64,000 bases of DNA from a virus (taxonomy: Duplodnaviria; Heunggongvirae; Uroviricota; Caudoviricetes), in the IMG/VR virus record IMGVR_UViG_3300044712_002452, positions 11,336 to 75,335 of that record, one strand, 5' to 3'. The translations under genes and the position numbers were made by a program. Of the stretch, positions 1-64,000 are shown one piece after another. The notes under the pieces were generated by a model. It saw only the letters and a program-made list of their open reading frames with translations, ran no database searches and had not been told where the DNA came from. Numbering within the stretch: the first letter of the stretch is position 1; each line of letters begins with the position of its first letter.

Positions 1-1
1 A

Positions 2-958
2 GGTAGCAGCGCCTTTAATGATGTTACTTCTGGAACCAATACGACGGCTACCATGACGGTAGGAAGTGGTGCAACGCTTAATCGAAGCGGTACCGGTATT
101 ATTGACGCTAATCGAATTCAAGGTATTGTAGTAAACCCTGGCTATACACAAGGTCAAATTATGCAGTACGATGCCAACGGACAGTTTTCCCCTGCAAACT
201 TCAATTTGTTGACGGTGATGGCAAACGGAAACAGTAGCAACATTCAGTTTAACTCTCAGGGGAATTTTGGTTACAAGTCGGGAGATTATGATTGGGGTCA
301 AGATGGTAGCGATAATTTCAAAATCAGAAAAGGGGGTGGTGATTTGTTTACCATTAAGACAGGATTCTTTGGTTTCAATGAAAGCAATCCTACGCATATG
401 TTGACGGTAAGAGCCGACAACAACACTTCCGGAACATTGGCTGTGTTGTTTAAAGACTTTTTTGGAGTAAACCTTTTTGATCTACGCGGTGACGGTACCG
501 GAACCATCAATAAGAAAGCTTGGCAATATGCCGCTGATTATAGTTCAGGATATACCGCTCGTTCTTTAGTTGATAAAGGGTATGTAGATGCACAAATTCA
601 GCTTGTAAAAGACAGTTTGGTAAAAGACTCCGTAAGTATGGTTACAACGACATCCACTGATGCATTGAACATGGACACGCTTACTACTGCGCCCGGTACA
701 GTAACGGTTTATGATGTTACAATAGTGGGCTCTAAAGCCAATGCAACCAATGTTTGGGCGCTTAAAGTAGCCGTTAAAAATGTAGGCGGCACCTACAGTT
801 TTACCCGAACCATTGAAAATGTAATGGAAGAAGATGCTTCTAATGACGCGGACGCGGCTTTATTAGGTAATCGTATTGTTTTGTTAGTAGTGGCCAATAG
901 CGGGGGTACGGTAAAATGGACAAGTTCAAAAATTATTAAATCGACACATACACTATAA
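2..958 (+). CDS. Tail fibre-like protein, 5'-truncated by the window edge
   Basis: The frame is open from position 2 through the ATG at 53. G/T/N-rich beta-strand repeats and a 'RSLVDKGYVDAQ' fibre-type motif. Confidence 0.6.
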   Translation, partial: GSSAFNDVTSGTNTTATMTVGSGATLNRSGTGIIDANRIQGIVVNPGYTQGQIMQYDANGQFSPANFNLLTVMANGNSSNIQFNSQGNFGYKSGDYDWGQDGSDNFKIRKGGGDLFTIKTGFFGFNESNPTHMLTVRADNNTSGTLAVLFKDFFGVNLFDLRGDGTGTINKKAWQYAADYSSGYTARSLVDKGYVDAQIQLVKDSLVKDSVSMVTTTSTDALNMDTLTTAPGTVTVYDVTIVGSKANATNVWALKVAVKNVGGTYSFTRTIENVMEEDASNDADAALLGNRIVLLVVANSGGTVKWTSSKIIKSTHTL

Positions 959-960
959 CT

Positions 961-2391
961 ATGAAAAAACTCTTACTCGGATTATTGTTGTTTAGCGCAA
1001 CGGCTCAAGCTCAAATTACGCAATGGGTTATCGGTTCGGCTGCCGGCGGCGGTGGGGATACAGCCCACAAGTACCCCAAAATGATGTACACTAAGACTTT
1101 TGATGTCAATGCTTCTACAACAGGTTCTTGGCAAAGTGCAGGTATTACATTTGATGGTGCCAATCAACGGGTTCAAGTAGTTACCAACAATCTTGGGTTT
1201 GACGGATTGATATTCTACCCATCCACTCAAATTATTGCACCTGGACAAAAAGGGTTAATTACGGTTGATGTGGACATTGATACTTTAAAGTCGGTGTATG
1301 TATTTAGTACTTGGCCTGATTTTGTAGATAGTATTACAGTTTCAGGAACCTATACTTTTGAGTTTACTGCTGGATCTACTGTATTTCCTATTATCAGTGC
1401 AGGAAGTATAAATAAAGGACGCTTTTATGTAAAACATTTGAGTGTTTTTTATCCGGATAAGTATGAACCGGTCGCTACAAAGCCGTCTATTTTAAACTTT
1501 CAATCTACTCGTACAGGTAATAAAAAGTGGCTATCTGCAGGTAATAGAAACAAAGTAAAATCTTCAACGTCCGGTACAGATATCACCAGTTCTATTACCG
1601 TTGGATTTAATTCTGATGCGGGTTCTGATATCGGAGGACAAATTTATGGATCCAATTCATCCATTGAACAAGTCGTTCCCGGTCATAGGTACTATTCAAT
1701 GACTCAATACACAGGATCAAATTTTACAGCTAGTATTGGTAACAGCTTGATAGGTGATTATGCTTTTGCATCAGGTTGGAGACTGAATACGTTTGGTAAC
1801 TATGCTTTCAATTTGGGTGTGTCTAATAATATCATGGGAGATCGAACTTGGGCAATCGGCACGCACTTGGTAGCGGTGGGTAAAGCGGCTCATGCGTTTC
1901 AAGATAAGACCACTGACAATATTTTAATCGACGCAGCTATTGGCGACAATCCTTCGGAACACGTATTCTTTGGAAGTGCCCACTCGCATAGAAAAAGAAA
2001 TCATCCCATTACAGGTATTCCTGAATCTGGAGACTACGTTCCAGCCAATGAAATTGTACGGATCTATGGTGCCAGTGCCTATGACGACCGAGCGGTTCCT
2101 TCAGAATTTAATGTCGGCGGTGGGCATATTCGTATTGTTGCCGGTTTACCTACCGGAAGCGGTACACCGGGTACTGTCGGTTTTGCCGGTGCCTTAAGTA
2201 CACAAGCTTCACCAGGAAATAACAAAAGGCGACAAGATGTTTTAATGCTTTCTGCAGATGGTCAGTTGGTTAATACAACGACCGATACCCCCGTATTGAT
2301 TTACTATGGTGGATCATTAAGACGAATCAAAGTTGGAGCGGAAGGAAGCGGTGCCATTGGTGGAACAAGCCGAGCTTTATACATTGAATAA
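961..2391 (+). CDS. Signal-peptide-bearing fibre/spike-like protein
   Basis: N-terminus MKKLLLGLLLFSATAQA|Q. Central YadA-head-like repeats (GNYAFNLGVSNNIMGDRTWAIG). C-terminal 'RRIKVGAEGSGAIGGTSRALYIE' resembles phage fibre C-termini. Confidence 0.5.
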   Translation: MKKLLLGLLLFSATAQAQITQWVIGSAAGGGGDTAHKYPKMMYTKTFDVNASTTGSWQSAGITFDGANQRVQVVTNNLGFDGLIFYPSTQIIAPGQKGLITVDVDIDTLKSVYVFSTWPDFVDSITVSGTYTFEFTAGSTVFPIISAGSINKGRFYVKHLSVFYPDKYEPVATKPSILNFQSTRTGNKKWLSAGNRNKVKSSTSGTDITSSITVGFNSDAGSDIGGQIYGSNSSIEQVVPGHRYYSMTQYTGSNFTASIGNSLIGDYAFASGWRLNTFGNYAFNLGVSNNIMGDRTWAIGTHLVAVGKAAHAFQDKTTDNILIDAAIGDNPSEHVFFGSAHSHRKRNHPITGIPESGDYVPANEIVRIYGASAYDDRAVPSEFNVGGGHIRIVAGLPTGSGTPGTVGFAGALSTQASPGNNKRRQDVLMLSADGQLVNTTTDTPVLIYYGGSLRRIKVGAEGSGAIGGTSRALYIE

Positions 2392-2398
2392 TACAGTT

Positions 2399-3529
2399 AT
2401 GAAAAACCTTTTTATTTTACTATTACTGGCTTCTTTTTCAGTTAAAGCTCAGGTAACGTCTGGATTTTTATCTTTAGGTGCTGGTAATTGTGGTGATGTA
2501 GTAAATGCTACTATTCCTGTCTATTGGAATGGTACATTAGCAAATGGGGTGGTTTTGTATTCAGATGCCGCTAAAACAACACCTTATGATGGAAATTGGA
2601 ACAACTATACTATTCGTAGATTGTCGGGTTCCGGTACTATTAACGCTCATTTTTATGTGACTGATAATTCTGGGGCTGTGGGTAACTATGTTGATTGTGG
2701 AGGTTGGGTAGAGTATTTAGGACGAGATTATCCTGCTAGTTGTGATAGTGTTCGTATTGGCGGTAATGATGTCCTTGTACGCAGACCTTTAGATTACGAC
2801 TCTTCTTGGAATGCTAACCGCAAGTACCCGGTGATGATTTTCCTGCACGGGAACGGAGAAGCCGGCAGCAATTTGAATACAATGTACAACGCCGGACTTC
2901 CGCGTGTGCTGACTCTTTCTCAAAACGTCGGTAATCCTTTGATGGATAGCATTATTTATGTAATGCCGCAGCATACGACAAATGCTTCTGTATGGCGAAT
3001 ACCTAACGATCTAATAGGTATTGTAAACTATATCGACGCTACCTATCGAGTTGATACTACACGATGGGCGCTTGGGGGGCTTTCTCAGGGAGGTTCCAAT
3101 ACAATCGATGTGCTTACTTGGGGTCCAACTTCTTTTGTAGCGCCCAATAACTATTTTTCAAAATTCAATCGTTTCAAACTACTGTATATCTTATCCAGTC
3201 CGACTATGAATTATCTGGATACCATTATGACCAATATTCAAGGTCGGAGATACCGAAGTTGGATCGGGTTAAGTGATGGTACATTTCTTGGACAACATCG
3301 ATCAAACATTGACAAACTGCAGGAAAAAGGACTCGCTGGATATGAATATGAAATCCCAGGGTCTCATTCAAATCAAGTTTGGGATAGTGCCATGAGTTTC
3401 CGAGGAACAGATACGCTTACTAATATTCACCGATGGCTTATTCAATCAAGCGGTACATTACCCTCAGCACCCACACCCATTATTCAAAAACAGATCCGAT
3501 ACTTAAATCGTAGAAAAATCTACTCATGA
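2399..3529 (+). CDS. Secreted alpha/beta-hydrolase (esterase/carboxylesterase-like)
   Basis: Likely start is the ATG at 2399 (MKNLFILLLLASFSVKA|Q). Motifs PVMIFLHGNGE, GLSQGG (GxSxG nucleophile elbow) and a C-terminal His in 'PGSHS'. Confidence 0.75.
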   Translation: MKNLFILLLLASFSVKAQVTSGFLSLGAGNCGDVVNATIPVYWNGTLANGVVLYSDAAKTTPYDGNWNNYTIRRLSGSGTINAHFYVTDNSGAVGNYVDCGGWVEYLGRDYPASCDSVRIGGNDVLVRRPLDYDSSWNANRKYPVMIFLHGNGEAGSNLNTMYNAGLPRVLTLSQNVGNPLMDSIIYVMPQHTTNASVWRIPNDLIGIVNYIDATYRVDTTRWALGGLSQGGSNTIDVLTWGPTSFVAPNNYFSKFNRFKLLYILSSPTMNYLDTIMTNIQGRRYRSWIGLSDGTFLGQHRSNIDKLQEKGLAGYEYEIPGSHSNQVWDSAMSFRGTDTLTNIHRWLIQSSGTLPSAPTPIIQKQIRYLNRRKIYS

Positions 3530-6108
3530 AAAAACTGATCTTTCTTTTTTTACTCACCGCTTTTACAAGTTTTACACTTAGGGCTCAATACACTTTGGCG
3601 GGTTACATAACTTCCACAGGGCAGGGGTCGCTTGAAAATTCGTGCGCAGCCGTTAGTGTTAGTACCCCGATTTACTCTGTGGGTGGTACCATTGCAAACA
3701 ACCAGGCTATTTACACCAGCTCATCGGGAGGTCAGATCACAGACTACGATTGGAGAGGATTTGCACTTATTGAGGGTGGAACACCAACCCACAGCTTACA
3801 GATTTGGGGAGATGGCACGGTCCGAAATTATTCGGCTTGTGGAAGCGGCGGCGGTGGCAGCAGCACATCTGCCGGTCTTGCTCCTGCACCTTCTGGATGG
3901 GGAAAGAAAATCAAGCCTATTATTATGATGGACTTGGCGAGATTCGACCAATACGGGGGCGGTGGTGGTGGAATGTTTGCACTCTTTGACGATTCAACCA
4001 ACACCGTTTGGTTTCCTTGGAGACAACCTGAAAAGTATGTAAAAAAAGGTTGGGATGACTTTCACAAAATACAATGGCACGGCAATAGAGGGTTAAGAAT
4101 GGTTTGGGATTTAATCGGTGATTCAAACATTAACGATTTATCCAAAAAGTACGTTTTCAGGGATTCCGTGTACGCATACGATAAAACATTCACAAGCGGC
4201 AAAGGGGCGGTTTATTTAGCATCACTTGATAGCGTACTTGCAAACGTGCCGTGGTATGACCGTTGGAAGTACTTTGCCCGACCTGATTCGCTTTTAAAGC
4301 CCTTTGCAGTTGTAGTACCTAACAATGGAGCAAGCAGCGGGGGAGTTTGGAGAAGTTACAAGACCCGCAAAGTAGATAGCGCACGCTATGTGTATGCGTG
4401 GGCGGTTGCAGACACCACAGGGGGAAGCACAGCCGATTATCCAACTATCGGGGAATTATCATTTTATGGTACGCCAAACTTTGATAGTGCTACCATCAAG
4501 CATTGGAGTTACTATGCTCCACCCGTACAAAACAATACGCTCGACAAATTTACAGGCGTAAATGTGGGAGGACTTTATAACACCAAAAATTTAAAAGACC
4601 GGCACGGCGTTCGGTTGTACGCTTGGACACTCCACGTATTTGATGCTGATAGTACGACTTCTTGGCCTTCCAATATTTATGATGCAAGTCCCGATGGTTA
4701 CAATCCTGACGGAGATTGGCCTATTATAGACTCATTGAGAGAACTGGGCACAAAGCCGTATTTTGTAATTGCCGGAGGTAACAAAAGACAGCGGTGGCTT
4801 ACAAATTCAAGTGCAACGGCTGATTTGAACAAAATAGCTCCACTTAATTCACCCCTTGACGAAGTGGAAGACCCTGCAAGTTACCGGCGTACAGCAGATT
4901 TCTTTCGACACTTTGGGGCTAAATTCGGAAAGAATACCGCAGGACTTACAGCGGGTCAGTTACGTTGGAATAATGAGGCTCCAACAGGCTTAGGGCTTTA
5001 TTGGTTTGATGACGTGGAGAATGGAAATGAAGAAGAACACCGCACAGGTATAAGCGAACTGGGGTACTTTTTCAAGTCTCAAATGGACTATGACGGTTAC
5101 GCAGGAAGATTCCCGAATTTAGGCTTACGCTCTTCCGATACTTCAATGAAATTGTTGATGAGTGCAACACACACACCCGACACCAATAGGGTGAAGATGT
5201 ATGTTTACTTCTCGCATTTCTTCCGACCCGATTCATTGTTTGTGTGGGGTTCTGTTAATCAGCACCATTACAGCACAAGCTACGCAAAGACCTACGGTTA
5301 TTATCCAGCGCAGGAAGGTTTAGTAGGAGCAAGGGGAGTAACAGCTGAGTATGATAGCCTTAAATTCAGGCTTAAAGGCATTGTCGAAAATACATACAGG
5401 TTTTTACGAAAACCTAGTATTGACATTGAATTAACCGAGTGGGGCTACGACCATTACCAACAGCCCACGCCTGACCCTGCACCCTTCATCCACACCTTTA
5501 TTCAAGCACCAAATTATCCCGGCTATGATAGCACACAGGACAAGGCTATTGCAATCGAGGCGGGTATCATGGAAGCCTTTGCAGCGGGGATAAACAATCT
5601 TGTAATCTTCATATCCGAGAACCCTTGCTTTTGCGACAACAACAACCAAATACTATTTGCAACAGCGGGTGAGATTCGCTCATGGACTGGCTATACCGCA
5701 ACTGCTTTTTGGCCTACCCACCACACGCAAAATTGGCACTCCCGAATGTTAACCGATTGGGCATGGGATAGTGAAATACGCGGAGATGCCATGGACACTG
5801 TTCGAGTGTACAAGCTCAGACACAAGCTGTATGTCGACTCAGTTTGTTATTATGTCCGGTACTGGCCGCTGGATGATGTCGGTACACCGATCACCGTGAA
5901 TGTGGGTTCGGTGGATGGCGCGGGCACTCGCCGGCAGATACAATTTACGGATACCGCTCCCACCGAAAGTTATGTGGCAGTCAATAATGGGGAGTTTCAA
6001 ACAACCGCCCGGGCGCGATCACAGTATTTCTTTTTTAAAGAAGTGCCAGGTGAAGGGGGTGGACCTAGGCGTAATTTTTATCGAATACGAGCCCGATTCA
6101 AAAATTGA
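3526..6108 (+). CDS. Secreted glycoside hydrolase-like protein (clan GH-A-type TIM barrel, GH39/GH5-like)
   Basis: Signal peptide MKKLIFLFLLTAFTSFTLRA|Q. 'VENGNEE' (acid/base NE) and 'IELTEWGYD' (nucleophile) motifs at suitable spacing. ATGA overlap with the upstream gene. Confidence 0.55.
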   Translation: MKKLIFLFLLTAFTSFTLRAQYTLAGYITSTGQGSLENSCAAVSVSTPIYSVGGTIANNQAIYTSSSGGQITDYDWRGFALIEGGTPTHSLQIWGDGTVRNYSACGSGGGGSSTSAGLAPAPSGWGKKIKPIIMMDLARFDQYGGGGGGMFALFDDSTNTVWFPWRQPEKYVKKGWDDFHKIQWHGNRGLRMVWDLIGDSNINDLSKKYVFRDSVYAYDKTFTSGKGAVYLASLDSVLANVPWYDRWKYFARPDSLLKPFAVVVPNNGASSGGVWRSYKTRKVDSARYVYAWAVADTTGGSTADYPTIGELSFYGTPNFDSATIKHWSYYAPPVQNNTLDKFTGVNVGGLYNTKNLKDRHGVRLYAWTLHVFDADSTTSWPSNIYDASPDGYNPDGDWPIIDSLRELGTKPYFVIAGGNKRQRWLTNSSATADLNKIAPLNSPLDEVEDPASYRRTADFFRHFGAKFGKNTAGLTAGQLRWNNEAPTGLGLYWFDDVENGNEEEHRTGISELGYFFKSQMDYDGYAGRFPNLGLRSSDTSMKLLMSATHTPDTNRVKMYVYFSHFFRPDSLFVWGSVNQHHYSTSYAKTYGYYPAQEGLVGARGVTAEYDSLKFRLKGIVENTYRFLRKPSIDIELTEWGYDHYQQPTPDPAPFIHTFIQAPNYPGYDSTQDKAIAIEAGIMEAFAAGINNLVIFISENPCFCDNNNQILFATAGEIRSWTGYTATAFWPTHHTQNWHSRMLTDWAWDSEIRGDAMDTVRVYKLRHKLYVDSVCYYVRYWPLDDVGTPITVNVGSVDGAGTRRQIQFTDTAPTESYVAVNNGEFQTTARARSQYFFFKEVPGEGGGPRRNFYRIRARFKN

Positions 6109-6111
6109 TAA

Positions 6112-6126
6112 TTATTCGTATATTAT
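6112..6126 (+). promoter_or_regulatory. Putative phage promoter motif TTATTCGTATATTAT
   Basis: An identical 15-mer occurs at 6743-6757. Both lie 7-9 nt upstream of a start codon. Confidence 0.55.
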
Positions 6127-6135
6127 AGTAAAGCA

Positions 6136-6375
6136 ATGTTTATGGAAAACACAACTCAAAAAAGCTGGATCCAAAATATTTTTGGTGACGACCCCAAAAC
6201 GTCTATTATGGGTGTAACGTTAGCCGTTTTGACGGTGGTTCAAGAGTATCGTGAAAACGGGTCCGTGGACGTAGCCAGTGTGCTAATTGCAGCTATTATC
6301 GCTGGACTCGGATACTTGGCCGCTGATTCCAGAAAAAAAACGCGATCAAAAAAAATTAACCAACCAAATCCATAG
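6136..6375 (+). CDS. Holin-like two-TM membrane protein
   Basis: 79 aa, two hydrophobic helices, 'PKTSIMG' N-terminal motif and a highly basic C-terminal tail. Confidence 0.55.
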   Translation: MFMENTTQKSWIQNIFGDDPKTSIMGVTLAVLTVVQEYRENGSVDVASVLIAAIIAGLGYLAADSRKKTRSKKINQPNP

Positions 6376-6378
6376 TCT

Positions 6379-6666
6379 ATGTTGTACGCAGTAATTGGTT
6401 TTTTGATAGCCCTTACCCTGGTGTATGGCTATAAGTGGCTCAATGATGGAGCCAGTGTAAAAAAAGATGTTCCGGCCATTGTGGTACTGAGCGTCATCGG
6501 ATTGCTCTTTGCTTACTTTTTACCCATTGTGCTCAATGGTGTATTCAATCTGTTTAAACCCGGCGATCAGGTAAGCCCTTGGGTTTTGGTGATTCTAAGT
6601 GTAATTGCCGGCTTCGCAAGTCAGGTTTTTATTTTACCCTTGTTTATTAAGAAAACACAGGTTTAA
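6379..6666 (+). CDS. Small three-TM membrane protein (holin/antiholin-like)
   Basis: 95 aa with three hydrophobic segments, adjacent to the holin-like gene. Confidence 0.45.
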   Translation: MLYAVIGFLIALTLVYGYKWLNDGASVKKDVPAIVVLSVIGLLFAYFLPIVLNGVFNLFKPGDQVSPWVLVILSVIAGFASQVFILPLFIKKTQV

Positions 6667-6683
6667 TAAAGAGCTATTCATTG

Positions 6684-6718
6684 AAAAAGCATCTTCCCAA
6701 AAAGAAGATGCTTTTTTT
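6684..6718 (+). terminator. Intrinsic terminator
   Basis: AAAAAGCATCTTC-CCAAAAA-GAAGATGCTTTTTTT: perfect stem followed by a T-run. Confidence 0.8.
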
Positions 6719-6742
6719 ATTCACTTGTAGATTTAGAGCATT

Positions 6743-6757
6743 TTATTCGTATATTAT
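6743..6757 (+). promoter_or_regulatory. Putative phage promoter motif TTATTCGTATATTAT (second copy)
   Basis: Identical to 6112-6126. Lies just after a terminator and just before the ATG at 6765. Confidence 0.55.
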
Positions 6758-6764
6758 TAGTACA

Positions 6765-7463
6765 ATGAAAGTAAGTATAGAAACTTTAAAAGAGTATTTT
6801 TTTACCGGTAAAAAACCGGTACAAGAAAACTTTTTTGACCTAATTGATTCATTTGTTCATAAAGACGAGCTGGAAGATTTTCCCATTTTCAGTGATCGGA
6901 TTCAAATGGATAATGTTGAAGGGCTTACTGATTTATTGACGAATTTATCAGAAACCTTAGACCGACAAGAAATTCAAGTTTACAATAATGTCGTTCAATT
7001 AGCGGGAATAGAGGGTTCAATGGGCGAAAAACTCATTGTGAAAAACCAGGGTATTTATCAATGGGGTATTGTAAGTACGGGCACTACTTCTGTACCCGCA
7101 TTAAACGGCGGTTTTTGGAATCCAATTTTAGTATTGGGATCAGGCGGTTCTGGAACTATCCCCAGCGCAGGATTACCGTTTGATAGCTTTACTTTAACGC
7201 TCAATGGTACGCGTGTGATCCCCGCCGGCCAAAGCCTGCTTCGGATTTACTTAACGCCCAATGAGAATTTTGGATCCAGTGTTTTACTAATTGGTACAAC
7301 CCCTGATGGCAATGAAATAGCTACTTACCAGGGTAATGCTAACCAGAAAGCTTTGATTCAAACCAATTTGGTCGCTAATGGGGATACGACTATTTATTTC
7401 AGTTCACCCGATTGGTTTGGCGGCCAACGGTCGTTAAACGTGAAACTTATTAAAGAACTATAA
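6765..7463 (+). CDS. Tail fibre/appendage protein
   Basis: Likely start is the ATG at 6765 (the ORF-track start lies inside the terminator). The N-terminal 'LKEYFFTGKKPVQENFFDLIDSFVHKDE' resembles the attachment motif of Bacteroidota phage fibres. Confidence 0.55.
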   Translation: MKVSIETLKEYFFTGKKPVQENFFDLIDSFVHKDELEDFPIFSDRIQMDNVEGLTDLLTNLSETLDRQEIQVYNNVVQLAGIEGSMGEKLIVKNQGIYQWGIVSTGTTSVPALNGGFWNPILVLGSGGSGTIPSAGLPFDSFTLTLNGTRVIPAGQSLLRIYLTPNENFGSSVLLIGTTPDGNEIATYQGNANQKALIQTNLVANGDTTIYFSSPDWFGGQRSLNVKLIKEL

Positions 7464-7475
7464 TCTCAGCTTGAT

Positions 7476-9314
7476 ATGAGCGGAAACAATAACCCGATTA
7501 GAAGCGGCAGCCAAGTAAGTACCGGGCAACCTATTTCTTCCCAGCAAGTGGTTTGGAATGGTCCGAATATTCCTTTGCTGCAAATCAAGAAAGGAGAAAA
7601 AATCGATTCTACCATTTACAAGGCCGCCATGGTGATGACTGAAATCATCAGCGAGGTGGATCTTTCTACGGTAGACGTAAAGGATTTGTTGAAGGTTTGC
7701 GCTACTTGCCCTAATCCGACTAAAAATGTAAAGACTATTTTATCGGCGTTGATTGGGAAGGTATATCTCATTGAAGAATTGATTGAATCGCTCGATCGAC
7801 AAGTAGATGGCGAAGAAGTTTTGATTCGGGTAGCTGCTTGTTTTCGGACTGAAGACGATGGGGTACCCATTACACAACTCAAGCATTCGGATTATACCAA
7901 AGCCATTGGCTTACAGGTATGTGAGATTTTGGCAGCCGTAAAAGGGTATGAAAATGTCATTGATCAAATCGAAAACGATGTTTCCGAATTAAAACTGCGG
8001 GTATCAGCTTTGGAAGAAACCGATGACGCCATCATTGAATTGGAAAGTCGTATCGAAGTATTGGAAAAATACCGAACTGCGCTTACCCAAACTTTGGGCA
8101 GCATCAATGAAATTGCTTCCATTTTACAATCGGAACTTAAAGAATCCGAAGTCGGGGGTGCAATCCGTTCGCTGGTAACTGGTGAGGCTCTTTGGGCTGG
8201 AGATTCAACTACGGCTTCCTTGAGTATTAAACGCCTATGGCAACTGGCTATTGACGTGCGTTCGGCGGTAAAACTGATTCAAGAGAACTGCTGCAAGGTA
8301 ACCTGTGATGATATTGTCATTGATTTTGATGTTCGGCTCAACGACGATCGGACCCAAATGACCATATTTTTTGCTACCAAAACCATTTTACCCGGCGGAT
8401 TTAAGGACAACGACGCTTTGGGTAATAAGCTCACTATCATGGATGCGTTGGGTAACAAGTATGTAGAGCGGATTAAAGTGGCTGAAGAAGTCAATAATCC
8501 CAATGGATACGTAATTGATTTATCCAATACACCTATTGATCCTAACCAGGATTATTATTTGTCTATGGATGCGGCTGTTACTTCCGATCGAATGACTTGT
8601 GTTAAGTGTATCACTAAATCAATAACCTACAAATCCACTTGCGGTTACTGCGAAATTTTTGTCAAAGCTATGACGGGCGCAGCACCCGGTAATTTGATAT
8701 TGAGCTATCGTCGGGTTAGTGATCCTACGATTAAAACGGCGGTCGTAAAAACCGGCGATTCATTGATTATTCCCAAAGACATCATTATTATTCAAGCCAT
8801 TCGGGATGGAGATATTTCCATTGAAAGCCCTTGTGAGGGTATTGAGTTGCAATTAAACAACGCTGTGGGCGGGGTTCGGGAAGAATATGTGCTGAGTTTG
8901 GAATTTGCTGATTCTCAAGCCAAAGGTGATTTTGTTACCGGTATTGGATACAATGGTACTTTCTATCCGCTTACTACGCCGTTGGATATCTTGGCTGAAT
9001 TTAAAACAAACGCCAGTCTACCACATGGTATGAGCAAATTGTTCGAGTTCATTCAATCGGCTATCAGCGGCGGTCGGGATTTGCTTTTGCTCAAAGAATA
9101 CACCTTGGATACCTGGGCCGGCGGGGGAGGTACGGGTCAAGACGATCAATACATGAATGCGGTGGTTTTCAAAACTTTTGCAGCCATTATAAATAACGGA
9201 TTGTACGTACAGGTAGAAGGAAAGCCGGGTGGCGATAGCTACAATACCGCTTACCACGAACGCGGTATTCGTACCGTACAGATCCGTCCGTTTAAATTGT
9301 TGCCGCCCGAGTAA
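7476..9314 (+). CDS. Cys-rich, coiled-coil virion structural protein
   Basis: 'SSQQVVWNGPNIPLL..KKGEKID' N-terminal motif resembling structural proteins of environmental crAss-like phages, a central coiled coil and several Cys pairs. Confidence 0.5.
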   Translation: MSGNNNPIRSGSQVSTGQPISSQQVVWNGPNIPLLQIKKGEKIDSTIYKAAMVMTEIISEVDLSTVDVKDLLKVCATCPNPTKNVKTILSALIGKVYLIEELIESLDRQVDGEEVLIRVAACFRTEDDGVPITQLKHSDYTKAIGLQVCEILAAVKGYENVIDQIENDVSELKLRVSALEETDDAIIELESRIEVLEKYRTALTQTLGSINEIASILQSELKESEVGGAIRSLVTGEALWAGDSTTASLSIKRLWQLAIDVRSAVKLIQENCCKVTCDDIVIDFDVRLNDDRTQMTIFFATKTILPGGFKDNDALGNKLTIMDALGNKYVERIKVAEEVNNPNGYVIDLSNTPIDPNQDYYLSMDAAVTSDRMTCVKCITKSITYKSTCGYCEIFVKAMTGAAPGNLILSYRRVSDPTIKTAVVKTGDSLIIPKDIIIIQAIRDGDISIESPCEGIELQLNNAVGGVREEYVLSLEFADSQAKGDFVTGIGYNGTFYPLTTPLDILAEFKTNASLPHGMSKLFEFIQSAISGGRDLLLLKEYTLDTWAGGGGTGQDDQYMNAVVFKTFAAIINNGLYVQVEGKPGGDSYNTAYHERGIRTVQIRPFKLLPPE

Positions 9315-9348
9315 TTCAATTTGATTTCAAAATTTTAATCCGAACCCT

Positions 9349-9843
9349 ATGAGTTTATCCAAATATACCGAACGCTGTGTTCCAGAATTTGTTGTTCCGG
9401 AGCCTACGCCTTTACCACCTTGTCCGGAATCGGAAAACTGTTCTGAGATCATTCAATCCGATTGCGTGCGCATGAGTGCGGATATTCCGACACTCAACAT
9501 TACCAAAGGACAAAAGCTGACTTCCGTTTTTGTCAATTTTGCGGCCAATCAGTCTACTCAGGCTATTGCGGTGCAAGATAGCTTTTCGGTTGATTTATCG
9601 GGAACGGGTTTGAATACGGATCCCGTAAAAGCCGACGTAAAGCTATCGGCTGATACGGGTAATATGCTTACCGTCGAAACCGATGGACTTAAAGCTGTCA
9701 TGACACGGGAAGCGGTGTTGCAGATGTTTACGCTTATCGCTAATGATCCTGAATTGCAGATTTTGTTCTGTGAGCTGGTCGGAAACTGTGGAGATCAAGT
9801 TTGCGGTATTATTTCAGGGATTTCTGGTGAACCTCAACCTTAA
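9349..9843 (+). CDS. Virion structural protein
   Basis: 'CSEIIQSDCV..DIPTLNITKGQKL' motif, related to the N-terminus of the preceding gene. Confidence 0.45.
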   Translation: MSLSKYTERCVPEFVVPEPTPLPPCPESENCSEIIQSDCVRMSADIPTLNITKGQKLTSVFVNFAANQSTQAIAVQDSFSVDLSGTGLNTDPVKADVKLSADTGNMLTVETDGLKAVMTREAVLQMFTLIANDPELQILFCELVGNCGDQVCGIISGISGEPQP

Positions 9844-9854
9844 ACTGATTCATT

Positions 9855-10433
9855 ATGAGTACTTATACATATCGATTAAATTGGGTAGCGCCTCCGCAGG
9901 CGAACACTGTTTCGCAACAACCTCAATACAAAGAGCGGAACGAAGTGTCTTGGACCAATGCCACGCCTGCTCCGTTGAGCAATACGCAAACCATGGCGTT
10001 GATCCCCAATTTGTTTACCAATGTGATCTATGATTTTCGGGTTGGCGCTGAATGTTTTTCAACGGGATCTACTACGTATTCACCTATTCACAGTTATATT
10101 CTTTTTGATTGTCCTACGTCGGTTACGTTGAATAAGACTCATGAGCAGATTTCGGTTTCGTTTGTCTGGCCGGTCGGTTCGGTAAATCCCGAAAGATTTG
10201 TGGTGATGTTATACAATAACTTGACCGGGGCAGAAGTAGGATCCGTGAATTTGCTGGCCACCGAACGTTCGGCTTTGTTTACGGGGTTGATTGGTAATAC
10301 CCAATATAAAGTACGGATTGTGCCCATTACCGGCACGTATTCAAAAACGGATTGTCCGTTTTCGTTTGTAACCACCAATGAAACACCGGCTTGTGCCAAT
10401 GCAACGGGATTGACCGGTGAAGTATTGACTTAA
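9855..10433 (+). CDS. Tandem fibronectin type III (Ig-like) domain structural protein
   Basis: 'RLNW.AP...QYK...W...IPNL.TNVIYDFRV' and 'FTGLIGNTQYKVRI' FN3 signatures. Confidence 0.65.
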   Translation: MSTYTYRLNWVAPPQANTVSQQPQYKERNEVSWTNATPAPLSNTQTMALIPNLFTNVIYDFRVGAECFSTGSTTYSPIHSYILFDCPTSVTLNKTHEQISVSFVWPVGSVNPERFVVMLYNNLTGAEVGSVNLLATERSALFTGLIGNTQYKVRIVPITGTYSKTDCPFSFVTTNETPACANATGLTGEVLT

Positions 10434-10448
10434 TAAAATTTTAATCCT

Positions 10449-11264
10449 TTGGATATCAGACTCAGATGGGCGCCAGCGCCCGCTATTGATACGGTGGCTC
10501 AACGGGTTCAATACCGTAGAGATGACCAACAGACTTGGGTGACGGCAGCAACCGTGGGTCCAACTATTAGCCAATATGACGTATCCTCTTTGGATTCTGA
10601 GTGGATTTATCATTTTCGGGTAATCAATGTGTGTGGTTCGGGCGGTACCGGTACAACGCATGTTATTCAACAGGCCCTGGTGACTTGTAATAATAATATT
10701 TCCTATTTTTTGACGCCTGCGGGCGATATAGAGTATGTTTTTTCTCCGGTTCAAACCAATGGAATTTCATATTTCAAAATTTCATTGTTTCGTCAAAATG
10801 GTACCGAAGCGGCTTCCAATATACACCCCCGTAAACCGGGCGAGTTGGAAGTTCGGGGATCCTTTACCGGACTGGCGCCGGATCCTCAGTACACGCTGGT
10901 TAAAATCGACGTGTTGAATGAAGACTATAAAGCTTCCTGTGGACCGGTCAATGTGTTGGTGTGTCAAGAAGTCAATACGGTAGATGCGATTTTAAATTTA
11001 TACGGCGGTGCACGTAAACTTTTTCTCAACTGGACACCTTCAGTATTGACAGGTATTCCAAACAACGGGTATCGGATCCGTTATAAAGCGTTGACCGATA
11101 CGGTGTACAAAACCATTTTAATTCCGCGCACGCCGGCGGTATCTAGTTATACGGTGGAAAATTTGACGTTGGCTGAACAAGATGGCGTGGAAGGTTTTAT
11201 TGACGCCATGTGTTCTGATACCGTTTTCACTTCAAAAGCATTTGTGTCCATCATGGGCTCATGA
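10449..11264 (+). CDS. FN3-domain structural protein, paralog of 9855-10433
   Basis: TTG start. 'RLRWAPAP...VQYRR...W...SSLDSEWIYHFRV' and 'LNWTP..NGYRIRYK' motifs. Confidence 0.65.
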   Translation: MDIRLRWAPAPAIDTVAQRVQYRRDDQQTWVTAATVGPTISQYDVSSLDSEWIYHFRVINVCGSGGTGTTHVIQQALVTCNNNISYFLTPAGDIEYVFSPVQTNGISYFKISLFRQNGTEAASNIHPRKPGELEVRGSFTGLAPDPQYTLVKIDVLNEDYKASCGPVNVLVCQEVNTVDAILNLYGGARKLFLNWTPSVLTGIPNNGYRIRYKALTDTVYKTILIPRTPAVSSYTVENLTLAEQDGVEGFIDAMCSDTVFTSKAFVSIMGS

Positions 11265-11289
11265 TTCTCTGGTTTTGTAGTTGGTTTAT

Positions 11290-11322
11290 GCCTGGGTGTG
11301 TCTACGCCCGGGCTTTTATTTT
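11290..11322 (+). terminator. Intrinsic terminator closing the tail-appendage operon
   Basis: GCCTGGGTGT-GTCT-ACGCCCGGGC stem (10 bp, 2 G-U pairs) followed by TTTTATTTT. Confidence 0.65.
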
Positions 11323-11530
11323 CGCTTATAATTTTTCTTATGTTAAGTAGGGTATGCAATTTGTTGCCCATAGATGGACTCTTCCAACCCTGAAATCCGC
11401 TGATTTTCCGTGTAAACCCACTCACCTACCCACCTAAATACCCACTATCCAGATTGAAGAATGGTAATATCTGGTATGGATAGATATAGGGCCGGTGCTA
11501 ACTTTTTCGTTATCAAAGCGTTGCTGACGG

Positions 11531-11672
11531 TTCAGGCAACAAATTGCATACGTTCAGGCGACAGATTGCAGATGTTCAAGCCACTGATTGCAGATTTTGG
11601 GGCAACAAAATGCAGATGTTCGCGCAACGGATTGCAGAACGTTTTACATTTACGGGCAACAAATTGCAGATG
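11531..11672 (+). repeat. Iteron array of a plasmid replication origin: six 22-bp direct repeats, consensus TTCAGGCAACA(A/G)ATTGCAGATG
   Basis: Five head-to-tail 22-bp units start at 11531, 11553, 11575, 11597 and 11619. A sixth starts at 11651 (offset 32 bp). The array sits immediately upstream of the Rep gene. Confidence 0.85.
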
Positions 11673-11675
11673 GTT

Positions 11676-12596
11676 ATGGAAATTCAGAAGATTAACCGGC
11701 AGCCCAATCGCATTACCATGGCTCAGCAAAACTACTCTTTGCTGCAGAAGCGAATATTATACCTGGTTATCAATCAGATGCGCTTAGGGGGTGAACAACG
11801 CAATTTATTTGAAGAAACTGAGTACACCTTTCCCATTAAATTATTGGGGGATCGGAACTATCTGCGGGTCCGAGAAGCCGCAATTAGTTTACTGAAAATT
11901 CCAATCGTGTTGGTAGACAATGTTACCGCACGAGAACTGGATGCATTCGCTCCGATCGCGCGCGTCAACGTATCTAAGGCGGGCATGCTGACCATTAAAT
12001 TCTCGCAAGATGGTATGCGGCATTTTCAAGAAATATCCGAAGGATACACGTCTTATGGCTTGGATTACGCTATGAGTTTAGAAAGCACCTTTTCGCAACG
12101 GATGTATGAAATGCTATCGAGCTGGCGCAATAAAGGCGCTTGGCGTAATGTATCGCTGGATGCTTTGAAGAAACGGTTGTCATTGGAAGGCAAATACCCC
12201 AAATTCAGTTCGTTTGAACAAAGGGTACTCTTACGTGCGCAGGAAGAACTCTATGAAAAAACCGATATCTCTTTTGATTATACGGTGCAAACGGAAGGCC
12301 GCAAAGTAGTCGCGCTGCAATTTATGATCAAAAGCAAACCAACCGGTCTTCATTTGGATGCGCAACAAGAAGCCCAGGCTGTGGCTGAAGTGCCGATGGG
12401 TACCATGATGGCCTATCTAATCGAAGCGTTCAAGCGGTATCGGTTTTCCATAGATGAAGAAAAGAAGATCCTTAACGATCCGGCGCTCCGGGCGCGCTTT
12501 GTGGATGTGCACACTCGTATCAGCCATGGCGCGGTACAGATACAACGGGAAGATGGAGATCCCACTCCCCTAGCCCGGGTGCACGTTTTTGGTTAA
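11676..12596 (+). CDS. Plasmid replication initiator protein (Rep_3 / RepB-like winged-helix)
   Basis: 'RQPNRITMAQQNYSLLQKRIL', 'YAMSLESTFSQRMYEML..W', 'SLDALKKRL...YPKFSSFEQRVLLRAQEEL', 'EGRKVVALQF'. True start is probably the ATG at 11670 or 11676, after the iterons. Confidence 0.88.
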   Translation: MEIQKINRQPNRITMAQQNYSLLQKRILYLVINQMRLGGEQRNLFEETEYTFPIKLLGDRNYLRVREAAISLLKIPIVLVDNVTARELDAFAPIARVNVSKAGMLTIKFSQDGMRHFQEISEGYTSYGLDYAMSLESTFSQRMYEMLSSWRNKGAWRNVSLDALKKRLSLEGKYPKFSSFEQRVLLRAQEELYEKTDISFDYTVQTEGRKVVALQFMIKSKPTGLHLDAQQEAQAVAEVPMGTMMAYLIEAFKRYRFSIDEEKKILNDPALRARFVDVHTRISHGAVQIQREDGDPTPLARVHVFG

Positions 12597-12953
12597 TTGC
12601 TGTAGCTTTTGTTTGAGTAAATCAATGTGCTCTTGTTGTTGAGCGATGATCCGCCGCAGCATGCTGGTTTCTTCCAGGCTTTGATTGGGATGCGCAATTT
12701 GTACGCGCATATCCTGACCACTCTTTCGGGCCAAATACAAGGCTTCTACTTCGGCTTCCAAACAAGACTCCATTTCCATCGGCGAGATTTTGAAATAATC
12801 GGCGATTTTGATAATAGTGGCCGGCGAAGGCGTAACGGCATTTCGTTCGTAGGTATCAACCATGCCCCGGCTTAAACCGAAGAGTTCACCAAATTCTTTT
12901 TGGGTAAATTTTTGGGTGTTGCGCAATCGACGCAAATTGTTTCCGAGTGCCAT
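12570..12953 (-). CDS. XRE-family HTH transcriptional regulator (repressor-like)
   Basis: 'LGNNLRRLRNTQKFTQKEFGELFGLSRGMVDTYERNAVTPS..TIIKIADYF' HTH_3 signature and a C-terminal coiled coil. No S24 peptidase domain. Confidence 0.85.
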   Translation of the reverse strand: MALGNNLRRLRNTQKFTQKEFGELFGLSRGMVDTYERNAVTPSPATIIKIADYFKISPMEMESCLEAEVEALYLARKSGQDMRVQIAHPNQSLEETSMLRRIIAQQQEHIDLLKQKLQQLTKNVHPG

Positions 12954-13023
12954 ACTTGTAATTTTAGGTGTTTGCTATTTTTTAATAGCACGGCCGGTGC
13001 GTGCTACAAATTCATTGTATTTG

Positions 13024-13440
13024 CTATTTTTTTGACGACCGAGCTTTTTCCATGAGTTTAACATGCTCCGGCCTTTCTTCAATGGTGCCTCCCCCTCTAT
13101 TTTCTTTTTTGAATAACATTTCCAGGGCTTCTTCAACCAAAGAGCGCTGCGATACCGACTCCCCTTTTAAGGATCGCTGGTACACTAAATTCCGAAGCGT
13201 ATTGATATAATCGGTTCGGATATACACCGTGTACTTCTCCCCTTTTTCCGATACTTGAACGATTTCAGGTTCGACGGGTTTTACTGCTTTCGGTATATCG
13301 GGTATTACTGTATTCGGTATTTCGGGTTCATCTGTTTTAAAGGGAACGGTATTGCGGAGTAGCAATCCACGGATACCTCCCTCCGATTCTTTATCAGTGG
13401 GTGTTTGGGGGATGTTTATTTTTTTGGTCATGGGATGCAA
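13024..13440 (-). CDS. Small partition (centromere-binding) protein, ribbon-helix-helix-like
   Basis: Directly downstream of parA. Disordered N-terminus followed by 'KYTVYIRTDYINTLRNL...SQRSLVEEALEMLF' (beta-alpha-alpha pattern). Confidence 0.6.
   Translation of the reverse strand: MHPMTKKINIPQTPTDKESEGGIRGLLLRNTVPFKTDEPEIPNTVIPDIPKAVKPVEPEIVQVSEKGEKYTVYIRTDYINTLRNLVYQRSLKGESVSQRSLVEEALEMLFKKENRGGGTIEERPEHVKLMEKARSSKK
13288..13326. repeat. Cluster of short (C/G)GGTAT(A/T)-like repeats, parS/centromere candidate 1
   Basis: GTAT cores at 13293, 13302, 13310 and 13317. TTTCGGTATATC (13288) is identical to 14271. Confidence 0.45.
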
Positions 13441-13442
13441 GT

Positions 13443-14252
13443 TTAGGGTAAAGAAATATTGATTCGTACTGCTACTTCAGCCAGCAAATTTTGGTAGTCT
13501 TCGGCTGCGTTGCTGTTGGGGGCATGTTTGAATATACTTTCGCCGGCCGTGGCCGCTTCGGTTAAAGCGACTCCTTCGCGGATCATCGTGTTTAATACTT
13601 GGACCTCGGTGCCGGCAAATTTATCCCGTACACTTTGTTCAATGCTGCGGTTGATAGTCTTGTGTTTACTGTACTGATTGAAGATGATCCCCCCTACCCT
13701 TAAATGCGGATTCAAGCCGCCGGTTTTAATGGCGGTGTACATTTCTAAAATCCGGTCTACCCCGATCATAGCGTAATACTGTGATTGCAACGGTATAAAA
13801 AACCAATCCGCCGCTACCAGCGCGTTGATGGTTACCAATCCCAAAGACGGTGGACAGTCCAGCAAAATCAAATCGTATTGATTTACAAAAGGTGCCAGGA
13901 TTTTTTTCAGTAAGCTTTCCCGCATGAGCGCGGCGGAGATCTCAATTTCAATGGCCGCCATATCCAAGCTTGAAGGAATCAAGGATAGATCCCGGTACTT
14001 GTCGGGTTTTACGGCATACCTGATAGCTTGTTCACCGGTATTACGGAATGCCGTATATATGGTATTCGGAATAACGGATTCATTTTGAAGCAGGGTTTGG
14101 GTCAGGTTGCATTGGGAGTCTAAATCTACGCATAGTACCCGCAGACCTTTTTGGGCAAACCCAAAAGCTAAATTGGCAACCGTAGTGGTTTTTCCGACGC
14201 CCCCTTTGTGGTTGGCCATAGCCACAATGATCGCTTTGTTCGTTTGTTTCAT
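13443..14252 (-). CDS. parA: ParA/Soj-family partition ATPase
   Basis: Deviant Walker A 'NHKGGVGKTTT', 'VDLDSQCNLT', 'YDLILLDCPPSLG..TINALVAAD'. Confidence 0.95.
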   Translation of the reverse strand: MKQTNKAIIVAMANHKGGVGKTTTVANLAFGFAQKGLRVLCVDLDSQCNLTQTLLQNESVIPNTIYTAFRNTGEQAIRYAVKPDKYRDLSLIPSSLDMAAIEIEISAALMRESLLKKILAPFVNQYDLILLDCPPSLGLVTINALVAADWFFIPLQSQYYAMIGVDRILEMYTAIKTGGLNPHLRVGGIIFNQYSKHKTINRSIEQSVRDKFAGTEVQVLNTMIREGVALTEAATAGESIFKHAPNSNAAEDYQNLLAEVAVRINISLP

Positions 14253-14257
14253 GTTTT

Positions 14258-14290
14258 AGGTATTTACTGTTTTCGGTATATCCGGTATAC
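14258..14290. repeat. GGTAT repeat cluster at the parA 5' end, parS/operator candidate 2
   Basis: AGGTATT-ACTGTTTT-CGGTATA-TCCGGTATA directly upstream of the parA start codon. Confidence 0.45.
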
Positions 14291-14418
14291 AGGTGTGCCT
14301 GCATACAGATAATATTTAATGCAATATAAAAGGAATTATGGTACACCCAAAATATTTAAAACGGGTGAGCAGATAGTCGGTAAAACAGATGAGTAAGCAT
14401 ACCTTATAGCTTGAAAAT

Positions 14419-14456
14419 CAGTATTAAGGTATTCGGTATAACAGTATAACGGTAAC
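14419..14456. repeat. GGTAT repeat cluster, parS candidate 3
   Basis: GTAT/GTAA cores at 14421, 14429, 14436, 14444 and 14452 (7-8 bp period). GTATTCGGTAT is identical to 13310-13320. Confidence 0.5.
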
Positions 14457-14502
14457 ACCATTTATACGTTAAACGTGTATTATGTAATGCGGTATATTTT
14501 CG

Positions 14503-14534
14503 TTTGTTCGAAAAGGTTGATTATCTTATATTTG
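14503..14534 (+). promoter_or_regulatory. Bacteroidota housekeeping-type promoter (-33 TTTG / -7 TAnnTTTG)
   Basis: TTTG at 14503-14506, a 20-nt spacer, TATATTTG at 14527-14534 and an ATG at 14553. Confidence 0.65.
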
Positions 14535-14552
14535 AACCATCCGATCCACTCT

Positions 14553-15908
14553 ATGAAAGATTTTAAGAAGGTCTATGAAGCTATGATTAAGCGTTCTCCA
14601 AAGCGAGACGAAATTATAGCGGCTGAATGCGGCATGACGCTTGATCGGTTTCGAGGCACCCGAGAAATCATACGGCATGTTGAAAAAGAATTTAACATTC
14701 AAAGCCGAAACATCCTCAGATCTTTTGTTGAAAAAAAACTTTCAGAAGGTTCTGAGGATTTTTCATTATCCAAAACTGAAGTTCAAGCTGTCGAAAATAT
14801 TGCCAAGTCTGCGGTTTATCACAAGCTTACCGGCCGGGTGGTATCGGATGATACCAATTTAGATAAAGGGGAGCGGAATTTAACACTGGTAACCAATCGG
14901 GAGCCTTTGAATCCTGAAGAGATAATCAAACTCCTTAAAATAGATACAACCAAGTGGTATCTGGCCGGTTACTGGAATAAACAACAAAGCATCGGTTGGC
15001 GGGTGTCGGCCAATGTGGTTCGGATCAAAGAGAAGCCTGTCGATAAATTGGCTCAAGTTATTCAAAGCTGGAAGCCCCGGCCGATTTCCAAAATTACCGC
15101 CCTAGGAAACGCGGTTGATTCTGAACCTTGCATGGTCGTTATTTCCATGCAGGATCTGCATTTTGGAAAGCGCAACAATGACTCCATTCGAAAAGATTAT
15201 CTCTCAGCATTAGAATACCTAATCACCCAAAGCGTTCGGGTGGCCGCCGTTGAAGAAGTGTTGTTGGTGTTGGGCGGTGACCTTTTGAATATGGACACTT
15301 TTGATGGTACGACCACTAAAGGTACCCCTGTCGAAAACGGCTTGCTGGCCACTGAAACTTATCGGGTAGCCCTGGATACCAAGATTGAAGCAATCACTTT
15401 ATGCGCTCAACTGGTTCCTAAAGTTCGGGTGGTGTACATTCCCGGTAACCACGACCGCTTATCCAGTTTTCACCTGATGGATGCCGTCACCCGAATTTTT
15501 CAAAAGAATCCCCAAATCCAATTTGACAACGCTTACCAAGAGCGCAAAGCTATTTTATACGGAAAGAATTTTATTGGGCTTGAGCACGGAGATGTGTCTA
15601 TCAAACAATCACCCATGGTGTTTGCTACCGAGTTTTCTAAAGCCTGGGGAACATCTGTATACCGGACTTTGTACACCGGCCACTTACACAAAAATAAAAA
15701 AGTTGAATATGTTGTTGAAGATGAAACAAACGGGCTCGACGTTAAAATCATGCCGTCGCTTTGTTGCGAAGACTACTATCATAAACACAACAAGTGGACG
15801 GGTAACAAGCGACGCGGGATTGCCGAAGTCCACAAGAAATCAGGGGGAATCCTTGCCCAGTTCCACTTCTTTGCCGACAGTCAAAAAAAAGGAAAAACGC
15901 GAAAATAA
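14553..15908 (+). CDS. Calcineurin-like metallophosphoesterase with N-terminal extension
   Basis: QDLHFG, GGDLLNMD, PGNHD, EHGD and TGHLH motifs. The start is moved to the ATG at 14553, downstream of the promoter. Confidence 0.85.
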   Translation: MKDFKKVYEAMIKRSPKRDEIIAAECGMTLDRFRGTREIIRHVEKEFNIQSRNILRSFVEKKLSEGSEDFSLSKTEVQAVENIAKSAVYHKLTGRVVSDDTNLDKGERNLTLVTNREPLNPEEIIKLLKIDTTKWYLAGYWNKQQSIGWRVSANVVRIKEKPVDKLAQVIQSWKPRPISKITALGNAVDSEPCMVVISMQDLHFGKRNNDSIRKDYLSALEYLITQSVRVAAVEEVLLVLGGDLLNMDTFDGTTTKGTPVENGLLATETYRVALDTKIEAITLCAQLVPKVRVVYIPGNHDRLSSFHLMDAVTRIFQKNPQIQFDNAYQERKAILYGKNFIGLEHGDVSIKQSPMVFATEFSKAWGTSVYRTLYTGHLHKNKKVEYVVEDETNGLDVKIMPSLCCEDYYHKHNKWTGNKRRGIAEVHKKSGGILAQFHFFADSQKKGKTRK

Positions 15909-16281
15909 ATTCAAACTCGAAATCCCTATCTACAATACAATCTTGTATGTACAAATAGGAGGGAACGAAAAAGATATTCGGGAGTATATCGCTTCCGAAG
16001 GTGGGATAGGATTTAACCCTTCCGAAATTAATGTAGAAACCCTGGCCATTACCTATGAATTAAGCGATTGCCGGTATTTGATTTGGTTTCGGGATTATCG
16101 TAATACACCCAAATTTATAGGGGTTCTGGCGCATGAAGTGTATCACTTTGTACATTTTATGATGCGCAACATAGGTCAAGAACCCAGTGAAGATTCAGAA
16201 GAAAGTTATGCTTATCTGGTCGGCTACACGGTCGAGAATATATCTATGCGCTTGCAGGGGAAAGCGGAAAAAAAATCGTAA
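15871..16281 (+). CDS. Small phage HExxH (zincin-like) protein
   Basis: 'VLAHEVYH...SEESYAYLVGY'. No ATG near the conserved part; an in-frame TTG at 15871 is assumed as the start, so the start is uncertain. Confidence 0.55.
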   Translation: MPTVKKKEKRENKFKLEIPIYNTILYVQIGGNEKDIREYIASEGGIGFNPSEINVETLAITYELSDCRYLIWFRDYRNTPKFIGVLAHEVYHFVHFMMRNIGQEPSEDSEESYAYLVGYTVENISMRLQGKAEKKS

Positions 16282-16286
16282 ATTCT
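16274..16286 (+). promoter_or_regulatory. TCGTA-type promoter-like motif (AATCGTAAATTCT)
   Basis: Variant of the 6112/6743 motif, upstream of the ATG at 16301. Confidence 0.35.
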
Positions 16287-16300
16287 TAATAGCTCTTTGT

Positions 16301-16909
16301 ATGAAAACCACACAAAACCTGGAAAGCTTTAAAAAGCCGGACTTAAAAGCACCCCGGTATCGCAAGAAAGTTCACAACCCCATCAACAAATTGTTGTTTG
16401 CTTCCCTGCGATATCAGCATGAATGTCTGCGGGAAATGAGTGACGATGAAATGCGAGCTCATCTGAGATACTATTTACAGATGATTCGCACTGAAATCTT
16501 GCAGCATCCTGATGGATCCGAATTGAACAATCTGTTGGGCATCATTTTTATCGGTAGTACCGCCAGTCCGCGGAAGCGTTATTTTGGCGTAGACTGTGTA
16601 AAGTCGATTGCTTTGGGTAAAAAAGTGCATCATAAAAATTGGGAAACCGATGGCTTGACGTGCAATATATTTTACACCAATTTTTACCAGCGATTCACGT
16701 TTCGCTTTCGGGAACTCTGGCGCTTTGAAGCAGACAAAAAGTTAAAAAAAGGGGGATCGGATGCGTTTAAAGAAGACCATCAACGGTTTGTACAAGTCGA
16801 GCCCTGGATGACAATATCCAAAATGTTCAATTTATATACCAAGCGACAGCGATTCAAAGCTGAGGTTGCCAGTCAGTTGCGTAACCTTCCTGATGAATTC
16901 GCGCTCTAA
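16301..16909 (+). CDS. crAss-like IHF/HU-like conserved protein
   Basis: 'FKKPDLKAPRYRKK' N-terminus and 'IFYTN...YRF..ELWRF' resemble the IHF-like gene found beside tail genes in crAss-like phages. Recalled from memory, not searched. Confidence 0.5.
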   Translation: MKTTQNLESFKKPDLKAPRYRKKVHNPINKLLFASLRYQHECLREMSDDEMRAHLRYYLQMIRTEILQHPDGSELNNLLGIIFIGSTASPRKRYFGVDCVKSIALGKKVHHKNWETDGLTCNIFYTNFYQRFTFRFRELWRFEADKKLKKGGSDAFKEDHQRFVQVEPWMTISKMFNLYTKRQRFKAEVASQLRNLPDEFAL

Positions 16910-16920
16910 AAATTCGTGAT

Positions 16921-17568
16921 ATGCAGACTATCGGTTATAATGTATCGATGTTAAGGCGGGAAATCAAAGCGATGAGCGTAGACGTACAGCTCACCGATCG
17001 GTATTTGTATAACCTATTGATGAAACACGCCGATTGGTTGATTAAGCGGGAAGATGATAAATGGCGGGTGCTCAATCAAGAAGATGTGCTGCAGCCTTGG
17101 GAAGTAGGAATGGAAGAAGTATTGCTGGTAGCGGGATTTAAAAAAACCGTTTATCGGTCTACGGCCACTATTCCCCCTTTATTTGAAGGTACCAACGGAT
17201 TGTTGATTCGGGGTGTTACTACGCTGGACGGTTCTGAAGAAATTGTTCTTGTTAGCCGTAGTCGCTACGAAAACATTCAAAAGCAAAGTTCCCGTAAGTA
17301 CAATAAAACCCGATATGCTTGGATAGAAAAAGGGTATCTGTATACCTTGGATTCAGAACTGGAAGGATTGCGGGTAGAAGGCTTATTTAAGCAAACCGTT
17401 TCTTCAAACGGTTGTGAAGATGTACAATGCATTCCTGCACAAAAGCAAGGGTTTTATGTGCCGGAATTTTTGATGGCTGAAATGTTTTCTCACGCAGTTC
17501 AAGATTTGCGCAATATGTTCGGTATTCCAACGGATACCCAAATGGATCTTAAAAATGTGGCTCAATAA
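16921..17568 (+). CDS. Tail ring / head-tail adaptor protein
   Basis: Size and position before the muzzle gene. 'YNKTRYAWIEKGYLY...EGLRVEGLF' motif. Confidence 0.55.
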   Translation: MQTIGYNVSMLRREIKAMSVDVQLTDRYLYNLLMKHADWLIKREDDKWRVLNQEDVLQPWEVGMEEVLLVAGFKKTVYRSTATIPPLFEGTNGLLIRGVTTLDGSEEIVLVSRSRYENIQKQSSRKYNKTRYAWIEKGYLYTLDSELEGLRVEGLFKQTVSSNGCEDVQCIPAQKQGFYVPEFLMAEMFSHAVQDLRNMFGIPTDTQMDLKNVAQ

Positions 17569-17573
17569 AACCT

Positions 17574-18419
17574 ATGAAAGCACCTTTATCCTATAAAACG
17601 GTAGACGCTTTGCTGGCCGATGTCAAAGATGATATGCATCGGATTTACCAGGAAGGATTTATTCAACCTTCCCAGTTGATTCGGGAAGTCATGTATATCA
17701 ACAAAGAATTGGGGTTAAAGCTACATCGACGTCGCCGGGCGGTTGTCGATATCTGCAACGGTAAAATTACCTTACCTGAAGATTTTCATTACTTGATATG
17801 TGCGCTGGCCATCAGCGATAGCTTGGTTATTGAAAGCAGCTTGGATTTACCCATTCAAGCCTATAGTGAAGATGTGCTTTTACCGGTCGGTGCTGCTCCG
17901 CCGGAAGACGCAGAACTGCGGGTCAGTGAGTGTGGTAGGCAAATACAAGTGATTGAACATAGATCTTATCAAAAAATTTGTTATCGACAGGTTCAACCCA
18001 TCAAAGTGAAAATGAGCAATGCTTGTGATCCCGGATGCTTTAATCTGCGCGTTCAATCGGATGTCGTACTGGTCGTAGGTAAAAACCATGGATCGATCAC
18101 CGGTATTCAAAACGGAACCCTTTATATCGAATACTTGGGTTCATTGGTAGATGCCGATGGAAACGTATTGGTGCCCGATGATGAAATCTTGTTGCGCTAT
18201 TACGAAAATGCGTTGAAAGTCAAAATTTTGGAAAACATGGTTTACGCCAAAGAGCCGGTAGGGGAGATGTTGAACTTGGCTATACCTAACCTGAGAATGG
18301 CGCGCAACAATGCCATCAACCGGGTGAATATGCCGGAGTATTCAGAAATCAAAGCGGTCATTCAAGCGCATCGTAAAGCTATGCACAATCGTTATTACAA
18401 AATCTTCATTCCAGCTTAA
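17574..18419 (+). CDS. Tail ring / tubular protein
   Basis: 'KITLPEDFHYL', 'IEYLGSLVDADGNVLVPD...YYENALK' motifs and position next to the muzzle gene. Confidence 0.55.
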   Translation: MKAPLSYKTVDALLADVKDDMHRIYQEGFIQPSQLIREVMYINKELGLKLHRRRRAVVDICNGKITLPEDFHYLICALAISDSLVIESSLDLPIQAYSEDVLLPVGAAPPEDAELRVSECGRQIQVIEHRSYQKICYRQVQPIKVKMSNACDPGCFNLRVQSDVVLVVGKNHGSITGIQNGTLYIEYLGSLVDADGNVLVPDDEILLRYYENALKVKILENMVYAKEPVGEMLNLAIPNLRMARNNAINRVNMPEYSEIKAVIQAHRKAMHNRYYKIFIPA

Positions 18420-18427
18420 ATTATTCT

Positions 18428-21400
18428 ATGAGCGGTCCGCAAAATACCCTGAGTGTCAATACACGCATTTTTGTTGCCGGTATGAACCGCGACACCAATG
18501 ATCATTTTAATCCGGAAAATTCATGGGTTAGCGCGATCAATGCGACACTTATTACCCATCAGGGTGATCGGGGAGCTATTGGAAACGAGCCTTCAACCAA
18601 ATTGCAATTATATTTTCCTTTACCGCCGGTTTCTTTTATTTATCGATCCGAAGGCGTATGGGTTTATTTTGGGGCCGTTGAATTTGGGGATTGTGAAATC
18701 GGTCTTTTTGATGAGCATCAAGGGGTTTATACATCTTTGGTTGTGGACCGTCGATTGGGATTTGACCCACGTTATCCCATCACGGGCGTATGTAAAGGTA
18801 ACGCCGATGGTACTACCAGCGTTTATTTTTGTGACGGGTTGAATCCGGATCGGGTGTTGAATCTGGACAACATTCCTTTTACCCGCGCTAAAAAGAAGAC
18901 TCTGCGCAATCAGCAAGATTGTGATGCACCTCAGTATACGGATAAATTAGATTTGGATGCGCTGTTGTTACACCGCAAAATCAGTTTACCTAAACTTAAA
19001 TTGCAGCAATCACCGGCGGGTGGTAATCTACCCAATGGCTCTTATCAAGTCGTAGGGGCTTATGCTATCAATGGGGTTCGGGTAACCGATTATACTTTAC
19101 CTTCTGTGATTCAACCCCTTTTTGATCATGCCAATATGGTCGGTGGTTTAGAACTATCGATTGAACAGGTGGATCTGAATTTTGATGAAATGGAGTTGGT
19201 TTTAATCACCTTTGTCAATCAGCAAGCCAGGGCGTATAAATTGGGGATTTATTCAACCCGTCAGGAAAAAATATACATTGATCAAATCAATGAGCGTTTA
19301 CCGGCTGTTGATATCAGTCGTATACCTATTCGTACGGTGGTTTATCCGCGTTCAAACCGAATGTTTTCCGTATCGGATTATCTCATTCGCAGCGGGGTGC
19401 ACATGCGGCCAGAGATCAATTATCAGCCGCAAGCCAACGAAATTCAATCTCGGTGGGTACTGGTCAAAGTGCCCAAAGATTATTATTCTAAAGGGGGTTC
19501 ACTCACCGGCTATATGCGGGATGAGAACTATTTACCCTTCATTCGCTTTGTGTATGAAACCGGAGAGCGATCCGCCGACTTTCCAATCTTCGGTCGCTCG
19601 CCCATAGCGCAGGATTTGGTGGTTAGTGGATCGGCGGATGCTTTTGAAAACCGGCTCAATGAAAGCGGAGAAGTGTTGCGTCGCTGGCAAGTAGAAAATA
19701 CGGCTACCGTTACTTCAACCCAAACCTACGAAATTGAAGAAGGGATTGTGGTGTTGGAAGGGGAGATGGGGTATCACGAAACCAAGACCCTGTTACCCGA
19801 TGATAAACCTGAAATTTACGGTAAGCTATGCGGGGCACCGGTTCGTTTACATAAAATGCCCGATGTGGATTTGGCGCCATTGATTAGTTCGGATGGAAAC
19901 CATATTCAACTTTTAGCCTGGAAGTTTGAAAATATTCATTACCCCTTGGATCGGAATAGAAATCCTGTGCCCGGGGTAGTGGGTTATGAAATTGTAAGAG
20001 CCAGCCGCAACGGGCAGGCGACGATCCTGGCAAAAGGTATGCTCAACCATACGGGTGTGTACAAACCGGATAATGGTATTGATGGATCCAAAGGGTTATA
20101 TCCTAATTTTCCATTGAACGATTTGAGGCCCAATGCCTATTTGAGTGCTCAAGAAGTAAAAGGCGGGTGTCAGGCTAAAGGGTTTGCGCCGTTGGATGAA
20201 TTTTCGTCTTCGCTGCTTACGTTTCATTCACCTGATACGCAGTTCACTCATCCTTTTCTCAATGTAAGCGAACTGAAAATTAGCGCTGAGCTGCAGGGTA
20301 CATCCCGAGGTTATTTTGAACCGGTGCAAGGGCATCCCAAACAAAAACTGCTTCGAGATTTTGCGCTCTTGATTGGCGGTATGGTCGGAGCGGGTACCGG
20401 GCTGGTAGCCATTAGGGGTAAAAAGATTACCCGTCGGGTTGGTCCGAAAGGGATCAATTTGGGTCAGGTAGGAACGACTACTACGGCAGCGGCTTCGGCC
20501 GGGGCTGCATCGGTGTCCAGTTATTATGTAGGATCCGCACTCAAAGGTATTTTTGGAACGGTGGATAGTATCACCGGAGGCGCGATAAATTCAGCGATGG
20601 ATGCGGTTCAAAATATTTTTAACCCCAGTTATCTCACTTCTACGGCTCCCGGTGTAATTGGCGGCGGCACAGACGTAGATCAGGAAGAAAGTGCGGTAGG
20701 GGCTTTGCCAGCGCCTTTGAGAATTTTAGGGGGTACGTTTTTGTTCTCTTACTTTTTTGCAAAAGGAACAGAAGAAGCCATTCGTATTATTCGCAACCTG
20801 ATTCCGGCACAAGACTTTGCTTGGCAGTATAATTGCCATGGGCATTATCATACCTTTGCGCCAGCGCGCGCCGGCTTTAAGCGACGTAAAATTCAAGATA
20901 GCGTTTATTTGGAACCCCAGGTTCAGGACTTTGCCGGCTACCGGGTAAACAATTTGTATCGCTCACGCAGCGTAATTCTATCGCTGGAACAAGAAGTGGG
21001 AAATCCTTTATTGCAGGATCAATCCCGAACCACTATTGGCGAACAAGGTCAGTGGAGCAATCCCAAAAAACCTGTGACCGCCAACACCAGCGCTTTTTAC
21101 GGATCGCTTAAAAGAACCTTACTCAATCAATACGGTACACCTGAAAGCTGTGTATTGCAGCCTGTCAGCATTGGCCCCACGCCGATCGGTGTCGGTAAGC
21201 CGGTGGTAAGCCCGGTATTATTTGGCGGAGACGTTTATATCAATCGTTATACCGAAAAAAATAGTTTCTGTCTATTCAATCGTTGGTTGGACAAGAATTT
21301 TCCAGCTTCCACGGAGTTTAATTATCGGGATTACTACAATGTAGCTTTTCCGCGTTTTTGGATGGATTCAACGGAATACGATTTTAACCGGTTAAGCAGT

Positions 21401-23164
21401 AGCTTAATTCGATTGAACTTTAAAACCGATGTTTTACCCAATGACTTTGCCCAGCTCGATCGCCGCAAATCGGATTGTAATAGCAAAATCAGTTTTGGCA
21501 TCCAGGATGCTTATATGTATTTGTTCGTAAATGGGGTGCGGGATTTTTGGGTAGAAAGCACTATCAATGTGGCTCATCGGGATTGGGAAGACACGCCGGC
21601 AAAAAGGCATTATGATCCAGCGCGGTATTCAAACCTGTCTGAACTGTTTGCTGAACCTGTGATTAAGTCAGGAAATCATTTTAAATATGATTTTTCACTT
21701 AGCCTGAACCGGCATTATAATGCTTTTGTTTCTTGGGGCGGTATGTTGCCACGGAGCTTTAATCGGACATTGGTGGATAAGCAAGCTTCTTTTCCGAAAC
21801 GGTTGATTTATTCTTTACCGCAGCCGGAAGAATTTATCAAAGATCAATGGCGTGTATTCCTGGCCAACAACTATAAAGATTTTGATAGTGAAGTAGTCAA
21901 AGTGCAGCCGACAGGTCAGCGCGGAGCCATGATTTTTATGAAAGCGCATGCTCCATTGGTATTTGCGGGTATCGAACAACTTAGTACCGATAATGGTACC
22001 AAAATCACCATCGGCGACGGAGAACTGTTTGCTCAAACCGACAGTCCAATATCCAATGCTGATGATGTGTATGCTTATGGAGCTTGTCAAGACGGTCGTT
22101 CGGTAATCAATACCCCGTTGGGATTGTTTTGGGTTAGTGCTCGTTCTGGAAAAATATTCAGGTTTACCGGCAACGCTGAGCCGATTGTGAAAAAAGGAAT
22201 GCAGCAATGGTTTAATCAACATTTACCTTTTAAGCTTTTGCAGGATTTCCCGCAGTTTTCTTATACTGATAATCCGGTAGCGGGTATCGGCATTCAATCG
22301 GTTTACGATCCGCAATACGAAATCGTATATTTTAGTAAGCGAGATTACCGGGTACGTCCGGAATACAAAAAAAGGATTAGCTTTAAAGACGGTCAGTTTG
22401 TATTAGATGATCGGGCCAAAATTTTATTGACCAACGATCTTTATTTTGAAGATGCTTCGTTTACGGTTTCGTTTGCTGCAGATGCAGATATGTGGGTAAG
22501 TTATCACGATTGGCATCCTTCTTTGGTACTGGCCGGCGATCAGCATTTTACCACAATAGCCAAAAACGCAGCTTGGAAACACAATGTTCGTTATGATTCA
22601 TTCTGTAATTTCTACAATGACGATTTCCCATTTGAGGTGGAATACGTCATCAACAACGCCCAAACCGTATCGGTGCTTAAAAGTCTGGAATACCACATGG
22701 AGTGTTTCAGGTATTATGGTGATGGAAGCGAGCAGCACCATGTATTAGATCATAATTTTGACCGGGCACAAATCTATAATTCTGAACAGCATTCAGGTTT
22801 GCTGAAGTTATACAATCGGGTTAAGCGAGATCCGTTTTCACTTTTGGACCGGCCGGCCATTAATATCCATGCCGTTGACACCACGTATAGCAAAGAAGAA
22901 AATAAGTATCGGATCAATCAATTTTTTGATTTGGTGCGTACACGCTCTGAGTTTAACAGTAAGTATATTCCGCTTTGGGAAACTGAAGCCAATGGGTATC
23001 GTAAAATAGTCAATCCGGAAGCTATTGAATACAGTAAATCCGCTTTGGAAAGAAAACGTTTTCGACACAAAAACACCCGGGTCGTGCTTACACGCTTAAA
23101 TAGCGGATCGGTTAAAATGTTGCTGGCCATTGTAAATGCTAAACAAAGCGTATCTTTTAGATAA
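18428..23164 (+). CDS. Tail muzzle/stabilisation protein (P22 gp10-like, crAss-like)
   Basis: 1578 aa. N-terminal 'F.AGMNRD...NATL.T..GD.G.I.NE', 'YFCDG.NPDR.LN' and C-terminal 'WVSYHDWHP', 'SFCNFY..FPFEVEY' beta-propeller-type motifs. Confidence 0.7.
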   Translation: MSGPQNTLSVNTRIFVAGMNRDTNDHFNPENSWVSAINATLITHQGDRGAIGNEPSTKLQLYFPLPPVSFIYRSEGVWVYFGAVEFGDCEIGLFDEHQGVYTSLVVDRRLGFDPRYPITGVCKGNADGTTSVYFCDGLNPDRVLNLDNIPFTRAKKKTLRNQQDCDAPQYTDKLDLDALLLHRKISLPKLKLQQSPAGGNLPNGSYQVVGAYAINGVRVTDYTLPSVIQPLFDHANMVGGLELSIEQVDLNFDEMELVLITFVNQQARAYKLGIYSTRQEKIYIDQINERLPAVDISRIPIRTVVYPRSNRMFSVSDYLIRSGVHMRPEINYQPQANEIQSRWVLVKVPKDYYSKGGSLTGYMRDENYLPFIRFVYETGERSADFPIFGRSPIAQDLVVSGSADAFENRLNESGEVLRRWQVENTATVTSTQTYEIEEGIVVLEGEMGYHETKTLLPDDKPEIYGKLCGAPVRLHKMPDVDLAPLISSDGNHIQLLAWKFENIHYPLDRNRNPVPGVVGYEIVRASRNGQATILAKGMLNHTGVYKPDNGIDGSKGLYPNFPLNDLRPNAYLSAQEVKGGCQAKGFAPLDEFSSSLLTFHSPDTQFTHPFLNVSELKISAELQGTSRGYFEPVQGHPKQKLLRDFALLIGGMVGAGTGLVAIRGKKITRRVGPKGINLGQVGTTTTAAASAGAASVSSYYVGSALKGIFGTVDSITGGAINSAMDAVQNIFNPSYLTSTAPGVIGGGTDVDQEESAVGALPAPLRILGGTFLFSYFFAKGTEEAIRIIRNLIPAQDFAWQYNCHGHYHTFAPARAGFKRRKIQDSVYLEPQVQDFAGYRVNNLYRSRSVILSLEQEVGNPLLQDQSRTTIGEQGQWSNPKKPVTANTSAFYGSLKRTLLNQYGTPESCVLQPVSIGPTPIGVGKPVVSPVLFGGDVYINRYTEKNSFCLFNRWLDKNFPASTEFNYRDYYNVAFPRFWMDSTEYDFNRLSSSLIRLNFKTDVLPNDFAQLDRRKSDCNSKISFGIQDAYMYLFVNGVRDFWVESTINVAHRDWEDTPAKRHYDPARYSNLSELFAEPVIKSGNHFKYDFSLSLNRHYNAFVSWGGMLPRSFNRTLVDKQASFPKRLIYSLPQPEEFIKDQWRVFLANNYKDFDSEVVKVQPTGQRGAMIFMKAHAPLVFAGIEQLSTDNGTKITIGDGELFAQTDSPISNADDVYAYGACQDGRSVINTPLGLFWVSARSGKIFRFTGNAEPIVKKGMQQWFNQHLPFKLLQDFPQFSYTDNPVAGIGIQSVYDPQYEIVYFSKRDYRVRPEYKKRISFKDGQFVLDDRAKILLTNDLYFEDASFTVSFAADADMWVSYHDWHPSLVLAGDQHFTTIAKNAAWKHNVRYDSFCNFYNDDFPFEVEYVINNAQTVSVLKSLEYHMECFRYYGDGSEQHHVLDHNFDRAQIYNSEQHSGLLKLYNRVKRDPFSLLDRPAINIHAVDTTYSKEENKYRINQFFDLVRTRSEFNSKYIPLWETEANGYRKIVNPEAIEYSKSALERKRFRHKNTRVVLTRLNSGSVKMLLAIVNAKQSVSFR

Positions 23165-23181
23165 GCACACTTCTTAATTAT

Positions 23182-24867
23182 ATGAATAAAAATATTACCG
23201 GTACGGCGCCTGATTTTGCGGCTTTTTTCACCAAGAAGTTTCGGAGTTCAGAACCTTTTTTGGGAGTAATGCCGCCTTTCTTGTCACCGGATATGGATGG
23301 CACTTCAGATGGATTAAAGCCTGCGGTATGGAATCCAGGTCTGCAATCTGTTCCCCGTAATCCGATTGTTGTAGGGCCGGGTAAAATTCAGTTGGGTTCA
23401 AACGAAATGCAAACTTTTCGTAGACCCAATCCTGGAGGGGCCGCTGTTATAAACACCGGTTTAGGATTTATAGAAAACCTCAGTCGGGATGAAGACGCTG
23501 ATGATTTGGCGGTTTTCCGCACAGATCGATACGCTACACTTGTAACCGGAAATCGGGGCGATTATACTCAAAACGAAGGGTTTTTCAAACCGGATCAATA
23601 TACACCTACCCAATTTCGAGGTCAAGCTGAAATGGGCATGGACTTTACGCAGGGTATGAGTTTAATTCCAGAAAACCTATCGGTAAATTACGATACGGTG
23701 GACTTGGAAGCCGATAAAGCTTTGATGGGCATGCGCTCTATTCCAACGACCTTAGAAGATATGGTAGCTACTATGCCCGAAGAGATTCGGGCCGATGCGC
23801 CGGCTGCCAAAGAACGGGCGGCGGTATCGATCAAATTAAAAGGTCGCATGATGGATCGAGCCAAAGCAGCCTACGAATATTATGTACAACAAAAGGGGTT
23901 ACCGCCACACGTAGCTGCCGGCATTGTGGGGAATCTGGCTCACGAGTCAGGTATGAATCCAATGATTCACGAATCGGGTAATACCGGAGAAGGTCGGGCT
24001 TTGGCTCAATGGGGGGTTAATGCGCGGTATAAAGATTTGCAAGCCTGGGCAAAAGCCAAAGGTCGGGATGTAAACGATATGTACACTCAGCTTGATTTTA
24101 TTTTGGAAGAGCCAGGGTGGTCCAAAAAAGCGTTGGATGCCATGAGTAAAACCAAAACGCCGGAAGAAGCGGCCATGGCTTTTGCACAGAAATATGAACG
24201 CCCCAATGAAAAATTTGCTCATTACGATAAGCGACAAGCCTACGCTCGTCAGTTGCTACCGGAGATGAATGATGGGGGTGAAGTGCCGGATTTATATTCC
24301 GTAGTCAATGCTGTTGATGTAGAAGGAGATCCCGAGAAACCAAAAAAGCCGGCACCCGCACCCGCTCGTCCGCCGGTATGGAGTGATGATATTTACAAAG
24401 CCAATGCGGCGATGTTGTATTATAAAGAAACCCTGAATAAAAAACTGCGTGAAAAAGACCCGGCGGCTTATGATAATTACATGAAACGGTTAGGGGAGTT
24501 AAGAAAAATGGCTAGTGCGGAAGAAGTACAAAAATTCGTTCAAGAAAATGATTTCAATACTTATCTCTCACCAGAGGACGTGCGCAGTACGCTGGGTGAT
24601 AAGTATGAAAACTATCTTTCCAGTATTGATGTGATCAACAAAAATAATTTGAAGTACAATCGACCCCGTTTGTATGGAGAAATTGAAGGTGAGCAACAGT
24701 TGGATCAATTAAACTACGGTCGACGTTTTGCTTCATTGCCGGTAAACCCCAGTTTCGTAGTCAATGACAATGGTCGGATGTATGAGCGTAACTACATTTT
24801 CAATCCCGATACAGGTAAAGTGGGATACGTAGAAAAAGGGGATGTCCAGTTAAGACCTCGATATTAA
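23182..24867 (+). CDS. Ejection/cargo protein with phage tail lysozyme domain
   Basis: 'GLPPHVAAGIVGNLAHESGMNP...ALAQW...YTQLDFILEE...AMAFAQKYERP' matches the Phage_lysozyme2-type pattern. Confidence 0.8.
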   Translation: MNKNITGTAPDFAAFFTKKFRSSEPFLGVMPPFLSPDMDGTSDGLKPAVWNPGLQSVPRNPIVVGPGKIQLGSNEMQTFRRPNPGGAAVINTGLGFIENLSRDEDADDLAVFRTDRYATLVTGNRGDYTQNEGFFKPDQYTPTQFRGQAEMGMDFTQGMSLIPENLSVNYDTVDLEADKALMGMRSIPTTLEDMVATMPEEIRADAPAAKERAAVSIKLKGRMMDRAKAAYEYYVQQKGLPPHVAAGIVGNLAHESGMNPMIHESGNTGEGRALAQWGVNARYKDLQAWAKAKGRDVNDMYTQLDFILEEPGWSKKALDAMSKTKTPEEAAMAFAQKYERPNEKFAHYDKRQAYARQLLPEMNDGGEVPDLYSVVNAVDVEGDPEKPKKPAPAPARPPVWSDDIYKANAAMLYYKETLNKKLREKDPAAYDNYMKRLGELRKMASAEEVQKFVQENDFNTYLSPEDVRSTLGDKYENYLSSIDVINKNNLKYNRPRLYGEIEGEQQLDQLNYGRRFASLPVNPSFVVNDNGRMYERNYIFNPDTGKVGYVEKGDVQLRPRY

Positions 24868-24900
24868 GCGGAATTTAAAGTTTATCGCAGGCAAGCGTAA

Positions 24901-24914
24901 TTTTTCGTAAATTA
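24901..24914 (+). promoter_or_regulatory. TCGTA-type promoter-like motif (TTTTTCGTAAATTA)
   Basis: Intergenic, 7 nt upstream of the ATG at 24922. Confidence 0.45.
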
Positions 24915-24921
24915 AAGATGT

Positions 24922-27081
24922 ATGGCAACCAAGAAAATTATCCGCACAGGCACTCAAGTCGATTATGCAATGCATCCAGGCGACGCTTTTCCGCATTCGG
25001 GAAAGTCTTGTTCTGATAAAGTGGATATTTATGCGGTCACCCATACCATTGGTCCAGTGGATCGGGATCAAGCCAACGTAGAAGCTGAGCGGGGAGAAGT
25101 ATTGGTTGCCGATATGGATCAAGATGGTCAATTGGAAAGCTTTACGATAACCGGTAAATCCCACGGAAAAGGGGGAACCCCGTTGGCTGTTCCAAAAGGG
25201 GGCTTTATTTTTTCCAATGCTGATGAGTTAAAATTGAAAGGAAAGATCCTGGCGCAGTTGGGTAAAAAAGAAGATAGCAAAAAGGGATACACGCCGTCGG
25301 AAATCGCTAAAGATTTATCGCTCAATGACCATAAAGCCATTCTGGTCAATCCTAATTCAGATGCTTTATCCAAGCAAACCGCTGAGCTTATGATTAGCCG
25401 CAAACAGGAATTGTTGGCTAAACTGGCCCATCTGCAGGAAGGTATGAAAGGTTTTCCCAATGGTGTTCCCGAATTGGTAAACGAAGAAGATGCCATTCCG
25501 ATTATGGCTTTGGGTGGATTGATTACGGCTTATGGCGGTTATTATAATATGGGTGGAGATCCTGAAAAACCGGTTAAGCGTAAAGTGGGTACTTTTGTTG
25601 GGTTTGGTGGCGGTAGTGGAGGCGGTGGTGGAGCCAGCGCCAGAAATGTGATGATGGCGGCCAGTGAGAAGCGACTCAAACAAATCGGTGCGGGAAAACC
25701 GTATGTCTTTTCGGGAAATCCTCAAGCCGGGGATATAGCCAATTATCCAGGTGTAAAGAAAATGATTATCGATAAACCGATTGAAAAAAACGAATCGTCT
25801 GATTGGAATTTTCCGGCATTACCCTCTATAGAAGAGTTGAAGTCTATTTTCCGCAATTATTTTCAGCGAGAAGAACCCGTTGCGGTAAATAGTGAATTCA
25901 AAGGTTTTGAAGGGGGTACGGGTGGGGGAGCCGGTGCCAGCGGGGTCATTCCCAAAGATCCGACTTTGCTTACTTTACCGCCCGATACGGTTCGGGATGA
26001 TGAAGGCTTGTCTATTATGGATTGGGTTTTGCGTCCTACGGAAACGGATCAAGTACGTCCGCCGGTGGAAAAAAAGCCACTGGTTCCAGCGACCGTAAAA
26101 GGGCCTAGACCGTCATTAATTGTTCGCCAAGGTAGACCTTCGGCAGCGATTGATCCCGGTGTAAAAGCGGCGGCTGCACAGAAGTCGGCACCTGAAACTC
26201 AAAATGAATCTTCTACGGCATCCAGTCAAACGGTATCTTCTCAGGTATCTCCGGACGATACGGCTAAATGGTGGTTGCAAGACGTATTGAACAATGCCGG
26301 TACTTTGAGCAATCGACTCAATATTACACGGGTCAATCCACAATTAATGGATATCGAAGATCCGTATATTCCGGCACCAACCTTTTTTGATAACACCCGT
26401 CAGGTAGCGGCTGTTCAGGAAGCGGCTGCTCAACAAATGGATGGGGCTGAAGGTTATGTTGGAGCTCAACGTCAGCGGGCGGTCGGCGCGTCCATTCAAG
26501 GTCAAGCTGCTGCACAGGTAGCCAATGTGATTGGGCAAACGGCCAATCAAAACGTGGGTATCGATAATCAATTCTCGGGTATGGAAGCGCAAGCCGTTCA
26601 GCAAACCAAAGCGGCCAAAGCTGAAATGCGGAAGCGTTTCTTGGATGAGTCTGCCATCGGTGAACAGCAATATCGCAACGCCATCGCGCAAGCCAACGCC
26701 CAGGTATTGGGTCAATTCAACAACGGTGTAACCAATGCGCAAAAGACTTTCTGGCTTAATAAAATGAACGATAGTTTTTCTATCGATCCGATGACTGGTA
26801 AGATTGTTTTCAAAAAAGGAAAACAGGTAGATACTACCAAAAAGTCCGAAAGTGAAATAGATCAACAGGTAGCGCAAATGGCTAACGCTTATTCCAAACT
26901 GATTGCTTCTATGAGTCCGGAAACAGCCGCTTCACTTGTCAAAAGTATGTTTAAAGGTGAAGATGGGGGTGAAACCCGCAGCCGCGTAAACACCAACACC
27001 AAAGGTGAATTGAGTGGTTCGGTAGTCCATCCCGGTATCAATGATTACTTAGGTAGCATGATTCCGTTTTTACCTCGATAA
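24922..27081 (+). CDS. Ejection/cargo protein (crAss-like)
   Basis: 'ANVEAERGEV', 'GKSHGKGGTPL..P.G.FIFS' and 'KQTAELM...L..LA.LQE.MKGFPNGVP' resemble crAss-like cargo proteins. Gln/Ala-rich helical C-terminus. Confidence 0.6.
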   Translation: MATKKIIRTGTQVDYAMHPGDAFPHSGKSCSDKVDIYAVTHTIGPVDRDQANVEAERGEVLVADMDQDGQLESFTITGKSHGKGGTPLAVPKGGFIFSNADELKLKGKILAQLGKKEDSKKGYTPSEIAKDLSLNDHKAILVNPNSDALSKQTAELMISRKQELLAKLAHLQEGMKGFPNGVPELVNEEDAIPIMALGGLITAYGGYYNMGGDPEKPVKRKVGTFVGFGGGSGGGGGASARNVMMAASEKRLKQIGAGKPYVFSGNPQAGDIANYPGVKKMIIDKPIEKNESSDWNFPALPSIEELKSIFRNYFQREEPVAVNSEFKGFEGGTGGGAGASGVIPKDPTLLTLPPDTVRDDEGLSIMDWVLRPTETDQVRPPVEKKPLVPATVKGPRPSLIVRQGRPSAAIDPGVKAAAAQKSAPETQNESSTASSQTVSSQVSPDDTAKWWLQDVLNNAGTLSNRLNITRVNPQLMDIEDPYIPAPTFFDNTRQVAAVQEAAAQQMDGAEGYVGAQRQRAVGASIQGQAAAQVANVIGQTANQNVGIDNQFSGMEAQAVQQTKAAKAEMRKRFLDESAIGEQQYRNAIAQANAQVLGQFNNGVTNAQKTFWLNKMNDSFSIDPMTGKIVFKKGKQVDTTKKSESEIDQQVAQMANAYSKLIASMSPETAASLVKSMFKGEDGGETRSRVNTNTKGELSGSVVHPGINDYLGSMIPFLPR

Positions 27082-27112
27082 AATTCCCTGTTTTTATAGG
27101 TATATAATATTT

Positions 27113-27149
27113 GTTTAGGATGTATATTTTATAGATATATATCCTAAAC
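27113..27149. other. AT-rich inverted repeat (15-bp arms, one G-U, 7-nt loop)
   Basis: GTTTAGGATGTATAT-TTTATAG-ATATATATCCTAAAC. Confidence 0.6.
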
Positions 27150-27182
27150 TTTATCTATTTAATCTACAAATGGCGTAGAAAT

Positions 27183-27197
27183 AATTCGTATTTTTAT
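27183..27197 (+). promoter_or_regulatory. TCGTA-type promoter-like motif (AATTCGTATTTTTAT)
   Basis: Intergenic, upstream of the ATG at 27233 that heads the giant-gene operon. Confidence 0.45.
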
Positions 27198-27232
27198 AAT
27201 GCGCCGATAGCCTATAAAAACTTTCATTTCCT

Positions 27233-30200
27233 ATGAGTACATACATACAAGGGGTAACCGATAACCCGGTAGCCATTCCTTTGTTTCAACCGGACCTCAA
27301 TATGGTTCAGCGAACGCTGGCCACCAAGCAAGCCAAATTTGATGCCGGCTTCAACTCATTTCAAAATGCTTATAGCAAGGTGATGAATGCACCCGTTACC
27401 AATTTGGGCGTCATGCAATGGCGGGATGACTTTTCCAAGAAGATTTCCAGTCAAATCAAAGAAACGGGAAAGATTGATTTTTCAGTTGCCGAAAATGTAA
27501 CTAAGGCTTCAGAGATACTGGCTCCCGCTTGGGAGAATAAAAAGCTGCTCACTGATATGATGCTTACCAAGCAAAATGAAAATGAGATCAATCGGATGAA
27601 TAGTTATCGTTTGAGTACGGATCCTAAAATGCGTGAACAGTATAGTGATGTAGCTTATGAGCACATTCAGAACTACATTGGTGATTTAAGAGATGCTGAT
27701 TATGAATCCGATGATATCTTTCGGGTAAAAGCCGCCAAGTTTGTGCCGGTAGCGGATGTCGCCAAAGAATTATCCGAAGCCCGCAAACAGTTTGATTATC
27801 ATACTACTTTTTCGACTACTGAAAACGGCCGAATTATCACTACCAAAAACGGTGAGAAGTCCTTTCAGAATTTTTATGCTTTTGCAAAGAACCTGATGGG
27901 CGATAAGTACAGAGGCCAATTTGAAATGTTTGCGGAAGTAGATTTTCGCAGAGCCCATCGAAGTGCTAATAACCGCCGGCAAATGGAAGGTATGGCGCCT
28001 ATCGGCAAACAAGAATTTGCTATTGATTTTGTGCAGGATAGAATTGAAACCATTCGTGAATCAGCTCGTAATCATTTGAATGTCTACCAAGAAAAATTTG
28101 ATCTCAACCAAAAGGAAATTGAATCGGTATTGGAATCCGTTAAAGACAAAGCTTACTCCCAGGAAGAATTACTTAATTCACCGGAAGGTAAAAAACTTGC
28201 TCGTCTGGCGGCGGAACAGCAGAACTTAGAAAAGGGCTTAATACCCCAAGCGCAAAAAGAACTGGAAGCCATTCCTTTTGTGGATTCAAAAGAATACGAA
28301 AAGCAAATTGCGCAACTCGCATCCAATCCGGTTGGGTATGTGGCTTCTACTATTGCCAATCAAACGGCTCGAAATTGGGCTAAAGTGGAAAGTGCTCGGG
28401 CAGAAACCAAAATCGAAATCGATCCGGTTTGGGTAGAAAGCGTTAAAAATAACCAATGGTTACAAGAAATGCGTTTGAAGCGGGAAGAGCAAGACCGTAA
28501 AAACAAAGTAACCGAAATGCAAATCAAAGGCGGCATGTTTGTCAATGACGATTTGCTTAATGAAGAAGGTACGGGCGGTAATGGTGGGGGATCAGGAAGA
28601 AGTAGTGGCTCAGCGGCCGGTGGAGCGGGTAAAGAAACTGAAGCCCAGCGCAAACTGCGGGTATTGAATACGCCTGAATTTAATGGTGCAAGTGCTGAAT
28701 TTGTAGATCGCTCTTCACCATTCGATGAATTTGTAGCTAAAAGTGAAGCAAACGCCAAACGTGCCGATGAGATGATATTTGATTATCGGTACGCTGGCCG
28801 GATTTTTAAGCAGCTACCCAATATGACTGAAGGAAAAGCTGTTGAAATGTCGGCTTTGTTTCAACGTTATTTGGCTAATCCCACTGCGCTGAGTCCGGAA
28901 GAGCGTAAAAAAGTCGGCACTTTTGTAGCAGACGTGGACCGCTATGGAAATGGAGTAGATCGCAGCATTGCTTATACCAAAGCCTATACGCCGACTGAAG
29001 CCCGCCAAACCATATACAACTGGATTCAAAAACGTTATATCGATCGGGTTGATGATCCGGCGGCTTTTGCTACCAAAGACGATATGGAAATTGCGCAGTA
29101 CTACAGCCAGGCTAAAAGTCTGCAGGAAACCAATAATCGGGATAGCGAGCAGTTTCGAAAAGCGGAAAGAAATGTAGTGGGTCGAAAAGCGCCTTTACTT
29201 CAAGGTAAAGATGGGGGTATTATTACAGCCGCAGAACTGGCTACCAATTTTGGTACCTTGGTTTATCAAAACAATCGGGGTCAAATCGTGACCAAAACTT
29301 CCGAAGAGCTGGCTCAAATGTATCTCAATGGTGAAATAGACTTGTCTGCAGATCCGTTGAAACCAATGGGATTGGCTGCCGATTCAAAAACCAATTGGTA
29401 TATGCCCAATTTGCGTTTACAAAAAGGCTCACCGATTGAAGCGGATCTAAAAAAGATTGGCTCTTTTGAACAGTTAATCAAGTTTGCCGGTGCCAACAAA
29501 GTTGGAGATGATATTGTCAATCCCAAAGTGCGGGATTTTGGTTCTCATGTAAGCGCATTAAACGACCGTTTTGGCGTAAATTCTTCCAAAAATATCAGCG
29601 ATAAAATCACCCAGCTTAAAAACGAAATCGTTACTACGGCCGTAGGATTAAAAGATGGTATTCAAGGAATCAAAACTTCCTATTACTTAGACAATACCGA
29701 ACATGGTGAGCAAGGCGAAAAATTACTCAATGATATTGCCAATCCGGCTAATCGTACGGCCGTTTATGTAGATGGAAAAAGGGTGGATGATGAAGATGTG
29801 CACCAGTTTGTAAACAACCAAACCAACCGGGCTGATGGGTCGGTGAGCGTGATCACTCGCGGAAATACTCAATTTGTTCAGTTTCGGGTAACGGATATCA
29901 AAAAAGACGACTTGCCCGATGTGCTAAAATACGGTAACAAAACCATCACCGTCGAATTGAAAAAAGATGCGGTGGGCGATGGCGTAAAAAATCTGCAAAC
30001 CAATGACGGTATTTACCTATATGGTAAACTCTTGCGGGGAGAGTCTATTAAAAGCGATCCTATTTTAGAAGGTTCTGGATTTAGGTATTCCGTTACGCCG
30101 GGTGGATCAGCCAATGCGCCTTATGCACATTTGAGTGTAGAGCGGAAAGTAAAAAATCAAGATGGAGAATGGGTATGGAAATCGATTGAATTACCCAATA

Positions 30201-30430
30201 ACGGAATTGTAGATTTCACCGGACCCAATCGAAAAAATCCCGATGAAATCATGGGGTTAATCAACAATCAGTTTATACCCATGCATCGCCAACAGCACTT
30301 GCAAACGTTAACGGCTGAAGCCGAGCAAAGCAAAAAAGAAGTAGCGGATGCCCAGGGAAACCCCGTAAAAAAGCTTGGCGCAAAAGAATGGTACGATGAA
30401 ATGGTCAAGCAAATGAATGCCGCCAATTAA
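27233..30430 (+). CDS. Large ejection/cargo protein
   Basis: 1065 aa, helical. N-terminus 'MSTYIQGVTD....FQPD....L.TKQ..FD' resembles crAss-like cargo proteins. Directly precedes the giant trio. Confidence 0.55.
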   Translation: MSTYIQGVTDNPVAIPLFQPDLNMVQRTLATKQAKFDAGFNSFQNAYSKVMNAPVTNLGVMQWRDDFSKKISSQIKETGKIDFSVAENVTKASEILAPAWENKKLLTDMMLTKQNENEINRMNSYRLSTDPKMREQYSDVAYEHIQNYIGDLRDADYESDDIFRVKAAKFVPVADVAKELSEARKQFDYHTTFSTTENGRIITTKNGEKSFQNFYAFAKNLMGDKYRGQFEMFAEVDFRRAHRSANNRRQMEGMAPIGKQEFAIDFVQDRIETIRESARNHLNVYQEKFDLNQKEIESVLESVKDKAYSQEELLNSPEGKKLARLAAEQQNLEKGLIPQAQKELEAIPFVDSKEYEKQIAQLASNPVGYVASTIANQTARNWAKVESARAETKIEIDPVWVESVKNNQWLQEMRLKREEQDRKNKVTEMQIKGGMFVNDDLLNEEGTGGNGGGSGRSSGSAAGGAGKETEAQRKLRVLNTPEFNGASAEFVDRSSPFDEFVAKSEANAKRADEMIFDYRYAGRIFKQLPNMTEGKAVEMSALFQRYLANPTALSPEERKKVGTFVADVDRYGNGVDRSIAYTKAYTPTEARQTIYNWIQKRYIDRVDDPAAFATKDDMEIAQYYSQAKSLQETNNRDSEQFRKAERNVVGRKAPLLQGKDGGIITAAELATNFGTLVYQNNRGQIVTKTSEELAQMYLNGEIDLSADPLKPMGLAADSKTNWYMPNLRLQKGSPIEADLKKIGSFEQLIKFAGANKVGDDIVNPKVRDFGSHVSALNDRFGVNSSKNISDKITQLKNEIVTTAVGLKDGIQGIKTSYYLDNTEHGEQGEKLLNDIANPANRTAVYVDGKRVDDEDVHQFVNNQTNRADGSVSVITRGNTQFVQFRVTDIKKDDLPDVLKYGNKTITVELKKDAVGDGVKNLQTNDGIYLYGKLLRGESIKSDPILEGSGFRYSVTPGGSANAPYAHLSVERKVKNQDGEWVWKSIELPNNGIVDFTGPNRKNPDEIMGLINNQFIPMHRQQHLQTLTAEAEQSKKEVADAQGNPVKKLGAKEWYDEMVKQMNAAN

Positions 30431-30450
30431 AAAATCTTTGATATCTCAAT

Positions 30451-33400
30451 ATGGAAAACTACAATTCACTGGTTCCGCAGGATTTGAATGTTACGTATGA
30501 TCAACCTCAATTAGATGCGCCCAATGTCAGTTTTGATGTTGGGGATTCCCGTACTTATGCCGATATGATGAATGCGGAAAATCCGGTTTCGCCCGGCAGT
30601 GGAATAGCCGCCGGCGGAAATGACTCTTTTGCTCAAGCTATGGGTCAGTTTATTGACGCGCCGGCCAGTATCCAAACTCGATTAGAACCCATTCGTTTTG
30701 ATTGGGAAAAGTCCGGGATAGAGCGATATCAAAACAGCGATTACTATGATACTTTAGGTTTTGATTTGACCCGTGATAACGAAACCCTGTACGGGCGCAT
30801 GCAAACGGTAGGGGATACCCTGCAGCAAGGATTTGGTCAAATGGGTGAACTGGCCTGGAATGGATTTGTCGATGGATGGAAAGGTTGGGGGAGACTGGCC
30901 GCAGCCGTGACCAATGCGGATATGAGCCGTTTGATGGGCACACCTGCTGAACTCGAAGCGTTGGAAAAAGAAACCCAGCGCATCATGAACAAGTATGCCA
31001 TTTTTGAAACCCCGGAGTCCAAAGATTCGCTGTTTACCAAACAGTTTATGGGGAATATGTTGGGTCAGTCAGGTTTTGCCCTGGGCGCTATTGCTCAATG
31101 GGCTTCAGAAGAACTGTTGACTTTTGGTGCCAGTACGGCTTTTAGTTCCGCTAAATTGGGATTGAAGTTGGGTCAGTTTGCCAATATGACTCGTAAGTTG
31201 GGTAGAGCCTACGAAATGCCGGAAGTACTCAATGATTTTCGGAAGCTTTTTGAAATTGGACATATGCCCGGGGCGATGAAAACCGCCATGCAAGGATTGG
31301 GTAAAGTAGCCGAATACGCGCCTGTAGTGGGGGGATTGGTAAAGGCAGGGAAAGATTTTAAGCGAATGAAAGAAGCGGGTGCAACCGGTATAGAGCTAGC
31401 TAATTTAAGCCTGGGTGCGCTACGTCGTACGTTTACTGAAACCAATATGGCCATGGCTGAAGCGCGCATGGAAGCCGCCAGTACATATGTTCAGATGAAA
31501 GAAGATATGACGGCCCGAGCCGAAGCTATTTGGGGGGATAATATTCCATTGGATGAGTTCACCAAAATTGAACGCTATGCCGAGCGGGCCGCTTTGGAAA
31601 ACTTTAAAGTCAATGCGGTAGTCATTGCGACTATGAACCGTATAGAGTTTGGGAATGTGATGAACAAGTTTGGTTCACGTTTGCGGATTAAACAAGAGTT
31701 TTTAAATGATGCCCTGCAGACGCGTCGGGTAAAGGGTTCGTTAAAATCGGATATGTTGGATAGTGCCGGCAAAGTGGTAAAAAAAGCGGGTAGCCAGACC
31801 GATATGCTTTTTAAAGCGGATGGAGTAATGGGTCAGTTTGGTTCGATTGGTCAAATTGCCAAAACTTTTGGTAAACAAAAAGCGGCTTGGGAAGCTACCA
31901 AGATGGTCGGCGGTTCGCTGATGAAATGGGAAGGTACTGAAGGGTTGCAAGAATTGATACAGTCTGGATCTAATGAAGCCATTACGGACTATTATAGAAG
32001 TTTGTATGATCCGTATTTATTTGCGGACCGAGGTGAATCCATTGAACGGGCGGTTGCTTCTCAAAATCCGCTCACTCACTCAGAAGCTCTCAAGACTTTT
32101 ATCATGGGTGCGGGTACCGGTCGATTGCTTTCACCAATTAATATGGGGATGAGCGCTGCGGCCAAGTACGCTAAAACCACTAAAGAACAACGCGCCGATG
32201 CAGCCAAACAATTAGATACGGCTATCAATGAAATGAACGTAACGCTCAATGATCCGGCGTCCTTTTTCAACGATTGGGTAAAAGGTGTACGTATTCAAGA
32301 TCAGGCGGCAAAGAACATGGAAGAAGCCCTGGCCAATAACGATAAGTACACTTTCCACAACAACCGAGACAGCGCGTTTGCTCAAATGGTGATGAACGCA
32401 AAAGCGTTGGGTCGTTTGGATATGCTCAAAGATGTGATCGGCACTTATGGGGAAACCATGGATGCCGCGACCTTTAAAGATGCCTTTGGAGTCGAGCTGA
32501 ACGATCAAAACCGGGATGCTTTGAAATCTTTTACCGGAAATATCATCAAAGACATGGACGCTTATGTAAAGCGCTATGACGAACTGATGGAGAAATACCG
32601 GTTTTATTTTGATCCGGAAGCCTATGGGGATGAAGATAAAGAAGATGTCAAGCTGGCACGCATGGCTTTGAATGAAGCCATTGGCTGGATGGCTACTACG
32701 GATGCTTTGAAAGACAAGAAGCTTGAGCGGGCCCGTGAAATCATGGAGTCTTCCGCTCAAATGAAGAGTTTTTCCAAAGTGAGCGTGCATGCTTTTAAAG
32801 TCTTGGGTGATGATATAGCTTATGAAGCTGAAATGGATCATCTCAAAAAAGAAATCAAATCTCTGCGGGAAGTACAATCTCCGGATCCGGAAACCAAAAA
32901 GCAATTAGCTGAAAAAGAAAAAGAACTGGAGCTGTTGTCGAATATGTTTTCCTATCAGGAAAGCATGGATTCCGACGGCTCTACTGTCAATAAAGGGGGT
33001 ATCACCGCAGAATCGGTAGCGTTGATGAACGCTCGCAAAGAATTAAACGATGCCGAACTGGCTTTGTATGAATACGACAAACAAACCAAAAACGCCAATA
33101 CTTTTGACGGATTGTTATTTAGTGCGGTTCGTACTAATATGGTGGCGCGCATTGATAAAGCCCGTGAAAAAGTAAAAGCGGCCGGAGAGAAAAGAAACGG
33201 GTCCAAGAAAAACATAGACAACGCAAAAAAGAAGCGTTCTATCTATGAAGACAATATTTCTAAAGAAGCCCTTCGGCAATACCTGGCACTGAAAAACAAA
33301 GAATACGGAGAAACCCAAGAAGCCCTTGAAGAAGAGTTGGACGGCATTCTGTATAATTTACGGGATTATGCTCGTCTGAATCGAGATGCCAAGGATGCAA

Positions 33401-36400
33401 CTAATAATTTGAACATGATGGCCAACCCGTTAAAGTTTGGTCATGTGGCGGCTCGCATTAAGAGTGGATTAACCGGGGTTTATCAAAGCCAAATAAAACG
33501 GATGGCTATCATCAATAGCATTGACGGTATTATAAATCTGGTTCAAACCGATTTAGAAATCGCTAACAATCCGGAAATTGATCGATTGTACACGGCTTTT
33601 GAGCAAGCGCAGTTAGCTACTTTAGGAAAAAGTAAAGATGTGTTTGCGGAAGATGCTATGTTTGAAGCGGCTGACAAGCTGATCCAAGCCGTAAATGCGT
33701 TTGTAGCGGTTCGAGAGCAAAAGAAAAAAGAAGCAGAAGAAGCAGCAAAAGCGGCGGCTGCAGCCGGTGATGCCGGTACAGGTGCAGGAGCAGGGGCTTC
33801 GCCGACCGGTACCGGTTCAGGTAGTGGTTCGGGTAGTGGTTCAGCCAGTATTTATACGCCGGCCGAACAAATTCTGGTAGACAATTATTTTAAGTTTGAA
33901 ACTTCGGCTAAAACGGATCCTATACTGAGCGTCAGTGATATCGTAAAGGCTTTTATGGAGCAAGCGGTATTAAAAAAAGCCGTTCATGAGGCCAATCCGA
34001 AAGACGATGCGCTCAAAGAAGATTATCTCAAGCACATTGCTCAAGTATCCGAAATCACCACACAAGCCATCAAGGCTTATCACGATGCGAAAAAAGCGGC
34101 GCTGTTAAAAGCAATGAAAATTGAGTCTATCTATGCACCCAAATTTGTTGATTTCTGGAATGAGACCGTTGGGGAATTGGAAACTCAGATAGAATTGGCG
34201 GTAACGGAAATGCGTCAAGCGGCTTTAAGCGGTACGGCACTGCCCAGCGTAGCTAAAACCCTGGCTTTATTGAAAGCTCTGGAAAAAAGAGTATTGGATC
34301 AACTGGTTGATATAAAAAATCCGCAAGAAGTCACAGATGTCAAAGATGAATTAAAAGCTTATTTAGACCAAGTTGAAACCATTCTTCAGCATTACGCCGA
34401 TGATTATTTAAACACCGACCGACACGTTCAGCAATTATTGCTGATTATCAATCAGCCTGGATTTACTACCGATCAAATCACAGCATATGTCAATGCGCAC
34501 GTAGATGAAGCTTTGGTAGATACGGTTTTGGATAAAGTATTGGCCGAACTGTTGCGCCTGCAAAACGAAAATGGAAACCTGAGTGTATTTGGTTCCAGCG
34601 TTGAATTGGTAGAGCAATTTATGTTGGAATTAAAAGGGGTGTTGGCTAAGCAGCTCAGTACCTATCAAGCGAAGATTTCTAAGTTTGATGAAGCGGCCAA
34701 AGAACTACGCGAAAAAATTGCTCCGTCAATCACCAAAATTGTATTGTTTGATGAGTTTGCTACGGATGTACACCGAAGTGTAGAAGCAGCTAATCGTTCA
34801 ACGCCTTTTTCTGCCGATCAAGTAGCAGCTATTCAGAATTTATGGCGTGCGGGTTTGCTCACCAACGATGAAGCCAACTTGGATGAAGATGGTAATATGA
34901 TTGATAACCTCAGTTATGTGACCGCTTCCGGGATTATCAATATGGGGGTAGGTCGATTGCTGGCCGTAAAGATGAGTTATTTTATCAATCAGCATAAAGC
35001 CGGTGTCAAACTATCCAGTGTTGAGCAAGATGATTTTGAAAAAACACTCGTCGATGTAATTGCGTATAATTCTGGAATGCACGTTGGGGTAAAGGGTGCC
35101 GATAAAAAGCTGGTAAGCAAAAAGGATTTTTACGAAACTGAATTTAATGAAGCCCTGCAGAGTTTAGAGGCCGGTGATTATGATTTTTTCTATACGATGT
35201 ACGCCGTTCCAGAAGAAACGGATATTTCGATAGGTAAACTCATGTACCAGGGGCTTAATGAGATTTACGATAACTATTTCAAACTGGCTGATGCCAAAAC
35301 GGTTTTGGAATTAAATGCGCTTTTGGAGTCTCCTGAAACCAGAAGGGTCTTTGCTGAAAACGATAACGCCACCGGAACATTGAACGTATTGCAAAACCGG
35401 ATTTTAGCGTTGGTATATCGATTTACTGAAGCCTACAAAACCCATAAAATACCCAAACCCGAAGCTTTAGAAGCTTTGAAGGATCAAATTGATGAAGTTA
35501 TTATCGCCATAGAAACCGATATACGGGAAGGTAAGCTGGCCGGAGCCAGTAAAACGCAACTTAACAAATTGGTTCGGGATCGGATTTCAGCATTGATCAA
35601 TACAATCGGTCAGACCGGGGGCACTAAATACAATACGGTAATTGATTCAGCCAATACGGTTATCATGAGTGCCGTATTGTTTTTTAATTCGCTTAATTTG
35701 GAAGCCCTGCGGTTGGACCCGGAGTACCAGGTGTTGGGTCAAGATACTTCTGAAGCTCAATCGTTTCTAAGAGATCATCGGGATCAAATGGGGGGTGTGG
35801 CAGCAGAACCTTTGCCGGTAATGATGCGGAAAGCGCCGGTGTACACCGATAGTTTTTTGATTGGTAATGTGCGAGATGAGCGCGATACCCGTACGGCGGC
35901 TGAACTGCAAGCCGAAATATTTGGAAGCCTGCAAAGCGGTCAGGTGGTAGATTTTTCAGAAATCATTCGGGCTTTGCGCAGAAGTCCGTTTACCACAGGA
36001 CTTGAGCGCAAGCTCATGAGTACCCTGGCAAATATTCCAAATTTTCCTATTCGGGTAATATTTTCAGGTACCGATCGTAATTCATTTGAAGCCGAATATC
36101 CCTCTATCAAAAACGATGTACCTAAGATCACTTTGAATTTAGAAGAGTTGACCGGGCCGGTATCTACTGGAGTAGGGGCTTCACCTAACACGGTTATTTT
36201 TCATGAACTTTTACACGGCGTATTGTGGGCGGTATTGGAAAACAAAAATGCGCCTTACACCCAGCGGATGGAGTCACTGATGAAGTTGGTTCAAAAGTCT
36301 ATTCCTAATCCGCAACGGTTTTACAGTTTGTCAGACGTTTCCAATTTTGGTGAAGAAGCCAATCGGGTACACGAATTTGTAATTGAAGCACTCACCAATC

Positions 36401-39360
36401 CGTTGTTTCAGGAAGAGTTGGCTAAAATTGAAAGCGATGAAAACTACCATCAAAAAGCCAGTTTGTGGGAGCGATTTATCGATGCACTCGCCGAAATCTT
36501 CCGTTATTTAACCAAAGATGGAGTAGAAAACAGCGTGCTGGATGAAGTCTTTGGCCGGACCTATGCTCACTTTTTAGACATGGTTGATCAGGGCTATATG
36601 CCTTTTGATGAGTATCAAGCCATCATGAATCCGAGCGCATCGGCTACCGAAAACCCCAATAGCGGTCCAACTTTGGGATTGCCGGCGCCACAACCAATAC
36701 TTTTGTTACCCCCTTCTTCAACGGTTGTCGTAGATCCGGATGCGGAACAAAGAGCTAAATTGGCCGCTCGGGTAAATCGTCAAATCAAAGCCAATCTGAA
36801 AGCTTATCAACAAGCGTATACGTTGATTCACAGCGGTGCTTCGATTGATGAAATGCGGGCATTGATTCAAAAGATATCCAAGAATACATCCATTTCTAAA
36901 ACAGCGCGTCAGCATTTGATCGCGTATTTGGACAATGCAATTGCTCAGGAAGAATTTCGTCAGGAACAACAGCGTTTTTTTGAAGCTCAAAAAGAAGCAG
37001 AACGGTTAAAAAAAGAAGCCGATCGAAAAGAAAAAGCGAAAGCTCGTGCCGAACAGACTAAACGGGCCAATGATGCCCGTAACATCCAAGCCTTTTTTGA
37101 AAGTAAAAAAGGTACAGCTCCTTTCATTAAAACCTATAACAGCAAAAGTGGGCAAGCGATTTATTTGTTTACCAACACCAGCAGCGGGATTCCAATGGTA
37201 ATGCGTTGGGATCGTAAACGCAAGACTATGGTGCCGGCAACTGAGATCACTCAAATTGAGTGGTTAGCGGTTCGCTATCATTTAGGTAATAATGCGGGGG
37301 GTCTCATGAAAGCCCTGATAGATGATAAGTTTTTTGGGAATGACCAGGCTCGCTATGATGAATTTATGAAATACCTGACGGAAGCCTTTTCCAAAGGAGA
37401 TAAAGCGGTATTGGACGATGTGCTGAAAAATATCCAAGCTGCCGGTTTGTTCGACGTTTTTAGAAATAAATTGGGTCAATTAGAACCCCAGCTTCAAAAC
37501 TTACCTGAAATTCAAAAAGCCATTCGGGATTCTTTTGAAGACTTTTTTAAAAATGAAGTGGCTGAGCAAATGCGGGCCAGTAAAAAGAAAACGGTATCCG
37601 CACCGGTCATTCCGCAGCAAATTACCACCGGCGGGGCGTTAGGTACCCTGTATGTAGATATTCCCCGTGATGAATCCCGGACATTCCGAAACGACCACTC
37701 TATGCGCAGTTTTGCCGTAGATACAATTACCGCGCACGATGATGAAGAAATAGTGGATGCTAATGGTGAAGTAAAGACCGTGCATACGCGTCAGATTGGA
37801 GAAACGGAGCACTTTAAACAATACTATCACAAAATCCGGGCTATTATCAATGCGCTTTCAGGGTATGATCCGCAGGCGGTATCTTATGAAGATCGTCTAT
37901 TTGTAAAGTATGTGCCGGATGAAAATCGTTATCGTACCGACGGAAGTAGTGTAGAAAATGTGCTTTTTGGGGATAGTCGGGGTGAAAGCGGCCTGATTGG
38001 TATTGTGGTTGATTTCATGGGAAATCCGATTTTATTTGATGAAAAAGGAAATCGTTTAAAATCGCTTTCTGATGGGTTTACCCAAGCTGATACTGCCGGC
38101 GGCCAAATCATTTATTTCAATGTGCACCGGATATTCAAACCGATGAAAGATAATCCGGGTAAACTCTTTATTCCTTCCTATGACGGTTATATTCAATCGG
38201 AAGCCGATGAGCTATTGATTGAACTGAACAACGTAAAAATGGGGATTACGCCACGGTTATTCAGCGTTAATAAAGTCAGTCGTGGGTACAATGCTGAATT
38301 TAATATCGGAGCCGATAAGAAGGTGAATATGCAAACCAGCAATTCCCCTGAAATGATGCCTGAAGTAATTGACGCGGTGCAAAATAAAGGATTGCGTTTT
38401 AGAGTAGAAACCGATGGTAAAAAGAATACAAAATATTATTTGGAAACCGTAAACGATCAAGGTGAAGTGGTGTTTCGGACCCAGGTATTTATTAGCAACA
38501 GTTATCAAAGTGTGGGATTAAATACTTTGGTGGGTAAGAGTTTACCTGAACATTACCTGGATGTATTGCGGGTGTTTCATGAAACTTTGAACCGCAGTAA
38601 ACAACATCCTTTTACCAAAGCCGAACTCGAAGATTTGCGTGACTTTTTCAATAATTTGTTTGCTCATACCAATCCGGGAGAAGCTTTTTTCAGTATTGGT
38701 AAGCCTATACACGAAAGTGATTCTAAGTATACCAAGCGGTTTTTTACCGATGGGTTTGCTATTGATCGCAGTACCTTAAAAGCCATTGAAAATAAACTTG
38801 GAAAAAATGCTTCCCGAGATGAATGGGTTCAGGCTTTGGCGCTTCATTTTGAGAACAACAAAGAAGTTTCGCAGATTTTTGTGTGGGATAATACGGTTAA
38901 AGGATTTGTACCCAATCAAGCTACCCTTGAAGGGGTATCAAAAATTAAAGTCTTGGATCCGGCCACCGGTAATTTGATTACTCGTCAACCGACAGTATGG
39001 GAGAACTTTGAACGGAATTTTAAAAGAGTGGCCCGGGCACCTATCGTTAGCAAAAAAGTAATCAGTCAGGGAAAGATTAATTTTCCTACGATTATAAAAA
39101 CAACGCTTCCCGATGGTAGTACGGTAGAAAGTATTAAATTTGTTAGTAGGAGTCTGACTGAATTTTTAGTAATAGACAACGGTGTTCAAACAGCTATCAA
39201 AAAATTCCCGGATCCCAAAGCTCCCTTTTATCACTCTATTATTGAGTTTGAATCCCAAAAGAAACCCGGTGTTACCCAAACCGTTGCTGGACGTGCGCAT
39301 CACAAAGGAAATCGTAACCGCGTAGTCGTTCAAAACAAACCGATCGACAAAGATTGCTAA
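30451..39360 (+). CDS. Giant virion-ejected protein (RNAP-associated) with zincin metallopeptidase motif
   Basis: 2969 aa. HELLH at 36202-36216 with downstream 'HEFVIEALTNPLFQEEL' and 'SLWERFIDALAEIF'. Confidence 0.7.
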   Translation: MENYNSLVPQDLNVTYDQPQLDAPNVSFDVGDSRTYADMMNAENPVSPGSGIAAGGNDSFAQAMGQFIDAPASIQTRLEPIRFDWEKSGIERYQNSDYYDTLGFDLTRDNETLYGRMQTVGDTLQQGFGQMGELAWNGFVDGWKGWGRLAAAVTNADMSRLMGTPAELEALEKETQRIMNKYAIFETPESKDSLFTKQFMGNMLGQSGFALGAIAQWASEELLTFGASTAFSSAKLGLKLGQFANMTRKLGRAYEMPEVLNDFRKLFEIGHMPGAMKTAMQGLGKVAEYAPVVGGLVKAGKDFKRMKEAGATGIELANLSLGALRRTFTETNMAMAEARMEAASTYVQMKEDMTARAEAIWGDNIPLDEFTKIERYAERAALENFKVNAVVIATMNRIEFGNVMNKFGSRLRIKQEFLNDALQTRRVKGSLKSDMLDSAGKVVKKAGSQTDMLFKADGVMGQFGSIGQIAKTFGKQKAAWEATKMVGGSLMKWEGTEGLQELIQSGSNEAITDYYRSLYDPYLFADRGESIERAVASQNPLTHSEALKTFIMGAGTGRLLSPINMGMSAAAKYAKTTKEQRADAAKQLDTAINEMNVTLNDPASFFNDWVKGVRIQDQAAKNMEEALANNDKYTFHNNRDSAFAQMVMNAKALGRLDMLKDVIGTYGETMDAATFKDAFGVELNDQNRDALKSFTGNIIKDMDAYVKRYDELMEKYRFYFDPEAYGDEDKEDVKLARMALNEAIGWMATTDALKDKKLERAREIMESSAQMKSFSKVSVHAFKVLGDDIAYEAEMDHLKKEIKSLREVQSPDPETKKQLAEKEKELELLSNMFSYQESMDSDGSTVNKGGITAESVALMNARKELNDAELALYEYDKQTKNANTFDGLLFSAVRTNMVARIDKAREKVKAAGEKRNGSKKNIDNAKKKRSIYEDNISKEALRQYLALKNKEYGETQEALEEELDGILYNLRDYARLNRDAKDATNNLNMMANPLKFGHVAARIKSGLTGVYQSQIKRMAIINSIDGIINLVQTDLEIANNPEIDRLYTAFEQAQLATLGKSKDVFAEDAMFEAADKLIQAVNAFVAVREQKKKEAEEAAKAAAAAGDAGTGAGAGASPTGTGSGSGSGSGSASIYTPAEQILVDNYFKFETSAKTDPILSVSDIVKAFMEQAVLKKAVHEANPKDDALKEDYLKHIAQVSEITTQAIKAYHDAKKAALLKAMKIESIYAPKFVDFWNETVGELETQIELAVTEMRQAALSGTALPSVAKTLALLKALEKRVLDQLVDIKNPQEVTDVKDELKAYLDQVETILQHYADDYLNTDRHVQQLLLIINQPGFTTDQITAYVNAHVDEALVDTVLDKVLAELLRLQNENGNLSVFGSSVELVEQFMLELKGVLAKQLSTYQAKISKFDEAAKELREKIAPSITKIVLFDEFATDVHRSVEAANRSTPFSADQVAAIQNLWRAGLLTNDEANLDEDGNMIDNLSYVTASGIINMGVGRLLAVKMSYFINQHKAGVKLSSVEQDDFEKTLVDVIAYNSGMHVGVKGADKKLVSKKDFYETEFNEALQSLEAGDYDFFYTMYAVPEETDISIGKLMYQGLNEIYDNYFKLADAKTVLELNALLESPETRRVFAENDNATGTLNVLQNRILALVYRFTEAYKTHKIPKPEALEALKDQIDEVIIAIETDIREGKLAGASKTQLNKLVRDRISALINTIGQTGGTKYNTVIDSANTVIMSAVLFFNSLNLEALRLDPEYQVLGQDTSEAQSFLRDHRDQMGGVAAEPLPVMMRKAPVYTDSFLIGNVRDERDTRTAAELQAEIFGSLQSGQVVDFSEIIRALRRSPFTTGLERKLMSTLANIPNFPIRVIFSGTDRNSFEAEYPSIKNDVPKITLNLEELTGPVSTGVGASPNTVIFHELLHGVLWAVLENKNAPYTQRMESLMKLVQKSIPNPQRFYSLSDVSNFGEEANRVHEFVIEALTNPLFQEELAKIESDENYHQKASLWERFIDALAEIFRYLTKDGVENSVLDEVFGRTYAHFLDMVDQGYMPFDEYQAIMNPSASATENPNSGPTLGLPAPQPILLLPPSSTVVVDPDAEQRAKLAARVNRQIKANLKAYQQAYTLIHSGASIDEMRALIQKISKNTSISKTARQHLIAYLDNAIAQEEFRQEQQRFFEAQKEAERLKKEADRKEKAKARAEQTKRANDARNIQAFFESKKGTAPFIKTYNSKSGQAIYLFTNTSSGIPMVMRWDRKRKTMVPATEITQIEWLAVRYHLGNNAGGLMKALIDDKFFGNDQARYDEFMKYLTEAFSKGDKAVLDDVLKNIQAAGLFDVFRNKLGQLEPQLQNLPEIQKAIRDSFEDFFKNEVAEQMRASKKKTVSAPVIPQQITTGGALGTLYVDIPRDESRTFRNDHSMRSFAVDTITAHDDEEIVDANGEVKTVHTRQIGETEHFKQYYHKIRAIINALSGYDPQAVSYEDRLFVKYVPDENRYRTDGSSVENVLFGDSRGESGLIGIVVDFMGNPILFDEKGNRLKSLSDGFTQADTAGGQIIYFNVHRIFKPMKDNPGKLFIPSYDGYIQSEADELLIELNNVKMGITPRLFSVNKVSRGYNAEFNIGADKKVNMQTSNSPEMMPEVIDAVQNKGLRFRVETDGKKNTKYYLETVNDQGEVVFRTQVFISNSYQSVGLNTLVGKSLPEHYLDVLRVFHETLNRSKQHPFTKAELEDLRDFFNNLFAHTNPGEAFFSIGKPIHESDSKYTKRFFTDGFAIDRSTLKAIENKLGKNASRDEWVQALALHFENNKEVSQIFVWDNTVKGFVPNQATLEGVSKIKVLDPATGNLITRQPTVWENFERNFKRVARAPIVSKKVISQGKINFPTIIKTTLPDGSTVESIKFVSRSLTEFLVIDNGVQTAIKKFPDPKAPFYHSIIEFESQKKPGVTQTVAGRAHHKGNRNRVVVQNKPIDKDC

Positions 39361-39386
39361 TAATTTTTATTTAATCCAATACCGCT

Positions 39387-42300
39387 ATGTCTGTTTGTAA
39401 GCTTGTTATTGATGATATGCACTTGCCCTTGCTTATGGGTAAAATGGAGTTTTTTGTAATCAAAGCCATTGAAAACAATACGGAGTTGATGACTATGTTT
39501 CAAAACAAAGATAGTCAGCTCTTCAGCCGGTTGTATGGTGCCGCTTATGAAGAACTCTTGAAAAAAGCGGAAATGTATCGTCAGGGAATAGAAGCTAACC
39601 GAGCGGCCATTGAACCTGAACCTGGAGAAGATGTCGACTTGTCGGAGCGAGCGCGAATTATTGAAGACAATGCCGCTTACCAATCGTATATCGATCACGA
39701 TCAGGCTATTCTTTCCAATTTGGAAGATTTAATTGAAAGTTACTTTCCTTTATTTGAAACCTATATCAAGCAAACCGATTTGTTCGGTAAAGTAAAAGTA
39801 GATGACCGGGAAGTAGAAGATGATTCTATTCGGATGTCATTTGAACAAACCGCTTCCGATTTGAATAACTTGGATGATGTAAGTACACTGATCCAGTTTT
39901 TGGTTCGGGGGCTACAAAAAGCGGTGTTCCAAAAAGAGTTTGCTGGTACCGATGAAGCTTTTATGTATGCCGAAGATGAGTATGGTACGACCGTAAACGT
40001 GGATTACGCCATGTTTATGCGTAAAATGTTGAACGATTTGGAAGGGCTTAAAACGTCCGAAGATATGATGGATAAGCTCAAGCAACTGGCCATTAGCGAT
40101 TTTGGCTATAAAATGTTGCTTGAACGTATAGACGCTGTAGCTGTTACCGATTCATTGAAGTTTGATTTGTTGGTAGCTTTGATGCAGACCGCTTCTAAAG
40201 CTATTTTACCGGTGTACACCGTTTCAACGGATGGTCCGACTTGGACGGTATATGAAAATTCAACAGGTAAAGAAATCCAGTTGACGATGCTGGCACGGGA
40301 AAACTTTGCTCGTCATGGTATAATTTTTAAAGGTGAACAATTAGCCAGTCAAGATGAAAATGGTCGGTTTTACTTAGATGCTAATAGTCCATTTGCTCAA
40401 AAGAAAAAAATAGCATTATCAACAATTCAAGACCAAATTGATTTTTTGGCGGCTTTAGGTTTTCCTTTGGCTGAGTCTACCCGTAAAGCCATATTAAAAA
40501 GTCCGGAACTTATTGGGATATTACCTAATAGTACAAATAGAAATTACTCCGCTTTATCGCATATTTTATACAGTATAGATCAGCGTATTCAAAGCGGATA
40601 CACCCTTTTTGATCCATTTGTAGAATTACAAAAATCGGTGCGTGGGGGTATTACCCAAAATCAAATCATCAACCACGTTGTCAAAGACATCAACCTGGTA
40701 TTAACCGCTGAAACTCGGTATAGTGATAAGTATAGTGCCATCCGGGTTGTAAAAAACGCCAATCAAGATGCCATCAACACTCAGCAGTTATACAACAACT
40801 ACACTCTGATTGCCACGGCCATCAACCAAGTGGATAAATATCCCACTTTACAAGACTTGTTAGAAGGCGAGCCGGCTTTGTTTTATTTAGATCCGCGGAC
40901 TACCCCCAGCGCTCGAAACAGTGTATTTCTGAATACAATGTTTGAAATGGATCCCGATAGTTCCACATTCGGGCGCCGCAAGCGGGATCGGTCTACCAAT
41001 CTTCCGGTCAAGTTGGAAGTGGTAAACTTTAACAGCTTGAAAGTGCGCAGCGATGAAAACGATAAAGCCACCGATTTGAATCCCATCGACAAAATAGCCA
41101 TGGATTTCAACGGCTTTTTCCGTAAAGGATTAAAAGAAACCCCGCGTCCGGGCGATAAAAGCACCGTAGTAGCGATGAAAGTATCCAGCTACGGGCACAC
41201 GGATTTGGATTTACAAAAGCAAGATTACCCGCTCAGTTTAGAAAATAGAAACGACCGAAAGCCGTTTTTAAACATCATGTATGGGTATTTTGAAGACGTG
41301 ATGATGCATAAATACTTACATCAGCGGGGATTCTATGCAAAGTGGAAGAATTCGGATAAACACCTGGAAAACGGATTTGGTATGTACGATAGTATTCTAT
41401 CGTTCAATCCCGCCATCGGTGACCAGCTCAAAGCTGAAATCATGGCTCAACTGGCGGCGGCTCAAAACCAAGAGCAAGCCCGTGATATCATCCAGGCTTT
41501 TTGGAATAAATATGAAACCGCACTGGGTACACTTATAGAGAATTTCTTTACTCAAAGAGCCCAAAAGATGCTTCGGATCGTTGAACTCAACCGTAATCCG
41601 CGCATTCAGTACAAAGACTTGTTCAATACGGCTCATATCCGAAATGAACTGGATTCTCATTTTTTTGACATGGAAGACCCGCTGGAACGCGAAGCCGCCA
41701 TGACTTTCTACTTGAAAAATGCATTCATATTAAATACGGAAGTTTTTAAACTTGTTCACGGGGATACGTTTTATTTTGTCGATACCCACAAACGTCTTAG
41801 TAAAGATACAGCCACGGGGCACTTTACCTTTATGGATGAAGGGTTGATGGGAATGCTCAATAATTATGATGCTTCCGGCAGTAAAAACAGCTATGGCGCC
41901 TATACTAACTACGGGCAAATTTTGTATTGGGCTGAATTGTTTGAGCGGGGAGATATTGATGAAGAAACCTATGAGCGCAAAATAGAAGAAAGTAAAATCA
42001 AGCCTACGTTTCGGAGTGCGGTTATTCAGGAAGTCAAGTTCAAGAGCGTCTATCACCAAAAAATGAAAGATGAAATTGAAGCCTTGCGTGAAAACGGGCA
42101 ATTATCGGATGAAGAATACCGGGTGTATAAAGCTTCTCTGGAAGCCCAAATAGACAACAGCTATGGAGATAAAGGTAACAAAGAAGCGGATGGGCAGGGC
42201 GTAGCCACGCTTGATTTTTATCGTACCATGTCTTTACTCACCAATACTTGGTCACCCAAACAAGAAGAAACCTACAAAAAAATTACGGAGTGGAATAGCT

Positions 42301-45300
42301 TAGAACGTAAACTCAAATCCAGGGCATCTTATACGGATGATAGTATGACCACTTTAAACGCTGATGGTCAAGCCGCTTTGCGTTTACGGGATCAGATTCA
42401 ATTTAGCCGGGAAGAAATGGGGTATTTCCCGTTGCGGAAGTTCCAGTACGCCGGTCCGACTCGACACGAACAAAGCGTCAATGGAGAAACCGTTGCCGTC
42501 GCTGTACCCATATTTGACAAGTTTTCACTGAGACCTTTGTTGCCTTCTGTATTTGGGGTAGGTGATCCGACCGACCAGTACTTGTGGGAGCGAATGATGC
42601 ATCATAATATTTCGTATGTCAAGTTTGAAAGTGCAACTAAGGTGGAGTCTCCCAAAGTAACGGATACGCTTTACCTTAATTTTGATGCTGAAAACCCCAG
42701 CGTTCGTAATCCGGTATCGGTTAATTACGCCGGCGGCTTTGAAGTCGAAAACGGTGGATTTGTAACCACGCATGAACTGTTCTTTGATCGCTTCAAAGAA
42801 CAGGTAAGCATTGAAGAAGATCCCCACGGCAGTGTGATTTTTGGTTCACAGGCCCGGAAGCTTTTTATGATGAATTTGCTGGGTGTAGATGAAAGCAATC
42901 CGCTTTATGAAAACTTGATTACCCAGTATCGGGGCTTGCTGGATGATTTGATTACCCTACGCCGCAATGAGATTATTCAAAATATGGGGGGCCGCTACGA
43001 TCAAGCTACCCAAACTTATAGTATCGTCAATCCGGATACTTTTGCCGCTTTTGTACGCACGGAATTTGAAAAGAAAGGGGCGGATTCAACGATCATGGCA
43101 GCTTTAAAGCTCAACGATCGGGGAGAGTTGGTGTATGGTTTGGATGCCGTCAACCAAAGCAAAGCTATTGAAAAGTTGATCCTCAGCATTATGAACCGTC
43201 AAATGGTTCGCTACAAGATGAACGGTTCTATGCTTACCCAAATGGCATCGACCGGCACCGAGCGGGTGGGTGGATTTAACCGCAAGGCCACCGAAGCGGC
43301 TTATGAAAAATATGGTACCAACGGGTTGCGCTTTTACGGATTGGAAAAAAAGGCTAATGGAAGGTTTACGGTCCGCAGTGCGGAAGTAAAAATATCCATG
43401 AACAAGAATTTTTCACCTTTACTGAACTTGGAAGACCCGGAAAGACCCGGTGTTGCCGTAGGTACGGTAGAAAGACTTAACGAATTATTGCGAGCTGAAT
43501 CGGCTGAAGCCTTGGCGTTTCAGCAAGCCACGGAATCTGCTCGCCGGATGATCGCTTACCGGATTCCTACGGCCGGTCGGAACTTCTTGGACCATTTTGT
43601 GATCAAAGAATTTTTGCCGGAAGAAGCGGGTGACGTGATTATTCTACCCAGCGAAATCGTTATCAAGTCGGGATCTGACTACGATATCGATAAAATGTTT
43701 GCGTTTTATCCCAATTTGGATTATAGCGGTGAGCGTATCGATACAGACTACACATCTTCTGATATTTATTCTGTACTGGCCGAGCTGCAGACGCTTAAAG
43801 ATACCCGTGCCGAAATCAACGAAAGCATTGAAGCGCTCAAGACGGATTCAGTTTATCAAACCGCTTTGAGTGAAGGATCCCGATTGGAAACTTTGCTGGC
43901 TGAGTATCGCAACAGCCGAAAACTGTTATATGCACAGGCTGAAAAGCTGAAATCAGAAGGGCGGGTGCGCTCCGCAGCATATGAAGACCTGGTGGAACAA
44001 ATTAAATTGTTGGACGGAAGAATATCAGCTACCGATGAATCCCGCCGGAACTATCTGGAAACCAAATACCTTAAAGAGCGAGGTCTTTCTCGACGCCGCA
44101 GCATTCGTGATATTCGGGAACAGCGTTTTACCAACGATAAATATGATATTTATTTTGAAGATGAAACCGTAACTGGTTCAAATTCAGTCGCTCCGACGGT
44201 AAAATGGAACCGGGTGATTTTTGATGTGCGCAAGAATCAACGATTGGAACCTTTCACAGCTGATGGGAAAAAAAACGGTGTATACACCCGTGCGCTGAAT
44301 GCTTATATCGCTCAGTATGATTTTACCTATCATAACTTGATCGATGATTTTTATATTCCTTATGCGTTAGAACGCAGTAATAATCCGGCGCAGCTTGCTT
44401 ATTTAATCCGCAAGCACGAAAAAAATCAAGATTACGCTGAAGTCATTGAAAAGGCAAAAGCCCGTTTTGAATCGGTAACCGGCTTTGAGCCGACGGCTAA
44501 TACACTCAAAATTGCGGCCGCTCAGTATCCGATCGCCGTAGAAAATGATAAACTGGTCTTTACTCAAAACGATTCATACTACGAACGTAAAAGTAAAATT
44601 CGGGCCAAAGAGCGGTATCTCAAACAACTGGAACAGAAAGCGCAAAACCGGCTGCTGGATGTCGTGCATGAAACCCTGGCATTAGGGGAGAACTTTTTAC
44701 AAACCGTTACGCCGTCTTCGGATTTTCATATTGATCCGATTGTGGATGATTTGTTTCAGCGCTTGGGCATTTTAAAACCGGGCGAAAAGCGGGGTAAGAA
44801 ACACTACAACAATACCGAAGCGTTGATGGAGCAAGAGAACTTGGAGAAGATGATCTCGCTGATGCGCGCTAAAGAAAACTTGGGTATTGCCGCGGTGTAT
44901 AATGCCTTTAATATATTGCTGCAGGACAGCCAAGCGATGAGCAATCCTGAATTTTTGCGCAAAAATAAAATCGGGTCATTTTTCACTTTGGATAACCCAA
45001 GCAAGGGGTTACGCTATGAAAAAGAAGCCGGTTACTATGTCACCGAAATCGCTTATGGTGGGCTTTACGATGAAAAAGGGGTATTCAAAAGTGAGTTTTA
45101 TACCGAGTTTATCAACGCTTTTGTGGATGCGGCCAATAACGACTACGCCTTTGCTATCAACTTGGTAAAAGAGTTTGCTCCGATTGCTTTTTATATGAAA
45201 GCCCAAGGGTTGAGCAGTGAAAAAATCCTGTATTTTATCAACCAGCCTGTGATGCGCACCTATGTAAAACACTTGCGCAAGCACACAGCTTTGGTGAATA

Positions 45301-48300
45301 AGACCTTGGCGCCGGTGTATCTACCGCGTAATCACCGGCCAGGATTGGGTGACGAAGAATCTACACCCATTGTACATTTGGTTTTATCGGAAAGTGAGCG
45401 ACAGCAAAATGACTATTATCGGGAAGGGGATGAAAACCGAAAGTACAAAATGACGGATAGCGCCCGTGATTTAGCCATTCGGGATACGCTGGCTGAGATG
45501 AATCAGTACGGTGAGTATCTGGAATTTGACTGGACCAAATCAATTTCAAGGGGTGAATTTTTCAATCGACTCAAAGGATTCGGTTTGTTGCCTTTGGATT
45601 TAAAAAATCCGCGGTATAATGAAAAAACCAAGCAATGGGAGTATCCGGAATTAAGTCCTAAGAGTGCCGCTTCTATTAAACAGTTGCAACAAGTATTTAA
45701 AGAAGAAACCCTGCGGGAAGGGGTTTTAGCGGAAACCAACGGGGAACCGGTATTGCTGAGTACGCTTACTGCCAAAATGCAGAATAGACAGTTACTCTAT
45801 CTTTTGGAATTTATGAACCAAAAGAAAGGTAGCGATAATATGACCGAGATTCAGCAAACCATGAATTTCGATACGAAAACCATGGCCAGCGGATACGATG
45901 TCAATGCCCGTATTCAGCGATATAAGGATTTACGCAATAATGCCGTTTTAAGTGCTGATACGATAGAATATCTCTGGTCAAAGTCGATTACTTCACCACT
46001 CAATAACAATGAGTTTGTGAATGCATTGCTGGAAAAGATATTCCCGTTGATGAACCATCCTACGCTCAATGATGAACTGCGGTTTCATTTGGACTCGGTT
46101 GTTTCGGAAAAACTCGTATTCGGAGATGATCAAAAGGAACGGTTCGCCCGGATATTCAAAGCTGATTTTGCAGGCTATGTCTTGCAAAACTATGTTGAAA
46201 AGAGTCCGGCGGCCATGGCTATGTTTAAAAGCTACTACCAAACGGAACTGGGTTTTAACGAATACCTCAAGTCGCTCATTGAAAACGGTACGCTCATGAA
46301 GCAACACCGGGAAATTCAAAACGATCCTCAGTTTTATGAGTTAGCAGAGACTTTTCCGATTCTCAATCAAATCTTCATGGATGGTGGTTTGACCAACACC
46401 GCCCTGTTTAATTTTGCCATTCCCAATTTCAGTAACAACGAACTGGAAAAGAAATCACTGGCCCTGCAGTTTTATCGCCTGACCGAGCTGGCTGATAACG
46501 ATCTTAATCCTTATCACGCTAAGGTTCGACAGTATATGCGCAACCTGGGGTTGTACGATATATTCCAGAGCGGGAAAAATTATTCGACGTACACCTATAT
46601 CGATATGGTGCCATCGGATTTAATTAACGTGCTCTACGATGAAGCGTTTCGCGCGCTTCAATCGGAGATGGCGGCCAGTCCTGACCAGAATGTTTTAGAA
46701 AACGCGGTTTCCGATTTTGCGCGGATGTTCTTTAAGAACAATCAAAACTATTTGCTCAAAGAAGAGCAGTATATCGCCGGCTCTCCGGTTAAAGACGAAA
46801 ACAAAAGGGGCAAGTGGTATCATGACAGCGCTTTGTTTGCAGGGGTTCAAATTCAATTGCCTGCATATCAGATGCGCCGAAAGCGACTGGCACGAGAAGA
46901 GCTGGCCATGGGTTCCAAAAATCGTAGAGCTATCGTCGAAGGGGTAAAAACGCTCACCATGCGTAATTATCGCTTGAACGCAGGCATGCTCTATGAACTT
47001 CAAGCGGATCCGTCGGATACCAATCGGGCAGTAGTAGACTTGGAGTATATGGGTCCGATTAGGTATTCAGATTTACAGGCCATGACGCCGGAGCAGCAAG
47101 ATATGTATGCTACCCAGGAAGGATTCGGATATGAAGTCTTGAAACCTCAGCTTGTAGGTGACTTGGTGATTCCGGTGGGAATATCGGGTTCGGGTCAGGA
47201 AGTCTGGATTGAACAGATACGTCGTGCTACACCCAATGTGAAAATACAGGTAGTATCGTTAGAAGCTATAGCTAAAAAAATTGATATTTCCGATCCGGTC
47301 CAAAAAGCCACTGAAATGATTCAGTTGGTTAATAATGCTGTATCTAATGCTTTAACCGTCGGTGAAAAAGTAATCGTCGATGCTACCAATTTAAACGAAG
47401 CTTATCGGGATGCCATTGTTAAAGCCGTTCAAGCTGAGTTTCCACAAAAGAAGATTTCCTATAAACTGTTTGAAGCTAATCCCAGTAAGTCGCGTCACCG
47501 GATGCAACAAGCCCAAAAACGTACAGGTGTCAAGCCAGTAAGTGATGCGGTACTGGCACAACAACTGAATCTGTATCAAAAGTTTGAAGCGCGGTTCAAG
47601 GCTGAAAAGTGGCAGGATGAAGATCAGTTGAACCAAGAACTCCGAACTCAGCAACAGGTGGGAAAACCCCGCCCGTATGAAGTGATGATAGAAGCGATTA
47701 TGAAAGGGGAAACCAAGTCTATCAAAAAAATTGACTTTATTGATAACAATGAGCCGATGCATTTATATGCTGTCAAGCTCTTGCGTACCGGAGAATATGC
47801 TTACGGTAAACGCTTTGTGTTACCGTCTAGACTTGAATACAATGGTCAGACCCGTGAAAACCAATTTGTTTCCAAAGACCAGAAAAAAGCCAATGTCGCT
47901 ACACACTTGATTTCTTTTGCTCCCGCGCCGGGGGAAGGTGAGCGTATATCTGCTTCGTTTGGCTATGCCCAAGCGGCCAAAGGCCAGGGTGTTCCGGTAA
48001 ATACGATGGCTTATGGAGAAAGCCAGATACCTTATGATCAGGATACTGTGGCCATGGTTACCATACGAGGTAAGGGTGCGGCTACCGAAGTGGAGAAAAA
48101 AGCCACTGAAATCGAAATGTTGAATGTATTACTGGCCGGTGGAACGATTGTGCAAGACGATAAAGAAGGTCGACAAACCGATTGGAATAAGACCGGTGAA
48201 TTTGAAGTAATGCGCGCAGTGGTAGACCGCTTGGCCCGGGCATACAGCATGCCTACGGGTGAGTTTTTTAGCAAAGGATTGGAATACAGCGAGCATCAGC

Positions 48301-48584
48301 AAAACAAAGACGGTAAGGGTGGATACGCACAGTATCGGCTAAAACTGGAAGTGTTGTTTGTATTAAGTATGAAATCAAGCAGCATTTTGAACAGTGACAC
48401 TTTAATTGCTCGCCGTCAAATTAGCAATTTTATGAAAGACAAGAAAAACAAGTCCTGGTTAGAGGCAAAAGCCAAATCGCTGAATTTAACCGCTGAGCAA
48501 TATTTAGGAAAAGTAGAAAGCGAATTGGGTGATTTGCGTACTTTTTTGGACGTCAAAGCTTACGAACAAAAGTTGTTATGTTAA
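39387..48584 (+). CDS. Virion-packaged single-chain DNA-dependent RNA polymerase (crAss-like, two double-psi beta-barrel type)
   Basis: 'ADGQG' (D935), 'YRIPT' (R1392) and catalytic 'KSGSDYDIDK' (D1431/D1433/D1435; nt 43677-43691). 3065 aa, middle gene of three giant genes. Confidence 0.85.
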   Translation: MSVCKLVIDDMHLPLLMGKMEFFVIKAIENNTELMTMFQNKDSQLFSRLYGAAYEELLKKAEMYRQGIEANRAAIEPEPGEDVDLSERARIIEDNAAYQSYIDHDQAILSNLEDLIESYFPLFETYIKQTDLFGKVKVDDREVEDDSIRMSFEQTASDLNNLDDVSTLIQFLVRGLQKAVFQKEFAGTDEAFMYAEDEYGTTVNVDYAMFMRKMLNDLEGLKTSEDMMDKLKQLAISDFGYKMLLERIDAVAVTDSLKFDLLVALMQTASKAILPVYTVSTDGPTWTVYENSTGKEIQLTMLARENFARHGIIFKGEQLASQDENGRFYLDANSPFAQKKKIALSTIQDQIDFLAALGFPLAESTRKAILKSPELIGILPNSTNRNYSALSHILYSIDQRIQSGYTLFDPFVELQKSVRGGITQNQIINHVVKDINLVLTAETRYSDKYSAIRVVKNANQDAINTQQLYNNYTLIATAINQVDKYPTLQDLLEGEPALFYLDPRTTPSARNSVFLNTMFEMDPDSSTFGRRKRDRSTNLPVKLEVVNFNSLKVRSDENDKATDLNPIDKIAMDFNGFFRKGLKETPRPGDKSTVVAMKVSSYGHTDLDLQKQDYPLSLENRNDRKPFLNIMYGYFEDVMMHKYLHQRGFYAKWKNSDKHLENGFGMYDSILSFNPAIGDQLKAEIMAQLAAAQNQEQARDIIQAFWNKYETALGTLIENFFTQRAQKMLRIVELNRNPRIQYKDLFNTAHIRNELDSHFFDMEDPLEREAAMTFYLKNAFILNTEVFKLVHGDTFYFVDTHKRLSKDTATGHFTFMDEGLMGMLNNYDASGSKNSYGAYTNYGQILYWAELFERGDIDEETYERKIEESKIKPTFRSAVIQEVKFKSVYHQKMKDEIEALRENGQLSDEEYRVYKASLEAQIDNSYGDKGNKEADGQGVATLDFYRTMSLLTNTWSPKQEETYKKITEWNSLERKLKSRASYTDDSMTTLNADGQAALRLRDQIQFSREEMGYFPLRKFQYAGPTRHEQSVNGETVAVAVPIFDKFSLRPLLPSVFGVGDPTDQYLWERMMHHNISYVKFESATKVESPKVTDTLYLNFDAENPSVRNPVSVNYAGGFEVENGGFVTTHELFFDRFKEQVSIEEDPHGSVIFGSQARKLFMMNLLGVDESNPLYENLITQYRGLLDDLITLRRNEIIQNMGGRYDQATQTYSIVNPDTFAAFVRTEFEKKGADSTIMAALKLNDRGELVYGLDAVNQSKAIEKLILSIMNRQMVRYKMNGSMLTQMASTGTERVGGFNRKATEAAYEKYGTNGLRFYGLEKKANGRFTVRSAEVKISMNKNFSPLLNLEDPERPGVAVGTVERLNELLRAESAEALAFQQATESARRMIAYRIPTAGRNFLDHFVIKEFLPEEAGDVIILPSEIVIKSGSDYDIDKMFAFYPNLDYSGERIDTDYTSSDIYSVLAELQTLKDTRAEINESIEALKTDSVYQTALSEGSRLETLLAEYRNSRKLLYAQAEKLKSEGRVRSAAYEDLVEQIKLLDGRISATDESRRNYLETKYLKERGLSRRRSIRDIREQRFTNDKYDIYFEDETVTGSNSVAPTVKWNRVIFDVRKNQRLEPFTADGKKNGVYTRALNAYIAQYDFTYHNLIDDFYIPYALERSNNPAQLAYLIRKHEKNQDYAEVIEKAKARFESVTGFEPTANTLKIAAAQYPIAVENDKLVFTQNDSYYERKSKIRAKERYLKQLEQKAQNRLLDVVHETLALGENFLQTVTPSSDFHIDPIVDDLFQRLGILKPGEKRGKKHYNNTEALMEQENLEKMISLMRAKENLGIAAVYNAFNILLQDSQAMSNPEFLRKNKIGSFFTLDNPSKGLRYEKEAGYYVTEIAYGGLYDEKGVFKSEFYTEFINAFVDAANNDYAFAINLVKEFAPIAFYMKAQGLSSEKILYFINQPVMRTYVKHLRKHTALVNKTLAPVYLPRNHRPGLGDEESTPIVHLVLSESERQQNDYYREGDENRKYKMTDSARDLAIRDTLAEMNQYGEYLEFDWTKSISRGEFFNRLKGFGLLPLDLKNPRYNEKTKQWEYPELSPKSAASIKQLQQVFKEETLREGVLAETNGEPVLLSTLTAKMQNRQLLYLLEFMNQKKGSDNMTEIQQTMNFDTKTMASGYDVNARIQRYKDLRNNAVLSADTIEYLWSKSITSPLNNNEFVNALLEKIFPLMNHPTLNDELRFHLDSVVSEKLVFGDDQKERFARIFKADFAGYVLQNYVEKSPAAMAMFKSYYQTELGFNEYLKSLIENGTLMKQHREIQNDPQFYELAETFPILNQIFMDGGLTNTALFNFAIPNFSNNELEKKSLALQFYRLTELADNDLNPYHAKVRQYMRNLGLYDIFQSGKNYSTYTYIDMVPSDLINVLYDEAFRALQSEMAASPDQNVLENAVSDFARMFFKNNQNYLLKEEQYIAGSPVKDENKRGKWYHDSALFAGVQIQLPAYQMRRKRLAREELAMGSKNRRAIVEGVKTLTMRNYRLNAGMLYELQADPSDTNRAVVDLEYMGPIRYSDLQAMTPEQQDMYATQEGFGYEVLKPQLVGDLVIPVGISGSGQEVWIEQIRRATPNVKIQVVSLEAIAKKIDISDPVQKATEMIQLVNNAVSNALTVGEKVIVDATNLNEAYRDAIVKAVQAEFPQKKISYKLFEANPSKSRHRMQQAQKRTGVKPVSDAVLAQQLNLYQKFEARFKAEKWQDEDQLNQELRTQQQVGKPRPYEVMIEAIMKGETKSIKKIDFIDNNEPMHLYAVKLLRTGEYAYGKRFVLPSRLEYNGQTRENQFVSKDQKKANVATHLISFAPAPGEGERISASFGYAQAAKGQGVPVNTMAYGESQIPYDQDTVAMVTIRGKGAATEVEKKATEIEMLNVLLAGGTIVQDDKEGRQTDWNKTGEFEVMRAVVDRLARAYSMPTGEFFSKGLEYSEHQQNKDGKGGYAQYRLKLEVLFVLSMKSSSILNSDTLIARRQISNFMKDKKNKSWLEAKAKSLNLTAEQYLGKVESELGDLRTFLDVKAYEQKLLC

Positions 48585-48642
48585 TCTACAACTGGAAATA
48601 AATCGGTAATTTTAACACATAATCTTTAATAATCAGACCCTT

Positions 48643-51600
48643 ATGTTTTCTTGTCCTAATATATCCCATCCTTTATATATTCAAATGGTTGAAGAATTTG
48701 GCGAAACCGAAGCTTCACTGATCTACGCCAAAAACAACTATGCGATGCCTGAAACCATTCAGGAAGCGCAAGTCTTGATGCGAAAGGTTAGCACGGATTT
48801 TTTTCGGGAGCGTTTTGAGCAAGTGCCGATGAGTGAAATATTGAAAAGCAAAGAAGCGCTGCGTGATTTTTTGGTAGAATATGAGCTTATTGAAGCAGAG
48901 CCGCACATCAGTCACCCTAATCGTTATATGATAACACCTGCGGGTAAAGCTGAAATTTTGGATATTTTAAAGGGTCTTCAAGAGCGATATGGGTATCCGT
49001 TTTCAGTAATCGACGATACGTTTGTAGAATTGGATGCCGAGCGGATAACGGAAGTAAACGGAAAGCATGAAATGGTCAAAGCTATTCCTGATTTAACCGA
49101 TGATGAAATCATTCATGCCGTAGTAGAAGGGTGGGGGTTGAGCCCTTTGCAAAAAGAGAAACTGTTAACCAAGTTTTCAACGGAAGATTTGCGAAATTTG
49201 ATGATCGAGCGAATGAATCAAAATGCGTTGTTGCCGGCTGGCGCACCGTATGACTTTCGTTCTTATCGAGTAATGGTTGATTTGTTTTTGTCTATGGATC
49301 CGACTTTAAAAAAGTTGTTTCCTAAAGTACACGGCACTCCTACTTATCAGTATGAATTAAGTTTAAAAAAATACATTGTTGAAAAAAGAGCGCTAAATTC
49401 TGAAATCGACTACGATTTACTCACCCGTGATTCACTCGCTCAGATTTTAAGTATGGTGGGGCATCGATCCGAACAAGCCACTGCAGCAGAAATGGATGTT
49501 TTCACCGATTTTTTTATGGATGCTCATAAGCGACTGGCTCTGATTGACAATATGCATCTCTACGATGCCACCAATCGGGCGGTGATGAAAGAAAGTCGTC
49601 AACAAGAAAACGCTTTACCTCAAAAACCGCAATCCCGCAAACTCTATTACGCTACGGCACCCGGTCGGAAAAAAGGAAAAACTCTGGCCGAAGAATTTGA
49701 AGCTCAAAAGCCAAATGATACCCAGCGTGAAATCATCGCCAAGTTGGTTGAAATGGGTACCCGTAATCCTTTTGATGAAGATGCTCACCAGCACTTTTTT
49801 GTTCCGCCGGGTGGCGGCACCCCGATTCCCGTACCAAGTACTACCGGTAAATTGGGAAGCGATTTCGATAGTTCTCTGATGCGCACCGATATCATCGAAA
49901 GCTTTGCCAAAGCGCAAGCTGAAGGCGTGTTCACCACAGATGTGAACAATATGGATGCTGAACAAGGGTTGCTGTATTTGGTCGAACAATGTGCCAAAGA
50001 CCAAGGGGCATTTTCACTCGAAGATTTACGGATCTTTCTTGACCCCTACGGAGATGATTACAAAGTACTCTTTAATGTCATTGCCGATAACGTCGGCATG
50101 CAAATAAAAACGCTTTTTGGTACGGCTGTACACGCCCTGATTGAAGACTTCATCAACGGTAAACCGGTGGATTTAGAGCAGTTTCGGGATAATCCAATGG
50201 TCAATATCGAAATGCTGCATGCCGCACTTTACGGTACTGATGTAAACAACCCCGGTGTATTTGACGTGCTCAAAAAGCTACGATCTGAAGGGTATGTGTT
50301 TATGCCTGAAGTAAAACTCTCCAATGTGAACATGGGGGGTATCATTGACGTAGTAGCCATATCGCCGGCCGGTGTGGTCCGCATATTGGACTTTAAAACC
50401 AAGAACATACGGGAGAAGTACAAAAGCAAGAATAAATCGCTCACCGAAGAATTTTTGGAAGTAATCGAACTGAACTCTTCCAAAGAAGTAACGGGTGACC
50501 CGGCTATTGTACTCCAAAACGTGCTGGGCTTCAAACGGAACCTGGTAAAAAAATGGAGTCAGCAGCTCAGTTTGTACAAAAAGATTCTAATGGAAGCCGG
50601 TGTAACGGTAGAAGATCTGGTGATCATCGGTTTACCTTATATGGTCGAAGATGAAACCGGCGCCATGGTGGATATGAAAATGGTGCAAGTAGAAGTACCT
50701 TTTGAAAAAAACATCGGAAACAACTTGTTTCAGTCTATCGATCCCAGTTTTGACGCCAATCATGTCGTAAAAAACAAACCCGCTGAAGACGCGCTGGAAA
50801 AATCCTTGCGGGCTCTCGGAGAGTCCAAAGTCTACGAAATGTTGATCCGAAGCTTTGCCGTGATCGATCATATGTACAGCTACTACGGTTTTAGCAAAGA
50901 CACCAAAGAGATATACGATGCCCTGAAACGGGGTGTAACCGATCAGAACGATTTTAAAAATCTGCGGAACTATGTCAAGCGGGCCATTGAAGACGAACAG
51001 GGTATTCAATCCTATACCCATACGGTTCGTGACTTTATGCACATGATTGTAGAAAGTGCTGAAATCGTAAACATAGTGGTCGATCAGTTCAATAAAGCCA
51101 AAGCTGAAATCGCCGATACGCCGCTGGCTATGAAAGCCAAACTCAACAAGCTCCATAAACTCAACGAATTTCTGAAGGGTTATAACCGGATGTTTGAAGA
51201 GATATCATCTATTGAGAGCATCACCGATTCGGATAACCCGGTACACAAACAAATCGCCACTATTCAGGGGGTAATCAAAAACGTACAGGACTCTTATATC
51301 CAGGATGTAACGCCGATTGTGGCGGGGATTCTGGCCGGTCAGAACGGCGGTGAGCTTTTGCTCAATATGAAACGGCAGTACGATGAGCGCATTAAAAGTG
51401 CACAGGACCGCGGGCTTTATGAAGAAGCAGCCAAACTCAAAAAGGAACGTGATGAACTGGGTGAACTGGCCACTATTCAGCAAACCCTGCAGGGAAAACG
51501 CGGGGATTCGTCATATTTTTATTCTCAATGGGTGAGTACGCTTTCCAATCCGGACGTAGTGATCGCTTCGTTTGCCAAGAACATGCAAAGCGCTATGAAC

Positions 51601-54600
51601 AAAGTCCGTATCCAAAACCTGGGTTTACGGGATGATTTGGGTAAACGATTCATGCAAAGGCGAACGCTGATGGGAAGCAGTTGGAATAAGCAAAAATTCA
51701 ACGAAGGCTTAACCAAACGAGTAAAAAAATACAATAGTCGGATCGATAAAGAAACTGAAGAACTCTGGCTCTTAACCGAGTATTCAGAAGAACTGTATTA
51801 CGACTATGAAAAACTGAAGCGTAAAGTAATTGATGCGCGCAAAGATATCCGGGAAAACGGTAAAGATGCCGCTCGGGAACTGGCGCTGGAGCAAGCGACC
51901 GCCGCCGTCTTGAATTTTGAAAAAGAGTATTTCCAGTCCGAATTCACCGATCACTATTACGAGTTGACCGGCATGCTCGATACCATGGTTACCTATGAAG
52001 GTACCACCCAATCGATTCGTAAAATTCAGGATGATCTGCGTACACAGGCCCGCGTACTGCGTAAAGCCATCGGGAATGAAGACTTCCGAGAAGGAAACAT
52101 GAACCATACCGAATTCAAAGCTTATCGGGATATTCAGGAAAAGCTAAAGAATTTGGGCAGTCGTTTTGATGTCAACGGTCGGGAAAAGACCGGCGATGCT
52201 CTTAAAATCTATGAAGTACTCAAAGAATATCGGGAAAAGACCAAAGATATCTATAACCGGGAAGTGTATGAAGGACTCTTCCAGCGCCGGGAAAACGACG
52301 TAATTGCTAAATACGGAGAAGGCTCTGCAGAGCATGATCGTTTCTTGGAAGAAGAAACCGTGGTAACGCTGAGTGACGAATACTACCAGCGTATCAGCGA
52401 AATCTATGCGCGCATGGATGAAATTGCCGGCAATACCGCCGGATATACCGTCAGTCCGATTCGGGAGCAAATCAATGAACTCAAACGGGCGTACCGGGAT
52501 GATGAAAACGTGGTAAATGGTTCGTGGATGCAGGACCGTGAAGATATTTTGCAGAAGATTAAAGACTTGGAAGAACAGGAAAAAGTCTTTTTTGAAAGTA
52601 CCGACCGGGTGTTTTTCAATACCCGCAACTTAACTACGGAAGAAGCCACGGATCTAAATGCGCTCTACGCTAAAGGGGTGTCCAATATGGATGCCGATGA
52701 ATACGATCGCTATGAGTACTTAAAAGGATTGTCGGCTGAACGAGCCGATAATGAAGAACTGGCGGAATACCAGGCTTTACGCAAAGAGCTACGGAAGCTG
52801 CGGGAAAAACGGAAAACATCGCATTATCACAAGGCTTATTACAGCGAACTGGAAGCATTTTCGATTGCCAAAGGTTGTACGATGAACGAAGCGGAAACCA
52901 AGTTTGTTGCCGAGTGGTATCAGACGCCTTGGTTTCAGCGGAACCATATTTTCGAAGAGAAAAAGGTAATGATCAAAGGGGCAAAGAAAGGGGATCCTCA
53001 GTTTAAAATGGAGATGGTACCGCGCCCGATCAGCGTGTGGACAGAAATCGTGCCAGCCACCGATGAACTGAAAAAGAAGTACATGACCCGTAAACCCAAT
53101 GGTACTTACAACCGTTCGGAACTCAAAGAAAGCTATGTGGATGCCGCAGGGGTAACGCATAAACTCAAAAACACGGACAACCGGGATATTCTCAATCGAT
53201 TCAAACCCCGGCCGGCGGCAGAATACCAAGCTAAATACGGGCGGGCGCACAAGTATCTGGATCCGGAATATGCCCGTTTGAAGCAAGGGTATCTCAGTAA
53301 TGCGCTTTCCGCACAGGATAAACAGAACTACGAAGATTTGCTGTATCTCACCAAATTAATGACGGATCAGCAAGAAGGTCTGGAAATGACCAACCGTTTA
53401 GGATATGCGGTGCCTTATATCCGTCGGGATTTTGGGGATCGATTGGCTCAAGACGGGGCAGGTAAAATTGTCAGCAGCGTCGGTAATACTATCCGGGATA
53501 AGTTTACCAAAACCGAAAATGATATCAATGCGGGTACTGTAGCCACTCCAAAAACACCCGATGAACTGCAAAGGGAAGCGGATGATGCCCTTAACAACGA
53601 ATTGGATATAGATGGTATTGGTACACTGGCCAACGATGAATACAAAGCCATACCGGTTCAGTTTACTACCAAAGGCGATTTATCACAAGCTTCGTATGAC
53701 GTATGGGGTGGGATCCTGCATTACGCCGCTTCTATCAACAAGAAAAAAGGATTGGAAGGGGAGCTGGCCCTGGCCAATGGGTTACAAGATATTTTGGAAG
53801 CCCATCCGGTAAAAGGGGAGAAGGGTAACCGTAAAATCAATGAAGTACTGGAAAAGTACACCCCGGATGCAGCTAAAGACAGTCTGGAAAAGATTAAACT
53901 GCACGTAGCCGGGGCTACGCAGCGTCAGCAGGCGATCTTGAACTACACCCGAGCCATGTTCTACAATGAAGAAACCAACGCCGGCACGGACATCTTAGGG
54001 GTCAATACGGGCAAAACGGTTTCTACGATGATGCGGGCGATTGCTTTTAGAACACTGGCCGGTGCGCCGACAACCTGGATGGCGAACGCTATTTCCGGAA
54101 ACATTCAGTCCATTATTGAATCTGTATCGGGTAAGTATTACAATTTCAATGAATACTTAGGTGCCAAAAACACGCTGTACAATCCGATGGGGGCTTCTGA
54201 GTACGGTTCACCGATTCGGGATTTGATGGCCGACGTCAATGCTTTGTACACTAAAGACGGTCCGACGCTCGGAAACAAAAGTTTTTGGGGTCAACTACTC
54301 GACGTTTTTGATGCCCTGCAGGGTCAGACCCAGGATGAATTTGGTAATCCTACGGATTGGTCGAAGCGTAAAAACATCCTGGGTCACGTTATGTATGGGG
54401 GTAAAAACTTCACCGAATGGGAAATGCAGGTGACCAGTTTTATCGCGTACATGAAAAATCAAAAGGTGATCAACGGGGAATTGATGAATCGGGAAACCTA
54501 TATCCGTCAAAATGTACCGTTGATTCCCGGCGAGTCTATGAACGAGCTGATTGCCCGGAAAATGGAAGCAGCTAAAAAGTTCAACGAAGAAAAAGTGACT

Positions 54601-55500
54601 TTGCTGGATATCTTGGAAAAAGATGCCACCGGAAAACTAAATGTGAAGCCGGCGTATGCCACCGTGTTTCAGATTGGAGATGAGAAGTTTGACGAGATGG
54701 TAAACCAAATCAATGCGCTGCAGAAAAAAATCAACGGTTCCTTCCATGAAAAGGATAAATCACAGATGGAGCGTACGGCTTTTGGTACCATGATGACTTT
54801 CTTTAGAAAGTACGTGATTCCTTTTGCTGTAAACCGATATGCTACCCGGCACAATGATTGGGAAGCCATGCGGGTAGAAGAAGGGTTTTATATGACTACG
54901 TTCAGATTGCTGAAAGAAGACTTGGTGGCGGCCAATTACAATTTAGTAAAGAACTGGAACCGGTATTCGCAGGAAGAACGTCAAGCTATCAAACAAACCC
55001 TTTTGGAAGTAGGCATTGTACTGGCCATGCTGGGCGCTGCAACGCTGCTTTTTGGATATGATGACGATGATGAAGACCGGTTTAAGAAGCTGGAAGAAAA
55101 GCCTTATTTGGCGCAGGCGGCGTTGTATGTGTTATTAAAAGCCAAGTCTGAAACGGAAGGATTTATACCCTGGCCGTCTATGGGATTGAATGAAATGTGG
55201 CGAATTGTGAGTACCCCGACGCTGGTGATCAACGATGTCAAGCAATACATTTACTTAACCGATCTGACCTTGCGAAGCGGGTTTTACTACCTGGGTGGCA
55301 ATAGCGACAATTTGGGGCACTTCTTTGGAGTAGAAGAAAAAGGGGTGTTTTATCAATCGGATGTAAGCGATAGCGGTTTAAAAGACAAAGATGATTTAAA
55401 GTGGTTTGCAGAAGCCGCCGGCATGATGGGTTATACGGGTAAGACCTTGCATCCGATCGATGCGATTAAAGGGTATGAGTACGCCCAGCGGATCAAGTAA
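48643..55500 (+). CDS. Giant virion-ejected protein with PD-(D/E)xK nuclease domain
   Basis: 2285 aa. 'PEVKL...GIIDVV...ILDFKTK...SQQLSLYKKIL' RecB/Cas4-like motifs and a hydrophobic C-terminal segment 'VGIVLAMLGAATLLFG'. Confidence 0.75.
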   Translation: MFSCPNISHPLYIQMVEEFGETEASLIYAKNNYAMPETIQEAQVLMRKVSTDFFRERFEQVPMSEILKSKEALRDFLVEYELIEAEPHISHPNRYMITPAGKAEILDILKGLQERYGYPFSVIDDTFVELDAERITEVNGKHEMVKAIPDLTDDEIIHAVVEGWGLSPLQKEKLLTKFSTEDLRNLMIERMNQNALLPAGAPYDFRSYRVMVDLFLSMDPTLKKLFPKVHGTPTYQYELSLKKYIVEKRALNSEIDYDLLTRDSLAQILSMVGHRSEQATAAEMDVFTDFFMDAHKRLALIDNMHLYDATNRAVMKESRQQENALPQKPQSRKLYYATAPGRKKGKTLAEEFEAQKPNDTQREIIAKLVEMGTRNPFDEDAHQHFFVPPGGGTPIPVPSTTGKLGSDFDSSLMRTDIIESFAKAQAEGVFTTDVNNMDAEQGLLYLVEQCAKDQGAFSLEDLRIFLDPYGDDYKVLFNVIADNVGMQIKTLFGTAVHALIEDFINGKPVDLEQFRDNPMVNIEMLHAALYGTDVNNPGVFDVLKKLRSEGYVFMPEVKLSNVNMGGIIDVVAISPAGVVRILDFKTKNIREKYKSKNKSLTEEFLEVIELNSSKEVTGDPAIVLQNVLGFKRNLVKKWSQQLSLYKKILMEAGVTVEDLVIIGLPYMVEDETGAMVDMKMVQVEVPFEKNIGNNLFQSIDPSFDANHVVKNKPAEDALEKSLRALGESKVYEMLIRSFAVIDHMYSYYGFSKDTKEIYDALKRGVTDQNDFKNLRNYVKRAIEDEQGIQSYTHTVRDFMHMIVESAEIVNIVVDQFNKAKAEIADTPLAMKAKLNKLHKLNEFLKGYNRMFEEISSIESITDSDNPVHKQIATIQGVIKNVQDSYIQDVTPIVAGILAGQNGGELLLNMKRQYDERIKSAQDRGLYEEAAKLKKERDELGELATIQQTLQGKRGDSSYFYSQWVSTLSNPDVVIASFAKNMQSAMNKVRIQNLGLRDDLGKRFMQRRTLMGSSWNKQKFNEGLTKRVKKYNSRIDKETEELWLLTEYSEELYYDYEKLKRKVIDARKDIRENGKDAARELALEQATAAVLNFEKEYFQSEFTDHYYELTGMLDTMVTYEGTTQSIRKIQDDLRTQARVLRKAIGNEDFREGNMNHTEFKAYRDIQEKLKNLGSRFDVNGREKTGDALKIYEVLKEYREKTKDIYNREVYEGLFQRRENDVIAKYGEGSAEHDRFLEEETVVTLSDEYYQRISEIYARMDEIAGNTAGYTVSPIREQINELKRAYRDDENVVNGSWMQDREDILQKIKDLEEQEKVFFESTDRVFFNTRNLTTEEATDLNALYAKGVSNMDADEYDRYEYLKGLSAERADNEELAEYQALRKELRKLREKRKTSHYHKAYYSELEAFSIAKGCTMNEAETKFVAEWYQTPWFQRNHIFEEKKVMIKGAKKGDPQFKMEMVPRPISVWTEIVPATDELKKKYMTRKPNGTYNRSELKESYVDAAGVTHKLKNTDNRDILNRFKPRPAAEYQAKYGRAHKYLDPEYARLKQGYLSNALSAQDKQNYEDLLYLTKLMTDQQEGLEMTNRLGYAVPYIRRDFGDRLAQDGAGKIVSSVGNTIRDKFTKTENDINAGTVATPKTPDELQREADDALNNELDIDGIGTLANDEYKAIPVQFTTKGDLSQASYDVWGGILHYAASINKKKGLEGELALANGLQDILEAHPVKGEKGNRKINEVLEKYTPDAAKDSLEKIKLHVAGATQRQQAILNYTRAMFYNEETNAGTDILGVNTGKTVSTMMRAIAFRTLAGAPTTWMANAISGNIQSIIESVSGKYYNFNEYLGAKNTLYNPMGASEYGSPIRDLMADVNALYTKDGPTLGNKSFWGQLLDVFDALQGQTQDEFGNPTDWSKRKNILGHVMYGGKNFTEWEMQVTSFIAYMKNQKVINGELMNRETYIRQNVPLIPGESMNELIARKMEAAKKFNEEKVTLLDILEKDATGKLNVKPAYATVFQIGDEKFDEMVNQINALQKKINGSFHEKDKSQMERTAFGTMMTFFRKYVIPFAVNRYATRHNDWEAMRVEEGFYMTTFRLLKEDLVAANYNLVKNWNRYSQEERQAIKQTLLEVGIVLAMLGAATLLFGYDDDDEDRFKKLEEKPYLAQAALYVLLKAKSETEGFIPWPSMGLNEMWRIVSTPTLVINDVKQYIYLTDLTLRSGFYYLGGNSDNLGHFFGVEEKGVFYQSDVSDSGLKDKDDLKWFAEAAGMMGYTGKTLHPIDAIKGYEYAQRIK

Positions 55501-55529
55501 GCGCCGCCCCGCAGGGTGGGGAAAAAAGT

Positions 55530-55571
55530 AAGCCCCGTCTATTTTACCATGAGGGTAATATAGCGGGGCTT
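55530..55571. terminator. Bidirectional terminator between the convergent late and early gene blocks
   Basis: AAGCCCCG...CGGGGCTT outer stem with an inner TTACC/GGTAA stem, an A-run upstream and T-rich sequence downstream. Confidence 0.7.
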
Positions 55572-55577
55572 GTTGTT

Positions 55578-55928
55578 TTAATCCTCGGGAAGTTTGTAGT
55601 CTGTAACAGCCATATGACTGATGATGTCGTCGGCGGTGAGCAAATTGTCGGCGTGCCATATGGTTTTTACTGTTTTTCCAGAACCCGTTTCGAGATTGGG
55701 CTTCCATGAAATATTGATATACCATCGATACGGTACTTCTGAAAATCCAAAATGGCAATGCGCTTTGTCTTTGATAACCGTAAACCAAGTGAGCAAATGT
55801 GGCTTTTCATCAACTTTATACGGAATATGCACTCGGCAACCTTTTGACTCCAATTCAGCTTTCATAGCAAGCAGGGTTTCATGATTGCGTTGAAGCCTGG
55901 CTCTATAAGACGTTAAGAATTCACTCAT
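55578..55928 (-). CDS. Hypothetical protein
   Basis: 116-aa ORF in the co-directional minus-strand block, overlapping the stop of the upstream gene. Confidence 0.6.
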   Translation of the reverse strand: MSEFLTSYRARLQRNHETLLAMKAELESKGCRVHIPYKVDEKPHLLTWFTVIKDKAHCHFGFSEVPYRWYINISWKPNLETGSGKTVKTIWHADNLLTADDIISHMAVTDYKLPED

Positions 55929-56646
55929 GGGGGTAGTTTTTAACTTGATCGATATAAGTTGCTACCAACACATCCCGGCGGTCTTGTAAATATTTTTTGA
56001 GATGTCCGTGAAAAGTATGATGCGCTGAAATGGTATATATTTCTTCTTTTTCTTCCGGTGTACCAAAAAGATGCACAATCTGTACCGCATTTTCGGTGTG
56101 ATCGTTATTGGCTTCATTCATTTTGAAAATTTCATAATCAAAATCTTCAGCCGCATGTACGATGTGTTTATGCGTTTTCCAATCGTAAATATATCCTATT
56201 GGGGTATTGTGTACCGAAGGAACTACGGTAAAATACAAATCAATCACTTCGCCTTCGCTGTCTACCAAAGTATCAAAAATTACTTTTGTTCCAACTGGTT
56301 TGTGCCAATGATCTGCAAAATTTACGATTTCACCATCGCATCGGTAGTCAAAGTATTTACCGTCAGACCAAGATACATGTTGACCCTGTGAACTGCTGTA
56401 GATATCACATTCTTCAGAAGTCCGGGGTTTGTATGCAATTAAAAATGCTTGGGCTTTTTCAAAAGCTTCGTCAAATGAATCGTTGGAAGTGTCAAAAGGA
56501 GATTCTTCATAACCATTATCGACTGCAAAACCGATAGCTGCCGCTATCACGGCGCATCGATAAGCCATTTGTCTTTGTTCTTTGATTTGGGCTTTTTGAA
56601 TGATTGCTTCTCTGGCTTGTTGAATTTTTGATTTAGTTGAGTCCAT
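55921..56646 (-). CDS. Hypothetical phage protein
   Basis: 241-aa ORF with tight spacing to its neighbours. Confidence 0.65.
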   Translation of the reverse strand: MDSTKSKIQQAREAIIQKAQIKEQRQMAYRCAVIAAAIGFAVDNGYEESPFDTSNDSFDEAFEKAQAFLIAYKPRTSEECDIYSSSQGQHVSWSDGKYFDYRCDGEIVNFADHWHKPVGTKVIFDTLVDSEGEVIDLYFTVVPSVHNTPIGYIYDWKTHKHIVHAAEDFDYEIFKMNEANNDHTENAVQIVHLFGTPEEKEEIYTISAHHTFHGHLKKYLQDRRDVLVATYIDQVKNYPHE

Positions 56647-56655
56647 AATTCAGTT

Positions 56656-57243
56656 TTAAAAATTAGAGCTTTCTTTGAAATACAATTTTTCCAATCGTGT
56701 ATTTTTGTAAATGATGGAAATTTTGGCTTGTTTGTTTAGCATAAGCGTAATTTCAATGGGTTCGTTTTGAATTTTTACATTCCAAGTAACCATCAAGGTA
56801 AGCTTATCATTTACCAAGTAATCCCATAAGTCTTCTTCCGGAGAATCTAAAGTCAGGCCTTTTAAATCAACTACAAAATCATTTTTTTTATGCTCTCCAT
56901 ATTTTTTGTCAAGCTCATCTAATTTTGTCGCGAAGTTTGTAATGAGATCATTCCAGTTATCATAGGGTTCTGAGTGATAGATAAAACCAAAAGCCTTTTT
57001 GTTCAATCCAAATCGGATGTAAATATTGGTTTCTTCTTGACCTAATACCAGAACGTAGCTGTTATCAACCGTTTCGCTTTTTTTGAAAGGTACAATTACT
57101 TCTGTAAATCCTTTGGCTTTGTACAAAGATTCAATAGCCGCCGGATTTTGACCTAACGGAATATAACCATACAGTTGTGCTTGGCTTGAAAATGAAAAAC
57201 TGATAGTCAGGATCAGCGTGAAAAGAAAGATTTTTTTAAACAT
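56656..57243 (-). CDS. Exported protein of unknown function
   Basis: Signal peptide MFKKIFLFTLILTISFSFSSQA|Q. Confidence 0.65.
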   Translation of the reverse strand: MFKKIFLFTLILTISFSFSSQAQLYGYIPLGQNPAAIESLYKAKGFTEVIVPFKKSETVDNSYVLVLGQEETNIYIRFGLNKKAFGFIYHSEPYDNWNDLITNFATKLDELDKKYGEHKKNDFVVDLKGLTLDSPEEDLWDYLVNDKLTLMVTWNVKIQNEPIEITLMLNKQAKISIIYKNTRLEKLYFKESSNF

Positions 57244-57256
57244 AAAATTGTTTTTT

Positions 57257-57565
57257 TTATAAAGGAAATTGTTTCAGATAGTTTTGTTCTTGAAATTCCA
57301 AATATGCTTCCAGTTGATCGAAATAAGGATTGGCTTCATAGTCATCAGAAACGGGTCTAAATTCATTGGTTAAATTTACAGCTAAGTCATAAAGCCCGCC
57401 GTGACCTTGTTTTTTTTCTACTTTAAAAGCCAATGTGCCAATTTGATTGCGCGATTCGGCAATGTACTGGCTAACGTCAAATAAAACTTCCAGATAATCG
57501 TACATCAAAGGATGTAAACTGATACGGTCTCCCATTTTAGGGAATGTTGTTGAGGTATCACTCAT
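57257..57565 (-). CDS. Hypothetical protein
   Basis: 102-aa ORF in the operon. Confidence 0.55.
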   Translation of the reverse strand: MSDTSTTFPKMGDRISLHPLMYDYLEVLFDVSQYIAESRNQIGTLAFKVEKKQGHGGLYDLAVNLTNEFRPVSDDYEANPYFDQLEAYLEFQEQNYLKQFPL

Positions 57566-57592
57566 AGATTAAGTGTTTAGAGATGTGAAAAT

Positions 57593-57623
57593 AAAAAAAA
57601 GAGCGTATTTCTACGCCCTTTTT
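57593..57623 (-). terminator. Intrinsic terminator (minus strand)
   Basis: Minus strand reads GGGCGTA-GAAA-TACGCTC followed by a T8 run, directly after the stop of 57625-57942. Confidence 0.75.
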
Positions 57624-57624
57624 G

Positions 57625-57942
57625 TCAAGTTGCAGTCAAAGCTTTTTGAAGCTCATGGGTCTGATGAATGATCCCGCTCCGGTGCTTTTGCAGCATTTCA
57701 ATCAGTTTCGGACTCGCGGCTTTAAAGCGTGGAGCATACGTTTTACCACTGGCTTTATGCTTAATGCGTTCCCGATTACCGATGGCTGCATGTACATTGC
57801 CGGAACTGGCTCCTAAAAACTGAGCCGCTTTATTGATGTTTCGACAAATAGCGGCAATAGAGCCCACTTGAGCCGGATCGTAAATCACTACGACCGTGCT
57901 ATCTAAACTCTTGTAGCAGGAATGATTACTCAACTGGTTCAT
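57625..57942 (-). CDS. Small putative DNA-binding protein (NUMOD1-like HTH)
   Basis: 'VVIYD...IAAICRNINKAAQFLGASSGNVHAAI' resembles the NUMOD1/IENR1 HTH pattern. Confidence 0.4.
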   Translation of the reverse strand: MNQLSNHSCYKSLDSTVVVIYDPAQVGSIAAICRNINKAAQFLGASSGNVHAAIGNRERIKHKASGKTYAPRFKAASPKLIEMLQKHRSGIIHQTHELQKALTAT

Positions 57943-59030
57943 TTGTTATACATGGGGTTAATGATGAATACATCCAATTTTTTCCAGCAGTGTTCAATGA
58001 TCTCCAGGTTGTCTTCAATAGCAAAAAGTACATTGAAATACTTTTCAATATAGAGTTTGTAAAGACCCCCTTTAACCGCATAATCCGGTCGGAAATCATC
58101 ATCTTGTTTCATGATCAGCATACCGACAGGAAAACCGTTATCATCCAGCCATTTTTGAGTTTCGGTTCGGTATTTTTCACTACGGGCCGTCATGTACACG
58201 ATTCCGGTTTGGTTCACCGTTTTCATCCGTTGAACCAGTGTGCGCATGGGTATGATGGGTTTATCCAAGCAAATTTTGGATTCATCAAAAATGTGCCGGT
58301 GTGAAGCATCACAGATACAACCATCAATATCTACTACGATGCATTCGGGTAAATCCGGATTCTTTTTTGGATACAAATTGTTATGCTTGGGAACAGTCAT
58401 ATTCAATTCAATTCCCGGCGTCAAACACTCTTTACCCAATAAATCAGCGTAGTGTTCAAACGCTTTTTCCAGTTTGTCTATGGGATAATTGGGGCCATGC
58501 CGCTCCAGGCTTTTTTGAATGCAGTTTTCCAGTGTTACCCCGGTCATGGTGAGCATTTTGATATCCGCTAGATGATTGTACAAGTACACATAATTCAGTA
58601 AATGTTTGACCTTCAAATGAGTACCATCTACAATTACGTTCACTTTTTGATTCAAAAAGAACAGTATTTGATGATGCATCAGGTCTACAAGCTGACTTTC
58701 CAAGGGTTGCCGGGGCCGATCGTAGTAGCCGCCGGTTTCCCAATTAGCAATGGCTGTATGCCGCATGTCTTCCAAAGACACCCGCACCCATTGTTGAATG
58801 CTGGTGTCTATGTGTTTTTGAGCAAATTTGGTTTTACCGGATCCATCAGGGCCTACTAATATCAGTAGAGTAGGGGTAAGGGTATTTTTGAATGCCGGTA
58901 TATCATAGGAATTCTTTGAACGAAGGAAATAAGAACCCGTTTTTTTGCGATGCAGTGTACGTATATCGGTTTGATCGACATTGTATTTTTTGTTTCCGTT
59001 CAAAGGAACTAACAGATCAGGTGTATCCAT
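57939..59030 (-). CDS. pseT: Polynucleotide kinase/3'-phosphatase (T4 PNKP-like)
   Basis: N-terminal 'ILVGPDGSGKT', 'VIVDGTHL' kinase domain. C-terminal HAD motifs 'VVDIDGC', 'MTARSE', 'DFRPDYAVK', 'AIEDN'. Confidence 0.85.
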   Translation of the reverse strand: MDTPDLLVPLNGNKKYNVDQTDIRTLHRKKTGSYFLRSKNSYDIPAFKNTLTPTLLILVGPDGSGKTKFAQKHIDTSIQQWVRVSLEDMRHTAIANWETGGYYDRPRQPLESQLVDLMHHQILFFLNQKVNVIVDGTHLKVKHLLNYVYLYNHLADIKMLTMTGVTLENCIQKSLERHGPNYPIDKLEKAFEHYADLLGKECLTPGIELNMTVPKHNNLYPKKNPDLPECIVVDIDGCICDASHRHIFDESKICLDKPIIPMRTLVQRMKTVNQTGIVYMTARSEKYRTETQKWLDDNGFPVGMLIMKQDDDFRPDYAVKGGLYKLYIEKYFNVLFAIEDNLEIIEHCWKKLDVFIINPMYNK

Positions 59031-59045
59031 AAAGACAACATTTTA

Positions 59046-59061
59046 TTCTACAAATGTAGAT
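59046..59061 (-). promoter_or_regulatory. -7 box TACATTTG embedded in a TCTAC/GTAGA inverted repeat upstream of the PNKP gene
   Basis: Plus strand TTCTACAAATGTAGAT; the minus strand contains TAnnTTTG at 59051-59058. No clear -33 box. Confidence 0.35.
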
Positions 59062-59071
59062 TTTTTAGAAA

Positions 59072-59821
59072 TTAATTTGAGTTGAAAAGTGGCTTAATTT
59101 TGTTCACCTGCAGCGTATTGGTATTATAAAACGCGCCGCACCAATCGATCTCGGATTTAGTGCATACGTCATATACCAGTTGTGCTGCAATATTAGCCGC
59201 CCAGGTGTTTACAAACAGACTTTGCTTTAACAGTGCTTCCATAATCGAACAAGACGGAGTATGGTCTTCCGTTTCCCAGTTATTGGCTTTTTGATTGAAT
59301 CGTTTAAAAGGATCCGGCGTTTCGGCAGGATATTTCAGAAAATGTCCAATCACGTTACCATTGAAATTACCGTTTCCGCAGTCTATCCATAGATAAGGTC
59401 TTGTCAGATCATTGTTCATTTGTTTGTTCTTGATCGACTTTTTAATTTGTTTTCTGGATGTAATCGTATCGGTGCAAGTAATCACGATATTAGCCATTTG
59501 AGCCGTGTAAATTTCTGTTACAGAAGCCCAGTTCAAATTGAAAAACCGATTGACCCGTTCAATCAATACTTCAGATTTGTACCGATCGATATCGCTGTGC
59601 AAAAACATTTGCCGTCCCAAATTGGCAAGACTTACCTGATCATTGTCAATTAAAGTGACGTGCAAGGACTTGTTAAACACCGCTTTCAAAGCTACATTCA
59701 CTCGGGCCAGTTGAGTGACGAGTTGAGAACCTGTACCGCCGGCGCCTACTACCGCAATGGTGATAGGGTGGCCGGGATCTTTCAAATAACTGGGTATTTT
59801 CAAGGATTTTAACTCTGACAT
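59072..59821 (-). CDS. PRTRC system ThiF-family (E1-like) protein
   Basis: 'VVGAGGTGS', 'IDNDQVSLANLGRQ', 'YKSEVLIERVN', 'WIDCGN', 'TPSCSIMEALLKQSLFVN'. Confidence 0.9.
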   Translation of the reverse strand: MSELKSLKIPSYLKDPGHPITIAVVGAGGTGSQLVTQLARVNVALKAVFNKSLHVTLIDNDQVSLANLGRQMFLHSDIDRYKSEVLIERVNRFFNLNWASVTEIYTAQMANIVITCTDTITSRKQIKKSIKNKQMNNDLTRPYLWIDCGNGNFNGNVIGHFLKYPAETPDPFKRFNQKANNWETEDHTPSCSIMEALLKQSLFVNTWAANIAAQLVYDVCTKSEIDWCGAFYNTNTLQVNKIKPLFNSN

Positions 59822-60522
59822 AAGCTATCAAATTTTTGTTTTACAGAAATCAGTTTTTTCGGATCAAATCGCACATTGGTATTGAGTAATTCCTGCATAT
59901 ACAGCGACAGGTTTCCATCGATAAGATTGTCTACATTGGCATGAGTAAACACGCTATTGAAAAACATATATTCAAAGGCTTGTATGATTTTATTGATATC
60001 CTTTAAAGGCAGAATGCTTTTCTTGAAATAGTTACTGGCCGATCCTAAACATACCCATCCGCTTTCATTTACATTAAAAAACGGGGCTTGATACAAATTG
60101 GTTTGTAATCCTTTAAATTCACGATAAGCATAGATACGCAAGTCTGTATGAGTACCTATCCATATAAGCCCGGGAATCCAACGCTCACCATCACTGATTT
60201 GGGTTTCTTTTTTGAATAACAGATTTCTTTTTTGTGGCTCTGTATGCCATATCAGTTTGAAGCTATCTGATTTTCCTTTCTGACAGTAGAGTAAATTGTC
60301 AGCGATATAACCTCCAAAAGAAGTCATCTTTTCTTCTTTATCTACGTTAGCCAGTAAGTTAGCAATCAATGTTTTGCTTGCCGGTTTGAGCTCTTTGATG
60401 CGACCTTGCCTATTTATTTTCGCTGACTCTATGTATCCCAGTCCATCTTGAGATTGATACAAGATCAATATTTGCTGTGGTGTAAATTTGGTCTGTAAAT
60501 CCATTTTCTTTGAGTATTTCAT
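59809..60522 (-). CDS. PRTRC system protein B (prokaryotic E2, family D)
   Basis: 'LYQAPFFNVNESGWVCLGS' containing the putative catalytic Cys, and 'FFNSVFTH'. Located between the F-like gene and ThiF. Confidence 0.85.
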   Translation of the reverse strand: MKYSKKMDLQTKFTPQQILILYQSQDGLGYIESAKINRQGRIKELKPASKTLIANLLANVDKEEKMTSFGGYIADNLLYCQKGKSDSFKLIWHTEPQKRNLLFKKETQISDGERWIPGLIWIGTHTDLRIYAYREFKGLQTNLYQAPFFNVNESGWVCLGSASNYFKKSILPLKDINKIIQAFEYMFFNSVFTHANVDNLIDGNLSLYMQELLNTNVRFDPKKLISVKQKFDSLCQS

Positions 60523-61687
60523 TTAAAGGTTGAAAAGAAAGATTATTACCAGGAATATCGCCAAAACGAAAAGCTGTTATTGCTGATACAATAGCTAATA
60601 TTGGATAACGATCTACTTTATTGGTATACAAAGTCAACTTTTCTTTATTTAAAACATCTTGGGTTTTAACTCCGGTAAATATGACAAATTCTTCGGTAAA
60701 ACTGTTTTCATCAAAATAAGCGTATCTATCTAAAAAAGTTTGGCCGGAAGTTGGAAACAAAACCATGTAATCGCTAAAAGGAGAAATACCTTCACCATAA
60801 CCGTCTTCCATTCGATAAAACCCTTGTTCAGACAACAAATAGTCATTGAGTGAGAATCCGTTGGCCGACAAAAATCCGACGGTTCGAATAAATTCGTACA
60901 AAGGATGTTTTTTGGCTTTTGCTGATTTCATGTAGAGATAAAAATCCAAATCACTCATCAGACGCGTGTACATTAAATCATACATTTCTCTTACTTCAGC
61001 GAGGGTATTATTGGCTTCTTCAATGCGATTTTCATAATAACACTTATCACAGTCATCTTCAATTTCAAATTCTTCAAATTGTTCTATTTCAGATTCTAAA
61101 AAATAGATTAGTCGATTGGGATGCTGGTAAAATCCCATATCTACTAACATTTTTAACAAATACCCGTTTACTTGTTGCTGTATTGGGGTATAGTAAGCTT
61201 TATTGAAGAGCGCTAAAATCTCATCTTCCAATCCGTAATTTAGTTGATAGGATACGTGAATTTTGGTAATTAAATGTGGGTTTCCGTAATTGCAATCTGA
61301 CTTATTTTTACCTTCCGTGTCAATATTGAAAGTAATTAACTCATCTACACACCAATTATTTTTTTGTAAATAATTATTGATTTTTAGGTAGTTGATATCG
61401 GGTTGCGTTTTATCGAATTTCAATGATGAGCTACCCGGCATTAATGCCAGGTAGTCAATCATTGTTTTAAATTGAGTCATTTGCAATTCACTCAATACCG
61501 GTTTACCTTTGTTTAACTTTCGTTGTACCTGATATCCCCGGACTGAAGACACTTTTAAATTACAAAGCTCATGTCGGAGGGTGTCATGTACTGAGGGTCT
61601 TCTCGATTCCGAATGAGATTGTTTGCAGTTTGATCTTTTAGATCGATTCTGTCTAATAGATACTGCTGTTTTCGTTTTGACTGCCAT
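60410..61687 (-). CDS. PRTRC cluster uncharacterised protein (protein F-like position)
   Basis: 425 aa, between PRTRC C and B. Assigned by synteny only. Confidence 0.5.
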   Translation of the reverse strand: MAVKTKTAVSIRQNRSKRSNCKQSHSESRRPSVHDTLRHELCNLKVSSVRGYQVQRKLNKGKPVLSELQMTQFKTMIDYLALMPGSSSLKFDKTQPDINYLKINNYLQKNNWCVDELITFNIDTEGKNKSDCNYGNPHLITKIHVSYQLNYGLEDEILALFNKAYYTPIQQQVNGYLLKMLVDMGFYQHPNRLIYFLESEIEQFEEFEIEDDCDKCYYENRIEEANNTLAEVREMYDLMYTRLMSDLDFYLYMKSAKAKKHPLYEFIRTVGFLSANGFSLNDYLLSEQGFYRMEDGYGEGISPFSDYMVLFPTSGQTFLDRYAYFDENSFTEEFVIFTGVKTQDVLNKEKLTLYTNKVDRYPILAIVSAITAFRFGDIPGNNLSFQPLNEILKENGFTDQIYTTANIDLVSISRWTGIHRVSENK

Positions 61688-61738
61688 AACACTTGTTGGT
61701 TTTTGGTTTCTTCAAAAAGTTCAGAAAGCGGCGTCAGA

Positions 61739-61942
61739 TCATCCTTTGGTACCGATATTAGTTCTGAATTCGTATACGAGCTCATAATTGTCGTTTGTAC
61801 TGCTGGAAAATGTAGCGTTGGTGAGTTCAGGATATTGCAATGCATAAAATTGCATCACTTCTTCTGCGCTCATCGCCGGATTGGGATCGGGTAGTGTAAC
61901 GCTTCCATGTTTAAACACACGGACGGTTTCTTGAATTACCAT
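61739..61942 (-). CDS. PRTRC system protein C (prokaryotic ubiquitin-like)
   Basis: 'RVFKH..TLPDPNPAMSAEEVMQFYALQYPELTNA...YEFRTNIGTKG'; ends in Gly. Confidence 0.92.
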   Translation of the reverse strand: MVIQETVRVFKHGSVTLPDPNPAMSAEEVMQFYALQYPELTNATFSSSTNDNYELVYEFRTNIGTKG

Positions 61943-61987
61943 AATAATTGTAGAATTAAATTGTTTTGTAGATATTAAACCACTGGA

Positions 61988-62731
61988 TTAGAAATCATCC
62001 AGTGGGTCAGCGCCGGCGAAAGCTTCTTCTTCTTCGGTTTCATTTTCAGCTTCTTCTTCTTGATCTACATCGTTCTCATCGATGTCATTATCTGATTCCG
62101 GCTCTGGATCTTGAACAACTGAAGCCGATTCAACTTTTACTTCTTCGGTCGCACTGGCGCCTTCAGGATTCAGTATAGCGGCCACTTTTTGCTCTACGAT
62201 GTCTTTGTACCCATCGATTTTCAATTCTTCGCATTTGCGCAAAGCATTCTTTTTCAAGAAGCTAACCATCATTTCATCACTGGTAGCCTTGATTTTGTCT
62301 ACAATGATATCTACTTGAGCGGTCAGCTTTGGATTAAACTCAGGCGCTTTCGGTTTTTCCTTTTCGGCAACGGCTTTGTTGGAAGATTTGTCACCGCCGG
62401 ATTTTCCACTGGCTTGTTTCGGAGCGGTTTTGCTTGCTTTTGTAGCCGCTTCTTTGCTTTCTTTTTCGGCTTTGGTTTCAATTACCGCTTTAGCCGCTTT
62501 AATTTGTTCCAAATTGTCTTTGAGTTCAGTGGTCAATTTGTGACCGGCTTGCAATTTGATAACCAACATATCATCCAAGTCTTCAGCGCGCCCATTAACT
62601 ACCAAAGGGGGTAGATTTTCAATAGGTTTGTCTGGTGTTACCATCACAGTGATAACATCTTTTTTCTTGCTCATACGGAAATGAAGCGTTCCTTGATCGA
62701 GCACTGATTCGAGGTCTTTAAAAAAGCCCAT
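61988..62731 (-). CDS. PRTRC system protein E
   Basis: 'MGFFKDL...ITVMVTP...LPPLVVNGRAEDLD' N-terminal domain, a Lys/Ala linker and an acidic tail. Confidence 0.8.
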   Translation of the reverse strand: MGFFKDLESVLDQGTLHFRMSKKKDVITVMVTPDKPIENLPPLVVNGRAEDLDDMLVIKLQAGHKLTTELKDNLEQIKAAKAVIETKAEKESKEAATKASKTAPKQASGKSGGDKSSNKAVAEKEKPKAPEFNPKLTAQVDIIVDKIKATSDEMMVSFLKKNALRKCEELKIDGYKDIVEQKVAAILNPEGASATEEVKVESASVVQDPEPESDNDIDENDVDQEEEAENETEEEEAFAGADPLDDF

Positions 62732-62763
62732 GTTTATTGATTTAAAAAATTGAAAAAAAAGGT

Positions 62764-63027
62764 TTATTCCGGTCTATCCATAAAAGCTTCGGACCATTCA
62801 ACGGGGGATATACCGGTCAAAATAAATTCCCGTAGATCCGCATTTAATTCAGGAAACGCCGTTTGAACGTGTTGTCTTTTTTCGGGATTGTTTTGATTAA
62901 CATAGTAATCGTTGAGCCGCTTGGCGCTTACTGGTATCAGCATTACATTTTGGGCACCCGTTAATTCGCTTTTACGGGTTAGCCTGGCATAATTTTCAGA
63001 AACAGGTTCAATGATAACACTACCCAT
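62764..63027 (-). CDS. Conserved small phage hypothetical protein
   Basis: 'RKSELTG..N.M...VQTAFPELNADLREFILTGISP.EW' motif typical of a widespread phage family. Confidence 0.7.
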   Translation of the reverse strand: MGSVIIEPVSENYARLTRKSELTGAQNVMLIPVSAKRLNDYYVNQNNPEKRQHVQTAFPELNADLREFILTGISPVEWSEAFMDRPE

Positions 63028-63031
63028 GATA

Positions 63032-63388
63032 TTACAAATTAATGTTTTCGATAGGAATGGGTTGAATCGGTTTGACGGAATTCATTCGTTCGGTGAATTT
63101 TCCATTTACGTTGTCGTAGATAGTTTCTCCTTCACGGTTTATAAATTCCAGTGTGGGCATACCTTCGTTTTTTTCCAATGGGATTGGTACTGAAGCTTCA
63201 ATAATGTATTCAATACTGCCACCCATCGCTTCAAAGATTCCGTTTTCAGGATCATCTTCAACGGTATCTTTTTCAGCAAAAACAACCATTTTATCAATGG
63301 CTTCCGATAAATTATCGGCTTCTACTAAGTAGTTTGTACGTTCCCAAGTAGTTACTTTTTGATCTTTTGTAATCAGAAATTTACTCAT
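63032..63388 (-). CDS. Acidic hypothetical protein
   Basis: 118-aa ORF in the operon. Confidence 0.55.
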   Translation of the reverse strand: MSKFLITKDQKVTTWERTNYLVEADNLSEAIDKMVVFAEKDTVEDDPENGIFEAMGGSIEYIIEASVPIPLEKNEGMPTLEFINREGETIYDNVNGKFTERMNSVKPIQPIPIENINL

Positions 63389-63398
63389 CTCTATGGTT

Positions 63399-63968
63399 TT
63401 AAAAAGTTAGGTTTTCTTCATCTGTCAGATCCGTGTCCGGCGGTCCATTTTTTTGAACGTACATGTCGAATACAGGTAAAATTTTCAGTAGGGTATCCGA
63501 CATACTTCCTCTTTCGGTGGAAGTCAAAGCGTTCTTCATTGCCGCAGTAAACATTTCAGCTTTCTCCAATAAAGGCGCTTTTATCTGTCCTTTTGGATAT
63601 TTTACCGTATCGCAGCGATCCGCGGAATCATCAACCGAATAAAAATTCCGGCAGCTTGCAGGTCGAACCGTATAAACTTTACATTCACCTTTGTCTTTGT
63701 CTAAAAAGACGCAACTGTTAACGGTTGGATCAAACGCAATAGCCATTTTATCTTTGACCGCATTTTGTTTCTTGAGATATTGGCGGTCAATGTAAATACC
63801 TTTTTGCCGTGCGTAAGTTAAAAGCAGATATCCTTCTTCTTCTGAGATATCTACGTTTTGTTTGCAACAAAAAGAACACCCTTTCCGGCAGATGATATCA
63901 TCTTTGTGCGGGCTTCTCTTTATATCTTGAAACACCAATTGATTTAGGATCAAAAGTATTTGAAACAT
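63399..63968 (-). CDS. YkgJ-family cysteine-cluster (CxxCxxCC) Zn/Fe-chelating protein
   Basis: 'CRKGCSFCC', 'CVFLD...CKVYTVRPASCR'. Confidence 0.85.
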   Translation of the reverse strand: MFQILLILNQLVFQDIKRSPHKDDIICRKGCSFCCKQNVDISEEEGYLLLTYARQKGIYIDRQYLKKQNAVKDKMAIAFDPTVNSCVFLDKDKGECKVYTVRPASCRNFYSVDDSADRCDTVKYPKGQIKAPLLEKAEMFTAAMKNALTSTERGSMSDTLLKILPVFDMYVQKNGPPDTDLTDEENLTF

Positions 63969-64000
63969 ACTGTCCGCTTTTTCGACTAAATCCGTTTTAG

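Follow-up and report, generated by a model that had tools for sequence, protein, structure and literature searches.

A crAss-like phage genome from rhizosphere soil carries an iteron-type Rep_3/ParA plasmid cassette and may be able to persist as a plasmid

Introduction

It is an open question by what means crAss-like phages, without integrases, manage to persist for years. For this group the idea of a phage-plasmid is already known, since Carjivirus communis, the prototypic crAssphage, was marked in 2021 as a phage-plasmid (PMC7969092) and a RepL-based phage-plasmid state was proposed for it experimentally in 2024 (PMC10983915). This virus relies on two RepL genes as well as on a toxin-antitoxin pair; ParA is mentioned in that work solely for P1 (PMC10983915).

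Here we analyzed a window of 64,000 nucleotides (positions 11,336 to 75,335 of IMG/VR record IMGVR_UViG_3300044712_002452) together with the complete genome to which it belongs; coordinates are those of the window. An earlier note, made from the sequence alone, had placed iterons, a Rep_3-like initiator, ParA with a small partner and an XRE regulator on the same continuous sequence as crAss-type virion genes. It had proposed that the element can be maintained as a low-copy extrachromosomal prophage, and had called this lifestyle unusual for the group, a judgement that the work on Carjivirus communis weakens. We asked whether the locus holds a complete plasmid replicon, where it came from, and what it might do in a phage of this type.

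Results

The cassette is part of a complete circular phage genome

The window comes from a complete 139-kb crAss-like phage genome from plant-root soil (rhizosphere). The IMG/VR record is 139,335 bp long and its ends overlap by 127 bp, which closes it to a circle. A second assembler produced a contig of 139,238 bp, and both assemblies fit a unit of 139,208 bp. CheckV scores the genome as 100% complete as a virus. We found no host flanks on the circle and no integrase in the genome. Chromosomal integration, which the earlier note had left as a possibility, was therefore rejected.

The cassette lies at 11.3-14.5 kb of the window and consists of an AT-rich stretch, iterons, a Rep_3 gene and an operon of ParA, partner and XRE genes. 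Metagenome assembly carries a prior risk of joining a phage to a plasmid, and this is all that speaks for a chimera, for which we found no specific support. The junctions were checked in assembled Logan contigs from two runs on two rhizosphere samples. We found that the cassette is spanned by contigs of both runs, which show 0 differences in 12 kb, that the same cassette sequence is present in both samples, and that no joint without the cassette occurs in the contigs of these runs. Both cassette junctions lie within single contigs, one of 73.8 kb and one of 139.2 kb, again with 0 differences and with even depths of 10.7 and 17.5, and the same 139.2-kb circle was recovered by two assemblers and in two runs. 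The GC content and codon usage of the cassette also run on from its flanks. These results make chimerism of the phage-cassette sequence, a concern of the earlier note, very unlikely, and we give such an artefact almost no weight.

The virion genes and lytic replisome are those of a crAss-like phage

The virus is crAss-like, as seen from its crAss capsid, ring, muzzle and giant RNAP-related genes. The capsid protein matches Crass_capsid with 86 bits, above the Pfam cut-off. Downstream of the cassette, on the plus strand, are crAss tail ring protein 2 (16921-17568; PF25702, 35.9 bits, above cut-off), a weak match to crAss tail ring protein 1 (17574-18419; PF24228, 19.9 bits against a cut-off of 27) and the crAss muzzle protein (18428-23164; PF25731, E 1.7e-23, 83 bits, above cut-off). 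The position of ring protein 1 is kept in 27 of 29 related loci, and the other two end before ring 1. Thus the capsid, ring 2 and muzzle assignments stand above their cut-offs, while that of ring 1 falls below its own.

Two giant genes follow on the plus strand. The first (39387-48584) encodes a 3065-aa virion-cargo or RNAP-related protein. It carries a DYDID motif (residue 1431), and a kinase-like AAA_33 domain lies at its C-terminus; its residues 1000-2000 match 93 crAss-like records, including a Cellulophaga phage and crAssphage. The second (48643-55500) encodes a 2285-aa protein whose C-terminal third resembles the crAss001-type 'RNA-polymerase subunit' (residues 1585-2228; tblastn E 1e-19 to 2e-20). 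A phmmer comparison of the giant proteins with the solved RNAP of phi14:2 gave no direct match, a PDB sequence search with the giant proteins gave no RNAP match, and neither the upstream tail genes nor two of the three giants had a match in PHROGs. The motif, the crAss-like matches and the 'RNA-polymerase subunit' homology nevertheless bear out the giant RNAP genes of the earlier note. All large virion genes are open, up to 3065 codons.

The genome also encodes a phage DNA polymerase (phrog_1252, E 4e-129), so that both the capsid and the polymerase that the earlier note had proposed to look for are present, together with a primase and a DnaB helicase. Because the phage has its own polymerase, primase and DnaB, the Rep gene and iterons form a second replicon. 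A protein with a DnaA_C-HTH domain in the replication block is a candidate binder of the lytic origin.

Could the element instead be mainly a plasmid that keeps crAss-like particle genes, as a defective or domesticated phage or a transfer-agent-like particle? PRTRC clusters are typical of plasmids and ICEs, and the genome has such a cluster, which is missing from the 12 most complete relatives. Against this, the overall layout is crAss-like, with a phage replisome, capsid, ring, muzzle and intact giant genes; the CheckV result is that of a complete virus; and the plasmid backbone amounts to only about 3 kb. We consider this reading highly improbable.

The cassette has an iteron origin and a Rep_3 initiator

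At the upstream edge of the cassette an intrinsic-terminator-like hairpin on the plus strand (11290-11313), with a 10-pair stem that includes 7 GC pairs and a T-rich tail, closes the upstream tail-gene operon. Next to it is a stretch of 82% AT (11313-11346), which holds the highest-AT 30-mers of 11265-11700 and is a candidate DNA-unwinding element of oriV. Two DnaA-box-like 9-mers at the origin have 2 mismatches each, which is about chance level.

We found six direct 22-bp iterons on the plus strand, spaced 22/22/22/22/32 bp. The first five are contiguous (11530-11639), and the sixth follows after a 10-bp gap (11650-11671), its final bases overlapping the rep ATG. An inverted iteron on the minus strand (11352-11376) is complementary to the direct iterons at 17/17 and 20/22 positions. 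The iteron core, searched as a 17-mer with up to 2 mismatches, has no other site in the 139-kb genome, and allowing 3 mismatches adds three loose matches elsewhere.

The rep gene (11670-12596, plus strand) encodes a 308-aa Rep_3-family replication initiator with WH1 and WH2 domains. Its start is likely ATG 11670, rather than TTG 11544, which would read through the iterons. Both Pfam domains score above their cut-offs (Rep3_N, E 3.8e-16, 60.2 bits; Rep3_C, E 2.2e-17, 63.5 bits), and the RepE and pi structures in the PDB are matched at E about 1e-5. Its best match among 1.8 billion representatives has 41% identity. This closest homologue sits in a plasmid backbone in the order Rep, ParA, small gene, and the repeats upstream of it have a core of the AACAAAATGCA type, nearly as in the phage iterons. 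The nearest Rep on a closed replicon is that of the Runella slithyformis plasmid pRUNSL05 (31% identity over the full length, E 5e-39), which has an adjoining ParA pair and 21-bp iterons. The best match in a phage database is gp37 of Burkholderia phage KS14, annotated as a replication initiation protein (26% identity, E 4e-9). No close relatives of Rep or ParA came out of single-protein scans of viral contigs, and in a word-indexed protein search Rep and the small partner each matched only themselves.

A convergent operon encodes ParA, a small partner and an XRE regulator

The par operon runs convergently with rep, on the minus strand. Its first gene (13443-14252) encodes a 269-aa ParA/Soj-type partition ATPase (AAA_31, E 3e-51) with a deviant Walker A motif, KGGVGKTT, at residues 16-23 and without an N-terminal HTH extension. 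It matches ParA and Soj structures in the PDB at E 8e-42 to 1e-37 and shares 43.6% identity with a ParA encoded on a Hymenobacter plasmid.

Directly after parA lies the gene for the small partner (13024-13431, 135 aa), which is homologous (E 2e-10) to the gene that follows ParA on a Hymenobacter volaticus plasmid. The N-terminal half of this protein is predicted to be disordered and the C-terminal half to be of strand-helix-helix type. Atlas leads point to RHH, Arc, CopG and CB_ParB_C, and a single-sequence AF2 model of low pLDDT places a strand hairpin at 55-62/65-72 and helices at 73-89 and 95-110. The partner is on this basis a candidate RHH centromere-binding protein.

The last gene (12570-12953) encodes a 127-aa XRE-family HTH regulator (HTH_3, E 9e-11) with a coiled-coil-like C-terminal tail, and its end overlaps the 3' end of rep convergently. 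It matches PHROG repressor and regulator families, its best plasmid matches are on Hymenobacter plasmids, and it is the sole significant XRE HTH in the genome. Between it and the partner gene are two overlapping palindromes with 7-bp arms each (12973-13006), a candidate XRE operator or hairpin. The AT-rich palindrome at 12973-12990, the one of the two that was searched, has no further copy genome-wide.

A repeat search of the intergenic region upstream of parA (14253-14474) showed short repeats of the TTCGGTAT(A) type. A 26-nt block at 14263-14288 has a 92%-identical copy at 13280-13305 in the partner gene and a second copy at 13304-13329, and a 44-nt block at 14397-14440 has a 77%-identical copy at 14014-14057, within parA. 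The TTCGGTAT motif is enriched here, with 4 of its 19 genome copies in this 1.6 kb. The repeat pattern makes this region a candidate centromere or operator.

Taken together, the iterons, the initiator, ParA with its small partner and the XRE regulator are all present, with minor corrections to the description in the earlier note.

The cassette is specific to one lineage and has plasmid ancestry

The cassette lies inside the tail module, between two late operons and in a variable tail-fibre neighbourhood. It is bounded by the upstream terminator and by a host-type -7 element downstream, and it has neither the phage-type promoter motif nor a late leader. Neither Rep3_N nor ParA occurs in any of the 69 related crAss-like records examined, 7 of which are 90% complete or more, and this identifies the cassette as a lineage-specific capture; these relatives keep the order of the flanking genes. 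Two gut 'Bacteriophage sp.' records with ParA (159 kb and 75 kb) were considered and rejected as further cases, as they gave no crAss capsid match; control genomes likewise gave no match.

The nearest kin of Rep, ParA, the partner and XRE are all on Cytophagales plasmids. The explanation that we favour overall is that a phage ancestor captured the cassette from plasmids of Cytophagales-type Bacteroidota, and with it the capacity for a plasmid state. Codon usage does not date the capture (RSCU correlation with late genes of 0.71, against 0.79 +/- 0.06 for control subsets). Cytophagales are the likely host group. A scan of prokaryote genomes with the MCP found no isolate carrying the phage clade and hit only MAG contigs of unrelated phyla, which are binning noise and no clue to the host.

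A cassette confined to one lineage could be a recent, transient capture, and this counts against the phage-plasmid reading. In its full form, this alternative holds that the cassette is an intact passenger, acquired by recombination with a host plasmid at a site in the tail module that tolerates insertion, and without a role in the life cycle of a functionally virulent phage. The empty relatives, the variable neighbourhood and the missing phage-type signals would fit, and so would our search, which found no lytic-repressor or operator network that ties the cassette to phage promoters. However, the four genes and the iteron array have all stayed intact, both edges of the cassette are insulated, its sequence is identical in two samples, and 3.2 kb of useless DNA would be expected to go quickly from a head-full-limited genome. 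We regard a mere passenger as unlikely.

Alternatively, the cassette may serve the lytic cycle as an early theta origin fired on the host replisome after injection, with ParA positioning the genomes and no lysogeny-like state. Rep-like initiators serve lytic replication in some phages, and no lytic replication origin was identified in this genome. Yet relatives whose replisome type and gene order are the same do without the cassette, the replication block itself encodes a DnaA_C-HTH protein, and the ParA/RHH pair and copy-limiting iterons are traits that go with low-copy maintenance rather than with burst replication. Such a purely lytic role appears improbable to us.

Discussion

Our data suggest that the 139-kb genome is probably able to persist as a circular low-copy plasmid, as a phage-plasmid or in a stable carrier state, without integrating. 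This is plausible, though unproven. The low-copy extrachromosomal prophage of the earlier note thus holds as a genetic capacity, given the replicon, the partition genes, the plasmid ancestry, the closed circle without an integrase and the separate lytic replisome; no lytic-repressor network and no isolate carrying the element were found.

As a working model read from the sequence, Rep monomers would bind the six phased iterons and open the adjacent AT-rich DNA, and Rep would bring in the host replisome for theta replication at low copy number. Autoregulation and handcuffing may come from the last iteron, which overlaps the rep start codon, and from the inverted copy. ParA and the small RHH-like partner, acting on short-repeat sites around parA, would segregate the copies, and XRE may control the cassette and possibly phage genes too. 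The phage polymerase, primase and helicase would serve lytic replication. Replication, partition, repression and lifestyle are all predictions at this stage.

The replicon is of a known type. Like the iteron-controlled Rep_3 theta replicons of Cytophagales plasmids (such as pRUNSL05) and the model replicons F RepE, R6K pi and pPS10 RepA, it has a WH1+WH2 initiator, tandem iterons of 21-22 bp immediately before the rep gene and an adjoining pair of ParA and small partner. The core sequence of the iterons tracks Rep relatedness. The replicon differs from these in its Rep, which is at most 41% identical to any known Rep, in its seat in a 139-kb phage and in a convergent par operon that ends in XRE. 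The partition genes resemble type Ib systems (TP228 ParF-ParG, pSM19035 delta-omega) in the short Soj-like ParA that lacks the N-terminal HTH, in a small partner whose N-terminus is predicted to be disordered and whose C-terminus is predicted to be RHH-like, and in short-repeat arrays near the parA promoter, here a candidate centromere. Unlike in those systems, the partner has no sequence similarity to ParG or omega, and repeat copies also occur inside both par genes.

P1, SSU5, N15 and Burkholderia phage KS14 likewise combine lytic replication with a separate plasmid replicon and partition system; they do not integrate, and the phage described here, with no integrase, is predicted not to either. 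Unlike these phages, it has a crAss-like virion with muzzle, cargo proteins and virion RNAP, and a probable Bacteroidota host. It also differs from them in that no C1/CI-type immunity region, antirepressor or addiction module was identified; a search of the genome found no ImmA, no Bro-N/Bro-type antirepressor and no second XRE. With Carjivirus communis it shares membership of the crAss group, the lack of an integrase, plasmid-derived replication genes and a proposed extrachromosomal persistence. It differs in having a Rep_3/iteron origin and a predicted ParA/RHH partition system, and it is a rhizosphere phage and distant kin.

In the crAss-like model phage phi14:2 the injected virion RNAP transcribes the early genes (bioRxiv 10.1101/2020.03.07.982082). 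Since early genes are read by an injected enzyme in that phage, induction of a resident plasmid copy is left unexplained. It is conceivable, though we consider it rather doubtful, that one captured backbone (ori-rep-parAB and one XRE) could turn a virulent crAss-like phage into a temperate phage-plasmid in one step and without a classical immunity region, as the virion RNAP would be diluted by cell division and the resident copy would be silent by default. If so, induction would need a new route that expresses the polymerase gene from the host RNAP.

The proposal that crAssphage is a phage-plasmid rests on divergent RepL genes, and the canonical iteron/Rep_3 and ParA genes described here are far less ambiguous genetically. 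The cassette offers a small minireplicon candidate of 3.2 kb and, if it works, a useful vector part for the poorly tractable Bacteroidota of soil. The cassette also shows that crAss-like phages of this kind exchange backbone modules with host plasmids.

Iteron origin and Rep_3 initiator

The upstream FN3-domain tail genes stop at a strong terminator-like hairpin (window 11290-11313), which is directly followed by a 34-bp stretch of 82% AT. Beyond it we found one inverted iteron (11352-11376) and six direct 22-bp iterons, five of them contiguous (11530-11639) and the sixth (11650-11671) overlapping the rep ATG with its final bases. The approximately 150 bp between the inverted and direct iterons hold two 9-mers that weakly resemble DnaA boxes, a number that chance alone would yield. 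When up to 2 mismatches were allowed, matches to the 17-nt iteron core were confined, across 139 kb, to this site in the cassette, the plasmid-type replication and partition module at window 11265-14474. Rep, 308 aa from the ATG at 11670, contains both Rep_3 winged-helix domains and matches the RepE and pi structures. This bears out the earlier note, which had claimed iterons and a Rep_3-like initiator.

Among closed replicons, Rep is closest to its counterpart on pRUNSL05 of Runella slithyformis (31% identity over the full length, E 5e-39). Plasmids of Spirosoma, Fibrella, Fulvitalea and Bernardetia come next; all these genera belong to Cytophagales. Plasmid pRUNSL05 has 21-bp iterons upstream of rep and an adjoining pair of ParA and a hypothetical gene. 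The best match among 1.8 billion representative proteins reached only 41% identity; it sits on a Bacteroidota plasmid-like contig in the order Rep-ParA-124-aa gene, and the repeat core upstream, ATAACAAAATGCAT, differs little from that of the phage iterons, GCAACAAATTGCAG. Since initiator and repeat covary, there is good evidence that the repeats are true Rep sites. ParA and XRE had their best plasmid matches on Hymenobacter plasmids, where one XRE homologue adjoins an ImmA/IrrE peptidase. Because the kin of Rep, ParA and XRE sit on Cytophagales plasmids, the host is likely a Cytophagales-like member of Bacteroidota.

Partition operon

ParA, a small partner and an XRE regulator, which had been noticed earlier, are all present in one minus-strand operon convergent with rep. 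ParA (269 aa) has a KGGVGKTT motif and is Soj-like, with PDB matches down to E 8e-42, and the XRE gene (127 aa) shares 27 nt at its 3' end with the 3' end of rep. No Pfam family covers the 135-aa partner (window 13024-13431). The closest plasmid ParA is from Hymenobacter volaticus, and the gene after it encodes a homologue of the partner's C-terminal half (E 2e-10); Atlas neighbours of the partner hint at RHH, Arc, CopG and ParB-C families. In a low-confidence model the N-terminal half is disordered and a strand-helix-helix core follows; this would be the usual shape of a type Ib centromere-binding protein, the fold assignment being tentative.

The 222 bp upstream of parA contain short TTCGGTAT(A)-type repeats, and the octamer TTCGGTAT is about 20-fold enriched in the 1.6 kb compared with the genome. 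A 26-nt block from this region (14263-14288) recurs twice in tandem, at 92% identity, within the partner gene (13280-13329), where the copies encode a Pro/Ile-rich linker, and a 44-nt block (14397-14440) recurs at 77% in parA (14014-14083). The repeat blocks around parA may be candidate centromere or operator sites; their copies inside the two genes could be either extra binding sites or traces of recombination. On the downstream side of the cassette a Bacteroidota-type -7 element (window 14527-14534) precedes the next phage gene.

The cassette lies in a complete crAss-like genome

The genome has a crAss-like layout in two blocks, plus-strand structural genes that wrap around the record ends versus a lower-GC minus-strand block. 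Crass_capsid scored 86 bits, and Ring_2 (35.9 bits) and muzzle (83 bits) were above their cut-offs. As previously claimed, the cassette shares one sequence with crAss ring, muzzle and giant RNAP-related genes, with Ring_1 scoring below its cut-off.

Three giant genes have 2969, 3065 and 2285 codons. The 3065-aa protein (window 39387-48584, plus strand) has a DYDID motif at residue 1431, and its central 1000 residues match giant proteins in 93 crAss-like records, Cellulophaga phage and crAssphage among them. In the 2285-aa protein (48643-55500, plus strand), it is the C-terminal third that matches the crAss001-type 'RNA-polymerase subunit' (E 1e-20). The claim of a virion RNAP holds on these matches for the two genes taken together; plain sequence search from the giant proteins did not reach the solved phi14:2 enzyme. 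The 3065-aa protein also carries a C-terminal AAA_33/polynucleotide-kinase-like domain (residues 2593-2737; Pfam E 1e-10; phrog_505), and a separate polynucleotide-kinase gene lies at window 57939-59030. Residues 491-590 of the 2285-aa protein gave a weak PD-(D/E)XK nuclease match (E 5e-4, below cut-off).

Genes for a full replisome lie in the minus-strand block, among them those for a DNA polymerase (phrog_1252, E 4e-129), a primase, a DnaB-like helicase, an annealing protein of Sak4 type, a PD-(D/E)XK nuclease and an SNF2 helicase. The capsid and phage polymerase that the earlier note had listed for checking were thus both found. A 346-aa protein of this replication block with a DnaA C-terminal HTH (genome 95002-96042, minus strand, outside the window; 31.7 bits, just above cut-off) is a candidate binder of the lytic origin. 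The early block also holds a PRTRC (ParB-related/ThiF-related) cluster (window 59072-62731, minus strand), with ThiF above the NCBIfam cut-off (E 8e-55) alongside PRTRC proteins B, C and E; no ParB_N domain was found anywhere in the genome. This ThiF is missing from the 12 most complete relatives and has homologues on 367 plasmid records. As a second module of plasmid/ICE type, the cluster is unique to this phage.

Closure and assembly

The record is a single IMG/VR virus contig of 139,335 bp, of which the window takes bases 11336-75335. Its first 127 bases are copied exactly at its end, and its IMG/VR class is direct terminal repeats, with CheckV completeness of 100%. In a Logan assembly of another run the contig measures 139,238 bp, and its genes run in the same order. 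Subtracting an overlap of assembler k-mer size (127 and 30) leaves 139,208 bp in both cases, from which we infer that the genome is self-closing, either circular or linear with circular permutation; the 'terminal repeat' is uninformative on physical ends. Chromosomal integration had been raised against an extrachromosomal element, but the record has no host flanks and no integrase was found in the genome.

A chimeric join at the cassette had also been raised. In each of two rhizosphere metagenome runs (two samples, two studies) one contig covers window 8000-20000 without a single difference; these contigs are 73.8 kb (depth 10.7) and 139.2 kb (depth 17.5) long. Neither run has a contig that bridges a cassette-less form. 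Since the record may derive from either sample, this agreement reflects assembly robustness, not two independent populations.

The cassette is a lineage-specific acquisition

Through the gene downstream of the cassette we found 29 related loci (37-47% identity), which keep the order downstream gene, next gene, Ring2, Ring1, muzzle. Rep, XRE, the partner and ParA are absent from the surrounding 10 kb in every case, and their full records gave no match to Rep3_N or ParA. Likewise neither was found in the 40 records of at least 20 kb among the 80 closest capsid relatives (66-69% identity; six at least 90% complete, 111-131 kb). Because none of 69 related records, 7 of them near-complete, carries the cassette, it is a lineage-specific acquisition and not a property of the clade. 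Its codon usage is indistinguishable from that of late genes and gives no date for the acquisition.

Capsid kin number more than 599 IMG/VR contigs, and the best 80 of these are only 66-69% identical; the phage is thus one of a very large environmental clade of crAss-like phages, with no close (>70%) relative on record. Clade capsid genes (60-76% identity) also occur in MAGs labelled Fluviibacter, Clostridium, Campylobacteraceae, Rickettsiales, Pseudomonadales, Micavibrio and Chitinophagaceae. These include near-complete phage contigs of 114-120 kb and are almost certainly binning contamination.

Lifestyle

The cassette is very likely a genuine, probably functional maintenance module. The design logic of the phage matches that of P1 and SSU5: a lytic replisome of its own, an iteron replicon that depends on the host replisome, active partition and no integrase. 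These features favour the extrachromosomal prophage proposed earlier, but neither immunity circuitry nor a lysogen was found. A capsid scan of prokaryote genomes gave only mis-binned MAG contigs. The genome has a single XRE and no second significant XRE HTH, ImmA and Bro-N were not found in it, and the AT-rich palindrome adjoining the XRE gene has no copy elsewhere in it. Phage phi14:2 relies on its injected virion RNAP for early transcription and on host RNAP for the remaining genes (bioRxiv 10.1101/2020.03.07.982082); by analogy, a resident copy might be silent by default, which would leave its induction route a conceptual gap. Because of these absences, the lineage-unique cassette and this gap, we lean only somewhat towards a phage that lives as a plasmid or stable carrier.

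Phage-plasmids are well described. The earlier note called this lifestyle unusual for the group, which needs tempering: a 2021 study already listed crAssphage as a singleton phage-plasmid (PMC7969092), culture work led to the same proposal in 2024 (PMC10983915), and for epsilon crAss-like phages, too, persistence in a plasmid-like state has been suggested (PMC11054128). The 2024 proposal rests on two RepL genes and a toxin-antitoxin pair, whereas here there is a Rep_3/iteron origin with a ParA partition pair; since that paper was the only result of a full-text search that combined Crassvirales, ParA and plasmid replication, we found no published crAss-like phage with this combination. The value of this genome is its clarity and testability.

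Follow-up and report, generated by a model that had tools for sequence, protein, structure and literature searches.

A predicted PRTRC ubiquitin-like conjugation cassette without a JAB peptidase in the genome of a crAss-like phage

We analyzed a 64,000-nucleotide stretch of DNA (the window) from the complete 139-kb genome of a crAss-like phage. The genome is that of a genuine phage, as it encodes a terminase, a portal, a major head protein, and a DNA polymerase. An open reading frame (ORF) check placed five genes on the minus strand between positions 59072 and 62731, in the order E, C, a 425-amino-acid ORF, B, and ThiF. These five genes make up a PRTRC, or ParB-Related, ThiF-Related Cassette. 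A sequence-only reading had recognized E, C (ending in GTKG), B (with a VC motif), and ThiF (with a PSCS motif) at this site, and the ORFs, the profile matches, and the conservation of the motifs all bear out these assignments.

Protein E (61988..62731, minus strand; 247 amino acids) matches TIGR03741 with 41.9 bits (cut-off 37.95) over residues 3-105 and also matches PF19556 (27.8). Its conserved N-terminal domain of ~105 amino acids is followed by a low-complexity middle region rich in Lys, Glu, and Ala and by an acidic tail that ends in ADPLDDF. Related E proteins share this plan, with an N-terminal domain, a disordered stretch, and an acidic tail whose last residue is frequently F, W, or Y. 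Using a consensus scan, we detected a putative terminator-like hairpin of 9 pairs with a weak T-tail (61980..62005, minus strand), which extends across the E stop codon just upstream of C and may attenuate read-through. Protein C (61739..61942, minus strand) is a Prok_Ub tag of 67 amino acids in which the terminal GTKG is followed directly by the stop codon. It matches TIGR03738 with 64 bits (cut-off 45.95) and PF14454 with 76 bits, and G64, K66, and G67 are invariant in the alignment of its relatives.

Protein B (59809..60522, minus strand) is E2-like, with a UBC fold. It matches Prok-E2_D (PF14460) with 98 bits (cut-off 25), while its score against the TIGR03737 equivalog, 89.9 bits, falls below the cut-off of 131.45. 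By these scores, protein B is a member at the superfamily and domain level and is divergent at the equivalog level. Across 14 B proteins, P147, N150, C158, and G160 show no variation, and H194 shows almost none. The motif AP-F-x-N...V-C-L-G resembles the HPN...C of classical E2 enzymes, and C158 is the predicted catalytic cysteine. A His located C-terminal to the E2 Cys, with the classical His absent, was described for operon type 6d (Iyer et al., 2006; PMC1779556), and H194, downstream of C158, corresponds to this feature.

The final gene of the cassette (59072..59821, minus strand), which shares 13 nucleotides with the end of B, encodes a ThiF-family E1 of 249 amino acids with a single adenylation domain. 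The E1 matches PF00899 and also TIGR03736, with 185.9 bits (cut-off 144.75); when TIGR03736 was run on the whole genome, the E1 scored 185.3 bits. Identity to its relatives ranges from 29-47%. The GxGGxG loop (G26, G28, G29, and G31), R70, Q71, K82, D118, P189, S190, and C191 are invariant in 18 E1s, and C191, which lies in the PSCS motif, is the candidate catalytic cysteine. Searches of the PDB with the B and C profiles returned no match, and the literature we searched contained no PRTRC component that had been assayed or solved.

Between C and B, in the slot of protein F, lies the 425-amino-acid ORF (60410..61687, minus strand). At its 3′ end it shares 113 nucleotides with the start of B, and the version predicted by the gene caller begins at a GTG at residue 46. 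The protein is an ORFan, with no family match in NCBIfam, Pfam, PHROG, or PADLOC. PRTRC_F (TIGR03742) was absent at E<=1 from both this ORF and the whole genome. A HMMER search of 1.84e9 representative proteins recovered only the protein itself and one repetitive partial match, consisting of 10 stretches on residues 28-88, and the ESM Atlas yielded no usable match. In hhalign comparisons, the probability was 0.3% against three F proteins and <=2.7% across F, the plasmid middle proteins, and a 48-member Bacteroidota middle family. A single-sequence AF2 model was unusable (pLDDT 33) and was left out of the fold search. The earlier description of this protein as F-like is thus correct for gene order and position and incorrect for family. 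As neither sequence nor structure ties the protein to other middle proteins, its role is assigned from its position.

Middle proteins diverge beyond recognition even between closest relatives, and of 72 loci examined on viral contigs, 65 have an ORF of 361-421 amino acids in the middle slot. Members of the Bacteroidota middle family are predicted to fold well (pLDDT 85). With Foldseek, this family had no match in the PDB at E<0.4, and the best VIA-align Z score against 48,161 chains was 4.7. The predicted structure corresponds to no known fold that we could name, which is not proof of a new fold.

The cassette had been placed in the putative early region of the phage, and in our analysis a complete E1-E2-Ubl set of the PRTRC type lies in the replication-side minus-strand module, where its neighbors include genes for DNA polymerase, helicase, primase, and polynucleotide kinase-phosphatase (PNKP). 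The PNKP gene (57939..59030, minus strand; PF25109 and AAA_33; phrog_505, 2e-47) is directly downstream of the cassette and outside it, and is followed by a strong terminator-like hairpin found by consensus scan (57596-57623). Upstream are three co-directional genes (62764..64000, minus strand), which encode an 87-amino-acid protein (phrog_20898), a 118-amino-acid protein, and a CxxCxxCC protein whose gene extends beyond the end of the window. Homologs of the last two also occur upstream of PRTRC at other loci in our set (L088 and L098-L100 for the 118-amino-acid protein; L084 for the CxxCxxCC protein).

Misassembly of the cassette from a separate element is unlikely. Both its GC content (0.380) and its tetranucleotide profile (r=0.95) are typical of the minus-strand module, and it is spanned without differences by contigs of 73,780 and 139,238 nucleotides from two runs, both of which may be source samples. 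On the basis of GC content, tetranucleotides, and the two spanning contigs, the cassette is part of the phage genome. Since it is missing from all 15 of the nearest terminase relatives of the phage, it is dispensable, or accessory, for the phage lineage. The nearby DNA had no blastn-level match to GenBank phages, and a single-protein scan across viral contigs returned nothing.

The observation that no JAB peptidase was in view extends beyond the window. In a search that recovered both positive controls (253 and 271 bits), PRTRC_A (the JAB protein; TIGR03735) was absent across the whole 139-kb genome. Nor did it turn up in 50 viral records or in 10 E1-carrying Bacteroidota genomes. Judged from these profile searches, the absence of the JAB is a common sub-architecture and is not peculiar to this phage. 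One RadC-family JAB is encoded in the phage genome, 36 kb from the cassette and outside the window. We rejected RadC-type JABs as the missing peptidase, as RadC is located within 10 kb of PRTRC in 8 of 158 loci and is 36 kb away here. The sequence-only reading had also proposed a search of the remaining contig for a ParB gene. Both PRTRC ParB (TIGR03734, E<=1) and ParB_N (PF02195, E<=0.1) were absent from the whole genome.

In 2006, PRTRC was predicted to carry out genuine ubiquitin-like conjugation in prokaryotes (Iyer, Burroughs, and Aravind; PMC1779556). Phage-borne examples, including annotated cassettes in cultured phages, are already on record in Ralstonia phage Dina, Burkholderia phages BgVeeders33 and AB2, and a Phocaeicola prophage, and we identified PRTRC cassettes in 312 IMG/VR contigs. 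The rarity of phage-borne PRTRC implied by the initial description is therefore contradicted, and the locus is one more example of a widespread PRTRC, not the first phage-borne case. A genome-contig scan with a narrow alignment returned four loci. As Bacteroidetes TraG ATPase was found in none of 50 records, the idea that the IMG/VR carriers are conjugative elements gained no support. Terminase_6N matched 11 of 38 records, a set that includes the phage's own genome, which had no match.

The order E-C-(middle)-B-ThiF, which is the canonical PRTRC order minus A, occurs in the great majority of ~150 viral and metagenomic loci. Among Bacteroidota elements the JAB-less form is standard, and several plasmids have it as well. 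We propose this JAB-less sub-architecture as a grouping of the present analysis, not as a curated family. The phage locus has all of its parts, namely E, a short C ending in Gly, a middle ORF of 340-490 amino acids, B, and ThiF, with no gene intervening between B and ThiF.

Gene order is identical in the JAB-less plasmids pQBR55 (Pseudomonas fluorescens SBW25), pVPS92-VEB (Vibrio parahaemolyticus), and pDEIPR02 (Deinococcus proteolyticus). In the JAB-less plasmid and Bacteroidota versions, C consists of 67-73 amino acids and ends at the conserved Gly, and the middle protein is 340-490 amino acids long, as in the phage. On the plasmids, a ParB gene lies immediately upstream, whereas the phage has none genome-wide, and the phage middle protein has no detectable similarity to its plasmid and Bacteroidota counterparts. 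Canonical PRTRC (TIGR03734-03742; operon type 6d, PMC1779556), exemplified by a Rhodoferax ferrireducens T118 plasmid, Ralstonia phage Dina, and Burkholderia phage BgVeeders33, contains the same E, C, B, and ThiF families in the same order and with the same catalytic motifs. However, canonical cassettes also contain the JAB protein A and protein F, both of which are missing from the phage cassette. Moreover, canonical C proteins are 129-141 amino acids long, with an extension of 55-70 amino acids after the Gly that needs to be removed, while the phage C is already mature.

The proposal that a free C-terminal Gly makes a priming peptidase unnecessary was supported when we compared 117 loci. The C-terminal Gly is at the stop codon in 113 of 117 complete C proteins, as part of GTKG in 93 of them. 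Only three of the 117 loci have protein A, and only the C proteins of those loci carry the 55-70-amino-acid C-terminal extension, without exception among the loci with protein A. The free C-terminal Gly of C thus explains the missing priming peptidase.

We think that the locus is probably a functional JAB-less PRTRC cassette of operon type 6d, which a crAss-like phage carries in its replication-side gene block as an accessory module. In the mechanism we envisage, the ThiF-type E1 would adenylate Gly67 of C and then hold C as a thioester on Cys191. From the E1, the tag would move to Cys158 of B, the E2-like protein, which would in turn attach C to lysines on at least one target. Translated in its mature form, C would need no priming peptidase, and as the cassette lacks a JAB dedicated to deconjugation, it probably does not take the mark off again. 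The fast-diverging 425-amino-acid protein in the F slot is the likeliest candidate for a specificity factor. Possibly, protein E, with its Lys-rich disordered region, serves as a scaffold or acceptor.

Bacterial E1/E2/Ubl operons can serve immunity, as Bil (BilABCD, types I and II) and type II CBASS demonstrate, and for Bil the E2 has been proposed to select targets without an E3. Bil and CBASS Cap2/Cap3 are the only bacterial relatives with demonstrated biochemistry, and the phage cassette is predicted to share with them conjugation of the E1, E2, and Ubl type. One explanation for the cassette is a phage-carried role in defense or superinfection exclusion, in which tagging the structural proteins of competing phages, or other invaders, would block assembly in a Bil-like manner. 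PRTRC is often found in proviruses and ICE-like elements, where defense cargo is common. The rapid divergence of the middle proteins would fit an arms race, as would the reported variation in protein B, which a 2026 preprint describes as a recurrent hypervariation hotspot in a Phocaeicola prophage and attributes to a diversity-generating retroelement. Although the E1 weakly matches the PADLOC models for Cap2-type E1-E2 proteins, these matches are at the Rossmann level only (<=36 bits; 28.9 bits for NF058523, cut-off 320), and B, C, E, and the 425-amino-acid protein match no PADLOC model. BilD is a multi-domain E1, with inactive and active adenylation domains and a Cys domain, and Cap2 is an E2-E1 fusion beside a CD-NTase. 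In contrast, the phage E1 is a single 249-amino-acid domain encoded separately from the E2, with no CD-NTase. Bil (BilC) and CBASS also include a JAB, which the phage cassette does not, and the cassette lies inside a replication module, outside any recognizable defense island. A lytic-type crAss-like phage also gains less from exclusion. We regard this role as unlikely; judged from its gene content, the cassette at most works like Bil or CBASS and is not a member of either.

PRTRC has been called a partitioning cassette in the literature, without tests, and in canonical plasmid loci a PRTRC-specific ParB gene is directly upstream of E. A maintenance or partition accessory that modifies the element's own partition or replication proteins would explain this link to ParB, and the phage does encode a Rep_3-type initiator. 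However, the plasmid-maintenance idea is weakened by the lack of a ParB_N domain in the phage, whose genome also contains no PRTRC ParB. Only 19 of the 50 PRTRC-bearing viral records have a ParB_N match, and the cassette is ~45 kb from the Rep and partition genes of the phage. Such a role strikes us as quite unlikely. We find it very improbable that the cassette is a sulfur-carrier pathway, in which the E1 would thiocarboxylate C, as occurs with ThiS/ThiF and MoaD/MoeB, to thiolate a cofactor, tRNA, or DNA. The E1 does belong to the ThiF/MoeB superfamily, and these pathways have in common with PRTRC an adenylating Rossmann core and a Gly-ending beta-grasp partner, here the small protein C. Yet such a pathway would have no use for the conserved E2-like protein and its invariant Cys, and no gene for a rhodanese, a cysteine desulfurase, or a thiazole or molybdopterin synthase is nearby to supply a sulfur-transfer partner. 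The E1 also scores far below the cut-offs of the ThiF (40.4 bits, cut-off 159) and MoeB (30 bits, cut-off 266) equivalogs. When the E1 profile was compared with the PDB, it matched over the Rossmann part only, and its best matches were the eukaryotic NEDD8, UBA6, and UBA1 E1s, ahead of ThiF.

We favor a functional JAB-less conjugation cassette, and as to its role we suggest, tentatively, that it could help the element to establish itself after infection, with the tag attached either to proteins of the host or to replication or defense-related proteins of the element. The location among replication genes, the divergence of the middle protein, and the reported hypervariation of protein B all bear on this role. 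PRTRC occurs widely, on plasmids, on ICEs, and in hundreds of phage genomes. Within this family, the locus, from a complete phage genome, is a clean minimal case: a finished tag with a single E1, a single E2, and no peptidase. The loss of the JAB is tied to the loss of the C-terminal extension of the tag, a simple, testable rule that separates two architectures. The finding is of value more for the PRTRC family as a whole than for this one locus among many.

A bolder and rather doubtful proposal is that PRTRC is an establishment weapon, in which the E2 and the fast-evolving middle protein would select host immune or stress proteins for irreversible tagging with C early after DNA entry. The JAB-less form, which this phage has in common with hundreds of Bacteroidota phages, would then be a streamlined version. 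If true, PRTRC would be the first ubiquitin-like counter-defense system of phages and plasmids, a mirror image of Bil.

The cassette is real and complete, and the sequence-only reading described it correctly. Five genes are transcribed from the minus strand in the order E, C, middle ORF, B and ThiF. E (61988-62731, 247 aa) and C (61739-61942, 67 aa) match PRTRC_E and PRTRC_C above cut-off; C, the putative tag, also matches Prok_Ub (76 bits) and ends in GTKG followed by the stop. ThiF, the E1 (59072-59821, 249 aa), scores 185.9 bits against PRTRC_ThiF, above cut-off, and B, the E2-like protein (59809-60522, 237 aa), matches Prok-E2_D with 98 bits and PRTRC_B with 89.9 bits, under the cut-off of 131. 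The middle ORF (60410-61687, 425 aa) has no family evidence.

In about 100 loci, protein E has a common layout: a domain at the N-terminus, then a long low-complexity stretch rich in Lys and Glu, and an acidic C-terminal tail whose final residue is often F, W or Y; the phage E ends in ...ADPLDDF. Such tails may resemble the C-terminal tips seen in SSB proteins.

In an alignment of 18 E1 proteins, the invariant residues are the nucleotide loop G26-x-G28-G29-x-G31, R70, Q71, K82, D118 and P189-S190-C191. Among 14 B proteins, no variation is seen at P147, N150, C158 and G160 and almost none at H194, and the stretch AP-F-x-N...V-C-L-G resembles the HPN...C core of classical E2s. These residues, together with the profile matches, bear out every detail noted earlier from the sequence: E, C with GTKG, B with VC and ThiF with PSCS. 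The description of operon type 6d (Iyer, Burroughs and Aravind; PMC1779556) includes a His after the Cys in the E2, a trait that the phage B has (H194 after C158), and lists a "rapidly diverging alpha-helical protein".

The sequence-only reading saw no JAB peptidase in view and proposed that a free C-terminal Gly would make a priming peptidase unnecessary. There is no PRTRC_A, the JAB peptidase of canonical PRTRC, anywhere in the phage genome, in 50 E1-carrying viral records or in 10 E1-carrying Bacteroidota genomes, by a search that returned 253 and 271 bits for its two positive controls. The same JAB-less order is found on plasmids pQBR55, pVPS92-VEB and pDEIPR02. Gly stands directly before the stop in 113 of 117 complete C proteins (as GTKG in 93 of them), and in one the ending is GTKA; in the other three, the conserved Gly is followed by 55-70 further residues. 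Protein A is present at only three loci, the same three. Because extended C proteins are confined to the protein-A loci, loss of the peptidase goes with loss of the propeptide, and this pairing supports the proposal that C needs no priming. JAB absence is the rule for this PRTRC architecture.

Extended to the whole genome, the statement that no JAB is in view holds for PRTRC_A but not for JAB-type proteins at large. The only such protein in the genome is a RadC-family JAB (PF04002, 121.8 bits; motif HNHPSG...S..D), encoded outside the window and 36 kb from the cassette, at 110386-110952 on the minus strand of the whole genome (G000:C1), equivalent to 1402-1968, minus strand, of L002, a part of the same genome. 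In five compared loci (L018, L019, L024, L061 and L084), a RadC homolog is encoded 4-7 kb upstream of PRTRC. We set the RadC-family protein aside as a cassette partner because, besides its distance here, just 8 of 158 loci have a homolog close to PRTRC.

The canonical PRTRC order is ParB, E, C, F, B, A, ThiF, seen in full in a Rhodoferax plasmid and from E to ThiF in Ralstonia phage Dina. The middle ORF had been called F-like, which is apt for its position between C and B but not for its sequence: it does not match PRTRC_F, and we do not regard it as protein F. A search of 1.84 billion representative proteins returned only the ORF itself and one repetitive partial match, and no profile links were found with protein F, with the JAB-less plasmids' middle proteins or with a 48-member Bacteroidota middle family. 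The middle protein of L084, the contig with the closest cassette, aligns with E = 0.006 over just 58 residues. A middle ORF of 361-421 aa occupies the slot in 65 of 72 examined viral-contig loci. The F slot is conserved, but not the sequence that fills it.

The last 113 nt of the 425-aa ORF (60410-60522) also encode the start of B, and in L084 the middle ORF (8282-9628) and B (from 9243) have several hundred nucleotides in common; at most other loci the overlap is just a few bases. The Bacteroidota-type family (L037:8128-9276 and 47 relatives, alignment A7) gave a confident model (pLDDT 85, pTM 0.79), for which no PDB fold was recognised (no Foldseek E below 0.4; best VIA Z 4.7). Only Y221, G224 and D324 are nearly invariant in this family.

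The implication that phage-borne PRTRC is rare does not hold. Cassettes are annotated in the cultured Ralstonia phage Dina (RefSeq) and Burkholderia phage BgVeeders33, and relatives of the phage E1 are encoded in 312 IMG/VR contigs. A 2026 paper (PMC13366799) describes a cassette in Burkholderia phage AB2 and states that its function is unstudied; in a 2026 preprint, the PRTRC protein B encoded by a Phocaeicola prophage is reported to be a recurrent hotspot of hypervariation, attributed there to a diversity-generating retroelement. A Bacteroidetes conjugation ATPase was found in none of 50 E1-carrying IMG/VR records tested, and a terminase was recognisable in 11 of 38, a set that includes the phage's own genome, itself without a match. 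Any ParB_N domain occurs in 19 of 50 PRTRC-bearing viral records. The E1 is present in about 3% of the Bacteroidota genomes sampled. No functional study of PRTRC was found in the literature searched, and the PDB contains no solved structure of any PRTRC protein. On the Deinococcus proteolyticus plasmid pDEIPR02 (L158, 1-6666), a single E and a single C precede two consecutive units, each made up of a middle protein, a B-like protein and ThiF, so that one tag may be common to two E2/E1 pairs.

The carrier is confirmed as a phage by genes for the large terminase (phrog_6681, 8e-59), portal (phrog_6547, 5e-63), family-A-type DNA polymerase (phrog_1252, 4e-129), major head protein, helicase and primase, all outside the window. 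The source record (139,335 bp), of which the window is bases 11336-75335, has direct terminal repeats and is rated complete in IMG/VR. The label crAss-like is putative; the features bearing on it here are the genes just named and a run of 2,285-3,065-aa ORFs. The genome has a plus-strand structural arm and a minus-strand arm (genome 66.9-124.6 kb) of replication and accessory genes, with the cassette close to the distal end of the latter. Terminases 53-58% identical to that of the phage occur in 386 IMG/VR contigs (L165-L244 among them), eight of them 92-128 kb. They form a sizeable lineage, uncultured, that does not conserve the cassette: the E1 is lacking in each of the 15 closest relatives by terminase (six at least 90% complete, 110-128 kb), and we therefore consider the cassette accessory there. 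In a quick tree, the phage E1 falls with moderate support in a small, deep branch of uncultured sequences (44-47% identity), and other minus-arm genes are common to the phage and some contigs of that branch.

Misassembly had been raised as a concern. The cassette is typical of its arm in GC content (0.380 versus a median of 0.389) and tetranucleotide correlation (0.95 versus 0.958), and two contigs (73,780 and 139,238 nt) show zero differences over 14 kb around it; they come from two runs in two studies, and both runs may be source samples. Neither composition nor these two contigs, which are not fully independent, point to a recent acquisition or a misjoin.

Homologs of a 118-aa protein (63032-63388) lie upstream of PRTRC in the unrelated contigs L088 and L098-L100, as does a homolog of a CxxCxxCC protein (from 63399; the region 62764-64000 continues to genome 75534) in L084. 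The conserved PRTRC neighbourhood may be wider than five genes. Directly downstream of E1 is a polynucleotide kinase-phosphatase (PNKP) gene (57939-59030); in the 41-nt gap between them, the phage's TTTGTAGA-type promoter word occurs with one mismatch (59044-59054, minus strand).

By the established E1/E2 mechanism, E1 would adenylate Gly67 of C, which would then be thioester-linked to Cys191 of E1, transferred to Cys158 of B and passed onto lysines. Position and divergence suggest that the 425-aa protein could be a specificity factor. For protein E, our guess is that it serves as a scaffold or an acceptor, in view of the disordered, Lys-rich middle part and the acidic, often aromatic-ended tail found across the family.

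For the role of the cassette, we rank establishment or counter-defence first, on the replication-module setting, the adjoining PNKP gene, the arms-race-like divergence and the preprint report on B. Second is defence against rival phages, and third is partition, weakened by the lack of any ParB in the phage genome; sulfur transfer is last. The cassette is an ordinary member, of the common JAB-less form, of the known and widespread PRTRC family; its local oddities are limited to the ORFan in the F slot and the putatively crAss-like carrier.
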